NCBI RefSeq assembly: GCF_028368995.1
Contig: NZ_JAQNDL010000003.1
Span: forward strand, 448,001 to 512,000
Reading direction: 5' to 3'
DNA from: Nannocystis bainbridge
Lineage (GTDB): Bacteria > Myxococcota_A > Polyangia > Nannocystales > Nannocystaceae
Length of the DNA: 64,000 bases
Position numbers and translations under genes: made by a program. The notes beneath the pieces were generated by a model. That model worked only from the letters and a program-made list of their open reading frames with translations, was not told the origin of the DNA and ran no database searches. Each line of letters opens with the position of its first letter. Positions within the stretch are counted from its first letter, which is position 1. Positions 1-64,000 of this stretch are shown in pieces.

Positions 1-336
1 CGCCGCGCCGCACCACTGGTCGAGCGGCGCGCCGTCGATGAAGGCCGTGGCGATGTAATAACCGTGCGGGGTCTTGTCGCAGTCGATGAACTCGGCGATG
101 TGCGGGTGCCTCAGCCTGGCGAGGATCCTGCCCTCACGATAGAACCTCTCCTCGCTGGCCGCGTCGAGCTCGGGGTGGAGCACCTTCACCGCGATCGTCC
201 CGCCGCCTCGCAGGTCGTGCGCGCGATACATGCTCGCCGTCTCGTTGTCGTAGATGCGAGCTTCGAGCCGGAAGCGATCGCCCAACACGCAGCCGGCGAG
301 ATCGACGCGAGCAGGCGAGCGAGGTGAGGGCGGCAT
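1..336 (-). CDS. Ser/Thr protein kinase, N-terminal part (runs off window start)
   Basis: Hand translation from ATG 336: MPPSPRSPARVDLAGCVLGDRFRLEARIYDNETASMYRAHDLRGGGTIAVKVLHPE...FYREGRILARLRHPHIAEFID...YYIATAFIDGAPL; kinase subdomains II-V. Not in the ORF track because it is truncated. Confidence 0.85.
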   Translation of the reverse strand, partial: MPPSPRSPARVDLAGCVLGDRFRLEARIYDNETASMYRAHDLRGGGTIAVKVLHPELDAASEERFYREGRILARLRHPHIAEFIDCDKTPHGYYIATAFIDGAPLDQWCGAA

Positions 337-427
337 CCCCGTGAGCGTGGCGTGACGCGGTCGAACAGGTCAACCGCACCGCGAGGCCAGCATGGACACG
401 CGCGCCGAGGTCGGCGACAACGAGGCC

Positions 428-1294
428 ATGTCGCTCCGCGCCGCGCTGTCCCTCGTGCTCGCCGGCCCCGCTCTCGCGGCTCCTCCCGGCGCGCCGCTCA
501 TCCCGCCGGACGCCGACAACGTCGCCCTGTGGGACCACCTGAACGCCGCCGATCCGTCGCTCACGACGGCGCCGGCGCCGGTCGAGCGCGCCGTCGCGGT
601 GGCCGAGCTCGCCGAGGCCAGGCTCGCCGGGGCGGACGCCGTCGACGTGATCGAGCTGCTCATGCTCGCGAGCGGAGCCCGCCGCGTCGCCTACCAGCGC
701 ACCGATGGAACGCAGCGCGGTCTACATCTTTGCGCCCTGCTGCACGACGCGGAGGTGGTGCTCGGCCGCCCGGAGCTGGCCTCCGCGGTCGTCGAGTCGG
801 CCACCAAGTTCCGCGACGAGGCGCGAGCTGGTCTCACGAGTCACCCGACCGCGCCCTGCGTGGCACCTGCGAGTGTGAGCAACGAAATAAAAGCAGTACC
901 CGAAGGCCCTGCGCCGCTCACCGAGACGGCTGACGCTCCGCCGCCCCGCCGACCCATCGCGAAGCTCGCCGCCGGCTCCGCCCTCGCGGTCGTCGGCGTG
1001 GCACTGGCGTGCGGCGCCTTCGCCAGCCTGGCCGGTCGACGCCGCGCCGACGTTTCCATCGCCGAGCTCAACGCCGCCTGGGTCGCCGAAGATCGCAGCC
1101 CGACCCTGCAAGAGCTCGAGCTCGGCGCCGCGGCGAACCGTCGCTACGAACGGCTCGGGACGGCGGCGTTGGTGCTTGGCATCGCCGGAGGTGTAAGCCT
1201 GCTTACAGGCCTTGCAGTGGCCCTCGCTCCGCAGCGCGCCGCCTCACGCGCGCGAGTTCGCGCCAGCGGCGCTGGGCTCGTATATACCTTCTGA
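428..1294 (+). CDS. Secreted/membrane hypothetical protein (module gene A)
   Basis: N-terminal hydrophobic signal, helical domain with HLC motif, Pro linker, two C-terminal hydrophobic segments ending GAGLVYTF; paralog of 57991-58854. Alternative start 392. Confidence 0.75.
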   Translation: MSLRAALSLVLAGPALAAPPGAPLIPPDADNVALWDHLNAADPSLTTAPAPVERAVAVAELAEARLAGADAVDVIELLMLASGARRVAYQRTDGTQRGLHLCALLHDAEVVLGRPELASAVVESATKFRDEARAGLTSHPTAPCVAPASVSNEIKAVPEGPAPLTETADAPPPRRPIAKLAAGSALAVVGVALACGAFASLAGRRRADVSIAELNAAWVAEDRSPTLQELELGAAANRRYERLGTAALVLGIAGGVSLLTGLAVALAPQRAASRARVRASGAGLVYTF

Positions 1295-1315
1295 AGCGCC
1301 CGCCGGGAGCTCTCG

Positions 1316-2989
1316 ATGGTCCTCCGCCTCTGCCTCTCCCTTGTCCTCGCCCTCGTCACGCTCGCCGGCTGCACCGCGGACGCTCCGTCGTACGCCGCGC
1401 TGACGGCCGCCGCGAATCTGTCCGAAGGGACAGGCAGCACCACCACCGAATCGACGACGCACCTCCCCGCGGACACGACCGCGCCGTCGACGACGACGGG
1501 CGCGACCATGGGCGCGGCGGACAGCGGCACGAGCGACGCGAGCGCGAGCGAGGCCGGCCCGACCACCGCCGACGACGCCGAACTGCTGCCGCCGCAGATC
1601 CTCGCGGTCGACATGCCCGACGCGGTCCACATGGCCGGGCCGGTCGCGGTGCAGGTGACCGCCGAGCGCGCGACTGCGGTCCGGGCCACGCTCGACGGGC
1701 TCGAGCTGGCGCCGTTCGTGGATCAGGGCGGCGGCGTGTGGCTCGGCGCGGTGCCGATCTTCGGCTCGGTCGACGAAGGTGATCACGTGGTCGAGGTGAC
1801 GGCGACCCACGGGCCGCTGCTCGCCACCTGGCCGCCGCTGTCGCTCTCGGTCTCGACGCCGGAGCCGGGCACGCAGGCGTGGGCGGTGCTCGCCCCGCCG
1901 GCCTCGACGACGCGGCGGGCGGCGGTCACCCCCGAGGGCGATCTGCTCGAGGTCGGCGCCTCGGAGGTCGAAGGCGTGATGAAGCCGGCGATCCGCAAGC
2001 GCTCCGCCAAGAACGGCGGCGAGCCGTGGCCCGAGGGCACGATCGTGCTCGACGCCCGCGAAGGCTCGGCGGACGCGATCGCGGTGCGGGCCGACGGGTG
2101 GATGTGGGTGGCGATGAACGTCGCCGACCCCAACAATAAAAAGTGGCAGCCGCGGATCGTCCTGCTCGACGCCGAAGGCCACGCGACGGGCGTCGAAGCA
2201 CCGACCGAACCCGGACCCTCGGTGCGTGGCATCGCGGCGACCGAGGACGGCGGGTTCTTCGCGGTAGGCTTCGGCGCATCGGGTTTCGGAGACATCGACG
2301 TCGCGCACTGGCGGATGACCGGCGAGGACGTGGCGACCGCGACGGCGAAGCGGTGGGACTACTGGCCCATGGGCAACAAGGCCTTCCAGCACACGTTCGA
2401 CGACATGGCCTTCGACGTCGTCGTTACAGATGGTGTCGCCTGGGTGGTCGGCGCGAGCACTGGTGACCACGATGAGCTCAAAATAAAACTGACCCGTGGC
2501 TTCGTCGTGCGCCTGGACGTGGAAACCGGCGCGCAGCTCGGACCCGGGTTTGTCGCCGCGCCCGTGACGTTGTGGCGTCACAGCATGTTCCTCGCCGCAA
2601 GTCACCATCCCGACGGTGTCATCGTCACTGGCAACGAGAGCACCATCGATGGCATCGACCAGCGAATCACGGTCCAGGCGTTCGACGCCAGCGGCGCGCG
2701 CATTTACCACAAGAGTGAATGGATCGCGACCGTCGCGTATGGGACCGGCGTCGCGTGGAGCGTCCACGGAGCCGTCCTTGCCACCGGCGCCGTGCACGAC
2801 GGCGACGGACTCCGCGGCATCCTCTACGGTCGCGGGGCACCCGGCCTCAACTTCGATCACTGGTTCCCCGGAACTGAGCCCTCCGCGGCGAATGGGCTCG
2901 CCCTGGACGCCTACGAACAGGTGTACCTGGTCGGCGAACGAACCATCGGCGGCGTGCGGCAGGCACGAGCCGCACGGATCCACCGATAA
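1316..2989 (+). CDS. Lipoprotein with Thr/Ser linker, Ig-like region and probable beta-propeller (module gene B)
   Basis: Lipobox LAGC, Thr-rich linker, beta-rich repeats; clear paralog of 56311-57966. Confidence 0.8.
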   Translation: MVLRLCLSLVLALVTLAGCTADAPSYAALTAAANLSEGTGSTTTESTTHLPADTTAPSTTTGATMGAADSGTSDASASEAGPTTADDAELLPPQILAVDMPDAVHMAGPVAVQVTAERATAVRATLDGLELAPFVDQGGGVWLGAVPIFGSVDEGDHVVEVTATHGPLLATWPPLSLSVSTPEPGTQAWAVLAPPASTTRRAAVTPEGDLLEVGASEVEGVMKPAIRKRSAKNGGEPWPEGTIVLDAREGSADAIAVRADGWMWVAMNVADPNNKKWQPRIVLLDAEGHATGVEAPTEPGPSVRGIAATEDGGFFAVGFGASGFGDIDVAHWRMTGEDVATATAKRWDYWPMGNKAFQHTFDDMAFDVVVTDGVAWVVGASTGDHDELKIKLTRGFVVRLDVETGAQLGPGFVAAPVTLWRHSMFLAASHHPDGVIVTGNESTIDGIDQRITVQAFDASGARIYHKSEWIATVAYGTGVAWSVHGAVLATGAVHDGDGLRGILYGRGAPGLNFDHWFPGTEPSAANGLALDAYEQVYLVGERTIGGVRQARAARIHR

Positions 2990-2996
2990 GCGCCGC

Positions 2997-4094
2997 TCAC
3001 TGCGGTATGAAACTGTTGCACGCCTCTTGGACGAGGCTCGCGGCGGCGCCGTTGAAAAACGTCGCGTACTGCTCTGCGCAGCAGTCGCCGTCATCGTGAT
3101 AGGGGAACTGTTCGATCACGTCCGTCAGGTGCATCGGGCCGGGGGGGTCGTTGTAGGTGCAGCCCGGAACCGGCTCACCCACAAGCAACTGCGGCACGAT
3201 GGCGAGGGCGACGATCGCATCCTCGTCGCCGCCCTTTGCTGCCACCACGGCATCGCGGACTTTCTTCGCGCTCAGGATCGATTGGTCGTCCTCGCGATCC
3301 ATGATGAACACGAACACCAGGAGCGCGTCGGGCCGCAGAAAGCCGGCGTTACAGCCGTCGGGCCCGTTGAGCTCGGGCGAGAGCGCCGCGACCAGCGAGT
3401 CGGCCAGCGGCGGATCGGCCCCCCATGTACCCACCTGCGCGATGCACTTGAACGCCTCGATCGGGTCCGGCTCCCCCGCGATGATGTAGCGGTTGCCACC
3501 GTACAGGTCACAAGGCTTGTTGTACGCGTAGGCGCCTGCGTTGAACACGAGCCCTGCGCCCCGGGTCTTGTCGCACGTCCAAACTTGATCGACGTACTTC
3601 CCGCACTCGTAGTCGGGGGCGTACTCACCGCAGTTGCCCATGTTCAAACAGAAATCCGGCGATTCGCATTGCTGGCCGCGCCACATCTTGTCGGCGTTGA
3701 TCGAGATGACGTGCGGATCGAAGTCGGCGAAGTCGTTCGCTATGGTCTCCATGAAACCGGGCAGGCTGGCGATGAGCTGTTCCTGCTCGGTCACCATCGT
3801 GTGCAGCGCCGAGATCGCGAACACGAAGTCGATCTTGCCCTTGCAGCCCGCGGGTGTCGGATCGCCGAGGTCCGGCGGCAGTTGCATGTCGAACGTCGAC
3901 GCTGCGCCCGAGTCGCTCGCCGCGCTGCTGTCCTCCGAGCTGCCGCTGGTGGACGTCGAGGTCGAACTCATCGTCGTGTCCGAGCTGCTCGAGGTATGCG
4001 CCACCGAAGTGACGCCCGGGCCCGTCGAGAACCCCGGCGAGTTGTCGGCGCCGCAGCCGAGCGCGAGGACAGCGGCGAGGACGAGGGGACGCAT
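2997..4094 (-). CDS. Cys-rich VWA-like lipoprotein (module gene C, copy 1)
   Basis: Lipobox ALGC, Ser/Thr linker, GCKGKIDFVFAIS and NAGFLRPDALLVFVFI..EDD motifs typical of myxobacterial VWA-like lipoproteins. Confidence 0.8.
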   Translation of the reverse strand: MRPLVLAAVLALGCGADNSPGFSTGPGVTSVAHTSSSSDTTMSSTSTSTSGSSEDSSAASDSGAASTFDMQLPPDLGDPTPAGCKGKIDFVFAISALHTMVTEQEQLIASLPGFMETIANDFADFDPHVISINADKMWRGQQCESPDFCLNMGNCGEYAPDYECGKYVDQVWTCDKTRGAGLVFNAGAYAYNKPCDLYGGNRYIIAGEPDPIEAFKCIAQVGTWGADPPLADSLVAALSPELNGPDGCNAGFLRPDALLVFVFIMDREDDQSILSAKKVRDAVVAAKGGDEDAIVALAIVPQLLVGEPVPGCTYNDPPGPMHLTDVIEQFPYHDDGDCCAEQYATFFNGAAASLVQEACNSFIPQ

Positions 4095-4366
4095 GCCGTT
4101 CAGAGCCTAGCTCGGCCAGGCGCGCGATGTCACGCATTTCTGCGTCCGCACCGCTCTGGTGGCCATCAGCCTCGCCTCCGGAACCGGTGCGCCTGAACAG
4201 CTTCCGCCGGTCGTCGAGGCCGCCTCGGGCAGCGACCTCTGTCTCCGGGCGCGAGCCACTGCCCCGGGCCGCGAGTGGAGGTCACCGCATCCCATCCTCT
4301 TCTTCGGCAGCAGCGGAAGCATCCGTGCCTCGGTGCACGGCATCGCGGCGACCGAGGACGGCGGCT

Positions 4367-5464
4367 TCACTGCGGTATGAAGCTGTTGCACGCCTCGTGC
4401 ACGAGGCTCGCGGCGGCGCCGTTGAAGAACGGCGCGTAGTTCTCCGCGCATACGTCGCCATCGTCGTGGTAGGGGAACTGCTCGATTACCTCGATCAAGT
4501 GCTGGGGACCCGGAGGATCATTGTAGGTGCAGCCCATGACCGGGTCGCCCACAAGCAACTGCGGGACGATCGCCAGCGCGACGACGGCGTCTTCGTCGCC
4601 CCCCTTCGCCGCCATGACGGCATCCCGGACCTTCTTCGCACTCAAGGTCGATTCGTCATCCTCGTTGTCCTTGATGAGCACGAACACCAGGAGCGCGTCG
4701 GGCCGCAGAAAGCCGGCGTTGCAGCCCTCGGGCCCGTTCATGTCGGGCGTAAGCGCCGCGACCAGCGAATCGGCGAGCGGTGAATCGTCGCCGAACGTGC
4801 CCACCTGCGCGATGCACTTGAACGCCTCGATCGGGTCCGGCTCCTCCGCGATGATATAGCGGTTCCCACCGTACAGGTCACAAGGCTTGTTGTACGCGTA
4901 GGCGCCCGCGTTGAACACGAGCCCTGCGCCCCGGGTCTTGTCGCACGTCCAAACTTGATCGACGTACTTCCCGCACTCGTAGTCGGGGGCGTACTCACCG
5001 CAGTTGCCCATGTTCAAACAGAAATCAGGCGACTCGCACTGCTGGCCGCGCCACATCTTGTCGGCGTTGATCGAGATGACGTGCGGATCGAAGTCGGCGA
5101 AGTCGTTCGCTATGGTCTCCATGAAGCCGGGCAGGCTGGCGATGAGCTGTTCCTGCTCGGTCACCATCGTGTGCAGCGCCGAGATCGCGAACACGAAGTC
5201 GATCTTGCCCTTGCAGCCCGCGGGTGTCGGATCGCCGAGGTCCGGCGGCAGTTGCATGTCGAACGTCGACGCCGCGCCCGAGCCGCTCGCCGCGCTGCTG
5301 TCCTCCGAGCTGCCGCTGGTGGACGTCGAAGTCGAAGTCATCATCATGTCCGAGCTGCTCGAGGTATGCGCCACCGAAGTGACGCCCGGGCCCGTCGAGA
5401 ACCCCGGCGAGTTGTCGGCGCCGCAGCCGAGCGCGAGGACAGCGGCGAGGACGAGGGGACGCAT
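4367..5464 (-). CDS. Cys-rich VWA-like lipoprotein (module gene C, tandem copy 2)
   Basis: Same length (365 aa) and near-identical N-terminal two thirds relative to 2997-4094. Confidence 0.8.
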   Translation of the reverse strand: MRPLVLAAVLALGCGADNSPGFSTGPGVTSVAHTSSSSDMMMTSTSTSTSGSSEDSSAASGSGAASTFDMQLPPDLGDPTPAGCKGKIDFVFAISALHTMVTEQEQLIASLPGFMETIANDFADFDPHVISINADKMWRGQQCESPDFCLNMGNCGEYAPDYECGKYVDQVWTCDKTRGAGLVFNAGAYAYNKPCDLYGGNRYIIAEEPDPIEAFKCIAQVGTFGDDSPLADSLVAALTPDMNGPEGCNAGFLRPDALLVFVLIKDNEDDESTLSAKKVRDAVMAAKGGDEDAVVALAIVPQLLVGDPVMGCTYNDPPGPQHLIEVIEQFPYHDDGDVCAENYAPFFNGAAASLVHEACNSFIPQ

Positions 5465-5747
5465 GCCGTTTGGAGCCTAGCCCGGCCAGGCGCGCGATGT
5501 CACGCATTTCTGCGTCGGCGTCATCCTGTCGCCCGGTCGCCTCGCCTCCTCGACCTGTGCGCCTGGGCGGCTTGCGTCGGCCTTGCCGGTCGTCGAGGCC
5601 GCCTCGGGCAGCGACCTCTGTCTCCGGGCGCGAGCCACTGCCTCGGGCCGCGAGTGGAGGTCACCGCATCCCATCCTCTTCTTCGGCAGCAGCAGAGGCA
5701 TTCATCACCGACTGCATGAGACCCGCGCCCTCACCGATGAGCGTCTC

Positions 5748-5792
5748 TCACCGGGGGACGAAGCTCCTCCACGCCCCGTGGACGAGGCTCGG
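5748..5792 (-). pseudogene. Degenerate 3' end remnant of a further gene C copy
   Basis: ctcaccgggggacgaagctcctccacgccccgtggacgaggctcg resembles ctcactgcggtatgaaactgttgcacgcctcttggacgaggctcg at 2996-3040. Confidence 0.45.
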
Positions 5793-5828
5793 CATTCGGA
5801 CGACGCGCATGCTCTTGCTTCCTCATGT

Positions 5829-5863
5829 TACATGTCCCTTTCGACATGTCCCTTAAAACATCC
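5829..5863. repeat. TGTC-N6-GACA 14-bp box array
   Basis: CATG/CATC cores at 5831, 5845, 5859. Confidence 0.8.
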
Positions 5864-5889
5864 TCGACGCGAGCTCGACGCGTCCTCGC

Positions 5890-6453
5890 TCACAGCCACG
5901 ACCCGAGCGTCAGCGACAGGGTCAGCGTCTCGGCCACGCCTCTGCCCTTGAACTGCACCATGTCGATCGCCCCCTCGGCTCCGATGAGGAACCGCTTGCC
6001 GACCCGGCCCCAGATGCCGACGCCGAGCCCGTAGTGATACGCATCGGCCGCGCCGACCTCGACGCGCGCCCGTCCGGTCGCGAACCGGTGGCTGTAGCCG
6101 CCGCGCAGCAGCATGTAGCCGAACGCCCGGCGGTTGACCGCGCCGAGCCGCAGCTCCGGCGCCAGGTGCAGCGTGCGGTCGAACCCGGTGGTCCGGCGGT
6201 CGACCATCTCGTAGCCGGCGCGGCCGCCGAACGCGACAGCGAACCCGCCGCTGGCCCGGAACACCCCGATCGACCCGCCGATCGCCGCGCCCGGGCGATA
6301 GTCCGCCAGCACGAACGCCGCCGGGTCGACGCGCAGGTAGCCGCGCAGGCAGCCCATCGCCTGTCCTTCGCGCCAGCCCGGGCACCGCGGCTCCGCGGCG
6401 GCCGCCGCCGGCACCAGCCCGATCCACAGCCCCAAAAGTGGCGCCCAGCGCAT
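5890..6453 (-). CDS. Putative small outer-membrane beta-barrel protein
   Basis: Signal peptide MRWAPLLGLWIGLVPAAAAAE, alternating Gly/aromatic beta strands, C-terminus LSLTLGSWL. Confidence 0.7.
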   Translation of the reverse strand: MRWAPLLGLWIGLVPAAAAAEPRCPGWREGQAMGCLRGYLRVDPAAFVLADYRPGAAIGGSIGVFRASGGFAVAFGGRAGYEMVDRRTTGFDRTLHLAPELRLGAVNRRAFGYMLLRGGYSHRFATGRARVEVGAADAYHYGLGVGIWGRVGKRFLIGAEGAIDMVQFKGRGVAETLTLSLTLGSWL

Positions 6454-6600
6454 CGACCGGACACTGTGACCGCACTCTTGCGCGCAGCAATCGCCGCCCG
6501 CGAGCCCAGCGACGCGGCGCACAGGCGATAATTGCGCCCCGTCACGCGCCCGCCTCTTTACGCCCCGCGCGCCTCTGCTAGCCTGCGCGCCACGAATCGC

Positions 6601-7020
6601 ATGCAACGCACCTTCGCCATCATCAAGCCAGACGCCGTCGCCGCCGGTCACCAGGGCGGGATCCTCGCCGCGCTTCAGGAGTCCGGCCTGCGCCTCGTCG
6701 CCATCAAGGCCATTCGCCTCTCCACCGCCCAGGCCGAGGGCTTCTACGCGGTCCACTCGGCCCGCCCGTTCTTCCGCAGCCTCGTCACCTTCATGACCGA
6801 GGGTCCGGTGGTCGCCATGGTCCTCGAGGGCGAGGACGCCATCGCCAAGTGGCGCGGCCTGATGGGCCCGACCGACGCCACCAAGGCCGGCAAGGAGACC
6901 CTCCGCGGCCGCTTCGGCACCAGCATCGAGCGCAACGCCACCCACGGCTCCGACGCGCCCGACACCGCCGCCTACGAGATCGGCTTCTTCTTCAGCGGCC
7001 TCGAGCTCGCCGGCCTGTGA
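6601..7020 (+). CDS. ndk: Nucleoside diphosphate kinase
   Basis: [13 protein letters not shown] start and NATHGSD active-site motif; sits upstream of rlmN as in many bacteria. Confidence 0.97.
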
Positions 7021-7051
7021 GCCGCCCGGGCGCCCTCGCATCACCTGTCCC

Positions 7052-8203
<1,152 letters not shown>

Positions 8204-8271
8204 CACCGGACCGCGCGGCCCGAATCCGCGCGTGGGGCCGCGGCGGCCGGCGTGGTAGCCTGCGGCCCGAC

Positions 8272-11200
8272 GTGGCCGGCCCCGGAGACACCCAAGCGCC
8301 CCGCGCCGGCGCCTCGGAGCTGGACGCGACCACGGCCCCGCCCGCGCTTTCGGCCAGGGACCCGCTCGCCACCGTCGCCAGCGCCAGGCCAGCCCCGCCG
8401 GTCCACGACCCGCTCGCCACCGTCGCCAGCGCCAGGCCGGCCCCGCCGGTCCACGACCCGCTCGCCACGATCGCCAGCGCCAAGCCGCAGTGGGACGCCC
8501 CCGCGCCGGGCGAGCGCGACGCCGCCGGTCCGCCGCGGATCGGTCGCTTCGTGGTCCTGCGCGAGGTCGGCCGCGGCGCGATGGGGGTCGTCTACGCCGG
8601 CTACGACGAGGAGCTCGACCGCCGCGTCGCGCTCAAGTTGGTCCAGACCAGCGGCCACGACGACCCCTCGTTCGGCCGCGCCCAGCTGCTGCGCGAGGCC
8701 CAGGCGCTGGCCCGCCTCACCCACCCCAACGTCGTCGCCGTCCACGAGGCCGGCGAGTTCCGCGGCGCCGTCTTCATCGCCATGGAGTACGTCGACGGCG
8801 TCGACCTCCACCGCTGGCTGGCGCAGGCGCCCCGCAGCTGGCGCGAGATCGTCGCCGCTCTGCGCCAGGCCGGCGAGGGCCTGCGCGCCGCCCACGACGG
8901 CGGCCTGGTCCACCGCGACTTCAAGCCGAGCAACGTGCTCGTCGGCGCCGACGGCCGCGTCCGCGTCGCCGACTTCGGGCTCGCCACCCGGCGCGGAAGG
9001 ACAGGTTCTTCGGGACATGTCCCGAAGACCACGTCACCGCTGATCACCGCCGAGGCCCTGGCGACCCTCGCCGGCAGCGGCGCGCTGATCGGCACCCCCG
9101 CTTACATGGCGCCGGAGCAGCTGCGACGCGAGCCGGCCACCGCCGCCAGCGACCAGTTCGCGTTCTGCGTCACCCTCTACGAGGCGCTGTACGGCCGGCG
9201 CCCGTTCACCGGCGACACCCTCGAGGTCCTCGCCGAGCACGTGCTGCACGCCGAGCCGCCGCCGGCCGCGCCCGACCCGCGCGTGCCGCAGTGGCTGCAC
9301 GCCGTGCTCGTGCGCGGCCTGGCCAAGGATCCCGCGCGCCGCCACGCCGGCATGGCCGAGCTGCTCGAGCTGCTCGGCCGCGATCCCGAGGCCGAGCGCC
9401 GGCGCACCCGTCAGCGGCTGCTGCAGATCGCCGTCGCCGTGGCCGCCACCGTGATCGTCGTGCTCGGCGGCGTCGCGGCCACCCGCGCGCTGGTCCGCGC
9501 CACCGACGAGCGCCGCGCCGAGGCCCGCCTCGACGTGCTGCGCGGCCAGCTCACCGCCCTCACCGTCGCCCGCAAGCCCGACGAGGCCGCCCGCCTGTTC
9601 GCCGCCTTCGCCGCCCTGCCCGACAACCGCGGCACCGCGGCCCTGGCCCGCGCCTACCGCGAGTGGGGCGAGGCCCAGACCGACCCCGCCGCCGCCATCG
9701 ACGCCCACGCCGGCGCCTACATCGCCGCGCGCACCCGCGAGGACCAGGCCGCCGCCCTGCGCCTGCTCGCCCTGCGCCTCGCCGACAGCCGCAACTTCAC
9801 CGCCGCGGCCGCCGCCGTGGCCGCCCTCGACGCCCGCGCCCCCGAGCTCGCCGGCGACCCCCAGCTCGCCGGCCTGCGCCTGGCCGCCGCCCTCGACCGC
9901 CGCGACCTGCCGGCCGCCCGCGCCGCCCTCGACCGCCTGCCGGGCGACGATCCGAGGAGGTCTTACGGACATGTCCTTGAGAACATGTCCTCGGGGACAT
10001 TCATCGCCCGCACCGCGATCGGCCAGCGCCGCGGGGTCGACCCCGAGTTCACCGTCGGCGACTTCGACGGCGACGGCCGCCTCGAGCTGGCCACCCACGC
10101 CGACCAGCGCGAGTCGGTGGTGGTGCTGCGCGCCGACCCGAGCCTCACGCGCGTGGCCGAGGTGCCGGCCCCCGGCCTCGCCGCCGCCGCACGCATCTTG
10201 CCGCCCGCGCTCGGCGGCGAACCACTGCTGCTGCTCGGGTTCGAGAACCCTGGCGGCATCGGCGACGCCTTCGTCCGCTACGCCGTCCACCCCGCGCACG
10301 CCGGCCCGAAACTTCACGAGTGGCTCGACAGCGCGGTCCTCGGGGCCGCCGTCGCCGACCTCGACGGTGACGGCCGGGCCGAGCTCTACACCGGCAGCGG
10401 CCCGTACGCCCGCAAGCTGCGGCAGACCGCTCTGGATCCTCAAGGCGCGTGGCAGACCCGGCCCGCCCACCCCTCGACTGACGCCGCCATCTCCGACATC
10501 AACGCCGTGCTCGCCGGCGACCTCGACGGCGACGGCCGGGCCGAGCTCGTGGTCGTCGCCGGCCCGTGGTCGGCCTACGACGTCCGCGTGTTGCAGGCCG
10601 GCGACGACGGCCGCCTGCGCATGCTGGCCCGCCGCAGCCTCGGCTTCGTCGAGTCGGCGGTGCTGCTGCGGGCCGGCGGCGAGCTGCGGATCGCCGCCAC
10701 CAAGCGCGACGACTACCCCAACCCCGGCCGCTTCTCCGAGGCCGCCCCGTACGGCGAACCCGAGGGCCTCTACGTGCTCGCGCTCGACGGCGACACGCTG
10801 GCCACGCGCCAGCACTTCGCGCTGCCCGAGGGCGCCGAGCCGCGCTCCGGGCCTCGCTGGCTGCGCGTCGTCGACCTCGACGGCGACGGCGTCGACGACC
10901 TCGTGGCCGAGAGCGCGCACGACCTGGCGATCCACCGCGGCGACGGCGAGGCCTTGCAGGCGCCGCTGCGGCTCGCCGGCGTGCACGTGCGCGCCGCCGC
11001 CGACTTCGACGCCGACCCCGCTCACGAGCTCCTGGTCGTCTTGCCCGGCGACGGCGACAACCTCGTCATCCTCGGCGCCGGCGACACCCCGCTGCCCGCC
11101 ATCGACCGCCCCGAGCCCGAGGCCCGGCCGATCGGCGCCGTCTCCGACCCCGCGCTCGTCGACGCCTGGCAGCACGCCGAGGAGCTGGCCGCCATCGGCC

Positions 11201-12876
11201 TGCCGCGCCGCAGCGCCGACGAGCTGGCCGCCATCGCCCGCCTCTCGGAACATGCCCATGAGGACATGCTCCTTCGGGCAGCCGATCTCTACGCCGCCGC
11301 CGAAGCGCACGCCCTCGCCGCCGAGCACTACCTCGCCGCCGCCGCCAGCCCCGACCTGGCCGCGCGCGCCCTGGCCGGCGCGATCGCCAGCCGGCGCGCC
11401 CTCGGCGACTACGCGGCCGCGCTCGAGCTCGCGGTCCGCCGCGCCGCCCTGCCCGGCCTCGACCTCCGGATCCGCCGCGAGGCCGAGGCCGAGCTCGACG
11501 CCCTGCGCCGGGCCACCGCCCAGCGCCCGACGCTCGCGCTCCGCTTCGATCGCCCGCTCGATCCGTCGTGGCGCGTGTTCGACCCGCTGTCGTTCGCCCG
11601 CAGCCCCGGCGACGGCAGCCTGTCCCTTCAGACATCCGCCGATCGCGTGCTCGCCGAGTTCCCGCTCGAGTGGGACCGCGGCACCACCTCGCTCACCGTC
11701 GACGGTGCGCTCGGTGACCTCGAGTGGGGCAGCCACCTGACCATCGCCGTCACCCCGGTCGACGGCGACGACATCTACCTCGGCGTGCGCGCCGAGTCGC
11801 GCGGCCGCAGCGAGCGGCCCGAACAGAACGTCACCCCCGTCACCGGCGCCAACGGCAACCTCGGCTTCTACGGCCTCTCGCTCCCCCCCGGCGGGTCGCG
11901 GCGCTTCCGCGTCGGCATTCATCACTTCCCCGACCTCGGCACCGCCCACCTCGAGCTCGCCACCGACGGCGAAGCGCCGCGGCGGGTCGTGCTGCGCCAG
12001 GGCCCGCAGTCGCCGCCGCCCGGCCCGCTGCGCCTGCGGATCCTCAGCCGGCCCGTCCAGCCGAGCAGCGTCGCCGACCTGCAGGTGTTCGCGATCGAGA
12101 TGGTCGGCCTGCGCCGCGGCACCCTGCCGGCGAGCCCGAGCGCGGACGACCCGTGGCGCGCGGTCGCCCGGCTGATCGCCGAGGACGAGATCGACGCCGC
12201 GCTCGAGCGCCTCGCCACTGCCCCGGCCGCCGCTCCCGAGGCGCTGTGGCGCGTCGACCTGCTGGCCCGCACCGGCCGCATCGACGACGCCGCCGCGGCC
12301 TTGCGCACCAGCCTCGCCGGCCTCGCCGAGGACCACCCGTTCCACGCGCGCCTGCGCCAGCGGCTCATGCGCGACCCCGACAACTTCATCCTCGCGGCCA
12401 AGCGCGTGCTCGGGCCGGCGCTGTACGACCTGTTCGTGGACCCGAGCCGGCTCGAGTACACGTGGCGACCGGCGCGGATCCGTCATCACCTCGCCGACCT
12501 CGCCGACCTGCCGGTGACGCTGCCCGAGCGCGCCAGCGCCGACGCCCGCCGCCACCATCGCAACGCCCTGTACCTGCGCGGCTTCGCCTGGCAGCGCGCC
12601 GGTCGCTACGACCACGCCCTGCGCGACCTCGAGGCCGTGCTCCCGCTGCTCACCGAGTCGGACGACGCGCCCATGCGCAAGTACGTGCTGCGCCGCCTCG
12701 TCGACGCCAGCATCCACATGCGCGACCCGACCCGCGCGCGCCGGTGGATCACCGCGGCCCTGCTCGAGTCGCAGACCGCCGACCTCCTGCTCGAGGGCCT
12801 GCGCCAGCGCCCCGGCGTCGAAGCGATCTTCACCTCCGCCGACTGGGCCCGCTTCGAGGCGCTCACGCGCCGCTGA
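8272..12876 (+). CDS. Transmembrane Ser/Thr kinase with FG-GAP repeats and TPR-like helical regions
   Basis: VGRGAMGVVY, VALK, HRDFKPSN, DFG, GTPAYMAPE; TM segment; repeated DxDGDGxxE motifs. Start estimated at GTG 8272. Confidence 0.88.
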   Translation: MAGPGDTQAPRAGASELDATTAPPALSARDPLATVASARPAPPVHDPLATVASARPAPPVHDPLATIASAKPQWDAPAPGERDAAGPPRIGRFVVLREVGRGAMGVVYAGYDEELDRRVALKLVQTSGHDDPSFGRAQLLREAQALARLTHPNVVAVHEAGEFRGAVFIAMEYVDGVDLHRWLAQAPRSWREIVAALRQAGEGLRAAHDGGLVHRDFKPSNVLVGADGRVRVADFGLATRRGRTGSSGHVPKTTSPLITAEALATLAGSGALIGTPAYMAPEQLRREPATAASDQFAFCVTLYEALYGRRPFTGDTLEVLAEHVLHAEPPPAAPDPRVPQWLHAVLVRGLAKDPARRHAGMAELLELLGRDPEAERRRTRQRLLQIAVAVAATVIVVLGGVAATRALVRATDERRAEARLDVLRGQLTALTVARKPDEAARLFAAFAALPDNRGTAALARAYREWGEAQTDPAAAIDAHAGAYIAARTREDQAAALRLLALRLADSRNFTAAAAAVAALDARAPELAGDPQLAGLRLAAALDRRDLPAARAALDRLPGDDPRRSYGHVLENMSSGTFIARTAIGQRRGVDPEFTVGDFDGDGRLELATHADQRESVVVLRADPSLTRVAEVPAPGLAAAARILPPALGGEPLLLLGFENPGGIGDAFVRYAVHPAHAGPKLHEWLDSAVLGAAVADLDGDGRAELYTGSGPYARKLRQTALDPQGAWQTRPAHPSTDAAISDINAVLAGDLDGDGRAELVVVAGPWSAYDVRVLQAGDDGRLRMLARRSLGFVESAVLLRAGGELRIAATKRDDYPNPGRFSEAAPYGEPEGLYVLALDGDTLATRQHFALPEGAEPRSGPRWLRVVDLDGDGVDDLVAESAHDLAIHRGDGEALQAPLRLAGVHVRAAADFDADPAHELLVVLPGDGDNLVILGAGDTPLPAIDRPEPEARPIGAVSDPALVDAWQHAEELAAIGLPRRSADELAAIARLSEHAHEDMLLRAADLYAAAEAHALAAEHYLAAAASPDLAARALAGAIASRRALGDYAAALELAVRRAALPGLDLRIRREAEAELDALRRATAQRPTLALRFDRPLDPSWRVFDPLSFARSPGDGSLSLQTSADRVLAEFPLEWDRGTTSLTVDGALGDLEWGSHLTIAVTPVDGDDIYLGVRAESRGRSERPEQNVTPVTGANGNLGFYGLSLPPGGSRRFRVGIHHFPDLGTAHLELATDGEAPRRVVLRQGPQSPPPGPLRLRILSRPVQPSSVADLQVFAIEMVGLRRGTLPASPSADDPWRAVARLIAEDEIDAALERLATAPAAAPEALWRVDLLARTGRIDDAAAALRTSLAGLAEDHPFHARLRQRLMRDPDNFILAAKRVLGPALYDLFVDPSRLEYTWRPARIRHHLADLADLPVTLPERASADARRHHRNALYLRGFAWQRAGRYDHALRDLEAVLPLLTESDDAPMRKYVLRRLVDASIHMRDPTRARRWITAALLESQTADLLLEGLRQRPGVEAIFTSADWARFEALTRR
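8359..8482 (+). repeat. 48-bp tandem repeat (DPLATVASARPAPPVH x~2.5)
   Basis: Visible in DNA and protein at the kinase N-terminus. Confidence 0.85.
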
Positions 12877-12929
12877 CGCTTGCCGGCCGCGCGGGCGCCA
12901 GGTATTCGTGTCCCCAGGAGGAGACCGCC

Positions 12930-13172
12930 ATGAGGAAGCTGCGCGCGAGCGGCCCCCCGAAGCTGGAGGGCGAATCCCCGCTCCTGACCGCCGACGACCT
13001 CGCGGTGTGGTTCCACTGCTCGCGGCGAGCCGTCTACGACCGCGTCTTCCGCAACCAGATCCCCGGCGTCGTCCGCCTCGGCCGCAGGCTCTACTTCGAT
13101 CGCGTCACCATCCAGGAGTGGCTGCGCCGCCGCCTGCTCGGCGCCCCGCCCGAAGACCTCGAGTTCCACTGA
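12930..13172 (+). CDS. Excisionase-like helix-turn-helix (HTH_17-type) protein
   Basis: GGAGG RBS; LLTADDLAVWFHCSRRAVYDRVFRNQIPGVVRLGRRLYFDR. Confidence 0.8.
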   Translation: MRKLRASGPPKLEGESPLLTADDLAVWFHCSRRAVYDRVFRNQIPGVVRLGRRLYFDRVTIQEWLRRRLLGAPPEDLEFH

Positions 13173-13173
13173 C

Positions 13174-14166
13174 TCAGTGGAAGTAGCGCTGGATCTGCCC
13201 GCCGTTCTGCTCGAACTCGAAGGCGAACCCGAACTCGATCAGCCCCGTCCGCGGATCGATCAACTGCGCCGGCGGGTTGCCGAACGGCGCCGCCGCCCGC
13301 ACCGCGCGGATCGCCTCCTCGTCGAGGTAACCCAGCCCGGCCGGCCGGTCGATCGAGATCTTGTGGATCGAGCCGTCGGGGTTGAGGCGGATGTAGAGCG
13401 ACGTCACCCACGACTTGGTGCCGACCTTCATGCTGTCCGACGCCCGGCGCTCGTGCAGCGGGCCCGGCTCCCAGTGGCCGGCCACCGCGTCGCGCACCCG
13501 GTTGAAGAACGACGCGTACTTCCAGCGGCGCGAGTTGAGGACGTTGTCGGCCCCCTCGGGCACGTTCTTGTCGATCGAGTCCATCGTCCCGGCCTGGCCG
13601 AGCGCTCGCTCCATCGACCCTGGCGTGCCGCGCAGCCCCGGGTTGCCGCCCGGCGCTGCACCGCCTGGCGCCAGCGGCATCGGCCCCAGCGCGCCCGGAT
13701 CGACCTGCGGCCCCTCCGGCTGCAACCCCTCGCGCACGCTCGGCGCCTGCTGCGGACGCCGCTTGTTCGGCGAGTTGTCCGCGTCGGGCGCGGTGCCCGG
13801 CAGCATCGGCAGCCCGCCCGGCGTCGGCCGCACGTTCGGCGCGCGCGTCTCCTTGTCGGTCGACTGGTCGAACTCCGACAGGTACTTGGCGTCGTCGGGC
13901 GCCTTCTCCTTGCTCGTCCGGTCCTGCTTGATGAGGCGGCCCTTCGGCGGCTCGCGCGGCTGCGCCTCGGCCTCCGGCGGCGGCTCCTCCTCCGGGGGCA
14001 CCAGCGCCACGTCCATCCACCCCTCCGAGCGCGGCAGCGGCGGCGTGTCCCAGCCGAGCTCGATGAGCTGGTTGCCCAGCGGCCACAGCACCAGGTGCAC
14101 CAGCAGCGACGCCAGCAGCATGAAGACCACCAGGGTCAACCCGGAGTTGTCGCGCGGGCGTGGCAT
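13174..14166 (-). CDS. TonB family protein (TonB C-terminal domain)
   Basis: N-terminal TM with SLLVH, Pro-rich spacer, YASFFNRVR...LDEEAIRAVRAAAPFGNPP. Confidence 0.85.
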   Translation of the reverse strand: MPRPRDNSGLTLVVFMLLASLLVHLVLWPLGNQLIELGWDTPPLPRSEGWMDVALVPPEEEPPPEAEAQPREPPKGRLIKQDRTSKEKAPDDAKYLSEFDQSTDKETRAPNVRPTPGGLPMLPGTAPDADNSPNKRRPQQAPSVREGLQPEGPQVDPGALGPMPLAPGGAAPGGNPGLRGTPGSMERALGQAGTMDSIDKNVPEGADNVLNSRRWKYASFFNRVRDAVAGHWEPGPLHERRASDSMKVGTKSWVTSLYIRLNPDGSIHKISIDRPAGLGYLDEEAIRAVRAAAPFGNPPAQLIDPRTGLIEFGFAFEFEQNGGQIQRYFH

Positions 14167-14224
14167 GGGCCGTCCCCAGTATAGCCGCCTCGGTCGCCAA
14201 CGGCTGCGGTATACCCTGCGGCCG

Positions 14225-15115
14225 ATGACCGTCACCGCCCGCCCGCTCTCCCCCGGCGCCGAGGCCCTGCTGGGGCGCGAGGTCCCCGTCCTCGACCTGG
14301 GCTTCGTCCAGCCGATCGACTACATGGGCAACGACAACGACATCGTTCAGGCCGCTCGCGTCAGCTACGGCCCGTCCACGCGCAAGGTCCACGACGACCG
14401 CGGCCTGCTGCGCTACCTCATGCGCCACCGGCACACCACGCCGTTCGAGATGTGCGAGGTCAAGTTCCGCTGCAAGATGCCGATCTTCGTCGCCCGCCAG
14501 TGGATCCGCCACCGGACGGCCAACGTCAACGAGATGTCGCTGCGCTACAGCGAGGCGCCCGACGAATTCTACGTCCCGGCGCTCGAGCACGTCACCCTGC
14601 AGTCGACGACCAACCGCCAGGGCCGCGACGCCGAGACCGCCGTCCCCGCCGAGCTGCGCGAGCGGGTGCGCGCCCTGCTGCACACCCGCCACGAGCAGCT
14701 CTACGCCGACTACCAGACCCTCGCCGGCGAGCTCGGGATCGCCCGCGAGCTCGCCCGCACCCTGCTGCCGGTGTCGCTTTACACGCAGTGGATCTGGAAG
14801 ATCGACCTGCACAACCTGATGCATTTCCTCGACCTCCGCCTCGACCCCCACGCGCAGATCGAGATCCGCCTGTTCGCCGAGGCGATGGCCGGGTTCGTCC
14901 AGGCGTGGGTCCCGCAGTCGTGGGAGGCCTTCGTCGACTACCGCCGCGAGGCCCTGCCCCTCACCCGCCTCGACGGCGTGGCCCTGGCCCACATGCTGAA
15001 GGGCGAGGACGCCGACGCCGCCGCCGCCCGGGCCGGCCTCCAGGGCCGCGAGCTGCGCGAGTTCCACGACAAGCTGGCCCGCCTGCGCGGCCTGACCGAA
15101 GAGTCAGGTTCGTAG
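14225..15115 (+). CDS. thyX: FAD-dependent thymidylate synthase
   Basis: RHRHTTPFE, RQWIRHRTANVNEMSLRYS ThyX motif, ARELARTLLP, LRLDPHAQIEIR. Confidence 0.96.
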   Translation: MTVTARPLSPGAEALLGREVPVLDLGFVQPIDYMGNDNDIVQAARVSYGPSTRKVHDDRGLLRYLMRHRHTTPFEMCEVKFRCKMPIFVARQWIRHRTANVNEMSLRYSEAPDEFYVPALEHVTLQSTTNRQGRDAETAVPAELRERVRALLHTRHEQLYADYQTLAGELGIARELARTLLPVSLYTQWIWKIDLHNLMHFLDLRLDPHAQIEIRLFAEAMAGFVQAWVPQSWEAFVDYRREALPLTRLDGVALAHMLKGEDADAAAARAGLQGRELREFHDKLARLRGLTEESGS

Positions 15116-15151
15116 CGACATGTCCCCGAGGGCATGCCCCGAAGGGCATGT
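15103..15151. repeat. TGTC-N6-GACA array at the thyX / phosphatase convergent junction
   Basis: Cores at 15105, 15119, 15133, 15147. Confidence 0.85.
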
Positions 15152-15164
15152 CTCGAAGCGCACC

Positions 15165-15773
15165 TCAGCCCGCGACCCGGCGCGCCACCACGATCGCCAC
15201 GTCGTCGGGCAGCGCCCCGGAGCGCAGGCGCACGAGGTCGAGCAACCGCGCGGGGATCGCCGCCAGGTCCTGGCCCGTCACGACCTCCGCGATCGCCTCC
15301 AGGCGCGCATATTTCAACAGCCCGTCGGTCGCCAGGAGCAGGGTCGCGTCGCCCAGGCTGCCCGAAAAGGCCACCGGTGACGCGCACCGGCTCCCCAGCA
15401 GCGGCTTGCGCGGCTGACCCGCGGTGAGGTCGACGCAACGACCCGCGGCGTCGAACAGCAGCGCGCCCGAGTCCCCGACGCTGGCGCCGAAGATCCGTTC
15501 GCCGTCCACCCGGAGCACCACCGCCGTCGCCTCGCCGAGCGGCAGCTCGCGATCGACCCGGAGCAGCAGCTCCGCCCAGCCCGTCCCGTCCGGCAGCCTG
15601 AGGCTCGCCGCCACCGCCGCGATCACGGCCTCCGCCGCGGCCGCCCCGCCGCCGCTCCCGCCCGCGCCGTCGGCGACCACCAGCGTGGCGCCGCTCGCCA
15701 GCGGGAACACGCCCGCGCGGTCCTGGGCGCCCTCGAGCGCGCACGCGAGGGCCAGCGGTCGTCGGGGGTGCAC
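15165..15773 (-). CDS. PP2C/SpoIIE-like protein phosphatase
   Basis: QDR, VVADGAGG, VGDS, LLATDGL, DDVAIVV motifs. Start estimated. Confidence 0.85.
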   Translation of the reverse strand: MHPRRPLALACALEGAQDRAGVFPLASGATLVVADGAGGSGGGAAAAEAVIAAVAASLRLPDGTGWAELLLRVDRELPLGEATAVVLRVDGERIFGASVGDSGALLFDAAGRCVDLTAGQPRKPLLGSRCASPVAFSGSLGDATLLLATDGLLKYARLEAIAEVVTGQDLAAIPARLLDLVRLRSGALPDDVAIVVARRVAG

Positions 15774-16034
15774 GAGCGAATCGGAGACCACGATGTCGCC
15801 GAGCTTACCAGCTCCGCGCGCCCGCAGACCACCCGAACCTCCGAGGATGTCCCCGAGGGATAGGTCGCGCCCGTGACGTGTGGCCTCCGCGTCCACGCCT
15901 CCGCCGGCCCGTGGACGCGCAGGCCTGCTCCGCCTCAGGACGGTCAACAGCGTCACCTACGCCCCGCCGGAGTGGATCTGCAAGTACGGCTATCACTACG
16001 GCCCCTGCACGCACGTCTGCGGCGAGTGAGCGCC

Positions 16035-16186
16035 GACATGTCCGCAAGGACATGCATGGCATCACCTGCCTGAGATGGCCTCATGGACATGCCCTTTAAA
16101 ACATGTCCATGAGGCCATCCAGCCGGAGCACGCCGCCTCCCCCTCATCCAAAACTTTCGCAGGACATGCGCCTTTCAAACATGTCC
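16035..16186. repeat. Cluster of three TGTC-N6-GACA arrays
   Basis: Cores 16037/16051/16065; 16088/16102/16116; 16165/16180 (last spacing 15). Confidence 0.8.
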
Positions 16187-16338
16187 TCGAAGTCACAAGA
16201 CCCGTCTCGGGCCCGCTCTCGGGCCTCCGACCCTCGCCGCGCGCACCCGCCCGCCTTCGCCGCAGATCGGCCCTGCGCCCCCTGCCGGCGCCACTGGCTT
16301 GCTCGCGGCCGTCCGCCCGTTCACCCTCTGCGGACGGC

Positions 16339-19300
16339 ATGGCACTCCGTCGGCGCTCCGCCCTGCGGCTCATCGCTCTCCCCGCATTCGGCCTGCTGCT
16401 CGGCCTCGCCTGCGGCCCCGACGACGCCTGCCCGCGGGCCTCGTGGTGCGGCGAGGACGGCCGCTGGTCGCAGATCGTCACCCTCGTCGACGACGCCGTC
16501 CTCGTCGATCTCGACGGCGACGGCGAGGACGAGGCCGTCGTCCTCTCGCGCGAAGGTCAAAAGCTCACCCTCGCCCGCGGCACCGGCTCCCATGCCTGGC
16601 GCGCCAGCCTCGATCTCGTCGAGCGCCCGGTCGCGCTCGCGGCCTTGCCCGGCGAGGTCGCGGCCGCGCTGAACCACCCGCCGCGGATCGCCATCTTCGG
16701 CATGGACGGCGACGGCCGGCTGGTCCGCCGGCGCGACATCCCGCTGCGCGACGACCCGATGCGCCTCGACAGCGCCGACCTCGACGGTGACGGCGCCCCC
16801 GAGCTCGTGGTCACCATCCCTGACGCCAGGCGGATCGCCGTCGTCGACCCGCGCGACGGCACCGTGCGCGAGCACCCGGCCGGCCGCCAGCCGCTCGACG
16901 TCGAGGTCGGCGACGTCGACGGCGACGGCCACCGCGACGTCGTCGTCCTCGACCGGGGCGCCGACGCGCTGCTCGTGCTGCGCGGCGCCGGCGACGGCAC
17001 GCTCGCGCCCGCGGTCGCCCACCCGTCGACGTGGCGCGGCTTCTGGCTCACGCTCGCCGATCACGACGGCGACGGCGACCTCGACGCCGTCACCCGCGAC
17101 GCCCAAGCGGGGGTCGTGCTGTTCCACCGCAACGACGGCCACGCCCGCTTCTCGAGCCCTATCGGCCTCTCCACCGTCAGCACCAGCCCCATGCACCTCG
17201 GCCTGGCGGCCTCCCCCTCCGCGGCGAGCGGCCTGACGAGCGCCAGCTTCCCTTTCCACGAAGTCCTCACCACCTACGTCGGCAAGGGCGCGTCCTGGCT
17301 CGGCCGCGTCGACCGCAAGCTCGATGGAGCGCGATGGATCGGCCCCGGCACCGGCGGCCGGCTGCTGATCGGCTCCCGCCTCCACCTCGGCCGGTTCGCC
17401 TGGCGGGCCGGCCCCACGCCGCTGCAGGTGGCGCGAAACAGCGAGGTCAAGTTCTACCACGAGCGCGCGCTGGCCACCGGCGACCTCGACGGCGATCACC
17501 TGCTCGACATCGCCGCCTCGTCCGGCAATCACGTCCACCTGTTTCACGGCCGCGCCGACCGCGACTTCGAACCCGCCGAACCACTCCAGCTCGACGCCCC
17601 TGCGACCGCGATTGTCGTCGCCGACGTCACCGGCGACGGCCGTGACGACATCGTCGTCGACGACGGCGACGACGTGCGCGTCTTGATCGCCGGCGCCGAC
17701 GTCCCGTTTCAGCTCGGCCCGCGCGTCGCCACCGGCATCCCCGCGCGCGCCCTGGTCGCGCTGCGCACCGGCGCCGACCAGCCGCCCGCGATCGCCGTGC
17801 TCGCCGCGCCGAAGAACTCCGGCGACCTCGAGGTCCCCGGCGCCCGGGTGATCCGTTTCGGCCCGGACGGCCTCGCCAGCGCCACTGCCGGCATCGACGG
17901 CCTGTTCGTCGACGTCCTCGTCCCCGTCGACCTCGACGCCGACGGCATCGACGAGCCCCTGGTCCTCGGCCGCCGCGACGGCGTCCCCGTGCTCGCCCAC
18001 CTGATCCCTGCCGGCGCCGGGTTCGAGCTGGCCGCCGAGCACGACCTCTCGGGCCTCTCCGATTTCGTGCCCAGCAGGTGGTCTCGCCTCACCACGGCCG
18101 ACCTCGACGGCGACGGCGACCCCGAGGTGTTCGTCGGCGACGTGTCCCGCCGCTGGCACCTGGACGGCCTCGCCGACGGCGCGCTCGTGGCGACGGCGGC
18201 GGACGTGCCCGCCCCGTCGCACCTGCGTGACCTCGACGGCGACCAGCGGCTCGACGCGGTGATGTACCGCGACCGCACCCTCGCGTACCAGCGCGGCCTC
18301 GGCGACGGGACCTTCGCGCCCGAGGTGCTCGAGCACGAGTTCGCGAGCGGCGACAGCGTCGCCTTCCCCTCGCGCCCCGACGCGCAGTTCGACCTCGCCC
18401 TGCTCGAATACGAGGGCATCAGCGCTCACCTCGTGCGCGAGGTGATGCGGCCGGTCCGCGACGGCGAGAGCTTCGGCCTGCTCGGGGCCGGCAGCGAGCT
18501 GCTGACCGGCGACCTCGACGGCGACGGCTGCGACGACGTGGCGATCCTCGGCGATGGCGGCATCAGCTGGCGCTGGGGCGGCGAGACGGACCCGCTCACC
18601 CGGTCCGATGGCATCTACTACAAGGGCTGGAGCCGCGGCCTGGCGATCGGCGACCTCGACGGCGACGGCGCCGCCGAGGTGCTCACCGCCGACTTCGTCA
18701 ACGGCGTCGACGCCTTCAGCGCTGCGCAGCGCGTCGAGCGGAGGCTCGACCTCTCCCTGCTCACGACTGAGACGATCGAGAGCCTCGCGGTCGCCGACGT
18801 CGACCTCGACGGCCACCCCGACATCCTCGCCCTCCACATGAACGAAACCACCCGGCTGGACATCGCCTTCGGCGCCGCCGAGCCGTTCGCCTTCGAGCCG
18901 TGGCAGACCGTCGCCGACATCCCGGTCCGCGCGCTCGCGCGATTCCAGGTCGGCGACTTCGAGGGCGACGGCGACCCCGACGTGCTCGTCAACCTGCTCG
19001 AGAACTCCCCGGTGCTGCTGCGCAACGACGGCGGGGGCGCGTGGCAGCCGACCGGCGTGCGCGGCCAGCGGGCCTTCTTCGCGCCGGTGGGCGACCGCGC
19101 CGAGCTGGTGGCGCAGGACGGCGCCGCCGTCTACCGCCACGACGACGCCGACCTCGAGCGCCGCGTCGTCCTCCACGACGACATCGCCGGCTGGCTGGTG
19201 CAGGCCGCCGACGTCGACGGCGACGGCCGCTACGACCTCACCGTCAGCGAACAAGAAGGCACGGTCGCTTGGCTGCTCGGCGGCGACGCGCCCGTGCGGG

Positions 19301-19425
19301 TCCCCCTCGTCGACGAGGTGGCGCTCTCGGCCGTGGCCTACCCGGACGTCGACGGCGACGGCCGCCCCGACCTCGTCGCCCTCGCTGGCGGCGGCATGCT
19401 GGTCCGCCAGACCCGCCGGCCGTGA
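16339..19425 (+). CDS. FG-GAP/VCBS repeat lipoprotein
   Basis: Lipobox LGLAC and many DLDGDG calcium-binding repeats. Confidence 0.88.
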   Translation: MALRRRSALRLIALPAFGLLLGLACGPDDACPRASWCGEDGRWSQIVTLVDDAVLVDLDGDGEDEAVVLSREGQKLTLARGTGSHAWRASLDLVERPVALAALPGEVAAALNHPPRIAIFGMDGDGRLVRRRDIPLRDDPMRLDSADLDGDGAPELVVTIPDARRIAVVDPRDGTVREHPAGRQPLDVEVGDVDGDGHRDVVVLDRGADALLVLRGAGDGTLAPAVAHPSTWRGFWLTLADHDGDGDLDAVTRDAQAGVVLFHRNDGHARFSSPIGLSTVSTSPMHLGLAASPSAASGLTSASFPFHEVLTTYVGKGASWLGRVDRKLDGARWIGPGTGGRLLIGSRLHLGRFAWRAGPTPLQVARNSEVKFYHERALATGDLDGDHLLDIAASSGNHVHLFHGRADRDFEPAEPLQLDAPATAIVVADVTGDGRDDIVVDDGDDVRVLIAGADVPFQLGPRVATGIPARALVALRTGADQPPAIAVLAAPKNSGDLEVPGARVIRFGPDGLASATAGIDGLFVDVLVPVDLDADGIDEPLVLGRRDGVPVLAHLIPAGAGFELAAEHDLSGLSDFVPSRWSRLTTADLDGDGDPEVFVGDVSRRWHLDGLADGALVATAADVPAPSHLRDLDGDQRLDAVMYRDRTLAYQRGLGDGTFAPEVLEHEFASGDSVAFPSRPDAQFDLALLEYEGISAHLVREVMRPVRDGESFGLLGAGSELLTGDLDGDGCDDVAILGDGGISWRWGGETDPLTRSDGIYYKGWSRGLAIGDLDGDGAAEVLTADFVNGVDAFSAAQRVERRLDLSLLTTETIESLAVADVDLDGHPDILALHMNETTRLDIAFGAAEPFAFEPWQTVADIPVRALARFQVGDFEGDGDPDVLVNLLENSPVLLRNDGGGAWQPTGVRGQRAFFAPVGDRAELVAQDGAAVYRHDDADLERRVVLHDDIAGWLVQAADVDGDGRYDLTVSEQEGTVAWLLGGDAPVRVPLVDEVALSAVAYPDVDGDGRPDLVALAGGGMLVRQTRRP

Positions 19426-19434
19426 CGCCGGCAC

Positions 19435-19566
19435 GACATGTCCCCGCGGACATGTCCCATCGGCGCGCCGTAGCACCGCCGCTGCGACTGATGTCCCATC
19501 CAACATGTTACAAAGGACATATGACCGCCGGCGCGCCGCTGCGAATGATGTCGCATCCGACACATC
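19435..19566. repeat. TGTC-N6-GACA arrays plus a short direct repeat between convergent genes
   Basis: Cores 19437/19451; 19490/19504/19518; cgccgctgcga-tgatgtc-catcc occurs twice. Confidence 0.75.
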
Positions 19567-19624
19567 CCCGAGGCCGCGCGCTCGACGGCCCGGGCGCGTC
19601 GCTCCGCCGATCCGGCTTACGCGA

Positions 19625-20575
19625 TCACTCCGCCTCGCCCGCGGGCGGCTCCGCGTCCGCCTCCCACGCGTCCGGGTCGAGGTCCACCGCCTCCGCCATG
19701 TCGCGCCAGTCGAAGCCGAGCGCCTCGGCCGCGCGCAGCCACGCCTGCGCCTGCGAGGGCGAGCGCGGCACGCAATCGCCGGTCGCGTACATCACCCCGA
19801 GCGTCGCCGCCGACCGCCCGTGCCCGGCCTGCGCCGCCCGCTCGTACCACTCGAGCGCCCGCGCCGGGTCGCGCTCGACCCCGCTGCCGGTCGCATAAAA
19901 GCCGCCGAGGTTGCCCATCGCTCGCACGTTGCCGGCCTCGGCCGCCCGGCGGCACCACGCTACCGCGGCGACCTGGTCTTCGGGACATCCAGCCCCGCTG
20001 GTGTGGATCACGTACAGCTCGAACATCGAATCGGCGTGGCCGCACGCCGCCGCCTGCTCGTGAAACTCGCGCCCCCGCGCGAAGTCCCGGCCCGCGCCGC
20101 CCAGGTCGAGGCACGCGTACACCCCGAGCATGTAGTGCACCTGCCCGTCGTCGTCGCGCTCGCGGGCCGCGTGCAACCACGCGAGCGCCCGGGCCCCGCG
20201 CGCCGGATCGGCCGCCCGCCACGCGACCCGGGCCGCCAGCGCCGCCGCCGGAGCGTCGCCCGCCTGCGCCGCCGCTTCGACCGCCGCGAACGCTCCGGCG
20301 AGCTCGCCCGCCTGCAGCAGCAGGCGCGCCCGCTCGCGCGCCGCGGCGTGCAGCCCGAGCCCCGCCGCCTCGACCAGCGCCGCGTGGATCGCCGCCTCGA
20401 GCTCCGCCAGCACTTCGCCGCGCACCGGCTCGAGCCCGAGCATCGCGTCGGTGCCGCGAAACTCGAGCGCGACCGCGGCGTTGCGCGCCGCCTCGTAGAG
20501 CCTGGCCGCGTCACCGGAGCCGAGCAGCCGTTGCAGTTCGTCGCGCTTGAGGACGGCGTCGAGGGTGCGTGACAT
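19625..20575 (-). CDS. Sel1-like repeat protein
   Basis: AMGNLGGFYATGSGVERDPARALEWYERAAQAG repeats. Confidence 0.9.
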   Translation of the reverse strand: MSRTLDAVLKRDELQRLLGSGDAARLYEAARNAAVALEFRGTDAMLGLEPVRGEVLAELEAAIHAALVEAAGLGLHAAARERARLLLQAGELAGAFAAVEAAAQAGDAPAAALAARVAWRAADPARGARALAWLHAARERDDDGQVHYMLGVYACLDLGGAGRDFARGREFHEQAAACGHADSMFELYVIHTSGAGCPEDQVAAVAWCRRAAEAGNVRAMGNLGGFYATGSGVERDPARALEWYERAAQAGHGRSAATLGVMYATGDCVPRSPSQAQAWLRAAEALGFDWRDMAEAVDLDPDAWEADAEPPAGEAE

Positions 20576-20624
20576 GGCGTACCGGCCCGAAGGTACACCG
20601 CTCGCGTGATACCGTCATCGCCCC

Positions 20625-21257
20625 GTGCTCGAGCCGCTGATCCTCGTCACGGCGACGATCGTCGCCGTCCTCCTCGTGGCCCGCTCGCTCGCGGGCGACC
20701 GCCAGATCCGGCGGGCGCTGCGGCGGCGCCGGGTGACGGCGATCGCTACCGTCCGCGACGGCGAGCACGTGCGGCTCCGCGGCCGCGTGGTCCTGCCGCC
20801 GGGCGCCCTCGCGGCGCCGCTGACCGGCCGGGCCTGCGCGTACTACGTCGCCATCGTCGACCAGCAGAGCGCCAACAACGACTGGCGCCAGCTCGCGCAC
20901 GAGGAGCGCGCCGTCGCGTTCGACCTCGACGACGGCACCGGTCGGGCGCGCGTCGACATGGCCCGGTCGAAGGCGCTGGTCCTCCGCGATCACCGGACCC
21001 GCCGCGGCCCCGAGAGCGACCCCACCGCCGCGGAGCTGGCGTTCCTCGACCGCCAAAAGCTCGCGACCACCGACTTCCGCGGCCGCAAAGCCGCCACCCG
21101 CTTCTACGAGGGCGCCCTCCCTGCCGACGCGCAGATCACCGCGCTGGGCGTCGCCCGCGTCGAGCTCCGCGACGGCGAGCGCCACGTCGTCCTCACCGCC
21201 CCCAGCGACGCGCCGCTGTACCTGAGCGACGAGCCCCCGGTCGTCCAGGCCCCGTGA
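20625..21257 (+). CDS. Membrane protein with GIDE-like domain
   Basis: N-terminal TM; LAAPLTGRACAYY and FDLDDGTGRARVD motifs. Confidence 0.7.
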   Translation: MLEPLILVTATIVAVLLVARSLAGDRQIRRALRRRRVTAIATVRDGEHVRLRGRVVLPPGALAAPLTGRACAYYVAIVDQQSANNDWRQLAHEERAVAFDLDDGTGRARVDMARSKALVLRDHRTRRGPESDPTAAELAFLDRQKLATTDFRGRKAATRFYEGALPADAQITALGVARVELRDGERHVVLTAPSDAPLYLSDEPPVVQAP

Positions 21258-21352
21258 ACAAGCTCGCAAGGACATGTCCTTTACGACATGTCCCAATCTT
21301 CATCCACCAAGAGCCGGCGCGCGGCTCCGGCACGCCCTGTCCCTTGAGACAG
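21257..21352. repeat. TGTC-N6-GACA arrays
   Basis: Cores 21259/21273/21287/21301 and 21336/21350. Confidence 0.8.
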
Positions 21353-21507
21353 CCACGAAGATCGCGTCCGCGCTCCCGCGCGCGCAGCGCCGCAGGCCAG
21401 CGAGATCGACCGGCTCGCCCCCATGACCCCGCATGAGGCCGCCCCTGCACCCCTGGCCTTGCCGGCGCGCCGGACGGTCGTACACAGCGCACGCGAGGGC
21501 CGCCGTC

Positions 21508-22176
21508 ATGCTCACCAAAATTCCGTTCACCGAGATCCTCAAGTCCGTCCCTGGCTTCTTCGGGATCCGCCTCGAGGAGCAGCCGAAATACGAGGTGGTC
21601 GAGACGCTGGACGACGTCGAGATCCGTCACTACGCGCCGGCGCTGCTGGCCCGCCTCACGGTCGAGGGCGAGCACGACAAGGCCGTCGACCAGGCCTTCG
21701 ACCGCCTCGCCCGCTACATCTTCGGCGAGAACCACCCCCAGGTCCGCATGGCGATGACCGTCCCGGTCGAGCAGCACCCCGAGGGCGAGCCCGGAGCGCT
21801 GGCCGTCCCGACCGAGCCCCACCCCGAGGGCGAGCGCATGGCCATGACCGTCCCGGTCGTGCAGAAGCAGGGCGGCAACGGCTGGACCGTCGCCTTCTTC
21901 CTCTCCAACGAGCTCTTCACCTCCGAGGCGCCGCGCCCCGACGACCCCGCGATCGAGCTGATCCACGAGCCCGCGCGCACCGTCGCCGCCCTGCGCTACC
22001 GCGGCAACTCCTCCGAGAACAAGCGCGAGGACTCCCGCCGCCGCCTGCTCGCCGCCCTGGCCAACCACCCGCGCTGGCAGATCGCCGAGAACGTCTACTG
22101 GGCCCAGTACGACGCCCCCTTCACCCTCCCGTTCGCCAAGCGCAACGAGGCCCTGGTCGAGCTCGAGTCGCGCTGA
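21508..22176 (+). CDS. SOUL family heme-binding protein
   Basis: EQPKYEVV, EIRHY, AFDRLARYIFGEN, MAMTVPV, AQYDAPFTLPFAKRNE. Confidence 0.92.
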   Translation: MLTKIPFTEILKSVPGFFGIRLEEQPKYEVVETLDDVEIRHYAPALLARLTVEGEHDKAVDQAFDRLARYIFGENHPQVRMAMTVPVEQHPEGEPGALAVPTEPHPEGERMAMTVPVVQKQGGNGWTVAFFLSNELFTSEAPRPDDPAIELIHEPARTVAALRYRGNSSENKREDSRRRLLAALANHPRWQIAENVYWAQYDAPFTLPFAKRNEALVELESR

Positions 22177-22350
22177 CCCGCCGCTCTCCTCCCGCGCGAC
22201 CGACTCGCCGACTCACGCTCGACGCGCGCCGCGCCGACACGTCGAGTCATCCGCCGAAGAGCGCCGTGGAAGCGTGTTCGACCACGCCCGCGAGTTTGCC
22301 CGCCGAAGAGCGCCGCAGAGCCGCATCCTCCCCCTCGCCTCCGGCCTCGG

Positions 22351-22396
22351 CCTGCCCATCAGGACATGTCTTCGATGACATGTCCTGCGAGACACA
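22351..22396. repeat. TGTC-N6-GACA array between convergent genes
   Basis: Cores 22351/22365/22379/22393. Confidence 0.85.
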
Positions 22397-23638
22397 TCAC
22401 TGCGCTCGCCGCCGGCGCCGCCCGGCCAGCAGCATCAGCGACGCCAGCCCTGCCAGCCCCGCGTCTCCGGCTCCGCTCGCGCAGCCGCAGCCGCGGTCGC
22501 CGAGCCCGTCGTCCTCCGCCCGCCCGGTGCCCTTCTGGCACGCGGGATCGGGCTCGAACGGCGCGTCGCTCTTCTCCTCCGGCGGCTTCGCCGCCCACTC
22601 GATCTCGAGCTCGTCGGACAGCGCCCCGAGCTGCGCCCGCAGCACCGCCCGTCGGCTCTCCGGCACCGTCGGCGGTGGCGCGCAGTTGTCCTCGATCGAG
22701 GTGTACTCCGGCGGCGCGGAGTCGTTGAAGCGCTCGAACGCCAGCTCGCCCTCGACCAGGCTCCACGTCACCGGCGCGCCGATCATCACCTTGCCCTCGC
22801 CGTCGCGCACGATCGCCCGCGCCCCGAACGGCGTGCCGGCGAAGGCCGCCACGATCTCGAGCGACGCCGCCTGCTCGACCGGCGTCGCCACCACCGTGGC
22901 CACCGGCAGCACCGCGCCCGCCACCTCGAGCGTGATCGTGCGCGTCTCCCCCGGGCCGACGCGCATCGGCCAGATCGTCTCGGTGTCCTCGATCGGCGTC
23001 AGCGCCTGCCCAGGTCCGCCGTCCGTCGCCGCCAGCACCCGCCCCTGCGCCAGGTCCCAGGCGACCCGCTCGCCCGCCCCGTCGATCACGTTGATGGGGA
23101 AGCCGACCGTCACGCCCGGCACCAGCCGCAGCGGCTCGTCCGCGGCCGGGATCCGGTCGGCCGGTCGCGACGAAAGCCGCTCGGCGAAGCGCTCCGCCTT
23201 CAGCTCCATGTGCCACTCGAGCCGCGCTCGCAACCCGTCGACGGGGACCACCTCGACGCGGAAGCGGTCGGGCAGGACCTCCCATTCTTCCTCGAGACAG
23301 ACCGCGCTCGGCGTGTAATCGACCTGCACCCCGCTCGGCCCGTCGAGGATCACGCAGCCGCCGTCTTTGAACGGCACCCCCGCGATCGCCATGTCGTAAC
23401 ACTCCTCGGCACCGTGGACCGTTACGCTGCCCGCATCGAACTCCGCGAGGTCGAAGCACACGGTCGAGCCCTGCAGGGCGCGCAGCCCCGATGGCTGCTG
23501 GATCTCCGAATAGAACAGCGGCGACAGCGACACGCGGAGACGCCCCTCCTCGCTGTTGGGCTCCGTGCAGCCGCTCGCGGCCAGACAGACGCTCAGGACC
23601 AGGCACCCGGGGACGACGTGGACAATCCAATGAGACAT
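22397..23638 (-). CDS. MYXO-CTERM sorting-domain lipoprotein
   Basis: N-terminal ASGC; C-terminal GCGC, hydrophobic stretch and RRRRR tail. Confidence 0.85.
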   Translation of the reverse strand: MSHWIVHVVPGCLVLSVCLAASGCTEPNSEEGRLRVSLSPLFYSEIQQPSGLRALQGSTVCFDLAEFDAGSVTVHGAEECYDMAIAGVPFKDGGCVILDGPSGVQVDYTPSAVCLEEEWEVLPDRFRVEVVPVDGLRARLEWHMELKAERFAERLSSRPADRIPAADEPLRLVPGVTVGFPINVIDGAGERVAWDLAQGRVLAATDGGPGQALTPIEDTETIWPMRVGPGETRTITLEVAGAVLPVATVVATPVEQAASLEIVAAFAGTPFGARAIVRDGEGKVMIGAPVTWSLVEGELAFERFNDSAPPEYTSIEDNCAPPPTVPESRRAVLRAQLGALSDELEIEWAAKPPEEKSDAPFEPDPACQKGTGRAEDDGLGDRGCGCASGAGDAGLAGLASLMLLAGRRRRRAQ

Positions 23639-23968
23639 AGGCCCTCAGGATCTGCGCCGCTCGGGGCGAAGTCAACTCTCGGCTGCCCGACCTCGCTACC
23701 TGGAAACAGCGCCGCCGACCCACCCCCGACCGCGAAGCCGACATCCTGTCCTTCGCGCCATGTCACCGCATCGACCTCGGGACCCGTCCGACCTCGAAGC
23801 ATTGCAACTTCGCAAAGCCACCAGGACGGCCCCCGACCCCGCGGCCTCGATCGACCCCTCCGGGCGACGGGCGATCGGACGTGCACACCGGTCGCGGAGC
23901 CCCTGGAACGACACCGACGCCTCGCCGGGGTCGCCAAGTCCCCGCCTCTCCACGCGGCTCGTTCGTTC

Positions 23969-24053
23969 ACTGTCTCTCGAGACATGTCTTTCATGACATG
24001 TCCATGAATACATGTCCGATTCGACATGTCTCACTCGACATGTCCATGACATC
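23969..24053. repeat. TGTC-N6-GACA array with five CATG cores in phase
   Basis: Cores at 23983, 23997, 24011, 24025, 24039, plus degenerate 23969. Confidence 0.92.
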
Positions 24054-24057
24054 CATC

Positions 24058-24666
24058 TCACCCGCGCAGCAGCCCCAGCCCCGGCACGAAGCGACCCACC
24101 CGCCCCGCGTAGCTGCGGTACTTGCCGCCGTGCACGCGCAACAGATACGGCTCTTCGACCCAGCGCACCTGCAGCTCGACCGCGAGCAGCAGGCAGGCGA
24201 ACGACGCCAGCGCCACCGCGTTCGGCAGCACCACCACCAGCGCCGCCGCCGTGAACAGCATGCACGAGAAGATCGGGTTTCGTACCAGCGCGAACGGCCC
24301 CGCCGTCACCAGCTCGGTCCGCTCCTCGCCGCGCACCCCGATCCGCCACGAGCGGCCCATCGCCGTCTGGGCCGCGTAGGTCGCCGCGATCCCGACCAGC
24401 ACCGCCCCCCCGCCGAGGATGAACTGCCCCGGCCCGACCTCGGGCGACGCCACCCACCCGAGCAGCCCGGCGATCGGCGCCACCAGGCTGAGCACCACCC
24501 CCAGCACGAACAGCGCCCCGCCCCACCACTCCACAGAACCTGGCCTTCCGGACAGCCCATGAAACCCCGTCGACCCGGTCTGGCGCAGGTGCTGGTACGT
24601 GCGCAGGCCGAACGCGACGGCGTAAAAGCCGAGGATCATGAGCAGGGCGACGACTTCGAGACGCAT
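24058..24666 (-). CDS. Isoprenylcysteine carboxyl methyltransferase family membrane protein
   Basis: MGRSWRIG, LVTAGPFALVRNPIF, EEPYL..HG..Y..Y...VGRF. Confidence 0.9.
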   Translation of the reverse strand: MRLEVVALLMILGFYAVAFGLRTYQHLRQTGSTGFHGLSGRPGSVEWWGGALFVLGVVLSLVAPIAGLLGWVASPEVGPGQFILGGGAVLVGIAATYAAQTAMGRSWRIGVRGEERTELVTAGPFALVRNPIFSCMLFTAAALVVVLPNAVALASFACLLLAVELQVRWVEEPYLLRVHGGKYRSYAGRVGRFVPGLGLLRG

Positions 24667-24684
24667 ACGAATTCCTCGCCCGCC

Positions 24685-24715
24685 AATGTGAACCCTGCAG
24701 CCGCTACAGGGTCAA
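24685..24715 (-). promoter_or_regulatory. MerR-type (CadR/PbrR-like) promoter/operator 2
   Basis: Minus strand TTGACC-ctgtagcggctgcagggtt (19 bp)-CACATT with dyad ACCCTGTAG/CTGCAGGGT. Confidence 0.8.
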
Positions 24716-24725
24716 GCGAAGAACG

Positions 24726-27700
24726 TCACGCCGCCGGCGCGCGCGGCCCGAAGCGGGCGTACACCGCCGGCAGCACCAGCAGGGTCAGCAGCGTCGCCGA
24801 CACCAGCCCCCCGATCACCACCGTCGCCAGCGGCCGCTGGACCTCGCTGCCCGGCGCGCTCGACAGCGCCATCGGCACGAAGCCTAGCGCCGCCACCAGC
24901 GCCGTCGTCAGCACCGGGCGCAGCCGCAGCTCGGCCGCCTGCGCGATCGCCCCGACGTGGTCGGCCCCGTCCGCTTGCAGGCGCTGGGCGAAGGTCACCA
25001 GCACCAGGCCGTTGAGGACCGCGACGCCGAACAGGGCGATGAAGCCGACCCCGGCGGAGATCGAGAACGGCAGGTCGCGCAGCCACAGCGCCACCACCCC
25101 GCCGACCACCGCGAACGGCACCCCGAGGAAGATGATCACCGCCGCGCGCATCGACCCCAGCGCGGTCCACAGCATGAACACGATCAGCGCCAGGGCCAGC
25201 GGCACCACCACCACCAGGCGGTCGCGCGCCGCCAGGTAGTGCTCGAACGTCCCGCCGTACTCCACGCGATAGCCGACCGGCAGCGTCACCCCGGCGGCGA
25301 TCGCCGCCTGCGCGTCCTCCACCGTCGAGCCGAGGTCGCGCCCGCGGACGTTGAACTCCACGATCACCCGCCGCGACTGCTTGTCGCGGTTGACCAGCAC
25401 CGGCCCCGTCGTGTGCTGCAGCGTCGCCACGTCGCCCAGCGGCACGATCTGCCCCGTGTTCGCGCGCAGCGGGATCGCCGACAGCGAGTCGAGGTCGCCG
25501 GTGATCGGTTGGTCGAACTTCACCATCATGTCGAACCGGCGCTCGCCCTCGAGCACCTCGCCGACCTTGTGTCCGACCGCGATCGCCTCGGTCGTGATGT
25601 TGATGTCGGCGATCGTCAGCCCGTAGCGGGCCAGCTTGGTCCGGTCCGGATCGATGCGCAGGTACTGCAGCCCTTGCAGCTGCTCGACGCGGGCGTCGAC
25701 CACCCCGCGCACCCCCTTCACCCGGTCCAGCACCGCCTGCCCGATCGTGCGCAGCGCCTCGAGGTCCGGCCCGTAGATCACCACCCCGACGTCCGAGCGG
25801 ATGCCCGCCACCAACTCGTTGGTGCGCATCTGGATCGGCTGCGAGATCGCCCCTGCCACCTCCGGCACCGCCTGCTCGACCCGCTCCGACATCTCCTCGG
25901 CGATGTCGTCCTTCGTCAGCCCTGGCCGCCACGCGTCGCGGTCCTTCAGCTGCACGTACACGTCCGACTGCTCGACCCCCATCGGGTCCGTCGCGATCTC
26001 CGGCGAACCTGTCCGCGAGACCACATGCACGATCTCCGGGATCTCCCGCATCGCCCGCTCGATGCGCTCGCTCGTCGCCACCGACGCCGACAGCGCCGTC
26101 CCCGGCATCCGCCGCGCCTCGATCAGCAGATCGCCCTCGTCGAGCTGCGGCACGAACTGCGCGCCCAGGCGGCCGAACAGCGCCACCCCGCCGGCCAGCG
26201 CAAGAACCCCCACCATCATCGTCGCCCACCGCCAGCGCAGCGCCGCCCGCAGCACCGGCGTGTAGAGCTTGTGGACCGCGCGCAGCAGCAACGTCTCGCG
26301 CGCCTCCGCGTGCGGCTGCACCAGGTAGCTCGTCAGCACCGGCACCAGCGTCAGCGAAAAGATGAACGCCCCCGCCAGCGCCAGCAGCACCGTGTACGCC
26401 ATCGGGTGGAACAGCTTGCCCTCCATCCCGGTGAGCGCGAGGATCGGCAGATAGACGATGGCGATGATGATCTCGCCGAACACCGCCGCCCCGCGGACCT
26501 CGAGCGTCGAGTCCTGGATCACCGCGATGCGCTGCTCGGTCGTCAGCGCCGCCCCGGCCTGCCGCCTTGCCTCGCCGAGCCGGCGGGCCGCGTTCTCGAC
26601 CACGATCACCGCCCCGTCGACGATCAGCCCGAAATCGATCGCCCCCAGGCTCATCAGGTTGCCTGACAGCCCGGCCGCGTTCATCACGATGATCGCGAAC
26701 AGCATCGCCAGCGGGATCGTCGTCGCCACCACCAGCCCCGCGCGCAGGTCGCCGAGCAGCAGCAGCAGCACCAGGATCACCAGCGCCGCGCCCTCCGCCA
26801 GGTTCGTGGCCACGGTGGTGATCGTGCGGTCGACCAGCAGCGTGCGGTCGTAGAACGGCTCGATGCGCACGCCCTCGGGCAGCGTCGGCGCCAGCGCCTC
26901 GAGCTTGTCCTTGATCCCCTGCGTGACCGTGCGCGAGTTCTCGCCCATCAGCATCAGCGCCACGCCGACCACCACCTCGCCCTCGCCGTCCTTCGTCGCC
27001 GCCCCGCGGCGCAGCTTGGGCCCGAAGCGCACATCGCCGACCGAGCTCACCGTGATCGGCACGCCTTGCGGCGTCGCCCCCAGCACCACCCGCTCGAGGT
27101 CCTCGCGGCTGCGGACCAGCCCGTTCGAGCCGATCACCACCTGCTCCTGGTTGCGCTCGACGTAGCCGCCGCCGGCGTTGGCGTTCGACTGCTCCAGCGC
27201 CGCCGCCACCTCGCCGATCGACAGCCTCAGCGCCTGCAACCGCTCTGGCCGCAGCACGATCTGGTACTCGCGGTTCTCGCCGCCGAAGCTGTTGGTCTCG
27301 ACCACCCCCGGCACCATGCGCAGCTGCGGCCCGACGTACCAGTCGAGCAGCTCCTCGAGCTCCATCAGCGAGTGCTCCTCGCTGCGCAGCGTGAACTGAT
27401 AGATCTCGCCGAGCCCGGTCGAGATCGGCCCCATCTCTGGCCTCCCGTAGGCCGCCGGCACCGCCTCGGTCGCCTCGCGCATGCGCTCGTTGATCAGCTG
27501 GCGCGCGAAGTAGATGTCGGTGCCGTCCTTGAACACCACCGTCACCACGCTGAGCCCGTACTTCGACACCGAGCGGACCTGCGTCATCTTCGGCAGGCCC
27601 GACATCGCCCGCTCGACCGGGATGCTGATGTACTGCTCGACCTCCACCGGTGACAGCGCCGGCGCGGCCGTGATCACCTGCACCTGCACGTTGGTGACAT

Positions 27701-27827
27701 CGGGCACCGCGTCGATCGGCAGCTCGAGCGCCGCGCGCACCCCGACCACCACGAACAGCAGCGTCGCCACCAGCACCAGCGCCCGGTTGCGCAGCGACCA
27801 CGCCACGATCACGGTCAGCGCGTGCAT
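24726..27827 (-). CDS. czcA: CusA/CzcA family heavy-metal efflux RND transporter
   Basis: LPIDAVPDVTNVQVQV, GNLMSLGAIDFGLIVDGAV, RLRPVLTTA, GSEVQRPLATVVIGG. Confidence 0.93.
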   Translation of the reverse strand: MHALTVIVAWSLRNRALVLVATLLFVVVGVRAALELPIDAVPDVTNVQVQVITAAPALSPVEVEQYISIPVERAMSGLPKMTQVRSVSKYGLSVVTVVFKDGTDIYFARQLINERMREATEAVPAAYGRPEMGPISTGLGEIYQFTLRSEEHSLMELEELLDWYVGPQLRMVPGVVETNSFGGENREYQIVLRPERLQALRLSIGEVAAALEQSNANAGGGYVERNQEQVVIGSNGLVRSREDLERVVLGATPQGVPITVSSVGDVRFGPKLRRGAATKDGEGEVVVGVALMLMGENSRTVTQGIKDKLEALAPTLPEGVRIEPFYDRTLLVDRTITTVATNLAEGAALVILVLLLLLGDLRAGLVVATTIPLAMLFAIIVMNAAGLSGNLMSLGAIDFGLIVDGAVIVVENAARRLGEARRQAGAALTTEQRIAVIQDSTLEVRGAAVFGEIIIAIVYLPILALTGMEGKLFHPMAYTVLLALAGAFIFSLTLVPVLTSYLVQPHAEARETLLLRAVHKLYTPVLRAALRWRWATMMVGVLALAGGVALFGRLGAQFVPQLDEGDLLIEARRMPGTALSASVATSERIERAMREIPEIVHVVSRTGSPEIATDPMGVEQSDVYVQLKDRDAWRPGLTKDDIAEEMSERVEQAVPEVAGAISQPIQMRTNELVAGIRSDVGVVIYGPDLEALRTIGQAVLDRVKGVRGVVDARVEQLQGLQYLRIDPDRTKLARYGLTIADINITTEAIAVGHKVGEVLEGERRFDMMVKFDQPITGDLDSLSAIPLRANTGQIVPLGDVATLQHTTGPVLVNRDKQSRRVIVEFNVRGRDLGSTVEDAQAAIAAGVTLPVGYRVEYGGTFEHYLAARDRLVVVVPLALALIVFMLWTALGSMRAAVIIFLGVPFAVVGGVVALWLRDLPFSISAGVGFIALFGVAVLNGLVLVTFAQRLQADGADHVGAIAQAAELRLRPVLTTALVAALGFVPMALSSAPGSEVQRPLATVVIGGLVSATLLTLLVLPAVYARFGPRAPAA

Positions 27828-27829
27828 GT

Positions 27830-29050
27830 CTAGTGCCCGTGGTCCTCGCCGAACGTGCCCTTCAGCAGCACGCTCTTGAGCGTCCACGCCCCGCGCGTCA
27901 CCACCGGCTCGCCCTCGCGCAGCCCCTGGAGGATCTCCACCACCCCCGGAGCCGCCGTCCCGAGCACCACCTCGTGCAGCTCGAACGCCCCGTCCTCGCC
28001 GCGCACGAACACCACCGTCTTGCCGGCGACCTCGATGATCGCGTCGCGCGGGACCGCCAGCACCGGCGTCGGTTCGGCCCGCGGATCGGTGACGGCGATC
28101 CGCGCCTTGCCGAACAGGCCCACGCGCAGGATGCCCTCGCGGTTGTCGATCGGGATGCGGGCCACCACCGTCTGCGCCTCGGCGTCGACCGTCGGCGCGA
28201 GGTACTCGATCTTCCCGTGGAAAGGGTGATCGGGGTACGCGTTGAGCTCGACCTCGACCGCCGCGCCGACGCGGATCTTCGCCAGCAGGTGCTCGAACAG
28301 GCGGGCCACGAACCACGCCCGCTCGAGGTCGACGATCGTCGCCAGCGTCTGCTCCGGCGTCACCGGCTGGCCCGGCACCACGTTGCGCTGCGTCACGAAC
28401 CCGGCGATCGGCGCCCGCAGCGAGAACACCGTCGCCTTGCCCTTCGCGCCCAAACCGAGCGCCTGCAGCCGCTGCTTGGCCGCCTGCGACTCGGCCTCGA
28501 GCGCGGCCGCCTCGGCGCGCGCCGCCGCCAGCTCCTGCTGCGACGCCATGCTGCGCTCGGCCAGCGCCTCGAGCCGCGTCAGGTTGGCCCGCGCCGACGT
28601 CGTCCGCGCCTGCAACGACGCCAGGTCGGCGCGCAGGCTGCCGAGGCTCGGCGCGCGCACCGTCGCCAGCACCTGCCCCGCCTTAACGACGTCGCCCTCG
28701 CGGAACAGCACCTCCTCGACGATCCCGCCGACCTTCGCCGGCACCTGGGCCGTGCGCCCCGGATCGGCCTCGACGTGCCCGGTCGCGAACAACACCGGCG
28801 CGACCACCTGCCGCTGCACCGGCTCGCTCTGGATCTGCGCCTCCGCGATCACCTGCTCCGACAGCGCCACCCGGCTCGGCAGCTCGTCGTGTCCGTGGCC
28901 TTCCTCTTCGTGCTCGCCGTGCTCCCCGCCCTCGCCGTGCGCGTGCTCGTCCTCGCCCTGCGCGTGCGGCTCCGCCTCGACCGCCCGCGCCCCGCAGCCG
29001 AGCAGCAGCAGCGCCGTCATCACCATCATCGATCGCACCCTCTGCATCAT
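27830..29050 (-). CDS. czcB: RND periplasmic adaptor (CzcB-like), His-rich N-terminus
   Basis: Lipobox LLGC, HAHGEGGEHGEHEEEGHGH, LRAPIAG, C-terminal GEDHGH. Confidence 0.9.
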   Translation of the reverse strand: MMQRVRSMMVMTALLLLGCGARAVEAEPHAQGEDEHAHGEGGEHGEHEEEGHGHDELPSRVALSEQVIAEAQIQSEPVQRQVVAPVLFATGHVEADPGRTAQVPAKVGGIVEEVLFREGDVVKAGQVLATVRAPSLGSLRADLASLQARTTSARANLTRLEALAERSMASQQELAAARAEAAALEAESQAAKQRLQALGLGAKGKATVFSLRAPIAGFVTQRNVVPGQPVTPEQTLATIVDLERAWFVARLFEHLLAKIRVGAAVEVELNAYPDHPFHGKIEYLAPTVDAEAQTVVARIPIDNREGILRVGLFGKARIAVTDPRAEPTPVLAVPRDAIIEVAGKTVVFVRGEDGAFELHEVVLGTAAPGVVEILQGLREGEPVVTRGAWTLKSVLLKGTFGEDHGH

Positions 29051-30306
29051 GGCTGCACCCGCTCCGGCAACAGCCCCGTCACGCGCGCCAGCTCGACCGC
29101 GCCGAGGGCCAGCGCCCGCCGGGCTTCGAGGTGGGCCGCGAGGTACTCGAGCAGCGTCTGCTGCAGCACCACCGCGTCGCGGATCGAGACCCGCCCGACC
29201 GCCATCTCCTGCGCCAGCGCCTCGAGGTGGCCCTCCGCGCGCTGCAGGCGTTCGGCCTCGAACAACCCCAGCTCTGCCTTGCGGGCCTCGACCTCGCGCA
29301 GCGCCACCTCGACCTCCGCCTGCACCACTCTTCGCCAGCGCTCGACCTCTGCCTCGGCGCGGCGCGCCAGCGCCTTGCTCTCCGCGATCTCTCCCTTGTA
29401 CGTGCGTCCGAGCGGGGCCGGCAGCACGATCGGGAACGCGATCCCGCCGCCCATCACCTGCTCCGCGAACCCGTCGCGCTGCGCGTAGAGCACCACGCTC
29501 GGGTTCGGCGCTCGCAGCCGGCGGAACATCTCGACCTGGCGCACGAACACCTCGCGCTCCGCCTTGGCCAGCTCGATCTCCGCCCGCTTCGTCAGCGCCG
29601 CCGCGATCAGCTGCGACAGATCTTCGGGCACCGGCAGCGGCGTCAGATCGCCCTCGACCTCGAGGCTCGCGCCCTCCTGCCCGAGCAGCCCGGCCAGCAC
29701 CCCGCGCGCGGCCGCGATCCGGCGGTCCGCCTCGATCTGCTGCCGGCGCACCCGCACCGACGCCGCCACCACCACGTCCGTGTTGATGCCCGAGCCGAGC
29801 CCGGTGCGCTCGCTCGTGCGGGCCAGCTCGACCAGCGTCTCCGACGTTTTGGCGATGCGCCCGATCATCGCCTTCTGCTCGCGCGCCGCGATCCACTCGT
29901 ACCAGGCCGTCAGCGCCGCCGCCGCGACATCGCGCCGACTCAGCTCGATCTGCCGCTCCGCCTGCGACACCTCCGCGTCGGCCATCGCCATCCGCTTGCG
30001 CCGCTGGCCCGCGATCTCGAGCTCCTGCGACACTCGCCCGAACACATTGATGTCGCGGTCACCGGTCCACAGCCCGACGCGGCGGGCCGCCGTCACCTCG
30101 ACCTGCGGGTTGCTCGGCAGCAGCGTGCGCGCTCCCAGCTTGCGGCCCTGCGCCGCCTCGCGGCCGGCCTCGGCGGCGCGGATGCTCGGGTGCCCGGCCA
30201 GCGCGCAGGCGACCACCGCCGCGCGCCCGAGCGGCCCCTGACAGCTCGCCGGAGGCGGCGGCGCGGCCAGCAGGGCGGCGGTGAACAGCGCGGGGAGCAG
30301 CGGCAT
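29047..30306 (-). CDS. czcC: TolC family outer-membrane efflux protein (CzcC-like)
   Basis: SQELEIAGQRRKR and OEP-like helical repeats; ATGA overlap with czcB. Confidence 0.88.
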   Translation of the reverse strand: MPLLPALFTAALLAAPPPPASCQGPLGRAAVVACALAGHPSIRAAEAGREAAQGRKLGARTLLPSNPQVEVTAARRVGLWTGDRDINVFGRVSQELEIAGQRRKRMAMADAEVSQAERQIELSRRDVAAAALTAWYEWIAAREQKAMIGRIAKTSETLVELARTSERTGLGSGINTDVVVAASVRVRRQQIEADRRIAAARGVLAGLLGQEGASLEVEGDLTPLPVPEDLSQLIAAALTKRAEIELAKAEREVFVRQVEMFRRLRAPNPSVVLYAQRDGFAEQVMGGGIAFPIVLPAPLGRTYKGEIAESKALARRAEAEVERWRRVVQAEVEVALREVEARKAELGLFEAERLQRAEGHLEALAQEMAVGRVSIRDAVVLQQTLLEYLAAHLEARRALALGAVELARVTGLLPERVQP

Positions 30307-30361
30307 TCGGGCCTCGTGAAGCGACGATCCGCGCGCAGACCGTGCAGGCGGGTCGGCGTCG

Positions 30362-30392
30362 AGGCTAGACCTTGTAGCGACTACAGGGTCAA
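30362..30392 (-). promoter_or_regulatory. MerR-type (CadR/PbrR-like) promoter/operator 1
   Basis: Minus strand TTGACC-ctgtagtcgctacaaggtc (19 bp)-TAGCCT with dyad CCTGTAG/CTACAAGG; divergent from the MerR gene. Confidence 0.88.
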
Positions 30393-30498
30393 GCGAACCG
30401 GGCTGCCGGGCACGTGCGAGGTGACGCACGTTTCATCGCGTCGTGACAGGCGAGCGGCCGCGGAGCAAGCTCGGGTTGTGATCCGAGACGACGAGCAG

Positions 30499-30993
30499 AT
30501 GACCATCGGTGCGCTCGGCCAAGCCACCGGCGTCGGCGCCGAGACCATCCGCTACTACGAGCGCATCGAGCTGCTGCCGCAGCCGGCCCGCACCTCCGGG
30601 GGTTACCGCGTCTACCGGCCCGAGCACGTCCGCCGCCTCAACTTCATCCGCCGCAGCCGCGAGCTCGGGCTCAGCATCGACGCCGTGCGCGAGCTGCTGT
30701 CGCTCGCCAGCGACCGCCTGCGCCCGTGCGCCCGCGTCGACCGCCTGGTCCGCGACCACATCCACGACCTCGACCACAAGATCGAGGGCCTCCAAAAATT
30801 GCGCAGCGCCCTGCAACGCCTGGCCGACTCGTGCCGCGGGGGCGGGCGCGTATCCGAGTGCCGGATCCTCGAAGCCCTGCAGGAGGCCGAGGAGGCCCTC
30901 GCCGGCCCTGACGTCGAGTGCGCCGAAGAAGACTGCGCGGGCCGACGCGCCAGCGACAAACAGCCCAAACCCCGCCGCGAGCGCCGCGCCTGA
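30499..30993 (+). CDS. MerR family heavy-metal-responsive regulator (CadR/PbrR/ZntR-like)
   Basis: MTIGALGQATGVGAETIRYYERI; Cys at RPC, SC and ECRIL. Alternative GTG start 30478. Confidence 0.92.
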   Translation: MTIGALGQATGVGAETIRYYERIELLPQPARTSGGYRVYRPEHVRRLNFIRRSRELGLSIDAVRELLSLASDRLRPCARVDRLVRDHIHDLDHKIEGLQKLRSALQRLADSCRGGGRVSECRILEALQEAEEALAGPDVECAEEDCAGRRASDKQPKPRRERRA

Positions 30994-31096
30994 GAAGTTC
31001 TTCCTCGGTATCGTTCGAGCTGCGTTCCGCCTCGCCCGCGTGCTCCGCGGCCGCCTGGCGCCTCCATCCGCGCCGACCTCCTGCACCCGCTTCCTC

Positions 31097-31191
31097 GCTC
31101 CTCACCCCGGGCCGTTCGGCGTCCTCCTGCGCACAGCCTGCGCTCGCTCCCCCGCTCCTCACCCGGGCCGTTCGCCGTCCTCCTGCGCACC
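31097..31191. repeat. Imperfect ~57-bp direct repeat in a pyrimidine-rich intergenic region
   Basis: cgctcctcacc(c)cgggccgttcg(g/c)cgtcctcctgcgcac occurs twice. Confidence 0.7.
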
Positions 31192-31583
31192 TCCGCCGTC
31201 CGCGCCCGCTTCGTCGATCTTCACCCTCGTGCCCTTCGCCTTTCGTCGCCCTGCTCTCACCCACGTGCCGCTCGCCTGCGTCGGTGGCATCCTCGCCTGA
31301 CCTTGCGCGGCCTCTCCCTCTCGCTGCCCGCCGCGATCGGCTTCATCGCCCGCCGCGGGACCCCCGTGGTCCGCGGCCTGCCATCACCCTTCGACCGGCA
31401 GCTCGCGCAGCGCCGAAGCCCGCCTCGCGCTGACGGCTCGCGCCTGCGCCCGCTGCTCGCCTCGATCGCCGCTCTCGGCTCGGTGCCGGGCGAGCTCGCC
31501 TCCCGCACCGGCACCCAGCCCCCGCGATCACTCGCCATCCCCGCCTCCTCGGCTCTGCGGTCGCCCTTCGGTCGGAGGCGCGC

Positions 31584-32264
31584 ATGAGGATCCTCGTGGT
31601 CGAGGACGACGAGCGGCTGCTGCAGCTGCTCCAGCGCGGCCTCGGCGAGGAGGGCCACCTCGTCGACGCATGCACCACCAGCGCCGACGCTCTCGGCCAG
31701 GCGCAGACCATCGCCTACGACGTCGTCCTGCTCGACTGGATGCTGCCCGACGGCGACGGCCTCTCGCTCTTGCGCGCCTGGCGGGCCCGCGGCGTCGACA
31801 CCCCCGTCCTCATGTTGACCGCCCGCGGCAGCGTCGGCGAGCGCGTGCTCGGCCTGCGCACCGGCGCCGACGACTACCTCGTCAAGCCGTTCGACTTCAG
31901 CGAGCTGTTGGCTCGCATCGAGGTGCTCGCGCGTCGGCGCGGCGGCGACGTCGTCCACCTCCGCGCCGGCGACGTCGGCCTCGACACCCGCCAGCGCGCC
32001 CTCGTCCGCGGCGGCCGCGAGATCGCCCTCACCGCCCGCGAGTTCGCCCTGTGCAACCTCCTGTTCCGCCGCGTCGGCGAGGTCCTCACCCGCAGCGAGC
32101 TGCTCGCTGCCGTGTGGGGCCCGAGCTTCGACGGCGAGCCCAACGTCCTCGACGTCTACGTCGGCTACCTGCGCACCAAGCTGGCCCAGCTCGGCGACGA
32201 TGCCCCCACCATCCGCGCCCAGCGCGGCGTCGGCTTCCGCCTGCTCCCCGGGGGCGAGCGATGA
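31584..32264 (+). CDS. OmpR family response regulator
   Basis: MRILVVEDD, LLDWMLP, GADDYLVKPF, NVLDVYVGYLRTKL, RGVGF. Confidence 0.95.
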   Translation: MRILVVEDDERLLQLLQRGLGEEGHLVDACTTSADALGQAQTIAYDVVLLDWMLPDGDGLSLLRAWRARGVDTPVLMLTARGSVGERVLGLRTGADDYLVKPFDFSELLARIEVLARRRGGDVVHLRAGDVGLDTRQRALVRGGREIALTAREFALCNLLFRRVGEVLTRSELLAAVWGPSFDGEPNVLDVYVGYLRTKLAQLGDDAPTIRAQRGVGFRLLPGGER

Positions 32265-32273
32265 TCGCCTCAG

Positions 32274-32348
32274 GACATGTCCTCGAGGGCATGCCCCATC
32301 GGCCATGTCCCTTGCGACATTCCCCGAAAGACATGCCCCCGAGGACAG
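32274..32348. repeat. TGTC-N6-GACA array with six phased cores between regulator and kinase
   Basis: Cores 32276, 32290, 32304, 32318, 32332, 32346. Confidence 0.9.
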
Positions 32349-32388
32349 CTATCATCCCCCTCGCCGCTCCCGCCCCGCGAGGCCGCCG

Positions 32389-33750
32389 ATGACCCTGCGC
32401 CGCCGGCTGCTCCTGTTCGGCGCCGTCCTCCCGGCCGCGCTGCTCGCCCTCGCCCTCTTCCTCATCGGCCTCGTGCTCGACCACCTCCTGCTCGAGTCGG
32501 TCGATCGCGGCCTCACCTTGCAGGCCGCCAGCGAGTCCGTCAGCCTGTTCGATCGGCCAGGTCAGGACGCCCACCTCCACTTCGGCGACTCCCCGCTGGT
32601 CGCCGACCTGCAGCGCCTGCACCACCAGGGCGCCCTCTACGGCCCCGGCGGCGCCCGCCTGCTCGCCTACCCCGCCGACACCTACGCCCCCGCTGCCCTC
32701 ACCGCCGCCGACGTCGCCCGCGCCCCCGCCTTGCAGACGCGCGTGCTCGCCAGCGGCGAGCGCGTCCGCGAGCTCTCGCTCGCCATCGACTCCCCGCGCG
32801 GCGAACCGCACGCGCTGTGGCTCGCCGTCTCGCTCGCCGCCAACGACGCCGCCCTCACCGCCTACGCCCGCGCCGCCGCCCTCATCGGCGCCGCCGTCAC
32901 CCTGCTCATGCTCCTGCTGCAGGTCGCCCACGCCCGCGGCCTCGTCCACCGCGTGCAGCAGCTCCACGCCCACATGCAGCGCCTGCAGGAGGGCGACTTC
33001 TCGACCTTGCCGCCCGCCGATCCTGGCACCGACGTCATCGCCAGCCTGCGCCACGCCATCGCCGACGCCACTGACAAGCTGCGCACCGCCTCCGAGCTGC
33101 AGCACCGCCTCGTCGCCGACGCTGCCCACGAGCTGCGGACCCCGCTGACCGCCATGCGCATGGAGATCGACGTCACCCTGCGGCGCGAGCGGTCGCCCGA
33201 AGAGCTCGTCGACGCGCTCGCCCGCGTGCGCACCGAGGTCGACCGCCTCGGCGAGCTCGCCAGCAAGCTGCTGGCCATGGCCAGCCTGCGCCGGTCCGAG
33301 TGGGAGCGCGTCCCCCTCGACGCCGTCGCCAGCGTGCGCGACGCCCTCGCCAGCCACCGCGCCGTCGCCGAGCGCCGCGCCATCGCCCTCCACCTCCACG
33401 CCCCCGACGCTGCGCCGATCCGCGCCAACCCGGGCCCCCTGCGTCAGGCCGTCGACAACCTGCTCGCCAACGCCATCAAGTTCGCCCCGCCCGGCAGCGC
33501 CGTCGACATCACCGTGCGCGACGACGACACCGCGCTCGAGATCCTCGTCGAGGACCGCGGCCCCGGCGTCCCGCTCGAGCACCGCGAGACCATCTTCACC
33601 CCCTTCCGCCGCCTCCACCGCGGCGTCGACGGGGCAGGCCTCGGCCTCGCCATCGTCCGCGAGGTCGCCGAGGCCCACGGCGGCCGCGCCTGGGTCAGCG
33701 AGCGCCCCGGCGGCGGCGCCTGCTTCCACCTCGTCATCGCCCGCGCGTGA
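32389..33750 (+). CDS. Sensor histidine kinase (HAMP, HisKA, HATPase)
   Basis: Two TM segments, DAAHELRTPL, NLLANAIKF, DRGPG, GAGLGLAIV. Confidence 0.93.
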   Translation: MTLRRRLLLFGAVLPAALLALALFLIGLVLDHLLLESVDRGLTLQAASESVSLFDRPGQDAHLHFGDSPLVADLQRLHHQGALYGPGGARLLAYPADTYAPAALTAADVARAPALQTRVLASGERVRELSLAIDSPRGEPHALWLAVSLAANDAALTAYARAAALIGAAVTLLMLLLQVAHARGLVHRVQQLHAHMQRLQEGDFSTLPPADPGTDVIASLRHAIADATDKLRTASELQHRLVADAAHELRTPLTAMRMEIDVTLRRERSPEELVDALARVRTEVDRLGELASKLLAMASLRRSEWERVPLDAVASVRDALASHRAVAERRAIALHLHAPDAAPIRANPGPLRQAVDNLLANAIKFAPPGSAVDITVRDDDTALEILVEDRGPGVPLEHRETIFTPFRRLHRGVDGAGLGLAIVREVAEAHGGRAWVSERPGGGACFHLVIARA

Positions 33751-33766
33751 GCAGCCCGCGCTCCGG

Positions 33767-33898
33767 GACATGTCCACAAGGACATGCCCCATGGAACACT
33801 GTCTTCAAGACATGTTCACAAGGACAGTGCGCCAGACCGGCTGACGCGGAGCTCGAGCAGTCGGGTTGCGACCTCATGGAATATGTCCCCCCGGACAG
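33767..33898. repeat. TGTC-N6-GACA arrays between convergent genes
   Basis: Cores 33769/33783/33797/33811/33825 and 33882/33896. Confidence 0.85.
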
Positions 33899-33972
33899 CT
33901 CGTCCTCCACGTCCGCACGGCGACGTCCGAGCCAGGCGTCCGCGACCGCTGGCCCCCGAGGGGGTCGCGCGT

Positions 33973-34326
33973 TCACCCTTCTGGCGCGACCGTCAGCTCG
34001 GTCTGCAGTTCGACATCCGCGAAGGAGCGGATCGTGATCACGCGACAGGCCCGCACGACCCCGCGCAGGCGGCGGACCTCGCGAGACTCGCTCGACAGCC
34101 CCTCGCTGACATCGAACGGCTCCTTGGGGCGCTTGAAGCCGGGCGTGATGAGCAGTCGATCGGACAGGTACACGATCCCGGTGTCGAGATCGGTGATGAC
34201 CGGCTCATGCGGCCGGTCCTGGCGGCTCTCACCGAACAGCCCGCCGGTCACGCGCTGGTACCACACCACCTCCACGCGATGCCCGACGGGAACCGCCGCC
34301 TGGTAGATGACCACGATCTTCTGCAT
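33973..34326 (-). CDS. Hypothetical protein
   Basis: MQKIVVIYQAAVPVGHRVEVVWY...; protein-like composition, TACCAT 7 nt upstream of the ATG. Confidence 0.65.
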   Translation of the reverse strand: MQKIVVIYQAAVPVGHRVEVVWYQRVTGGLFGESRQDRPHEPVITDLDTGIVYLSDRLLITPGFKRPKEPFDVSEGLSSESREVRRLRGVVRACRVITIRSFADVELQTELTVAPEG

Positions 34327-34676
34327 GCCGCGGATGGTAGCCCGCCGACCCTCGCGCATGCACGCCCCGAGAGTGACGCCCGCGCAAGACTCACGACCAC
34401 GAGCATGCCCGATGCTCGATCGCGCCTTTGTTTCGAGCGCTCGCCGCGAGTCGAGCGTCGCTCGATCGTGCCCTTGCTTCGAACGCTCGCCGCGAATCAC
34501 GCGTCGCGCTCACTCGCTCCGAGCGACCGCCGCGAGACCTCGGCGCGGCGTGCCCCTCACCGCCTCGCTCTGCGCTTCGGAGCAGCAGCGACCCGCTTCG
34601 AACCGCCCTCTCGCGCTCGTCCATGCGACCCGCACTTTTCGCTTCGCGTGACGCCTCGAGCGCTCCCCTCACCGCC

Positions 34677-37022
34677 TCAACCGTCCGCCCGCGGCGTCTC
34701 GTCGAGCAGCCGCAGCGACCGGTCGGCGCACAGCTCGAAGCGCGGCCATCGCTCGGGCGTCTCGGCCCACAACGCTTCGCCTTCACGGTCGACGAATTCG
34801 CCGCGCAGGAACTCGATCATCGCGAACGCTCCCCACAGCCGCCGCACCCGCCCCGAACCCCACGCCGCGAGCTTCTGCGCCCGCGCGCTCGGCCGCGGCC
34901 ACCCACGTACCTCGACCTGGCTCGCCAGCATGCGAAACTTCTGTGCCTGATGGGCCAGCCGCTCCGGCCGCAGCACCGCCTCCAAAAAAGCACCCGAGCG
35001 CAGGCTCATGCGCGGCAGCCACTGCGCCGCCGTCGCGGGCTCGCGCATCAGCGAGTCATACGCCGCGCGCCCCTCCGCGATCACGTGCCGCACCAGCAGG
35101 TTCAGGTGTTGATGCGTCTCGACGTCGAGCGGCGCCGCCCGCAGCCCCAGGATCGCCCGCAGGCCCCCCGCCACGAACAGCCGCTCGCAGCGGGCCATCC
35201 CCAGCAGCGCGTAGCGGCCGATCAGCCGCTCGAAGCGATCGCGCTGCCCCGCGCTCCAGCGCTCGCGCACCTGCCTCGTCAGCCCTGGCAGCTGCGACCA
35301 GTCCTTGCGATCGGTCGCCGCGAACATCGGCACGAACTCGTCCCACAGCGCGCCCACGTCGTCCGCCGTCAGCTCCGGCGCATGCGAGCACACCAGCGCG
35401 TGCGGGTCCTCGCCGGCCGCCGCGCGGCGCAGCAGCGGCCCCACACGCGAGCGGCGGATCCACGTCCAGTCCTCCGGCGCCCATAGCTCCGGCGGCGGCG
35501 GCCTGCCATCGAGCCACTCGTCGTCCACGCGCGCGCGCGGCAGGTGCGGCCCGACCAGCGTCCTTCGCCACCACGCCCCGCTCGCGCGCTGCTCCGCCGG
35601 CGTCGTCGGCTCCAGCATGTACATGCGCACCCGCGCCGCTCGCGGCGCCCCGCGCTCGCGCGGCAGCGAATCGCCGAAGCACAGCGGCGAGCGCAGCTGC
35701 CCCGCCAGCACCCGCCGCATCAATCGCCCCGCCCCCGAGCAGCGCGCATGCCCGTACGGATCCCAGCGCCCCGTCAAGTTGCGCAGCACGCTGGCCTCGT
35801 GGAACCCCGTCGCCTCGTACACGATCGCGTGGTCGAAGCGCGGGTGATGCGGCGCCACCCACCGAGGCGGCGAGCGCTCGGTCGTCGGCCACCAGCGCGG
35901 CGTCAGCGTGTGCCACTCGACCTCGTCCCACGTCACCTCGAGCGCGGGGCTCATCTTGATCGCCGGCGCCGAGCGGGGCGGAAACACCCCGTACGCGTGC
36001 AGCCACCGCAGCGGCTGCAGCCCCCGGAACACCACGATCGGCCAGCGCAACGCCGCCGGCACCGCCCGCTCCCACCACGGCCACAGCGTCCACGTGAACG
36101 ACGCCCACGTGTTCAGCGGCAGGCACAGCAGCGCCCCGAACGTATGCACCACGATGAGCCCCTGCAGCGCCAGCGTCGACGCCGGCAGCCCCGGCGCGAA
36201 CAGCTGCAGCGGCGCCGAAGCCGTCGCGCTGTCGAAGCACACCCCGCACAGCGCGATCGTCAGCAGGTTGAAGAACCCGTAGTTGCCGGTCGCCGCGATC
36301 GCCAGCATCAGCCCCGCCGTCGCCAGCGCGAACACCACGCTGGCCGGCCCCGGCACGAACACCGCGAACGGCAGCACCACCTCGATCGCAAACAGCAGCA
36401 CCAGCGCGCCCTTGTGCACCCACATCGGCGCGCGGTGGACCAGCCACCCGAGCGGCGTCGGCAGCGGCTGGCGGATCACGAACCCGTGGAGGAATCCCGC
36501 GTCGGCCGGCGTCGAGCCGGCGAACTTTTGCTTGCCGAACCCGAACATCACCCGGAACAGCAGCAGCCGGAACAGCCACGCCAGCGCCGGCGTCGGCGCC
36601 CCGCTGGCCGCGACCTCGGGGGCCCATGCCAGCGCCGGCAGGAACATGGCCCAAAAGCCAGCTTCGAGCAGCAGGCTGTCCCACGGGTACACCAGCACCA
36701 CCGCCCGATCGAGCGACAGATAGAGCGCCCAGCAGGCCAGGAACGCCAGCGGCGTGTGCGGCCCGCCGACGACGATCGTCAGCGCCGCAGCCAGCCCCAG
36801 CCACGGCAGCGCGCGCAGCCAGCGATCGCCGGCGTGCAGCCACAGCAACCCCGGAAAATACAGCCAGCGGCGCGGCGCCGCGAAGTCGCGCCGGATCGCC
36901 GCCATCAGCTCCGCCACCGGCGCCACCCCCTCGCGCCCCGCGAGCGGCACGACCTGGAACGTCAGCGAAGCGAACGCGATCGCGTACACCACCCCGATCC
37001 CGCGCGCCACGAGCCCCCACAC
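34677..37022 (-). CDS. Lipase maturation factor (LMF) family membrane protein
   Basis: YPWDSLLLEAGF, LLFRVMFGFG, QPLPTP, TGNYGFFNLLT, VAPHHPRFD. Start uncertain. Confidence 0.88.
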   Translation of the reverse strand: MWGLVARGIGVVYAIAFASLTFQVVPLAGREGVAPVAELMAAIRRDFAAPRRWLYFPGLLWLHAGDRWLRALPWLGLAAALTIVVGGPHTPLAFLACWALYLSLDRAVVLVYPWDSLLLEAGFWAMFLPALAWAPEVAASGAPTPALAWLFRLLLFRVMFGFGKQKFAGSTPADAGFLHGFVIRQPLPTPLGWLVHRAPMWVHKGALVLLFAIEVVLPFAVFVPGPASVVFALATAGLMLAIAATGNYGFFNLLTIALCGVCFDSATASAPLQLFAPGLPASTLALQGLIVVHTFGALLCLPLNTWASFTWTLWPWWERAVPAALRWPIVVFRGLQPLRWLHAYGVFPPRSAPAIKMSPALEVTWDEVEWHTLTPRWWPTTERSPPRWVAPHHPRFDHAIVYEATGFHEASVLRNLTGRWDPYGHARCSGAGRLMRRVLAGQLRSPLCFGDSLPRERGAPRAARVRMYMLEPTTPAEQRASGAWWRRTLVGPHLPRARVDDEWLDGRPPPPELWAPEDWTWIRRSRVGPLLRRAAAGEDPHALVCSHAPELTADDVGALWDEFVPMFAATDRKDWSQLPGLTRQVRERWSAGQRDRFERLIGRYALLGMARCERLFVAGGLRAILGLRAAPLDVETHQHLNLLVRHVIAEGRAAYDSLMREPATAAQWLPRMSLRSGAFLEAVLRPERLAHQAQKFRMLASQVEVRGWPRPSARAQKLAAWGSGRVRRLWGAFAMIEFLRGEFVDREGEALWAETPERWPRFELCADRSLRLLDETPRADG

Positions 37023-37139
37023 CAGCTCCGGCGACGCGTGAGCGAGTTGGTCGAGGACCTCGATGCCGGCAGGCTCGCACGGACCCCGCCCACGAGCAAG
37101 CCGGCCATGAGCCCGCCGCCCGGCGCTTCACGACGCCTA

Positions 37140-37232
37140 AAACCTGTCCTCAAGGACATCTTCTAAAGTAGAACTCGCGAGAGCAGCCTGGCCCCGACCT
37201 CGCCGCCTCCGAAACCTGTCCTCAAGGACATC
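37140..37232. repeat. Two identical boxes aaacctgtcctcaaggacatct
   Basis: Copies at ~37140-37161 and ~37212-37233, each containing TGTCC-tcaa-GGACA. Confidence 0.85.
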
Positions 37233-37307
37233 TCCGTGCCCGCGATGAGCAGGCCGACTCGACCTCGCCGTCTCCCGGACCCCACCTTCACCTGCGATCC
37301 GCCCGCA

Positions 37308-37865
37308 TCACCGCGGAGCGAGACCCAGCGCCTCGGCGATTCGCGTCAGCTCGGCCTGCACCTCCGCCGACGGATCGCCCTCGGCCAGCCACGCCGACAG
37401 CTCCGCGCGCGCCGCCGGCCCGTCCAGCAGCTCGAGCGCGTCGGCCAACGACATCCGCAGCTCCGCATCGGCGTGGCGTCGCGTCACGCGCTGCAGCAGC
37501 GGCTCCGTCACCGCCTGCACCCCGGTATCGCCGAGTGCGTCGATCGCCTCGGCCGGCCCGTCGGCGTCCATGCAGGCCAGCAGCTCGCGCGCGACCGGCT
37601 CCGGGCGTTGCTTCGCCAGGTACTGCAGCAGCATCGCCGCGTCGTTGCCCACGAACCCGTCGAACAGCGACCGACTGCCGCGCAGGTGCCGGATCAGCGT
37701 CACCAGCAGCGGCACCGCCGTCTCGTCCATGCGCGCCGCCAGGGCCGAGTACTGCGCCTCACACTCCGCCAGGCTCGACGGCAGGTCCGCGAACGGCCCG
37801 TGCATCGAGGCCAGCTCCTGGTAGAGCTGTTCCACATCGCGGAAGTGCAGCGGCGTCGCGGTCAT
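37308..37865 (-). CDS. Hypothetical helical (HEAT-like) protein
   Basis: AIDALGDTG and LRMSLADALELL; high GC3. Confidence 0.65.
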   Translation of the reverse strand: MTATPLHFRDVEQLYQELASMHGPFADLPSSLAECEAQYSALAARMDETAVPLLVTLIRHLRGSRSLFDGFVGNDAAMLLQYLAKQRPEPVARELLACMDADGPAEAIDALGDTGVQAVTEPLLQRVTRRHADAELRMSLADALELLDGPAARAELSAWLAEGDPSAEVQAELTRIAEALGLAPR

Positions 37866-37985
37866 CGCGCGAGCTTGCCACGGCCGCCGCAAAACGGCCA
37901 AGCCTCCCCGAGACATGTCCCCGGGGACAGGCCCTTTCATGCGCAGCGCGAGCCTCGGCCCGCGCTGTCCTCTATACTCTCGCCG

Positions 37986-39596
37986 ATGCCGAGCGACCTC
38001 GAGCGCGTCCTCGCCTACCACGAGCGCACCGCCCACCGGCCTGGTCGTTACGCCGCCTCGCTCGGCTACCTCGACTGGGCCACCCAGCCCAACCCCTTCC
38101 GCCTCTACGACGGCGCCGAGCGTCACCCGCTCCCGCGCGCCCATCCACATGTCTCCGAGGACAGCCCGACCTGGGCCGACCTGTTCCGCGGCCCCGTGCG
38201 CCCCCCCGCCGCGCTCGACCTCGACCTGCTCGGCTCGCTGTCCTTCCACGCCTTCGCCCTCGCCGCCTGGAAGCAGGCCGGCAGCTCGCGCTGGTCCCTG
38301 CGCGTCAACCCCTCGAGCGGCAACCTCCACCCGACCGAGGTCTACCTGCTCGCTGGCCCGCTCGTCGGCCTGTCCGATCGGCCAGGTCTCTACCACTACA
38401 CCCCCCTGCTCCACGCCCTCGAGCGCCGCGCCGCCCTCGATCCCGACGCATGGCGAGCCCTCGAATTCCCCGGCGTCCTCGTCGGCCTGTCGTCGATCGC
38501 CTGGCGCGAGGCCTGGAAGTACGGCGAGCGGGCCTTCCGCTACTGCAACCACGACGTCGGCCACGCCATCGCCGCGCTCGCCTTCGCCGCCGCGCTCCAC
38601 GGCTGGCGCGCCGTGCTCGTCGATCCGCTGGCCGACGATCGCCTCGCCGCCGTGCTCGGCCTCGCCGACCTCGGCGAAGGCGACGAGGCCGAGCACCCCG
38701 ACTGCCTGCTCGCCCTCCTGCCCGCCGACATCCCGCTGACCCTCGACCCCGCCGCCGTCCTCGACCTCACCCCGGCCGCGCTCACGGGCGTCCCCAACCA
38801 GCTCAGCGAGGGTCACCACGAGTGGCCGATCCTCGCGGAGATCGCCGCCGCCACGACCCACCCCGCCGCCACCCCGCGCCCGTGGCCGCCCCCGCCGCGT
38901 CCCCGCGCGTGCGACCTCGAGGTCCCGGCCGCGCCGTTGATCCGCCGCCGCCGCAGCGCCGTCGCCATGGACGGCCGCACCGGCCTCACCGCGGCTGGCT
39001 TTTACGACATGCTCTTGCGGACATTGCCCGAAGGACAGCCGTTCGCCGCGCTCCCGTGGCGCCCGGCGGTCGACCTGGCGCTGATGGTCCACCGCGTCGC
39101 GGACGTCGAGCCCGGCCTCTACCTGCTCGTCCGCGAGCCCGCCCGCGCCGACCGCTGGCGCGCCGCCCTGCCCGACGCCACGTGGCAGGCCCCGCCCGGG
39201 TGCCCGCCCGAGCTGCCGCTCGTCAGCGTGCGCGCCGGCGACGTCCGCCGCCCCGCCGCCCTCGTCAGCTGCGCCCAGGACATCGCCGCCGACGGGGCCT
39301 TCGCCGCCGCCATGTTCGTCGACCTGCGCGCCGAGCTCGAGCGCGAGGGCCCGGCCCACTACCGGCGCCTGTTCTGGGAGACCGGCGCGATAGGTCAGCT
39401 GCTCTACCTCGAAGCCGAGGCCCTCGGCATCGCCGCCACCGGCATCGGCTGCTTCTTCGACGCGCCCACCCGCGACCTGCTCGGCCTGCCTGAAGCCGAC
39501 GGCCTGCGCAGCCTCTACCACTTCACCGTCGGCGGCCGCGTCGAAGACGACCGCCTGCGCACCCACGACGCCTACCACCACCTCGAGCGATCGTGA
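37986..39596 (+). CDS. SagB/ThcOx-like double nitroreductase-domain protein
   Basis: YHERT, LDWATQPNPFR, LRVNPSSGNLHPTE, WKYGERAFRY, RRRSA, ATGIGCFFD. Confidence 0.9.
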   Translation: MPSDLERVLAYHERTAHRPGRYAASLGYLDWATQPNPFRLYDGAERHPLPRAHPHVSEDSPTWADLFRGPVRPPAALDLDLLGSLSFHAFALAAWKQAGSSRWSLRVNPSSGNLHPTEVYLLAGPLVGLSDRPGLYHYTPLLHALERRAALDPDAWRALEFPGVLVGLSSIAWREAWKYGERAFRYCNHDVGHAIAALAFAAALHGWRAVLVDPLADDRLAAVLGLADLGEGDEAEHPDCLLALLPADIPLTLDPAAVLDLTPAALTGVPNQLSEGHHEWPILAEIAAATTHPAATPRPWPPPPRPRACDLEVPAAPLIRRRRSAVAMDGRTGLTAAGFYDMLLRTLPEGQPFAALPWRPAVDLALMVHRVADVEPGLYLLVREPARADRWRAALPDATWQAPPGCPPELPLVSVRAGDVRRPAALVSCAQDIAADGAFAAAMFVDLRAELEREGPAHYRRLFWETGAIGQLLYLEAEALGIAATGIGCFFDAPTRDLLGLPEADGLRSLYHFTVGGRVEDDRLRTHDAYHHLERS

Positions 39597-39614
39597 GCGA
39601 CGCCCACGACCCCG

Positions 39615-39730
39615 CCACCCTCGACGCCTATCACTGCCGTGAGCGCCCGTGAGCTCGGCGTCGCGCCGGACGATGCCCGGCGCACCCCGACGCCCATCAC
39701 TGCCTCGAGCGCCTGTGAGCTCGGCGGCCG
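39615..39730. repeat. Imperfect direct repeat, ~66-bp period
   Basis: cgacgcc(t/c)atcactgcc..gagcgcc(c/t)gtgagctcggcg occurs twice. Confidence 0.65.
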
Positions 39731-40019
39731 CATCGACGACTCCGCCTGCGCACCCTCGACGTACCGCCGCGCCGACGCCCCGCTTCATACCTTTGACGCC
39801 TGACCATGGCCGCGAACGCCGGCGCCGACGACCACGCCGGCGTCCCCTCGACGCCCGCCAGCGCCTCGAGGGTCTTTCAGCTCGGCGGCCACGCCGATGT
39901 CACCGCCGCTCACCGCGAGCACCCGTAGAGCGCGGCCGCGTCGACGAGACCTACCAGCGCGCAGGCCCTCGATGCCCGCCGCTGCCGCGAGCGCCCCCGC
40001 GCCGGCGGTTCCGGGCCCA

Positions 40020-42326
40020 TCAGGCGGACTGCTCGCGGCTCGTGACGAGCGCATCGCTCGTCACGATACTTTCAGACATGCCCTCAGGAGCATGTCCTTT
40101 AGAGCATGTCTCTTTCGACATATCCTGAAGAACATGCTCGATGCGCCAGGCGTGCCAGCTCTCCCCGCCGAGCACGTCGACCAACCGGACCCGCGCCACC
40201 CACGGCCCCTCGCCGGTGAGCGCGAGCCACCCGCTGTCGGCGTCGAGCTCCCGCCGGTTCCGTGTCCGCGCCGCCGCGAACGCCGGGCGATGCGGCGACT
40301 GTCCCTCGCCGGCCTCCGCGATCGGCCGAGCGACGATGGCCCAGGACGCCGACCCCGCGCCGGCACTCTCCCCGGACGCCAGACCCTCCGGTGCAACCGC
40401 AGCCACCCGCGCCTGCGCCTCGCCGACACTCTCCCCCGATGCAGCCGCAGCCGCCCGCGAAGCCTCGCCCGCCAGCGCCGGCTCCTGCTCCGAAGTCTCC
40501 GCGTCCGCTTGCACTTCGCCGCTGCGAACGCCTCGTGTCGAGGCTTCGCCCGCCGCCGAACAAGCCGCGCCCTCTCCCGCCTCTGACAGTCCCGTCTCGC
40601 CGTCCGCGACGCGAGCCACCGCGCCGATCGCCGGCGACGCCGTCGCAAATTCGACCGACCACGCCTCGACCGCCGCGCGAGCATCCCCCGCCGTCGCCAG
40701 CGCCGCCGTCGCCCGCGTCGGCGCCGAGAACCGCGCCCCCTCCAGAGTCGCCTGCACGCGCAACCCCGGGCCCGCCGCCGCGACCGCGAACGTCACCGCG
40801 ACCACCGGCCGCTCGCTCCACGGCGGCTCCCCGGCGTGCCCGCGCGGGTCGAGCAGGGCGCGCCGCAGCTGCAGGCAGACCACGCTCACGCCTGTCCCTT
40901 CGGCCAGCTCGGTGCCGGCCGGGAAACTCCACGCCCACGCCATCACCTCGAGCTTGCGCAGCCCGAGCCCCGCCGCGCTCGTCGCTGCCGCCGCCACCTC
41001 CGCGGCCGTCACCTCCCCGTCGAGCGGCCCGACCCACACCGCAGTGTCCCCCGCGATCCCCGTCACCCCGCCCGCGGCCGCCGCCCTGGCAGCGTCGCCG
41101 GCGATCTCCATCACTCCGCCGGTTGCCGCCGCCCTGGCAGCGTCCGCCGCGTTCCTCGTCACCCCGCCGGTTGCCGCCGCCCCGGCAGCGTCCCCCGCGT
41201 TCCCCGTCACCCCGCCCGCCGCCTGCGCCCCGCGCAGCCGCAGCACCGCGGCCGGCCACGGATCGGCCTGTCCCGAGAGCCAGATTGCGCGCTCCGCCGG
41301 CCCCAGCCCGGCGCGCACGAACCCGATACCTGGCTTTTCGGCCATGCGCGCGTGGGCCAGCTCGATCGCCGCGGCCGCGCTGTCGCAGCCGATCCATCGC
41401 CGCCCCAGCGCGTGCGCGGCCGCCAGCGTGGTCCCGGCGCCGCAGAAGAAATCGGCCACCAGCCCGCCGGGGTTCGAGCTGGCGGCGACGATCCGGCGCA
41501 GCAGGCTCTCGTTCTTCTGCGTGGCCCAGCCGGTCTTCTCGCGCGAAAAACTCTTGATCTGGATCGAGTCGAGCGAGTCGCCGCCGCGCAGCCGCCACTC
41601 GGCCGGGCTCGCGTTCCACACGTCCTCGACCGGCACGCCGCCCTGCTGGTCGGCCTCGCCCTTGCGCCGCCGGTACTCGCTCGGGTGCGCGTTGACCTGG
41701 CGGTGGAACACGAACCGCTGCGGGTCCTTGACGTAGAAGTAGATGAGGTCGTGGTTGCGGATCCAGTTGTTGGCCCGCGCCTTGAACCCCGAGATCCAGC
41801 CGACCCGCCACACGATCTCGCGCTGGAAACAGCCGGGCCCGAAGATCTCGTCGAGCAGCAGCTTCACCGCGTGACCGACGATCGGGTCGACGTGCACGTA
41901 GAGGCTGCCGTGCGGCGCCAGCAGGCGGTGGATCCGCCGCAGCCGCGGGTCCAGCATCTGCAGCAGCCCCGCGACCCCGCCGGGCCAGCGATCGCTGTAG
42001 GCCCGCGAGCGCAGCTCCGGCCCCTCCGCGTCGGCCCCGACCCGCGTCGTCCGCTCGAACTCGTGGCCGGTCGCGAACGGCGGGTCGATGTACACCAGGT
42101 CGATCGCCCCCGCGTGCGTCGCCATCAGCGCGTCCATCGCCAGCAGGTTGTCGCCGCCGACCAGCAGCCCCGGCGCCCGCGTCGGCTCGGCCTCGACCCC
42201 GCCGATCACCTGCTCGACCTGCAGCCCCAGCGAGCGCGCGGGCACCTCGACGCGCGCGCCGTCAGGCCCGTACTTGCCCGGCCACACCACCTCGACCGCG
42301 CCGCTTGCCGATCGTGGACGCGGCAT
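40020..42326 (-). CDS. Site-specific DNA methyltransferase (N6/N4, beta class, Mod-like), orphan in this window
   Basis: GDNL, DLVYIDPPF, TQKNESLLRRIV, ADFFCGAGTT, RRWIGCD. Confidence 0.88.
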   Translation of the reverse strand: MPRPRSASGAVEVVWPGKYGPDGARVEVPARSLGLQVEQVIGGVEAEPTRAPGLLVGGDNLLAMDALMATHAGAIDLVYIDPPFATGHEFERTTRVGADAEGPELRSRAYSDRWPGGVAGLLQMLDPRLRRIHRLLAPHGSLYVHVDPIVGHAVKLLLDEIFGPGCFQREIVWRVGWISGFKARANNWIRNHDLIYFYVKDPQRFVFHRQVNAHPSEYRRRKGEADQQGGVPVEDVWNASPAEWRLRGGDSLDSIQIKSFSREKTGWATQKNESLLRRIVAASSNPGGLVADFFCGAGTTLAAAHALGRRWIGCDSAAAAIELAHARMAEKPGIGFVRAGLGPAERAIWLSGQADPWPAAVLRLRGAQAAGGVTGNAGDAAGAAATGGVTRNAADAARAAATGGVMEIAGDAARAAAAGGVTGIAGDTAVWVGPLDGEVTAAEVAAAATSAAGLGLRKLEVMAWAWSFPAGTELAEGTGVSVVCLQLRRALLDPRGHAGEPPWSERPVVAVTFAVAAAGPGLRVQATLEGARFSAPTRATAALATAGDARAAVEAWSVEFATASPAIGAVARVADGETGLSEAGEGAACSAAGEASTRGVRSGEVQADAETSEQEPALAGEASRAAAAASGESVGEAQARVAAVAPEGLASGESAGAGSASWAIVARPIAEAGEGQSPHRPAFAAARTRNRRELDADSGWLALTGEGPWVARVRLVDVLGGESWHAWRIEHVLQDMSKETCSKGHAPEGMSESIVTSDALVTSREQSA
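40040..40066. terminator. Perfect 12-bp stem hairpin, possible terminator
   Basis: tcgtgacgagcg-cat-cgctcgtcacga followed by tacttt, in a convergent region. Confidence 0.5.
40075..40137. repeat. TGTC-N6-GACA array with five phased cores
   Basis: Cores 40077, 40091, 40105, 40119, 40133. Confidence 0.88.
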
Positions 42327-42329
42327 GTC

Positions 42330-42752
42330 TCAAGGGACAGGTGGGGGCGGCGGCAGCTGCAGCTCCGGCTGCGACAGCGAGCGCACGTAGGCGACCAGGA
42401 CCTTGAGGGTCGGCTCGCTGAAGTGCGGGAAGCTCGGCATGGTCGGCGGCCGCCCGCCACGGATCGATCGCCGCAGCCGCTCGTCGCTGAGGGTGCTCAT
42501 GAACCCGGGGTCGGTCAGGTCGCGCACGCCCGCGACCTCCGGCAGCCCCTTGCCGTCATGGCCGTGGCAGCGGGCGCAGTTCTGGGCGAAGATCTTGGCC
42601 CCGGAGATGTCCCGCTCGGGCCCGGTCGGCTCATGACAGCCCGCCAGCAGCCCGGCGAACAACATGGCACTTCGGACATGTCCGAAAAGCCCGCCGCGCG
42701 CCCCGGACGGCGAGGCGGGAGCGTGCGCGCGCGGGTCAGCGGTGGCGGACAT
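42330..42752 (-). CDS. Monoheme c-type cytochrome lipoprotein
   Basis: LAGC, CARCH heme motif, distal TMPSF. Start uncertain (42665, 42752 or 42776). Confidence 0.88.
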   Translation of the reverse strand: MSATADPRAHAPASPSGARGGLFGHVRSAMLFAGLLAGCHEPTGPERDISGAKIFAQNCARCHGHDGKGLPEVAGVRDLTDPGFMSTLSDERLRRSIRGGRPPTMPSFPHFSEPTLKVLVAYVRSLSQPELQLPPPPPVP

Positions 42753-42925
42753 GCGCGGCGACCTTAGCAGAGTCACCGCCGCAGCGTCCCCACGTTCGAC
42801 CTGCGACCGCGCGTCCCGGGTGACTCACCGACGCTCGGGCCGCGACCGTGACGGGCTCTCCTGGGCCGCTGGCGCGACCCTGCAGCGTCCCCGCGAGTCG
42901 GCGTTCAGCACTGCCTGGGCCCCTG

Positions 42926-43828
42926 TCAGCGCCGCGGCAGCAGCGTCAGCGCTCGCCCCGGCTGCAGCGCGTCGGCGGGCTCCTGGTCCGCGGGCCGCGG
43001 CACCGGCCGGGCGCGGATCCCCGCGTGCTGCGGCGAGGTCGTCGGTGGAAGCTGCGGGGGCGGCGCGCTCGGCGGCGTCGTCATCGGCGGCGCCGTCGTT
43101 TCCGGCGTCGGCGCCGGCGCGTTCGGGCCCGGCGGGCTGGCCGGCGGCGCGATCGTCGGCCCCGGCGCCGGGTACTGCACCGGCCCTTCGACGCGCGTGT
43201 TGCCGTCCTCGGTGAGGATATAGCCCTCGGCGTCGACCGCGGCGTCGGCCGGCGGGATGTAGTCGCCGTTCGGCGTCAGCAGCCCGAGGCGCATGCCCAG
43301 GCTGTCGTTGTAGATGTTGACCGCGCGGGCGTAGCCCGTCTCGGCCCGGCGGTAGAACACGCCGGCGGCGATCGCCAGGCCCACGGTCGCCAGCACGCTG
43401 CCGAGCATCACCGAGTTAGCCCCGTTCAGCTTCTGGAAATCGAAGCCTTCGCGGGCCGTCGCCGCCCCGCTGGCGATGAACAGCAGCCCCGTGACCGCCC
43501 CCAGCGCCGCCAGGATCCGCGAGCGCCGCAGCTCCTTGTAGGGCAGCGCCTCCGAGCTGTTCTTCTCCGAGCGGAGGATCGCGTCGAGCGACTGCCAGCT
43601 GCGCTTGGTCGCCATCGGGTGCAGGCCCTTGGTGTAGCGGGTCCCCTGCGGCTCCTCGTGGCGGAAGATCCAGTTCTCTTTGAGCGCCTTCTCGCGCTCG
43701 GCCCGATCCTTGATCGTCTCGAGCTTGGCGAAGTCGGTCGGCTGCAGCTGCGGCGTCAGCGACATGCACCCGCTCACGCAGAGGCACAGCGCGAGGACCA
43801 GGGGCGAGGGTCGGCGGGCGCGATTCAC
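42926..43828 (-). CDS. Hypothetical lipoprotein with TM segments and Pro-rich tail
   Basis: VSGC lipobox, two hydrophobic segments. Confidence 0.75.
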   Translation of the reverse strand: MNRARRPSPLVLALCLCVSGCMSLTPQLQPTDFAKLETIKDRAEREKALKENWIFRHEEPQGTRYTKGLHPMATKRSWQSLDAILRSEKNSSEALPYKELRRSRILAALGAVTGLLFIASGAATAREGFDFQKLNGANSVMLGSVLATVGLAIAAGVFYRRAETGYARAVNIYNDSLGMRLGLLTPNGDYIPPADAAVDAEGYILTEDGNTRVEGPVQYPAPGPTIAPPASPPGPNAPAPTPETTAPPMTTPPSAPPPQLPPTTSPQHAGIRARPVPRPADQEPADALQPGRALTLLPRR

Positions 43829-43963
43829 GTCGCTCTCACGCTAGCACGGACCGCCGGCGCTGCTAAGAGCCCCCGCGGGCCGCGCGAGCCTGCCCTGCCG
43901 TCCGCTGGCTGCAGCCACGCACGCCGGAGCGACCCGGAGTTCGGCCCCGGCGACGCATGGGTG

Positions 43964-45985
43964 TCACGACCCCAGGTGCGCAACTCGCTGCGGATCTACG
44001 TCCGGCACCGGTTTGGCGGCGGGCGGCGCTGCCACGGCCTCGGCTTGCCCGGCCGTCCTGGTCCGCCGGGCCCCGGCTTGCGCTGCCGCCTTGCGCAGGC
44101 GACGTCCGATGGCGTTCTGGTGATCGGCCGCCCGCTGCACGAGCTCCGGGTCGCCGGGCGCCTCCAGCGTCCGCGCCATCGTTCGCGCCAGCGCCGGCAT
44201 CGTCAGCACGTCGACGAGGTTGTGGCCGACCACGCGGCGCACCGCCTCGCGCGCCCGGGCCTCGTGGGGCTCGCGCAGCGCCGCCCAGAACACCTCCGGG
44301 ATCGCCCGCCCTGCGATGTCGCCGTCGCGCCGCACCCCCAGCTGCGTCCGCTCGAGCGTCGTCAGGCGGCAATCCGGCCCGCGCCCGCGCCACAGCCGGC
44401 GCGCGACTGGCAGCAGATCGAGGTGCGTCCCGGCCAGCGCGTCGGTCGGCAGCCCGCACCGGCGCAGCCGCCCGCGCAGCAGCGGCAGGTCGAAGCTCGC
44501 CCCGTTGAACGTCACCAGCGGCCCGCCGAGCGCCCGCAGCCGGGCCTCGAGGTCCGCCAGCAGCGCCGCCTCGCCCGACAATTGCGTCAGCAGCCACTGC
44601 TCGATCTGCCACCCGGCCTCGTCCAGCGTCGCCAGCCCGACCACGAACGCCACCGTGCCCGCCCCGTGCCCGAGCCCGGTCGACTCGGTGTCGAGAAACA
44701 CTGGCCTTTTGGACATGTCCTGTTCGCCATGTCCGTAAAGCCATGTAAATGCCTTCTGCCACTCCGCCGGCCCCGGCAGCTCGAGCCCGCGGCCGACCAG
44801 CAGCGGCGGCCTGGCCCCGAGGCACGGCCAGCGCGTGACCTCGCGGACGAACCCCGCCCCCGGCGCGACGCCGGGCAAGGCAGGGGTGGCGCGCTCGCCC
44901 TCGAACCGCCCCATCCGCCGCCAAAGCGCCGGCCGAGTCGGCGCACCGCCGTCCAGCGGGCCCGGCCGCGAGGAGAGCGACACCTCGCGCCCGAGCTCGC
45001 CCGCAACACGAGCCGCGGGGCTCCTGTCCTCATCCTCTCGTCCCGCGACCTCGTCCGCCCGCGTCCGAGCCCCGGCCTCTCGCCCCGCAACTTCGCCAGG
45101 CAACACGGGCGACGGCCTCACCGCTCCGACCCCTCGCTCCCCAACCTCTTCAGGTCGCGCAGGCGATCGCACCAACGCACCTGCCCCTCGCTCCCCAACC
45201 TCCGCAGGCCGTGGCGCCGTCATCCCGCGCCCGCTCTGCCCGCCGAACTCTGCCAGCGGCCCGGCGATCGCAGCGCCGATCCTCTCTCCGACACTGACAG
45301 CCCCGCGACGCTCCGGCGGCGCGACCGTGAAATCGCGTAGATCTTCGGCTCTGCGACGGCTCTCGACCGGACTCGGCCGTGGGTTCGTCCCCGCGGCGAT
45401 GATCTCCCCGTTGGCCGTCACCTTCGAGCGGTTCGGGCGTGCCCGCGACGTCCACAACACGTACGTCCCCGACACCCGCGGATCGATCCGCCGTTCCTCC
45501 GCACCTGCCCCTCCAGACAGCCCGCCTGCGCGGCCCGCCAATGCCGGCGCCCGCTCGCCCGCGCGATTCGTCGGACCTGTCCCTTCAGACAGCCCAGAAT
45601 CTGCCAGCGCCCGCGCGCTCGTGCGTCCTGCCGGCTGCGCGTCGTTCAGAGCTGGCCGGCTCTCGCCCCGAACCTTCTGTCCCGCCGCGACCGGCGCCTC
45701 GCTCCCCGCAGCGCTCCGCGTCATCCCCGCCGAAACCCGCCGATCGCCGCTCCCCCGACCTGCCCCTTCGGACAGCCTACCCTGGCTCATCCCACCCGGC
45801 TGCCCGCTCGTCGCGCGCGACGGACTCGGCGGCCCGTCCGTCCCAACGGAAGAACTCTGCGGCTCGCTCGCCCTCGGCGAGCTCTGTGGCTCGCCTGCCG
45901 CCGTCCCGCCTGCCGGCTCGGAGACGCTGTCCTGCTCGCGGCGCCCGAGCGCCCGCTCGAACCGCCGCAGCAGCGCCGAGCTCAC
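43964..45985 (-). CDS. YprB/MrfB-like RNase H-fold exonuclease with long low-complexity N-terminus
   Basis: FLDTESTGL..GAGT, LVTFNGASFDLPLL, HLDLL, HNLVDV; GTGA overlap with the helicase stop. Confidence 0.85.
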   Translation of the reverse strand: MSSALLRRFERALGRREQDSVSEPAGGTAAGEPQSSPRASEPQSSSVGTDGPPSPSRATSGQPGGMSQGRLSEGAGRGSGDRRVSAGMTRSAAGSEAPVAAGQKVRGESRPALNDAQPAGRTSARALADSGLSEGTGPTNRAGERAPALAGRAGGLSGGAGAEERRIDPRVSGTYVLWTSRARPNRSKVTANGEIIAAGTNPRPSPVESRRRAEDLRDFTVAPPERRGAVSVGERIGAAIAGPLAEFGGQSGRGMTAPRPAEVGERGAGALVRSPARPEEVGERGVGAVRPSPVLPGEVAGREAGARTRADEVAGREDEDRSPAARVAGELGREVSLSSRPGPLDGGAPTRPALWRRMGRFEGERATPALPGVAPGAGFVREVTRWPCLGARPPLLVGRGLELPGPAEWQKAFTWLYGHGEQDMSKRPVFLDTESTGLGHGAGTVAFVVGLATLDEAGWQIEQWLLTQLSGEAALLADLEARLRALGGPLVTFNGASFDLPLLRGRLRRCGLPTDALAGTHLDLLPVARRLWRGRGPDCRLTTLERTQLGVRRDGDIAGRAIPEVFWAALREPHEARAREAVRRVVGHNLVDVLTMPALARTMARTLEAPGDPELVQRAADHQNAIGRRLRKAAAQAGARRTRTAGQAEAVAAPPAAKPVPDVDPQRVAHLGS
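44700..44746. repeat. TGTC-N6-GACA array inside the exonuclease gene
   Basis: Cores 44714, 44728, 44742, plus degenerate 44700. Confidence 0.75.
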
Positions 45986-48573
45986 GCAGCCCCTCGCAGG
46001 CGGTCGCGCAGCGCCAGCAGCAGCGCCATCGCATCGGCGCGCAGGCTCTCGCGCGGCTGCGGCGGCCGGGTCACGTGGTTGGCCCCCGGCAGCGACTGCA
46101 TCGCCGCGATCCGGCTCGCCAGCCCCTTGAGCCCTGGCGTCTCGCCGGCCCGCACGACCTCGCCGCCGCCGGTCCCGAGCGGCTCACCCGCTCCTTGCAC
46201 CCCGAGGCACGTCGGGCAGCCGCGCGCGCAGCGGCAGTTCGTCACCGCCGCGATCACCCGCTCGAACAGCTCGGCCCCCAGCGCGTACGCCTGCGACGCC
46301 AGCCCGGCCCCGCCTGGCAGGTTGTCGTAGACCAGCAGGCACGGCGACGCCCCGGCCTGCATCACCGAATCAGTCGACACCCGGCCGCCGCGGCCCGCGA
46401 TCACCGGCGCCCACGAACCGGCCTCGGCCGAGCCCGCCACCACCGCGTGGCCGAGGTCGTGCACGTCACACATCAGCAGCATCGCCGCGCAGTGGTGGAC
46501 CGCGTGGCCGATCGCCAGCGCCGCCGCCGCGCGCCGACCCGGGTCGGGCACCAGCGACAGCGCCCACTCGCCGAACGTGAAGTGGACCGCCAGCGTGTGC
46601 AGCTCGAGGTCCGGCAGGTGCACCGGCCCGGCGCCCACGTTCTCGTGGGTGCGGAAGCGCAGCTTCTTGAAGCCCGGCACCGTGCGGACCAGGTGGGCGT
46701 AGCCGAGCCCGCGGCCGCGCGGCGGATCCGTCGCTATCGGCTCGACCAGGCGGACCTTCACCTGCGAGATCGCCTCGGTGTAGTAGGTCGCCTTGACCTC
46801 GCGGACGTACGCCTTGCGCGGCTGCCAGTCGAGGCGCAGCACCTCGTAGGTCGTGCCCTCGATTGAGTAGATCGCGCCCGGATGGAGGTAGAGCGGCCCG
46901 TCCTCGAAATCGACCTCGGCGAGCAGCCGCCCGTCGCTCGCCAGCCCCGGGGCCACCTCGAGCACCGTGAAGTTCTCCTCGAGCCCGCCGCGCAGGTCGA
47001 CCTTGTCGGCCGGGAACGCGTCGCCGATCGTGAAGTAGCGGGCCGACCCGTCAGCCCCGCGCTCGCCGTGCAGCGCCCCGCGCTCGGCCAGGTACGCCAG
47101 CGCCGGCCCGATCTCGCCCGCCGCGATGCCCGGGTACACCACCGTCTCCGCCGGCGCCTCGCCGGGCGGCATCACGATCGGCAGCTCGTAGGCCGCGCAG
47201 CGCAGGTGCGGGATCAGGATCTCCGGGTTGTCCGGGTCGACCTGCGCCCGCTCGGGCGGCTCGTCGAACAGGAACCCCGGCGTCGCCGCGATGAACTGGT
47301 CGAGCGGGTCGGACGACAGCACCAGCGCCGTCAGCGACGGCGACAGCCGCCGGCCCGCCCGGCCCGCGCGCTGCAGCGTGGCCGCCCGCGTCCCCGGGTA
47401 GCCCGCCAGCACCACCGCGTCGAGCCCGCCGATGTCCATCCCGAGCTCGAGCGCATGCGTCGTCGCCACCACCTGCGCCTCGCCGTCCTGCAGCGCCTGT
47501 TCGACCTCGCGCCGGCGCTCCGGCAGGTAGCCGCCGCGGTAGCCGCGGATCTTCTTCTTCGCCAGCTCCGCGCGGGCCAGGGCCGCCGCGTCGACGCCGA
47601 CCGGCTCGCCCGGCGTCACCCCGGCCTCGTCCTCGCGCAGGTAGCGGGTCAGCAGCTCTACCGCCTTGCGCGTGCGGCAGAACGCCAGCGTCGCCACCCC
47701 CGCCGCGCGGAACACCGAGGTCACCGCGCGCGTGACCTTGAGGTAGTCGCGGCGCACCCCGGTGGCCGGGTCGACGACCTTGGGGTTCAGGACCACGAAC
47801 GTGCGCGTCCCGGTCGGCGCCCCGTCGCGGTCGACCAGCACGAAGTCGGGCCGGCCGGTGACCGCCGCCGCCAGCTCGCGCGGGTTGTGGATCGTCGCCG
47901 AGCAGCAGATGACCGTCGGCCGCGCCCCGTGGTAGGCGCACACCCGCCACAGCCGGCGCAGCACGTTGGCCACGTGGCTGCCGAACACCCCGCGGTACAT
48001 GTGCAGCTCGTCGAGCACGACGTAGCGCAGCTCGGCCAGCAGCGGCCCCCAGCGCTCGTGGTGCGGCAAGATCCCGCGGTGCAGCATGTCCGGGTTGGTC
48101 GCCACCACGTGGGCCCGGGTGCGGGCCGCCTTGCGCTCCTCCGGCGGTGTGTCACCGTCGTAAGCGCCGGCGCCGATGATGCCCGGCCCCACCTCGGCCG
48201 CCAGCGCGCGCAGGCTCCGGACCTGGTCGCGCGCCAGCGCCTTGGTCGGGAACAGCAGCAGCGCCCGCGCCCGCGGGTCGTCGAGCGCCGCCTGGACGAT
48301 CGGCGCGTGAAAACACAGCGACTTGCCCGACGCCGTCGAGGTCGCCAGCACGACATCCTGGCCGCCGCGGGCCGCCGCGATGGCCTCGGCCTGGTGCGTG
48401 TACGGCCGCGTCACGCCGCGCTTGGCCAGCGCAGACAGCAGCCGCTCGTCGAAGCCCGGCGGCCAATCGCCGTAGCTGCCGGCGCGCGCGGCGACTTCGT
48501 GCTCGGCCACGACATCGGCGTGGCGTCCCTGGCAGAGCTGCTCGCGAATCGCGTTCAGCCCGGCGCCATCCAA
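45982..48573 (-). CDS. DEAD/DEAH box helicase with DUF1998 (YprA/MrfA-like)
   Basis: TASGKS, PTKALARDQ, DELH, SAT, LELGMDIG, QRAGRAGR, YD..PGGAG, CRCARGCPTC. Start uncertain (48573 TTG or 48693 ATG). Confidence 0.92.
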   Translation of the reverse strand: MDGAGLNAIREQLCQGRHADVVAEHEVAARAGSYGDWPPGFDERLLSALAKRGVTRPYTHQAEAIAAARGGQDVVLATSTASGKSLCFHAPIVQAALDDPRARALLLFPTKALARDQVRSLRALAAEVGPGIIGAGAYDGDTPPEERKAARTRAHVVATNPDMLHRGILPHHERWGPLLAELRYVVLDELHMYRGVFGSHVANVLRRLWRVCAYHGARPTVICCSATIHNPRELAAAVTGRPDFVLVDRDGAPTGTRTFVVLNPKVVDPATGVRRDYLKVTRAVTSVFRAAGVATLAFCRTRKAVELLTRYLREDEAGVTPGEPVGVDAAALARAELAKKKIRGYRGGYLPERRREVEQALQDGEAQVVATTHALELGMDIGGLDAVVLAGYPGTRAATLQRAGRAGRRLSPSLTALVLSSDPLDQFIAATPGFLFDEPPERAQVDPDNPEILIPHLRCAAYELPIVMPPGEAPAETVVYPGIAAGEIGPALAYLAERGALHGERGADGSARYFTIGDAFPADKVDLRGGLEENFTVLEVAPGLASDGRLLAEVDFEDGPLYLHPGAIYSIEGTTYEVLRLDWQPRKAYVREVKATYYTEAISQVKVRLVEPIATDPPRGRGLGYAHLVRTVPGFKKLRFRTHENVGAGPVHLPDLELHTLAVHFTFGEWALSLVPDPGRRAAAALAIGHAVHHCAAMLLMCDVHDLGHAVVAGSAEAGSWAPVIAGRGGRVSTDSVMQAGASPCLLVYDNLPGGAGLASQAYALGAELFERVIAAVTNCRCARGCPTCLGVQGAGEPLGTGGGEVVRAGETPGLKGLASRIAAMQSLPGANHVTRPPQPRESLRADAMALLLALRDRLRGAA

Positions 48574-49231
48574 ACCATTCGATAAAACATCAGGCTCCCC
48601 CGCGGCGGTTGAGGTACGTTCTAGACCGCTCGAACGTGCCTCTGTCTGAAGGAGGGAGCGCGCGCGGGGAAAGCCTGAAGAGTGCTCTAGCATCGTTGCC
48701 CAGGAAGCGTTGCACTGAACACTTGCCAGGTAGCTACATCCGTTCAGGATCCGCGTCAAGGACTTTGCAGGCCCGCAGAGCGGCCGCTATGCCGAGCAAA
48801 AAGAGGTTTTGGGCGCGTGCGGCGCTCACGCAAGCGGACTCGGCTCGATCAGCGCAAGGGCCGCAGATCGCAACATGGCCGGGAATCGAGCAGATCTCTC
48901 CCGCATCGGACATGGCGCCGCGAACAGCGCGGGCTTCCGACGCTGTCCCGATGGGCCCTCGATGGAGGCGCTCCCATTGGGGAGCTACTGGCTGATTCGC
49001 GTCGTCTCGTCCGCGCGCCCGTACGCGATGGACCGGGGACCGTGACTGACGCTGCTTCCGACGTCTTGCGCGAGCTTCTGTCCTGCTTCCGCGACTCCCT
49101 TCGAATCTTCTCCGAGCTCTCCGAGCTGCTTCGCGTTGCGTGCCGTCGTCGCGACGGCGACGACGATCGGTGCGCGCGCCGAACGACGACCGCGCCTCGA
49201 AAGGATCGATCACCTCCCGCACTTCGTCAAG

Positions 49232-49267
49232 TCGCGGCGAAAATTCTCGCGCCGAATTTTCTCGCGA
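49232..49267. terminator. Inverted repeat downstream of the IgGFc-binding gene
   Basis: gaaaattc-tcgcgcc-gaattttc flanked by tcgcg/cgcga. Confidence 0.4.
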
Positions 49268-49326
49268 CGCGAGCCGCTCGCGAGCGCCGAACCTCGCGAG
49301 CGAGGCCCGACGCTTCTAAAAAGTTT

Positions 49327-51231
49327 CTACAGGTGATCGAGGTCGAGGCCGCCGACGACCCAGTAGCTGCCGAAGTCCTGGAGACCGTAGACGCCGATGC
49401 CGACGCGGTCGCTGCCGAGGATGGTGTGGTTGCCGTCGCCGAGCGGGCCGTCGTCCAGCTTCACGCGGGCCAGCGAGTAGCCGGTCGCACCGATCTGGAC
49501 CGGCGCGACCACCGGCTGGCCGTCGACCGACACGCTCGTCCCGGTCTTGAGGATGATGTCGACGAAGTTGCTCGCCCACGACGGCGGGGCGTGGAACAGG
49601 TAGTCCTTGCGGTACTGCTCGGTGGCGGTGGCCAGCAGCATCGACGGGTCGGCCTCGCCGAAGCCGCCGCCCTGGCCGACCATGTACTGCGCGACCATGA
49701 ACCGCTTGTCGGCCGAGACCTTGAAGCGGGCGGTCGTCGCCGCCAGCTCGACGAAATCACCGGCCTTGGCCAGGACCTTCGGCACCCCCTGGTCGGGCAC
49801 GAAGGTCAGGGTCGTGTTCGCCTCGGCCGCGATAAACCGCACGACCTGGCCGTGGTCGGGCGTCCCGTTGGGCGACTGCCCCGGCGGCACGACGATGTAC
49901 TCCTTCGCCAGCGCCTCGTAGGGGAACATCGCCTCCTCGAGGTGATCGCAGGCGTCGACGTTCGTGGGCACGTTGCTGCACTTGTGTCCGGCGATGACCT
50001 GGACCGGCTTGTCGGCGCTGACCCCGGTGCCGGTGAGGTCGCCGCCCGCCGCGGTGGCGACCTGCAGCACGTCGCCGGCGTTCAGCACGACCACGCCGGT
50101 GCCGTCGGCCGCGACCCCGCCGCCCGCCTGCACCTTGTTGCCGGTCGCCGACGGCGCCAGCGTCACCGTGGTCCCGTCCTCGCGCGCGGTCACGGCGTAG
50201 AAGCCGGGGTAGTTGAGCTGCGGGAAGTGCGGGTACGAGGCGACCACGTAGTCGCCGGTCCAGGCGTTGACCGGCAGCAGCAGCGACGCGTCATTGGTCG
50301 CCGACGCATAAAGAAGATTGTACTGGTAGACCGTGACCGGGCGGTCGCTGCGCAGCCGGTAGGCCCCCTCGGCGACCACGGCCGAGGGCCCGAGCCCCTT
50401 CGTCAGCGCGGGGATCCACGGCAGCGTGATCGCCTTGACGCTCTTGGCCGCGACCATCTCCTCCTTGATCAGCATCGCCCCGCGGGTGACCGTGATCGCC
50501 GCCGGCACGTCGGCGGTGTTGGCGACCACCGCCGCGAACACCTTGGTGCCGCTGTTGTAGCTGTCGTGCTGCAGCGTGATGGTCGGGTAGTAATCGCACC
50601 CGATGTAGTTGAGCTGCAGGTTCTCGATCACGCAGGCGCCGTCGCACAGCCCGATGTCCGGGTTGCAGGTGATGCCCTGCAGCTCGTCGCAGTCCTCGGC
50701 GACCTCGCTCGAGAGCCCGTCGGCGGCGCACTTCATGGCCACGTCGCCCTCGCAGAACGGCGTGTCGGGCACGCACGCGAGGCAGCCGACGCCGGGGCCG
50801 CAGGCCGCCTCGCACGGCTCGCTGCTCTCGAACCCGCCCATCCCGTCGCACACCTTGGCCTCGCCGTCCTCGCACACGATCTCGCCCTGCATGCACGGCG
50901 GCGGCGGCTCGGTTCCGCTCTCGCTGTCGGTCGCGGTCGCCGGCATCGTCGACGACTCGGTCCCCATCGTCGTCGACTCGGTCGCGCCCTCGGTCGTCGT
51001 CGAGGAAGTCGGCGCGCTCGTGCCGGTCATCCCCATCGTCGTGATCGTCTCGGTCCCGGGCTCGGACGTCGGCGGCGGCCCCTCGCTCGTGCCCGTCTCC
51101 GTCGTCGAAGTCGTCAGCTCGACCGTCGTCACCCCGGTCTGCGACGTCGTCGCCGAGGCCATCCCCTCCGGCGTCCCGCACCCCGACACCATCACACCCA
51201 CGCCCACGAGAATCAGCCCAGACCGCAGCAT
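49327..51231 (-). CDS. Lipoprotein with IgGFc-binding protein N-terminal-like domain
   Basis: VSGC lipobox, Thr/Ser linker, Cys-rich repeats, DASLLLP..AW, ACDHLEE. Confidence 0.88.
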   Translation of the reverse strand: MLRSGLILVGVGVMVSGCGTPEGMASATTSQTGVTTVELTTSTTETGTSEGPPPTSEPGTETITTMGMTGTSAPTSSTTTEGATESTTMGTESSTMPATATDSESGTEPPPPCMQGEIVCEDGEAKVCDGMGGFESSEPCEAACGPGVGCLACVPDTPFCEGDVAMKCAADGLSSEVAEDCDELQGITCNPDIGLCDGACVIENLQLNYIGCDYYPTITLQHDSYNSGTKVFAAVVANTADVPAAITVTRGAMLIKEEMVAAKSVKAITLPWIPALTKGLGPSAVVAEGAYRLRSDRPVTVYQYNLLYASATNDASLLLPVNAWTGDYVVASYPHFPQLNYPGFYAVTAREDGTTVTLAPSATGNKVQAGGGVAADGTGVVVLNAGDVLQVATAAGGDLTGTGVSADKPVQVIAGHKCSNVPTNVDACDHLEEAMFPYEALAKEYIVVPPGQSPNGTPDHGQVVRFIAAEANTTLTFVPDQGVPKVLAKAGDFVELAATTARFKVSADKRFMVAQYMVGQGGGFGEADPSMLLATATEQYRKDYLFHAPPSWASNFVDIILKTGTSVSVDGQPVVAPVQIGATGYSLARVKLDDGPLGDGNHTILGSDRVGIGVYGLQDFGSYWVVGGLDLDHL

Positions 51232-51257
51232 AGCGGCCACTGTATCACGCCGTTTGC

Positions 51258-51277
51258 ATTTGTACGCGCGTACAAAT
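51258..51277. promoter_or_regulatory. Perfect 20-bp palindrome, probable TetR operator
   Basis: atttgtacgcgcgtacaaat between the divergent lipoprotein and TetR genes; related site ttacacatgtgtgcaaat at 51292-51309. Confidence 0.7.
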
Positions 51278-51317
51278 TCTGCTGGACCCGCTTACACATG
51301 TGTGCAAATTATCTGTA

Positions 51318-51977
51318 GTGCGCGTGAGCAACTCGGGCGAGGCGAAAACCACTCCTGATGGTCGCGAGGAGCGGGGCGACCGAACCGCGCAGGCGCTGCT
51401 CGTCGCAGCGCGCTCGGCGTTCTCGCGCGGCGGCTACGCGGCCGCCTCGGTGCGGGACATCGCGCGCGCCGCGGGCGTCAACCCGGCGCTCGTCCGCTAT
51501 CACTTCGGCAGCAAAGAGGGCCTCTATCGCAAGGTCATCGACGAGGCGATGAGCGGCCTGCGGACCCGGTTGCTGGCGGCCTTCCACCAGGCCGGCGCGC
51601 CGCGCGAGCGGATTCATCGGGTCATCGGCGCCTACCTCGACCACCTCGCGCAGGAGCGCGACTTCCCGCGGCTGATCCAGCGCGCGCTCCTCAACAACGA
51701 CCCGCACCTGCGCCGGGTCGCGCACGAATATCTGCACCCGCTGGTCGACACGCTCAAGCCGTTCGTCGGTCGGCGGGTCGCTGGCACACTCGGCAGCCTC
51801 GAAGAGGTCATCGTCTCGGTGTTCGGGGCCATCATCGCGCCCTTCCTCTACGAGCCGCTGCTCAACGACCTGTTCCGCCGCGACGTGCTGTCGCCCGCCG
51901 CGCTCAAGCGGCGCCGCCGGCACATCGAGGCCCTCGTGGAAATCACCCTGGCCCAGCTGCTCCCGGAAACGGTCTAA
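51318..51977 (+). CDS. TetR/AcrR family regulator
   Basis: ASVRDIARAAGVNPALVRYHFGSKEGLY. Confidence 0.93.
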   Translation: MRVSNSGEAKTTPDGREERGDRTAQALLVAARSAFSRGGYAAASVRDIARAAGVNPALVRYHFGSKEGLYRKVIDEAMSGLRTRLLAAFHQAGAPRERIHRVIGAYLDHLAQERDFPRLIQRALLNNDPHLRRVAHEYLHPLVDTLKPFVGRRVAGTLGSLEEVIVSVFGAIIAPFLYEPLLNDLFRRDVLSPAALKRRRRHIEALVEITLAQLLPETV

Positions 51978-51981
51978 TTTT

Positions 51982-53352
51982 ATGTCCACCGTCCGCCTCA
52001 CCGACCCTATCGACATCGGCGCGCTCCGCCTGCCCAACCGCCTCTACCGCGCGCCCGTGCTCGAGGGTGCGGGCGGCGCCGACGACCCGGCCGCCGTCTA
52101 CGCCCGCCACTTCGTGCCCAACGCCGCCGCGGGCGTCGGACTCATCATTCAGGGCAACACGATCGTCTGTCCCGAGGGCCGCACCTCGCCGGGCATGTCG
52201 GCGATCGGCGAACGCGAGCGCATGCTCGCCCTCGCCCCGCTGACGCGCGCGGTCCACGACGCGGGCGGCAAGATCGTCACGCAGCTCGGCCACGGCGGCC
52301 TGTTCGCGCTCGAGGGCTGGCACACCAAGTTCGCCCCGGTCCGCAGCTCGCCGCCGTACGCCCCGAGCCCGCTGCCGCTGTGGCTGCGCGCGCTGCATCG
52401 CAGCCAGACGCACGTGCTCACCACCGCGGAGGTCCAACAATTGATCGCCCGCTTCGGCCACGTGGCCGCCTGGGCGCGCGAGGCCGGCTACGACGGCGTG
52501 CAGCTGGCGGCCAGCAACGCCAAGCTGCTGCATCAATTCCTCAGCCCGATCTTCAACCGCCGCCGCGATCGTTACGGCGGCGACATCCACGGGCGCATGA
52601 CCTTCATCCGCGAGATCCGCGAGGCCATCGCCCGCGAGGCCGGGGCCGACTTCCCGGTCCTCCTCAAATACACCGCCGTCGAGCTGACCCCGATCGGCCG
52701 CGGCATCGACCTCGGCGAGGGCGTCGAGATCGCGCGTATGGCCGAGGCCGCCGGCTTCGCCGCGCTGACGCCGGTGATCGCCGACGCGCTGCCCAACACC
52801 TCGATCGCCCGCGGCGAGTTCCCGCGCGCCTCGTTCGACAACCCCGGCCTGCGCCGCCGCCTGCTCGAGGCCACCGGCAGCCGCATGCGCGCCGCCCTGG
52901 TCCACGTCGGCATGTTCCTGTCCTCGCGCAAGTACCCGCTCTCGCCGATGTGGAACCGCGAAGTCTTCCGCGCGATCAAGGCGGCGGTCAGCTTGCCGGT
53001 GTTCGCGGTCGGAGGCATCCGCACGCCCGCCGAGGCGGCCGAGATCCTGGCCCGCGGCGAGGCCGACATGATCGGCATCGGCCGCCCGTTCTACGCCGAG
53101 CCCGACCTGGCCCGCCGCTTCCTCGCCGCCTCCGGCCCGTCCGACACCACCGCCACCGCCTGCGAGAGCTGCAACCGCTGCATCGTCCCGCAGATGCTGG
53201 GGATGCCGGGCGTCTGCTACAACCCCGGTAGCTTGCGCGCGGCGAAGATTCGCTCGCCTTTGCGCGCCGTGCCGGGCGTAGCATCTGCGGTTGGGACTCC
53301 ATCAGATGACTCCATGTCAGGCCCGCGGGAACGGGTCCGTTCTGTCGGCTAG
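51982..53352 (+). CDS. NADH:flavin oxidoreductase (Old Yellow Enzyme family)
   Basis: LPNRL, QLGHGG, AGYDGVQL, QFLSP..NRRRDRYGG, VGGIRT, CESCNRC. Confidence 0.9.
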   Translation: MSTVRLTDPIDIGALRLPNRLYRAPVLEGAGGADDPAAVYARHFVPNAAAGVGLIIQGNTIVCPEGRTSPGMSAIGERERMLALAPLTRAVHDAGGKIVTQLGHGGLFALEGWHTKFAPVRSSPPYAPSPLPLWLRALHRSQTHVLTTAEVQQLIARFGHVAAWAREAGYDGVQLAASNAKLLHQFLSPIFNRRRDRYGGDIHGRMTFIREIREAIAREAGADFPVLLKYTAVELTPIGRGIDLGEGVEIARMAEAAGFAALTPVIADALPNTSIARGEFPRASFDNPGLRRRLLEATGSRMRAALVHVGMFLSSRKYPLSPMWNREVFRAIKAAVSLPVFAVGGIRTPAEAAEILARGEADMIGIGRPFYAEPDLARRFLAASGPSDTTATACESCNRCIVPQMLGMPGVCYNPGSLRAAKIRSPLRAVPGVASAVGTPSDDSMSGPRERVRSVG

Positions 53353-53492
53353 CAGTGCGAGCGGAGCGCGTCAAGAGTCAAGATCGACACGCGCGTGCAG
53401 GGCCGAGGTCGACGTCGGGCGGCGCGGCGCAGCGGCGCGGCTCGCGGCTCGCCGGAGCTGCGACTCCCCGAAGCTGCGGTAGGATCCGCGTC

Positions 53493-53657
53493 ATGACTCT
53501 CCGCAAGAAGTGTCCCCGGTGCGGCAAGGAAAAGCCGCTCGATGATTTCCACCACTCCGACGACGCCGCGGACCGGCATCAGGGCTACTGCAAAAAATGT
53601 AACAATGAACGGCAGTATGAGCCGGGCGGCGCTGCCTATCCGAAGAAGCGGTCGTAG
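53493..53657 (+). CDS. Small CxxC...CxxC zinc-finger protein
   Basis: MTLRKKCPRCGKEKPLDDFH...YCKKC; TAGGAT 7 nt upstream of the ATG. Confidence 0.7.
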   Translation: MTLRKKCPRCGKEKPLDDFHHSDDAADRHQGYCKKCNNERQYEPGGAAYPKKRS

Positions 53658-53787
53658 TTCACGCGTCACGTAACGGGCGGCGCACGCGCTAGTATGGGCA
53701 CGTGCGCCGCTTCTTTATTCGCGGCGGTGGACTCGTGATCGCGCCACCGCTGTGCTGTGTGGTCGGCCTCCGGCGAGGGACGGGAAC

Positions 53788-54108
53788 ATGACCGACACCA
53801 CCCGATCCCCACTACACCTCGCCGAGACTCTCATCGGCGCGGCGCTCGCCTTGTTCATCTCCCTGATCGCACGGACAGGCTGCGACTACCAGGTTGCGGG
53901 CCATGTCCGCGAGGACAGGCCATCGCCGCCGCCGCCGCTCGCCTCTCCATCGCTGCCGGCGCCGCCGGACGCCTCCGGCGCCCTCGGTCCGCGTGAGGAC
54001 GCCGCGCTCGTCCCACGAGGGCGCGTAGGCGGCGACGAGACGCAGCGAGGTAAGCGTCGGCCATATCGGGGCAGGCCCGCCCCGAAACGACTCCACGGGG
54101 CGGGCTAG
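53788..54108 (+). CDS. Small membrane protein with RTxCxxQVxGH motif
   Basis: Hydrophobic segment then RTGCDYQVAGH; motif shared with 61795-62034. Confidence 0.55.
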   Translation: MTDTTRSPLHLAETLIGAALALFISLIARTGCDYQVAGHVREDRPSPPPPLASPSLPAPPDASGALGPREDAALVPRGRVGGDETQRGKRRPYRGRPAPKRLHGAG

Positions 54109-54219
54109 GCCGCGCTGGGGCGGGAACCCCAGCGAAGGCCCGACGACCCGGCTCGCGCTCCGCGTGGGCCGGGTCTTCGACTTCCCGGCGCGCAAGACTC
54201 GCCTGCGGCAGCGACAAGG

Positions 54220-54378
54220 CACGTTCTCGACCTCCTCCACCGGCTCTCCCGTCGTCGACCTCGACGTCCGGCGGCGCCAAGGACAGCGCCGCCGCGAGCA
54301 CCGCCGGCGTCTCGACCTTCGACATGGACCCCGCGCCCAACCTCGGCGATCCGCAGTTCGAGGGGGGCAAGGGCAAGG
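54220..54378 (+). pseudogene. Fragment of gene C 5' region
   Basis: Aligns with ~55310-55472 (DSAAASTAGVSTFDMDPAPNLGDPQ.EG.KGK), lacks start and remainder. Confidence 0.8.
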
Positions 54379-54496
54379 TAGCCAGCGCAGCGGCGGACGT
54401 GAGCTTCGCAACCGGCGGGCGCGCCGGTGCGTCCGGCGAAATTCCGCGTGCGCGGGGTTGCCAGGCCACCATGCGGCGTGTACGCCTGGCCCAAGT

Positions 54497-55087
54497 ATGT
54501 CGAATCCACCCCGTCTCCCTCAGTCCGAAGCCGAATTCCTGGAAATACTCGGAATTCTAAGCCAATTGACCGCTGATCCGGCCACGCTCGGCGAGCTTGT
54601 TCGTCCGCTGACGCCGGAGGATGAAGCGCTGCTCGCCCTCGATCCGGCGACGCTTCCAGCGGACCAGCGACAGGCGCACGCGAACGCCAGGCTGCGCCAG
54701 CTCTTCCAGGCCCACGTGAACCCGTCGACCGACCTGGGCCCGTCGACGATGCCCGATCTGGGCACGCTGACGATGCCCGACCTGGGCACGCCGACGATGC
54801 CCGACCTGGGCACGCTGACGATGCCCGACCTGGGCACGCCGACGATGCCCGACCTGGGCACGCTGACGATGCCCCACCTCGACCCGCCGACGATGCCCGA
54901 CCTGGGCACGCTGACGATGCCCCACCTCGACCTGCCGGCGATGCCCGACTTCGGCCTGTCCGACCCGGGCCCGCTGACGCCAGAGGATGAAGCGCTGATC
55001 GCCCTCGATCCGGCGACGCTTACGCCGGAACAGAGGCGAGCGCGCGCGCTCGCCATGGCGCGCAAGCTCCTGCGACCGCCCGAGTAG
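54497..55087 (+). CDS. Hypothetical protein with 8-aa tandem repeats
   Basis: (P/L)TMPDLGT repeated about nine times between two PLTPEDEALxALDPATL motifs. Confidence 0.7.
   Translation: MSNPPRLPQSEAEFLEILGILSQLTADPATLGELVRPLTPEDEALLALDPATLPADQRQAHANARLRQLFQAHVNPSTDLGPSTMPDLGTLTMPDLGTPTMPDLGTLTMPDLGTPTMPDLGTLTMPHLDPPTMPDLGTLTMPHLDLPAMPDFGLSDPGPLTPEDEALIALDPATLTPEQRRARALAMARKLLRPPE
54745..54950 (+). repeat. 24-bp minisatellite (gacgatgcccgacctgggcacgc(t/c))
   Basis: Directly visible tandem units. Confidence 0.92.
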
Positions 55088-55108
55088 CCCCGACAGGGCA
55101 CTCGACCG

Positions 55109-55148
55109 AAGGCTCGGCCCGCGCCTGCTGGCCGAGCCTTTGGCTTTT
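55109..55148 (+). terminator. Probable intrinsic terminator
   Basis: aaggctcggcc-N10-ggccgagcctt followed by tggctttt. Confidence 0.6.
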
Positions 55149-55199
55149 CTGTCCGGTGATGCGCGAGACAGCGCGCGCCGGCCGGGGTAGACTTGACAC

Positions 55200-56303
55200 A
55201 TGCGCCGCCTTGCGCTGCTCGCCGCCGCTGCCGCCCTCGCGGGCTGCGGCACCGACAACTCGCCGGGGTTCTCCACGGGGCCCGGCGTGACGTCCGTGAC
55301 GACGCTGGGGACCTCGACCTCGTCCACCAGCTCGGCCGGCTCGTCGTCGTCGACCTCGACGTCCGGCGGCGCCGAGGACAGCGCCGCCGCCAGCACCGCC
55401 GGCGTCTCGACGTTCGACATGGACCCCGCGCCCGACGTCGGCGATCCGCAACCCGAGGGGTGCAAGGGCAAGATCGATTTCCTGTTCGTGATCAGCGCCT
55501 TCGGCACGATGCGCCACGAACAAGATCAACTCCTGGCGAGCTACGACGGCTTCGTGGACGTGTTGGCGTCGAAGTTCGCCGACTTCGACCGGCACGTGAT
55601 CAGCGTGAACACGGACGAGTTTTGGCGGGGCACGGGCTGCGAAGAGCCCGAGTTCTGTGGGAACGCGGGTAACTGCGGCCCATACGCGATGGACTACGTC
55701 TGCGGCTCGTACGCCGACACCGTGTTCAAGTGCGACCGGACCCGCGGCGCCGGCCTGCTCTACAACGCCGGCCCGCACGCCACGAACCACGTGTGCGAGC
55801 TCGACGGGGGAAACCGCTACATCATCAACGGCGCGACGGACCCGGACGCGTTCGCCTGCATCGCGCAGGTGGGGACCTTCGGCGCCAATTCACCGATCGC
55901 CGACACGCTCGTCGCGGCTGTGTCCGGCGAGCTCAACGGCCCGGGCGGCTGCAACGAGGGCTTTCTCCGCGACGACGCCCTGCTCGTGTTCGTCCTCATC
56001 ATGGACAACGAGGACGAGCAATCGGTCCTGAGCGCGAAAAAAGTTCATGACGCGGTGGTGGCCGCCAAGGGCGGGGACGAGCACGCGGTCGTCGGCCTGG
56101 CGATCATCCCGCAGCCGCTAGAGGGCGAGCCCGTGCCAGATTGCGTCTACGACGACGGCCTTTGGCAGCAACACCTACGCGAAGTCGTGCAGACCTTCGA
56201 CTACCACCGCGAAGGCAACATCTGCGCCGACAGCTACGACGGGTTCTTCAGCGAGGCCGCCGATCTCGTTCACGAGGCGTGTAACGCGTTCATCCCTCAG
56301 TGA
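55200..56303 (+). CDS. Cys-rich VWA-like lipoprotein (module gene C, inverted copy)
   Basis: LAGC lipobox, DNSPGFSTGPGVTSV and CNAFIPQ shared with 2997-4094. Confidence 0.82.
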   Translation: MRRLALLAAAAALAGCGTDNSPGFSTGPGVTSVTTLGTSTSSTSSAGSSSSTSTSGGAEDSAAASTAGVSTFDMDPAPDVGDPQPEGCKGKIDFLFVISAFGTMRHEQDQLLASYDGFVDVLASKFADFDRHVISVNTDEFWRGTGCEEPEFCGNAGNCGPYAMDYVCGSYADTVFKCDRTRGAGLLYNAGPHATNHVCELDGGNRYIINGATDPDAFACIAQVGTFGANSPIADTLVAAVSGELNGPGGCNEGFLRDDALLVFVLIMDNEDEQSVLSAKKVHDAVVAAKGGDEHAVVGLAIIPQPLEGEPVPDCVYDDGLWQQHLREVVQTFDYHREGNICADSYDGFFSEAADLVHEACNAFIPQ

Positions 56304-56310
56304 GCCGCGC

Positions 56311-57966
56311 TCACTGCCGCACGAGCGCCGCCCGGGCGTACTGAACGCCAGCGGTGGTCAGCTCGCCGACCGGGAACACTTGATCCCAGGGGTCGACCGC
56401 GACGCCGTAGACCGCGGACGCCTCCGGGCCGGACGAGAATTTGTGCTCGTACACAAGACCCTTGCGCCCGAGCACAACGCCGCGGAGCAACCCGCCGACC
56501 TTCACCACGCCCCCGGCGATCACCCCGCCATGCGCACTCACGGCGACGCCGGTCCCGTACGCGACATCAGCGGCCGCCTCGGGAACCCACCATAGCCGGG
56601 CCCCGCTGGCGTCGTAAAGCGCCAGCTCGATCCGCTGCGACGTCCCGTCGCCCGTCGCCCCGTAGCCGACGACGACCACGCCGTCCGGATGTGCCGCGGC
56701 GCCGAGATACATCCCTTGCCGCCAGCCGCCGCTTACCTCTTGCACGATCACCGGGTCGAGTCGCGCGCCGGTTTCAAGATCCAGGGGCACGAGGACGCCG
56801 CGTGACTCCGTCCAAATGCCGTTGTGTTCCCCGACGCTCGCGCCGGCGACCCACGCGACGCCGTCCTTGATCACCACGTCGAACGCGAGGTCGTCGAAGG
56901 AGTGTTTAAAGAGCTCGTTGCCGTTCGGGACGTGGTCCCACCCCTTCGCGCTCACGACCGCGACGCCCTCGGCGGTCATGCGCCAGACCTTGATGTCCGT
57001 GTCGCCGTAGCCCGAGGCCCCGAAGCCGACCGCGATGCAGCCGCCCGCGTCGTCGCTGGCGATGCCCCGCACCGTCGACCCCGCATCGGTCGGCATCTCC
57101 ACGCCGGTCTCCTGGCCCTCGGCGTCGAGCAAGACGATCCGCGGCCGCCACTTTTTGTCCGCCTGGCGGACGTTCATAGCGACCCAGATCTCGCCGGACG
57201 GCGTCAGCGCGACCGCATCGACCGCGCCCTCGCGTGAGTCGAGCACGATCGTTCCCTCGGCCCAGATCTCCGCGCCGTCCTCGCCTCGGCGCTTCCGGAT
57301 CGACGGGCGCAGCGCGCCGTCGATCAAGACGGCGCCGACCTCGATCGCGTCCCCCTCGGGGGTGGCGACGATGCGCCGCGAGATCGAGCCGCTCGGCCCG
57401 AGCCTGCCCCACGCGAGATCGCCGGGCGCGGGCGCGGCGACCTCGAACATCACCGGCGGCCACACGTGCGCGAGCGGCCCGCGCGTGGCGGTCACTTCGA
57501 GTACGTGCGCGCCGTTGTCCACGGCGCCGTAGCAGGGCGCGGCGCCGGTCCACACGCCCCCACCCTGGTCGGTGAACGGCTCCAGCTCGGCGCCGTCGAG
57601 CGTGGCGCGCACGAGGCTCGCGCCGCCCTCGGTCGTCACCGTCACCGGCACCGGGCCGGCGAGGTGGACTTTCGCGGGCACGTCGACGTCGAGGATCCGC
57701 GGCGGGACAAACTCGGCGTTGCCGGCCGTGCTGCCGGCCTCGCTCGTGCCCGTCGCGTCCGTCGTGCCCTCGTAGTCGCCGGTCGCCGGGCTCGGCTCGT
57801 CGCTTGTGCTCGCGGGGCCGGTCGTCTCCGCCGCTCCGCCCTCGCTGCTCGTACCTGTCCCGTGGGTCATGTCGTTGGCCAAGAAGTCGGCCCACGACGG
57901 CGCGTGATCGGCACAGGCGCCGAACGCGAAGAGCATGCAGAGGGACAAAGCGCGAGCGCGGTTCAT
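56311..57966 (-). CDS. Lipoprotein, probable beta-propeller (module gene B, inverted copy)
   Basis: FGAC lipobox; colinear similarity to 1316-2989; GGAGG RBS. Confidence 0.82.
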   Translation of the reverse strand: MNRARALSLCMLFAFGACADHAPSWADFLANDMTHGTGTSSEGGAAETTGPASTSDEPSPATGDYEGTTDATGTSEAGSTAGNAEFVPPRILDVDVPAKVHLAGPVPVTVTTEGGASLVRATLDGAELEPFTDQGGGVWTGAAPCYGAVDNGAHVLEVTATRGPLAHVWPPVMFEVAAPAPGDLAWGRLGPSGSISRRIVATPEGDAIEVGAVLIDGALRPSIRKRRGEDGAEIWAEGTIVLDSREGAVDAVALTPSGEIWVAMNVRQADKKWRPRIVLLDAEGQETGVEMPTDAGSTVRGIASDDAGGCIAVGFGASGYGDTDIKVWRMTAEGVAVVSAKGWDHVPNGNELFKHSFDDLAFDVVIKDGVAWVAGASVGEHNGIWTESRGVLVPLDLETGARLDPVIVQEVSGGWRQGMYLGAAAHPDGVVVVGYGATGDGTSQRIELALYDASGARLWWVPEAAADVAYGTGVAVSAHGGVIAGGVVKVGGLLRGVVLGRKGLVYEHKFSSGPEASAVYGVAVDPWDQVFPVGELTTAGVQYARAALVRQ

Positions 57967-57990
57967 GGCGACCTCCGAGCGCAAAGCGGC

Positions 57991-58854
57991 TCAGAACGAG
58001 TATACAAAGCCGGCGCCGCCGGCGCGCGCTCTCGCGCGTGAGCCTGCGCGGGTCGGCGCGAACAGGACTGCCGCGCTTGTAATTAGGCTTACACACGCAA
58101 CAGTGAGCAGGGCAGGCCATGTCGCATCGAGCCGGACATAGCGGTCGTTGGCGCCGTGCGCCGCGGCCCGTTCGGCGGCCGTGTACTCGCGGCCTCGCGC
58201 GGCGTCGACGATGGCGCCGAGTTCGGCTTCCGCCTGCTCACGTCGCACGAGGGCGCCGGCCATGCCCCCGAGCAAGCCGAGCCCGATCCCGCCGAGCACG
58301 GAGGCCGCGATCACGCGGCCGCGAGGTCTCCACGGCGGCCTGTCCTTCGCGCCAGGCTCGGGCATGCTGTCCTTCGCGCCAGGTTGCGGCCCCGGTCCTT
58401 CGGCCCGCGGCCCGGTCGTCGGCGTCGGCTCGGTCGTCGACGGCTCGGTCGTCGGCGGCTCGGTCGTCGGCGCCGGCTCGGGCGTCGGCTCGGCCGGCGC
58501 CGACGCGGGGCACTCTGCGTCCGCCTTGTCCACGAGGGACGCGTCGGTCGCTTCGAGCTCGACCCACGCGGCCTCCTCCTTCGGGGTGGCGAAGCCCCCT
58601 CGCGCGACTAAGCCGCGCGCCACGTCGAGAGCTTCGCACAGGTGGGCGACGTCCCCCGTCGTGCGGTAGAGCGCGCGCAGGCTGTCGTGGACGCCATAGA
58701 GCGCCGTGGGAGCGTGGACACCCGGGGCGGCGGCTCGCTCGCGGTGCAGCTTCAACGCGAGCTCCAGCTTGCCCTCGTTGAAGGCCGCGACGGCCTCGGC
58801 CTCCGAGGGCGGCGGGACGAGCATGGTCGACACCAGGACGAGGCGGAGCAACAT
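57991..58854 (-). CDS. Secreted/membrane hypothetical protein (module gene A, inverted copy)
   Basis: HLC motif, Pro/Thr linker, C-terminal RARARAGGAGFVYSF versus RARVRASGAGLVYTF in 428-1294. Confidence 0.78.
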   Translation of the reverse strand: MLLRLVLVSTMLVPPPSEAEAVAAFNEGKLELALKLHRERAAAPGVHAPTALYGVHDSLRALYRTTGDVAHLCEALDVARGLVARGGFATPKEEAAWVELEATDASLVDKADAECPASAPAEPTPEPAPTTEPPTTEPSTTEPTPTTGPRAEGPGPQPGAKDSMPEPGAKDRPPWRPRGRVIAASVLGGIGLGLLGGMAGALVRREQAEAELGAIVDAARGREYTAAERAAAHGANDRYVRLDATWPALLTVACVSLITSAAVLFAPTRAGSRARARAGGAGFVYSF

Positions 58855-58863
58855 GGCGACCTC

Positions 58864-60471
58864 CTACCGAGGGAAAAACGTGTGTTGCCGCTGCCCTTTG
58901 GCGACGCGAAGATCGAAGTGATCCAGGGCCTCGCGGATACACCCCGTCTCGGGCGAGCCCGAGGCGAGACCTCGAACGCTGGGCGGCTCGTCGGCGGCGA
59001 TGGTCGTCAAGAGCGGCTCGGGTTCGATCTTCGCGCGCTTCAGGCAAGCCCGTGCGCGAGCCTCGGCCCGCCGCATGCGCTTCGCCCACGGCTCGGGCCG
59101 CGGCAGCTCGGGCGACTCGACGACCGCGCTCGCGGCCGCAGGCTCGACGACCTCGGGCGACTCGACGGCCGCGCTCGCGGCTGCGAACTCGATGACCGCG
59201 CTCGCGGCCGCGGGCTCGACGACCGCGCTCGCGGCCGCGGGCTCGACGACCCGCGGCGGCTCGGGCGACCCGACGACCGCGCTCGCGGCCGCAGGCTCGA
59301 CGACGGGAGGCGCGACGACCCGCGGCTCGGCGGCGGGCGACTCGACGACCGCCGGCTCGCTCGGCGCGGCCGCCCACAGGAGAGCCACGGTCGCGCCGAC
59401 GCCAAGGGCGAACGATGCGAGGGAGGCCCCGAGGACGAACGGCAGCGATGGTCGCTTCGCCGGCGCCGCCAGGCGCGACTGCACGATCTCGAGTGCCCGG
59501 ACCAGCTCGGCCATGCTGCGGTGGCGCTCCGCTACACGCGACACGCCGCGCCGAAGCTCCACGACCAGCGGCCCGAGCTCGGGCGCAAACTCCTCCGCTC
59601 GGATCTCGCGGTGGCGCCACACCTCCCGCGCATACAAACGCCGCCCGGTGATCATCTCGTAGAGGACGACGCAGACCGAGAACACGTCCGTACCTGGCGA
59701 GACCTTGCCCTCGTTGACCCACTGCGGGCACATGTACGCCGGATTCCCGATCCACTCCATCTCCGCCGTCCGCCAGCGCTTGCCGGCCTCGGTCGGATCG
59801 CGTAGGTGCGGCTGCTCGTAGTAGTCCGCGGTCAAAAGTGCCGCACCGAAGTCGATCAGGCGCACGCGCTCGCCTTCGAGGATCACATTGTCCGGCTTCA
59901 CGTCGCGATGGATCACGCCGGCGTTGTGAACCGCCGCGAGCACACGGCCGAGGTCGATCGCCAGCGCGAGCGCTCGCGCGGGCGGTATCGTCGTCTCACG
60001 GCGCAAGCGGTCGCGGATCGTCTCGCCCGAAATGATCTGCATGGCGAAGTAAGGCTCGCCCTCGGTCTCTCCGATGTCGTAGATCGCCGGGACGCCCGAG
60101 TGCCCGATCGCCGCGAGCGCTCGGTATTCCCGCCGAAAGCGCTCCGTGAAGCTCGTGTCCGCATAGCTCGGCTTGATCCGCTTGATCGCCACGTTGCGAC
60201 AGGCGACGCGATCGTATGCGAGCTGAACGACGCCCATTCCGCCCACGCCGAGCGTTCGCAGCAGCGTGTATCGCCCGGCGAAGGGACCGAGCGGCAGGCC
60301 GGCCGCTTCCACCGGAGGCGCGTCGTCGTCGTCGTCGCCGAAGCCCGCGTCGAGCACCGGACTCACGTCGATCGGCGGATCGAGCAGGCCGAAGGTCAAC
60401 TCCCGCGGGGCCGGACGGGTGATATCGGCGGGGTCGAGCGGCGGGAACGGGCTATCCGCGAGGACGGTCAA
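58864..60471 (-). CDS. Transmembrane Ser/Thr protein kinase
   Basis: LGVGGMGVV, VAIK, HRDVKPDN, IDFG; TM segment; TTG start after GGAG estimated. Confidence 0.88.
   Translation of the reverse strand: MTVLADSPFPPLDPADITRPAPRELTFGLLDPPIDVSPVLDAGFGDDDDDAPPVEAAGLPLGPFAGRYTLLRTLGVGGMGVVQLAYDRVACRNVAIKRIKPSYADTSFTERFRREYRALAAIGHSGVPAIYDIGETEGEPYFAMQIISGETIRDRLRRETTIPPARALALAIDLGRVLAAVHNAGVIHRDVKPDNVILEGERVRLIDFGAALLTADYYEQPHLRDPTEAGKRWRTAEMEWIGNPAYMCPQWVNEGKVSPGTDVFSVCVVLYEMITGRRLYAREVWRHREIRAEEFAPELGPLVVELRRGVSRVAERHRSMAELVRALEIVQSRLAAPAKRPSLPFVLGASLASFALGVGATVALLWAAAPSEPAVVESPAAEPRVVAPPVVEPAAASAVVGSPEPPRVVEPAAASAVVEPAAASAVIEFAAASAAVESPEVVEPAAASAVVESPELPRPEPWAKRMRRAEARARACLKRAKIEPEPLLTTIAADEPPSVRGLASGSPETGCIREALDHFDLRVAKGQRQHTFFPR
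59100..59360 (-). repeat. VVEPAAASA-type minisatellite in the kinase extracytoplasmic linker
   Basis: Repeated ctcgacgaccgcgctcgcggccgc units. Confidence 0.85.
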
Positions 60472-60484
60472 GGCGCGCTCCTTC

Positions 60485-61291
60485 TCACTTGGGGGCCGGC
60501 AGCGGGGCGAAGATGACCTCGTACTCCTGGCGCCGCGAGGACGTGACGGGCGTGTCGCCCGCGAGATCGTCGCGCTCCGGCCAGGTGATGAAGCCGTGCT
60601 CCACGGCGCTTGCGAGGCGATTCTCGCAGCGACAGGGGTTCTCGGGATCCACGTGCTCGCAGACGTAGTCGAGATATTCGCCCAGGTCTTGACGCGCGCG
60701 TGTGTAGGCAGTGTTCGCGCCGGTCGCGGTGCCGAAAATCGCAGACACCTCGTCGCGCGAGAGCCCGAGAATGACACGCAAGATGAATGCGGCGCGCGGG
60801 GCCGCGGACAGGTTCATCAGGACGGTCGTCAGGCACTTGCGCTGTACCTCGTGCTGGAGCACGTACAGCCGCCGCGGGTCGCCGCGGATCAACGGGTGTC
60901 CCATTCCGAGCTTGGTCGTCCCGTCGAACCGCCCGAGGCTCTCGTCGAGGTTGAACCCGTGAACCCGGTGGCGAGCGGAGAACAAGCGGATGACCTGCCG
61001 GAGGCGCCCGAACAAGTCGGCCGCGGGCTCGGCGATCGGCTCTCCCTGTAAACGCCTCGCGCCCGGCCGCTTGTATTCGTGCTGACGCAGGCCCGGGCGC
61101 TTGTACGCGCCGGGCGGGTGGCCAGGCAGCACGTCTGGGGCATCCGGCTGGAGCATCGCCATGCCCGCCTCACGCGAGCCTGCCATCCAGGTAGCGAACA
61201 ACACCACGAGCGGGTGTTCGGCGGGCGGCCGCTCGGCGGGGGAGTCTTGTTGTGCGGCGGAGCCCGAGGATTCAGGGGTCGGGGTGGCCAT
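60485..61291 (-). CDS. ECF sigma-factor-like protein (region 4 plus Cys-rich tail)
   Basis: CL...L....RAAFILRVILGLSRDEVSAIFG......YTRARQDL followed by CEHVDPENPCRC; region 2 poorly recognisable. Confidence 0.65.
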   Translation of the reverse strand: MATPTPESSGSAAQQDSPAERPPAEHPLVVLFATWMAGSREAGMAMLQPDAPDVLPGHPPGAYKRPGLRQHEYKRPGARRLQGEPIAEPAADLFGRLRQVIRLFSARHRVHGFNLDESLGRFDGTTKLGMGHPLIRGDPRRLYVLQHEVQRKCLTTVLMNLSAAPRAAFILRVILGLSRDEVSAIFGTATGANTAYTRARQDLGEYLDYVCEHVDPENPCRCENRLASAVEHGFITWPERDDLAGDTPVTSSRRQEYEVIFAPLPAPK

Positions 61292-61794
61292 CGACGTCCG
61301 ATGTTGCAGCGGAAGCGCGCTTCCGTCCAGCCGGCCGACGGGCCGGAGGGCGGACGCGCGCCCTGGCCAGGCCAGGAGCGGCTATCCTCTGTCTATCATA
61401 TGCCCATCCTCTGGATCAATGCTTGTTTGCGCGCACCGCGGCATGCGCGCGGCAAAACGCCACCTCCGCTCACCCGTACCTCGCGAATTTTGCAAAGGCG
61501 GCGCGCCGCATCCGACCTATCTCCTGTGACCTTCAACGGGCGTTCCGGTTCGGCTGAGGAGTGCCGACCGGGTCGGCAGCGGCGCGCCCCTGCCGAGATA
61601 CGCGACCGCCGTATCTCCTGTTCAAAGGGGTCACGGATCGCCTCGTAACGGCATCTGACGCCCCGTCTAGCCGTTCGGCGGCCCCGTTGGCCCCCTCGCT
61701 CCCTCCAGAATAGGGCGGCGTCCCTCGGTCGCCTCGCAACGAGGTCAGTAGCCTCGCACTGCGGCACCGACATCCCGCCGCGGAGTTCAACCCC

Positions 61795-62034
61795 ATGCAG
61801 ACCTCGATCCGTGTCCTCCCGACGCAGCCCCAGCTCCTCGTCCTCCCGACGCAGACCCCGATTCAGAACCCGACGTCCGCCCCCGTCTTCCGCGTCGTCC
61901 CCGCCACGGCGGCGGCCGTGTTCTGGGTGCTGCTGACGCTCCTGCCGTCCCTGCTGCTCCGGACTTCCTGTGGCTGCCAGGTTGGCGGACACATCAGCGA
62001 GGCGCCGCGCTTCGTGAAGCCTGGACCTCGTTAG
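61795..62034 (+). CDS. Small membrane protein with RTxCxxQVxGH motif
   Basis: GGAG upstream; hydrophobic segment then RTSCGCQVGGH. Confidence 0.55.
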   Translation: MQTSIRVLPTQPQLLVLPTQTPIQNPTSAPVFRVVPATAAAVFWVLLTLLPSLLLRTSCGCQVGGHISEAPRFVKPGPR

Positions 62035-62041
62035 GCCCCCG

Positions 62042-62563
62042 TCAAACGTCCATCACGGGTCGGACCTCGTAGTCGGTCCGCCCCAGGTGCTTCCGAGCCC
62101 ACTCGGTCGCTTCGCCCGGGGTCCGGAACATCCCGCGGGTGAGCACGGAGAACGGGCCCGACGCCTCGGTCGGGTGCCACATCGTGCGGCCCGTCTTGGT
62201 GTACGGGATCACGACCGTGTAATAGGCCGGCGCTTCGCCCCCGCGCCCGCTCCCGCGGGCGGCCTCCGCCGCCATCTCCAGGCCCGTCGCCAGGGCGTCG
62301 GCGAGGTCGTCGGTCTGATAGCCCTCGTCCTCGGAGCCGCCGGCGACGGCGACGCGGTAGTCGTTCCCATCGTACTCGAGTGTAACCCCGACCGCTTCGA
62401 GCTGCGCGCGGGCGCGGTCCGCCGTCAGCCGAGCGGCCCGCGTTGCCGACCTCGCCGACGACTTCGCCCGCTTCGCCGGCGACTTCGCCCGCCTCGCGGC
62501 GGACTGGCGCTTCTTTCCCAAGGTCTTGACGGCGGCGCGGCGGGCGGCGTTCGTGCGAGGCAT
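62042..62563 (-). CDS. Hypothetical protein with basic histone-like N-terminus
   Basis: KKRQSAARRAKSPAKRAKSSARS followed by two small globular-looking segments. Confidence 0.65.
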   Translation of the reverse strand: MPRTNAARRAAVKTLGKKRQSAARRAKSPAKRAKSSARSATRAARLTADRARAQLEAVGVTLEYDGNDYRVAVAGGSEDEGYQTDDLADALATGLEMAAEAARGSGRGGEAPAYYTVVIPYTKTGRTMWHPTEASGPFSVLTRGMFRTPGEATEWARKHLGRTDYEVRPVMDV

Positions 62564-62749
62564 CGGCCGATATGGCGCGAGATGTCCTTGTGGCGCCGGC
62601 CGAGCACGATGGCGAACCCCGCGCGCCGCAACCGGCCAGGCTGCGGCCCGGGCGGTGCCAGCCGCGAAGGATCGGCGCGAGCTCGAGGACGCGGCCTTCG
62701 GCCTCCGTCCAGCCCGCGCAGATGCCGGCTCGCTGCGCCTGCCTGACCC

Positions 62750-63478
62750 TCAAGCCCAAGCGGTCCGCCAGGATGCGGGGATCGCCATGCCGCCCGTGTA
62801 ATGCCAATCCGCGCCGCCGTCCTTCAGCCCGAGCTGATTTATCGCGTACTCCCCGATCGACCTCCAAAGATCGGGACCCGGGCAATTGCTCTTTTTCGCT
62901 TCCCACTGACGATGCGCGTACACGTGCGTGATCGACGGGTAAAGCTGCCGGAGGCCGGCGATCAGCCTCCGGCCCGCGTTGACCTGCTGGGGTGCATCCT
63001 GCAGGTGATTCGCCCCGAAAGCCTCGGGCTTCCACCATTTTCCGTCCGCGCTTGGATAGTTGCCTTCAAACTCGATCGTGATCGAAAACGGGTTCGCCAG
63101 CGACGAGCCAAACCGCATTTGCTGGATCGGGTCGAAGTTCATCACGACGGAGCCGTCGCGCCTCACGACGAAGTGCGCGCGAACCTCGGCCCATTTCGGA
63201 TTGCTGGGCTGCCAGGTGAAACCCGTCTGATGCAGGACGAGCGCCCGGACATCCGAGGGCGAGCGCCGGCGGCGAATGTATGATTTCGGCGCCTTGCCGC
63301 GGAGGTCGACCAGCGCGACGGGGAGGTCGAGCGGGTTGGGCGCGTCGTCGTCGGGGGCGGGCGCTTGCGGCCCCGGCTGCGGCGTGGGCCCCGGCTTGGG
63401 CGTGGTCTTCTGCGGCGGGCCCGCGAGGGCGAGGACGACCGCCAGGGCGACGGCGAAGCCGACGAGCGAGCGAGACAC
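62750..63478 (-). CDS. N-acetylmuramoyl-L-alanine amidase (Amidase_2-like) with signal/anchor
   Basis: LVLHQT, AHFVV..DG, SITIEFEG, AHRQ....KSNCPG zinc-amidase motifs. Confidence 0.85.
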   Translation of the reverse strand: MSRSLVGFAVALAVVLALAGPPQKTTPKPGPTPQPGPQAPAPDDDAPNPLDLPVALVDLRGKAPKSYIRRRRSPSDVRALVLHQTGFTWQPSNPKWAEVRAHFVVRRDGSVVMNFDPIQQMRFGSSLANPFSITIEFEGNYPSADGKWWKPEAFGANHLQDAPQQVNAGRRLIAGLRQLYPSITHVYAHRQWEAKKSNCPGPDLWRSIGEYAINQLGLKDGGADWHYTGGMAIPASWRTAWA

Positions 63479-63558
63479 GCCCGATATGGCCGGCGCGGAC
63501 GCCGGCGCGCCGCTAGGCTAGGAGCTTGCGCACGAATCCATGCGACGCGGGTTGAGCG

Positions 63559-64000
63559 TCAACGAACAGCGGCGAGGAAGCGCAGGGCGCGTTGGGACGC
63601 ATCTATCTCCGCCGCCATCACCTTCCGCAAGAATGAGGGCAACCCATCCATGGTGACGACGTGGACGAACGTGTCCTTCTCGGGATAGTGCGCGCTACCC
63701 ACGGTAAAGCGGACTAGGGCGTGGTCCACTGGCTCGAGCTTCAGCCCGTCGGGTCCGTCTACGGCGGCGAGCAAGTTTCCGTCGAGCACGATCAGCGGCA
63801 CGACGACGGCGAATATCCTCACCTCTGTCTTTTTGTCGCCCTCGACGACGCATAAGGGTTGGATCTCGGCGGACGCCTTCGCCACCTTCACTGCGGCCTC
63901 AAACCAGGCATCCGCTGCCTTGTCGGTTCTGTGTTGATGGATCGAGGTAGACAGATGCTGGGGGACCAACGACATGCCACAGAAGGCGTCGTCGAGAGCG
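63559..64000 (-). CDS. Hypothetical protein, C-terminal part (probably truncated by window end)
   Basis: Open frame with VVPLIVLDGNL motif; lower GC than the core. Confidence 0.55.
   Translation of the reverse strand, partial: ALDDAFCGMSLVPQHLSTSIHQHRTDKAADAWFEAAVKVAKASAEIQPLCVVEGDKKTEVRIFAVVVPLIVLDGNLLAAVDGPDGLKLEPVDHALVRFTVGSAHYPEKDTFVHVVTMDGLPSFLRKVMAAEIDASQRALRFLAAVR

Follow-up and report, generated by a model that had tools for sequence, protein, structure and literature searches.

The closest described cases to the repeat presented here are the cyanobacterial palindrome HIP1 and the uptake sequences USS and DUS. Known uptake sequences are asymmetric 9- to 12-mers, and to our knowledge they neither are bipartite palindromes nor form strictly phased tandem arrays. 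Protein-binding site systems such as parS/ParB, matS/MatP, SlmA and Noc comprise tens of sites confined to certain chromosome regions. HIP1 is a hyperabundant palindrome present both within and between genes (relevant passages of PMC5861425 and PMC4390886), and for uptake sequences shares within open reading frames of 65%, 49% and 34.5% are given for three species (relevant passages of PMC2817400). For the window analysed here, a stretch of 64,000 nucleotides from Nannocystis bainbridge, it had been predicted from the letters of the DNA that positions 5829–45776 contain dispersed, 14-bp-phased arrays of a palindromic box TGTC-N6-GACA.

The box unit, its abundance and its lineage range

The genome carries about 10^4 copies of the box, which is over-represented at exactly one spacing, N4. 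The unit is the 14-bp palindrome TGTCC-N4-GGACA, and abutting boxes create GGACATGTCC recurring at 14-bp steps. In the scanned genome (11,048,555 bases in five contigs) the perfect box occurs 1987 times compared to 0–16 times for the spacings N0–N3 and N5–N9 and to three matches of a reversed-pattern control. Boxes with at least 9/10 half-site matches number 6245 at N4 and 101–330 at other spacings, those with at least 8/10 number 13775 compared to 2159–6253, an excess of approximately 9800 in 11.05 Mb or about one box per 1.1 kb. The pattern TGTC-N6-GACA of the original prediction is enriched over the N5 and N7 controls as well as over all remaining spacings between N0 and N12 (3663 genome-wide compared to 29–136 at each). 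In the window it occurs 28 times with 0.50 expected (shuffle maximum 2), and GACATGTC occurs 22 times with 0.87 expected (100 shuffles, maximum 5). The predicted clusters are real, as a box of at least 8/10 lies within 40 bp of all 28 named coordinates. The predicted interval holds 34 of the 37 window boxes with at least 9/10, but the system extends far beyond it and is genome-wide.

The box and not the junction decamer GGRCATGYCC is the unit, in line with the prediction, because 1158 of 2828 TGYCC-N4-GGRCA boxes (41%) stand alone and only 182 of 1771 decamers are without a partner half-site. Half-sites and spacing were correctly described as the conserved parts, but the half-site comprises five instead of four base pairs, with weak flanks in addition (R-S-M before and K-S-Y after the box, ACM...KGT in summary form). 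These flanks are symmetric in isolated perfect boxes, and before TGTCC of isolated boxes C is commoner than A. The centres are AT-richer as claimed, with 45% A+T compared to 29% in the first 100 nt past stops. Box variants are mostly transitions (T/C at position 3, A/G at position 12), which are about equally frequent in weak boxes.

The expected autocorrelation of CATG was found with a maximum at 14 (3736 pairs) and further peaks at 28 (2073), 42 (1586), 56 (751) and 70 (383), the background being about 60–480. Similarly, distances between boxes of at least 9/10 peak at 14 (485), 28 (274) and 42 (165), any other distance being represented at most 65 times. Within 5829–45776, nine places give a total of ten period-14 rows in Tandem Repeats Finder (two rows overlap at 15119), and their 64–85% matches are consistent with variable spacers. 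Most neighbouring spacers are unrelated; identical adjacent spacers are present in 93 of 2784 pairs compared to 35 expected, and an array at C3:1085845 contains eight near-identical units. The spacing of clusters is near random (coefficient of variation 1.25).

The box family is lineage-wide. Comparison with related myxobacteria revealed that perfect boxes are abundant across Nannocystis (333–1987 per genome) and fewer elsewhere, with 67–295 in two further genera of the family, 6–20 in one more genus (controls 2–7) and 0–10 in the remaining 13 genera, which is near the controls (0–6).

Placement in the genome

Boxes are present on all contigs and are not restricted to origin or terminus. Among 8120 genes called by our own crude gene caller, which missed at least one gene of the window, 2687 have a box at most 300 nt past the stop, and in 1006 of these the first box begins between −10 and +19 nt. 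The density of boxes (at least 8/10) is 9.44 per kb in convergent, 3.35–3.68 in tandem and 1.37 in divergent regions. Convergent regions of at least 100 nt contain approximately two to three boxes each, independent of their length. Within long intergenic regions, boxes are densest 0–75 nt past stops and sparsest 0–100 nt before starts, and the 100 nt before start codons show a four- to five-fold avoidance compared to other intergenic DNA. Inside genes, 786 of the 1987 perfect boxes are found, occupying all three reading frames unevenly (445, 277 and 64), and the box-bearing frames show a normal GC3. Moreover, boxes are scarce in low-GC stretches (0.9–2.7 per 10 kb below 70% GC compared to 5.3–8.7 above). 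The boxes of the window are listed in Table 1.

Table 1. Boxes and box arrays in the window (positions in the window; gene strands in brackets).
Positions	Feature	Context
5833..5860	2 abutting boxes	29 nt past stop end of gene 5890-6435 (-)
8173..8200	2 abutting boxes, both at least 9/10	over final codons of gene 7052-8203 (+)
9004..9031	2 abutting weak boxes (8/10)	within open frame 8272-12876
9972..9999	2 abutting boxes, in frame	1534-aa frame 8272-12876, between kinase and FG-GAP domains
11253..11266	single box and degenerate neighbour box	within frame 8272-12876
11621..11634	single box	within frame 8272-12876
15121..15148	2-3 abutting boxes	between convergent genes, 5 nt past stop of 13418-15115 (+)
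16039..16195	4 boxes (16039, 16076, 16104, 16182)	first box 9 nt past TGA 16027-16029
19439..19562	4 boxes	between convergent genes, first 13 nt past stop of 16339-19425 (+)
21275..21351	2 boxes	first 17 nt past stop of 20625-21257 (+)
22353..22394	3 abutting boxes	end 2 nt from stop end of 22397-23638 (-)
23971..24053	longest window array: 5 boxes in 14-bp register (23971-24040) and partial unit	
24541..24554	single box (9/10)	within gene 24058-24666 (-)
32278..32347	4 boxes in register (offsets 0, 14, 28, 56)	13 nt past stop of 31584-32264 (+)
33771..33897	3 boxes in register and one at 33884	20 nt past stop of 32389-33750 (+)
37145..37230	2 identical single boxes, 72 bp apart	downstream of stop end, 37308-37865 (-)
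37916..37929	single perfect box	between divergent genes, the two starts at 50 and 56 nt
38150..38384	2 single boxes	within gene 37986-39596 (+)
39010..39037	2 abutting weak boxes	within gene 37986-39596 (+)
40093..40134	3 abutting weak boxes	last 40 codons of DNA-methylase-domain gene 40020-42290 (-)
40893..40906	single box	within gene 40020-42290 (-)
42326..42339	single box	35 nt past start end of 40020-42290 (-)
42665..42678	single weak box (8/10)	
44702..44743	3 abutting boxes	near 5' end within called gene 43964-44914 (-); start call uncertain
45506..45774	3 isolated boxes (45506, 45578, 45761)	CCTG...CAGCC flanks, long intergenic region

In three genomes of the same genus, an array also occupies the site at 15121, with other box numbers and spacers. 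The TGA preceding the boxes at 16039 is in relatives the stop codon of a gene, which our caller left uncalled here. The array at 23971 lies 17 nt (4 nt with the partial unit) past the stop end of gene 24058–24666 (-), and relatives carry zero to three boxes at this place. The box at 37916 runs counter to the avoidance of promoter regions. The box at 42326 additionally covers position 42330, where a weak gene call, 42330–42665 (-), has its stop end.

Conservation of half-sites and origin in place

Conservation was assessed with one same-genus genome over 450 kb (300,517 aligned bases). At box half-sites, 82 of 88 A/T third-codon bases are unchanged, compared to 1672 of 4171 (40%) outside boxes (Fisher p = 2e-25) and 53 of 135 (39%) in flanks 4–45 nt away (p = 2.5e-17). 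For G/C third-codon bases the respective values are 229 of 235 at half-sites and 87.8% and 86.4% elsewhere. Of the 110 genic boxes in this comparison 23 are unaligned and 87 alignable; in the relative, 66 of the latter match at least 9/10, 15 match 8, five match at most 7 and one carries an indel, and reciprocal ascertainment gave 66, 9 and 6. Identity in intergenic boxes is 88% for half-sites and 48% for spacers, with 84% in other aligned intergenic DNA. The half-sites and not the spacers are under purifying selection or an equivalent directional force, at intergenic as well as at synonymous genic sites. Selection acting per site and a directional process, such as biased uptake with recombination or biased repair, would both fit this sequence pattern.

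For four genic boxes an alignment with other genera of the family was obtained. Three of them face gap-free non-box sequence in at least some genera, and for the fourth the outgroups differ by indels of 1–2 nt only and share the left half-site. The examined copies thus arose mainly by substitution in place. Among 173 orthologous intergenic regions a box is present in both genomes in 42, only in the own genome in 13, only in the relative in 12 and in neither in 106 (odds ratio 28.5), and box numbers are unequal in 65 of 94 regions. Arrays hold their position between species and the number of units changes.

A putative dimer-binding site and alternative explanations

Tentatively, and with somewhat less than even confidence, we favour that the boxes are about 10^4 duplex-DNA recognition sites for a putative symmetric, abundant, dimeric intracellular protein probably acting at gene ends. 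One dimer would bind per box, and in arrays adjoining dimers would follow every 14 bp with a turn of approximately 120 degrees per step, three steps making four helical turns. At gene ends such phased dimers might line up into short protein-DNA filaments. These filaments could influence the boundaries of transcription units or the local topology of the DNA, possibly as roadblock, insulator or in supercoil handling between converging transcription units. The same protein may also use genic and other intergenic sites, at a lower density. Only the strict 14-bp register suggests that binding is cooperative. Recognition of the duplex by a symmetric dimer, as originally proposed, gains indirect support from independent halves, a symmetric spacer, synonymous conservation and sense-strand mismatches of the G-U type that hardly exceed those of the C-A type (within genes 1175 compared to 1170). 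Several observations speak against the favoured reading. Tight binding would turn genic sites into roadblocks, yet genic sites are conserved. Neighbouring half-sites at junction decamers are anti-associated (A..T 376, A..C 452, G..T 362, G..C 147; p = 7e-20), which simple independent binding does not predict. Terminators and uptake sequences, as well as tolerated selfish elements, likewise lie at 3' ends. Finally, arrays are able to fold stably as RNA, and G-U-type mismatches are in small excess in tandem 3' regions.

Rather unlikely, the box might be a self-signal for uptake or recombination like USS/DUS, preferred by a surface or periplasmic uptake receptor or by a recombination protein. Biased uptake and homologous recombination would spread box-making substitutions, also into genes (molecular drive), and post-stop pairs or arrays would be tolerated or co-opted as terminators. 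The thousands of copies at approximately one per 1.1 kb resemble published uptake sequences, the genic share of perfect boxes (786/1987) is comparable with the published shares (relevant passages of PMC2817400), and the uneven use of all three frames, the origin of examined genic boxes mainly by in-place substitution, the scarcity in low-GC stretches and the lineage specificity fit as well. The own genome has matches for ComEC (one), DprA (one) and ComEA-like HHH_3 (four), but competence genes are widespread and the same searches are positive in 10–11 of 14 control genomes, so that these matches tell no more than that the machinery is not lacking. Moreover, uptake bias leaves the 14-bp register and the avoidance of the 100 nt before starts unexplained, a bipartite palindrome in phased arrays is unlike the uptake sequences described above, the near-random cluster spacing speaks against it, and the searched literature contains no record of natural transformation in Nannocystis.

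It is improbable that the boxes act as hairpins of RNA or single-stranded DNA at mRNA 3' ends, i.e., as REP-like stabilisers or as terminators without U-tract, maybe read by a protein. Their position directly past stops and between convergent genes would suit such a role, a single box can pair into a stem of 5 bp closed by a loop of 4 nt, stems of 10 bp are available to neighbouring decamers, and the array at 23965–24060 folds as RNA to −36.3 kcal/mol (z −3.46). Sense-strand mismatches of the G-U type slightly exceed those of the C-A type in tandem 3' regions (902 compared to 761). However, the counts of non-consensus Watson-Crick pairs among 305 unselected middle boxes are 62, 26 and 15, with 57.1, 21.4 and 10.0 expected; compensatory pairs show no excess within boxes, flanks show no consistent covariation, one-sided mismatches are common, and the two halves of a box are not associated (p = 0.66) and vary independently. 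The spacer, i.e., the loop, has no strand asymmetry relative to transcription (TTCG 90, CGAA 86), TTTT follows within 12 nt after only 2.5% of 1337 tandem-context arrays, the RAYT family PF01797 has no match in the own genome (the same search is positive in 6 of 14 control genomes), and Rfam yields no match in the window. Independent halves and missing compensation, asymmetry, RAYT genes and U-tracts argue against REP elements, mobile elements and RNA hairpins, so that the REP-like alternative of the original prediction is disfavoured, and the synonymous-site conservation of the 786 genic perfect boxes points in the same direction.

Very improbable is a by-product of methyltransferase or mismatch-repair bias as proposed for HIP1, by which near-matches would be converted and the box itself be functionless. 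It would fit a hyperabundant palindrome within and between genes as HIP1 (relevant passages of PMC5861425 and PMC4390886) and the predominance of transitions. However, repair bias does not predict a 10-base bipartite target with a free 4-base centre, 14-bp arrays and post-stop placement, the half-site conservation in Nannocystis counts against it, and the junction CATG is dispensable, isolated boxes favouring C over A before TGTCC. Hardly credible is a selfish or neutral repeat, either a REP/MITE with a transposase of no known type or a 14-bp minisatellite growing by slippage, for which the variable unit number, some near-identical units and the location in permissive 3' regions speak, but RAYT has no match in the own genome, most neighbouring spacers are unrelated, 41% of boxes are solitary, a 14-bp insertion would break the normal-GC3 frames in which the 786 perfect boxes sit, genic boxes meet outgroup non-box sequence with at most short indels, and half-sites are conserved far above neutral sites.

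Comparison with known systems

No description of the box was found in the searched literature, and it points to a genome-wide protein-recognition signal without description therein. The suggested role comparable to parS/ParB, matS/MatP, SlmA or Noc is not supported: each of these four has tens of regional sites, whereas the genome analysed here carries about 10^4 boxes on all contigs, past stops and within genes. In being a hyperabundant palindrome present within and between genes, the Nannocystis box is like HIP1.

The Box, Its Spacing and Its Register

The genome of Nannocystis bainbridge (11.05 Mb, 71.5% G+C, five contigs) carries a 14-bp palindromic box, TGTCC-N4-GGACA, that is bound to one exact spacing of its two half-sites. 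Perfect boxes occur 1987 times, an approximately 360-fold over-representation, while the same half-sites at spacings of 0-3 and 5-9 are found only 0-16 times. With at least nine of the ten half-site bases matching, 6245 boxes are present compared to 101-330 at the control spacings, and with at least eight matching 13775 compared to a control mean of approximately 3960. The excess at this last threshold over the control mean amounts to approximately 9800 boxes, i.e., one per 1.1 kb or approximately 1.2% of the genome. The original prediction had described dispersed arrays of TGTC-N6-GACA between 5829 and 45776, and all 28 of the 28 coordinates it named have a box within 40 bp; within the window, which covers C2:448001-512000, this shorter form is present 28 times (0.50 expected) and GACATGTC, the junction of two abutting boxes, 22 times (0.87 expected). 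The predicted preference for the N6 gap extends to the whole genome, in which TGTC-N6-GACA occurs 3663 times and any other gap from 0 to 12 only 29-136 times.

Boxes are frequently chained in a strict register. At 23969-24053 units of TGTC-N6-GACA lie end to end, placing GACATGTC every 14 bp with 6-bp centres that all vary. Genome-wide, the autocorrelation of CATG positions shows the anticipated peak at 14 together with peaks at 28, 42, 56 and 70, and the distances between boxes are dominated by 14 (485), 28 (274) and 42 bp (165), each other distance being represented at most 65 times. Since 1158 of the 2828 occurrences of TGYCC-N4-GGRCA have no adjoining half-site and only 182 of 1771 junction decamers lack a partner at box spacing, the autonomous unit is the 14-bp box and not the decamer GGACATGTCC. 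Isolated perfect boxes have weak symmetric flanks (A/G, C/G, C/A before and G/T, G/C, T/C after the box). Within the spacer, the central N4, A is avoided at the first base and T at the last, and its A+T content of 45% compared to 29% in the first 100 nt past stop codons bears out that the centres are A+T-richer than their surroundings.

At the junctions, adjacent half-sites are anti-associated. The genome-wide counts for decamers of the form GGRCATGYCC are 376 for A..T, 452 for A..C, 362 for G..T and 147 for G..C (chi-square 83, p 7e-20), with examples in the window at 15121-15148 and 16085-16117, so that a mixed decamer, GGACATGCCC or GGGCATGTCC, is preferred to either perfect palindrome. A general palindrome avoidance is not the source of this effect, RCATGY outside the boxes showing none of it (odds ratio 1.10). 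Super-palindromes of 28 bp are minor, adjacent spacers being reverse complements in 58 of 2784 pairs compared to 36 expected. One array of the genome (C3:1054309-1054420, on the third contig) has the variant junction GGACAGGYCC in place of GGACATGTCC.

Placement in the Genome

A plain ORF listing is uninformative at this G+C content (85 overlapping ORFs at 72% GC), and genes were therefore called by a codon-usage score; the home-made caller is approximate, with at least one gene of the window missed, and yields 8120 genes at 83.8% coding. Relative to these genes, 91% of the chains of at least three decamers are intergenic. Boxes with at least 8/10 matches are densest where genes converge, at 9.44 per kb; tandem intergenic regions have 3.35-3.68 per kb and divergent ones 1.37. 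A box of at least 9/10 is present in 51% of the convergent regions, and those of at least 100 nt have approximately two to three boxes each, independent of their length. Moreover, 2687 of the 8120 genes are followed by a box no more than 300 nt past the stop codon, and 1006 of the first boxes begin between -10 and +19 nt, while the profile 5' of start codons is flat. Within long intergenic regions the density is maximal 0-75 nt past stops and minimal in the 100 nt before starts.

A substantial fraction of the perfect boxes, 786 of 1987 (40%), lies wholly within genes, compared to 0-7 for the control spacings. These genic boxes are distributed unequally over the three reading frames (445, 277 and 64), the GC3 of their flanks is normal (median 0.942 vs. 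0.948) and many of them sit in low-complexity linkers. As an example, a frame of the window that encodes a protein kinase and FG-GAP repeats carries boxes in frame. The ATG at 9985 in this frame, one of two box-borne ATGs preceded by an AGGAGG, shares its reading frame with the FG-GAP part. Either a single kinase-FG-GAP protein with boxes in its linker may be encoded here, or two genes with the box array between them and without a stop codon.

On the scale of the genome, every one of the five contigs has boxes, at 10-108 per 100 kb. Box density climbs with the G+C content (r 0.57 in 100-kb bins), from 0.9 boxes per 10 kb below 66% GC to 8.7 above 74%, the low-GC stretches being set by composition alone. 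The gaps between box clusters are near-exponential and close to random (coefficient of variation 1.25), and a regular spacing is disfavoured: genic boxes keep no extra distance from their intergenic counterparts, the medians being 1863 nt for them and 1826 nt for randomly drawn genic positions. For the distribution relative to origin and terminus, the origin was placed on the first contig (C1, approximately 4.35-4.43 Mb, with dnaA at 4.35 Mb) and the terminus on the third (C3, approximately 1.47 Mb), and the total box density near either is undistinctive, total boxes near the terminus being mildly raised (294 vs. 226). Arrays of at least six boxes occur 10 times within 200 kb of the cumulative G-C maximum at C3:1,471,158 compared to 2.3 expected, a modest and post hoc excess (C3, approximately 1.27-1.67 Mb) for which p-values overstate the case. 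Contigs C3 and C4 are richer in long arrays overall.

Range and Conservation Between Genomes

The double-box pattern was found in nine of ten genomes of the same genus and in none of the 20 other genomes searched, and viral contigs searched with the same pattern gave no stretches. The perfect single box decreases in abundance stepwise from 333-1987 copies in four Nannocystis genomes, N. bainbridge included, to 67-295 in two other genera, represented by eight genomes, and 6-20 in a third, for which the controls give 2-7. In another 13 genera it numbers 0-10, compared to 0-6 for the controls, and control counts throughout the survey range from 0 to 10. Syntenic loci in four relatives have 9-14 boxes per 18-19 kb, compared to 0-1 at control spacings. 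At the stop codon of the gene 13418-15115, an array of three to four boxes is present at the same place in all three same-genus relatives examined with differing spacers; the site of 23971-24053 has 0-3 boxes in three such relatives.

Alignment of 450 kb of the genome to 400 kb of a same-genus relative (G007) gave 300,517 aligned bases. Among 173 orthologous intergenic regions a box is present in both genomes in 42, in N. bainbridge only in 13, in the relative only in 12 and in neither in 106 (odds ratio 28.5), and 65 of 94 regions have unequal numbers of boxes in the two genomes. The intergenic identity is 88% for half-sites, 48% for spacers and 84% for other aligned intergenic DNA; the value for spacers probably includes units that are aligned out of register. 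Of the 110 genic boxes, 87 could be aligned (23 unaligned), and their counterparts match the box at 9/10 or better in 66 cases, at 8/10 in 15 and at 7/10 or less in five, with one indel; for boxes taken reciprocally from G007 the numbers are 66, 9 and 6.

The conservation reaches the synonymous positions, in tests that cover one relative, 450 kb and home-made gene models, related genomes being non-independent samples. A or T at the third codon position, which is quickly lost elsewhere in this genome, is retained at 82 of the 88 positions in half-sites compared to 1672 of 4171 outside boxes (p 2e-25) and 53 of 135 in local flanks (p 2.5e-17). For G or C at the third position 229 of 235 are unchanged in half-sites, compared to 87.8% outside boxes and 86.4% in flanks. 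Alignment to other genera was possible for four genic boxes. Non-box sequence without gaps lies opposite three of them in at least part of these genera; opposite the fourth there are only 1-2-nt indels and a shared left half-site. These four were thus made mainly by substitution and not by insertion of a unit.

A Putative Dimeric Reader and Its Rivals

An exact spacing, two 5-bp half-sites that are conserved independently, a free but A+T-richer centre, symmetry between the strands and synonymous-site conservation together form the signature of a two-fold symmetric protein that reads duplex DNA. We infer from the sequence that the boxes are read by such a symmetric dimer, its binding, cooperativity and function being putative, as the original prediction had also proposed. 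The strict 14-bp register suggests an interaction between adjacent dimers or a steric constraint on their fit, each step of 14 bp corresponding to a rotation of approximately 120 degrees per box. Avoidance of the regions before starts, an enrichment past stops that goes beyond the free space available there and the roughly constant number per convergent region suggest an intracellular binder that acts at the ends of transcription units. In a more far-reaching form, which we consider rather improbable, Nannocystis and two sister genera would possess chromosome-wide gene-end marks, for which a dedicated abundant dimer loads on TGTCC-N4-GGACA and forms short filaments with a 14-bp step on chained boxes just past stop codons. 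These filaments would mark or insulate the boundaries of transcription units or manage the supercoiling between converging units, and the marks would be, in bacteria, the sequence-specified equivalent of insulator or boundary elements, kept by a selection strong enough to fix rare codons within genes. A search for the reader through boxes in divergent promoter regions was too unselective (208 gene-box pairs), and the genes adjoining the largest arrays gave no obvious lead.

The main rival is a self-signal for uptake or recombination that spreads by molecular drive. It accounts for the genic copies, for the scarcity of boxes in low-GC stretches and for the placement past stop codons (PMC2817400; PMC2397512). 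The genome has ComEC, DprA and ComEA-like genes, all of which are widespread. Natural transformation has reportedly been described for Myxococcus, and the literature searched contained no direct report of it. However, a self-signal leaves the palindromic bipartite form, the 14-bp register and the avoidance of promoter regions unexplained.

Alternatively, the boxes might act as a folded strand, the REP-like hairpin that the original prediction had given as its alternative. Arrays can fold stably as RNA (-36.3 kcal/mol, z -3.46), and a secondary hairpin role of the arrays is possible. Among 305 boxes picked only for their strong neighbours, non-consensus Watson-Crick pairs number 62, 26 and 15 compared to 57.1, 21.4 and 10.0 expected, in line with independence, the third and twelfth positions vary independently (p 0.66), and the flank pairs show no consistent covariation. 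Spacers oriented by the upstream gene have no strand preference. On the sense strand, mismatches of the G-U type are only slightly in excess of those of the C-A type, with 902 and 761 in tandem 3' regions and 1175 and 1170 in genes, and Rfam 15 gives no match at gathering score in the 64-kb window. An intrinsic (rho-independent) terminator was rejected, as the hairpin potential is present and the U-tract is absent at nearly all arrays, TTTT following within 12 nt in 2.5% of 1337 arrays; termination without a U-tract is possible.

Membership in the REP/BIME class and a mobile element were both rejected on the grounds that the Y1 transposase RAYT (PF01797) has no match in the genome (which is 90.5% complete, so that a gene may have been missed; the same search is positive in 6 of 14 control genomes), that 40% of the perfect boxes are genic and stems show no compensatory change, and that neighbouring spacers are mostly unrelated, many boxes are alone and most of the genic copies compared were formed where they stand. 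Slippage of a single repeat, which had been discounted on the varying 6-bp centres, is at odds with the unlikeness of neighbouring units over their full length, as only 93 of 2784 pairs of adjacent spacers are the same (35 expected) and most pairs differ at three to four of four positions; a few young arrays do exist. One array of eight near-identical 14-bp units (C3:1085845-1085956) looks like recent slippage; such young arrays show that units are gained and lost by slippage, which fits the change in unit number between species.

Further Features of the Window

The outer parts of the window, 1-5800 and 46000-64000, contain only 3 of its 37 boxes with at least 9/10 matches. From approximately 48 kb onward and at 2-6 kb the G+C content is lower (0.66-0.71 vs. 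0.71-0.78) and the GC skew weaker. The box-poor flanks may be more recently acquired DNA. At 15790-16030, two relatives (G005 and G010) have a gene of approximately 230 codons that ends ...TGCGCCGAGTGA directly before a box, of which only the last approximately 130 nt align in the window; the gene may survive here as a remnant or may have been replaced. The alike contexts of three isolated boxes suggest a longer repeat, of local extent, with a box inside. Three tandem repeats with a period of 48 bp (82-95% matches) were found, the first two of which probably encode protein repeats.

Positions of individual features in the window
Feature	Position	Strand	Copies	Remark
48-bp-period tandem repeat	8359-8486		2.7	within gene, unrelated to boxes
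48-bp-period tandem repeat	41041-41238		4.1	within gene, unrelated to boxes
48-bp-period tandem repeat	54729-54949		4.6	overlaps called gene 54716-55087, unrelated to boxes
Protein kinase and FG-GAP frame	8272-12876			1534 aa
AGGAGG in this frame	9954-9959			5' of two box-borne ATGs, 9971 and 9985
Alignable end of the gene of G005 and G010	15922-16054
Gene adjoining this stretch	15165-15791	-
DNA methylase gene	40020-42290	-		756-aa protein, N6_N4 DNA methylase domain (PF01555, E 1.1e-37), three weak boxes in last 40 codons
Isolated boxes	45506-45774		3	72 and 183 bp apart; longer alike contexts, CCTGYCCCTTCRGACAGCC then similar G+C-rich text

Novelty and Significance

The motif is undescribed in the part of the literature that was searched on Nannocystis repeats and palindromes and on myxobacterial REP elements. 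To our knowledge, a short motif kept by selection at approximately one copy per kilobase occurs in very few bacterial lineages (HIP1, USS/DUS), and the box adds a further such motif from a phylum not previously on this list. It offers experimental handles in its two-fold symmetry, which implies a dimeric reader, in the strict 14-bp register and in the sharp placement past stop codons, and its abundance, graded over three genera, allows a presence/absence search for the reader protein. A new nucleoid or gene-boundary protein might be found through the box, or it could be the first uptake-type self-signal beyond the two classical families. Moreover, the box may tell native from acquired DNA in these large genomes rich in natural-product genes, and it flags the 3' ends of genes for annotation.

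Comparison With Known Systems

The original prediction had compared the role of the sites to parS/ParB, matS/MatP, SlmA and Noc, whose sites are palindromes of 12-16 bp that are read by dimers and are in part genic. These systems have tens of sites in origin- or terminus-related regions; boxes on five contigs at 10-108 per 100 kb, free of any such regional restriction, do not belong to them, and we know of no consensus among the four that matches the box. The layout of 4-N6-4 with an A+T-richer centre is shared by TGTC-N6-GACA with the sites of CRP (GTGA-N6-TCAC) and FNR (TTGA-N6-TCAA), a resemblance of layout only, as copy number and placement of the box are unlike a regulon. The nearest known arrangement to the 14-bp chains would be, by analogy, the operators of MetJ (met-boxes) and Fur (Fur box arrays), gap-free tandem arrays of short palindromes in fixed register that bind one dimer per unit with interacting neighbours. 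However, these are few promoter operators of one regulon with a period of 8 or 6, whereas the boxes number approximately 10^4, avoid starts and have a period of 14 bp. REP/BIME elements are short palindromic units, often clustered, whose copies run into the hundreds or thousands and occupy 3' untranslated and convergent intergenic regions. The box resembles them in being a short, clustered palindrome at such sites, but their units are approximately 35 bp long, while the box has 14 bp, an unconserved spacer (loop) and no stem covariation.

Known uptake sequences are asymmetric single words, and we know of no phased arrays of them. The USS of Pasteurellaceae and the DUS of Neisseriaceae have thousands of copies at approximately one per kb, a third to two thirds of them genic, with reading-frame biases and an absence from genes without homologues in relatives (PMC2817400); inverted pairs lie directly past stop codons (PMC2397512), and lineage-specific 'dialects' exist (PMC3630211). 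The box is likewise hyperabundant, lineage-specific, both genic and intergenic and of substitution origin, the last point being drawn from four genic boxes. It differs in being two-fold symmetric and bipartite.

The cyanobacterial palindrome HIP1, GCGATCGC, is described as exceeding expectation 15- to 300-fold, with approximately one copy per gene and with conservation inside ORFs, between them and from genome to genome, and is taken to be held by selection; its function is given as unknown, no role at the peptide or RNA level was detected and nucleoid structure is suggested as a link (PMC5861425). The box shares the over-representation and the conservation inside ORFs and between them. HIP1 is also tied to two methyltransferases, with cognate GATC and CGATCG enzymes, and has a periodicity of 10-90 kb. 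It differs from the box in being a contiguous octamer of an unrelated lineage, whereas the box is bipartite with a free 4-bp centre, forms phased 14-bp tandem arrays and is strongly concentrated past stop codons. With the sequence TGTCC-N4-GGACA in place of GCGATCGC, the box is an analogue of HIP1 and not a member. In summary, it lies outside the REP/RAYT, HIP1, parS, matS, SlmA and Noc site classes, and the nearest known phenomena are HIP1 and USS/DUS.
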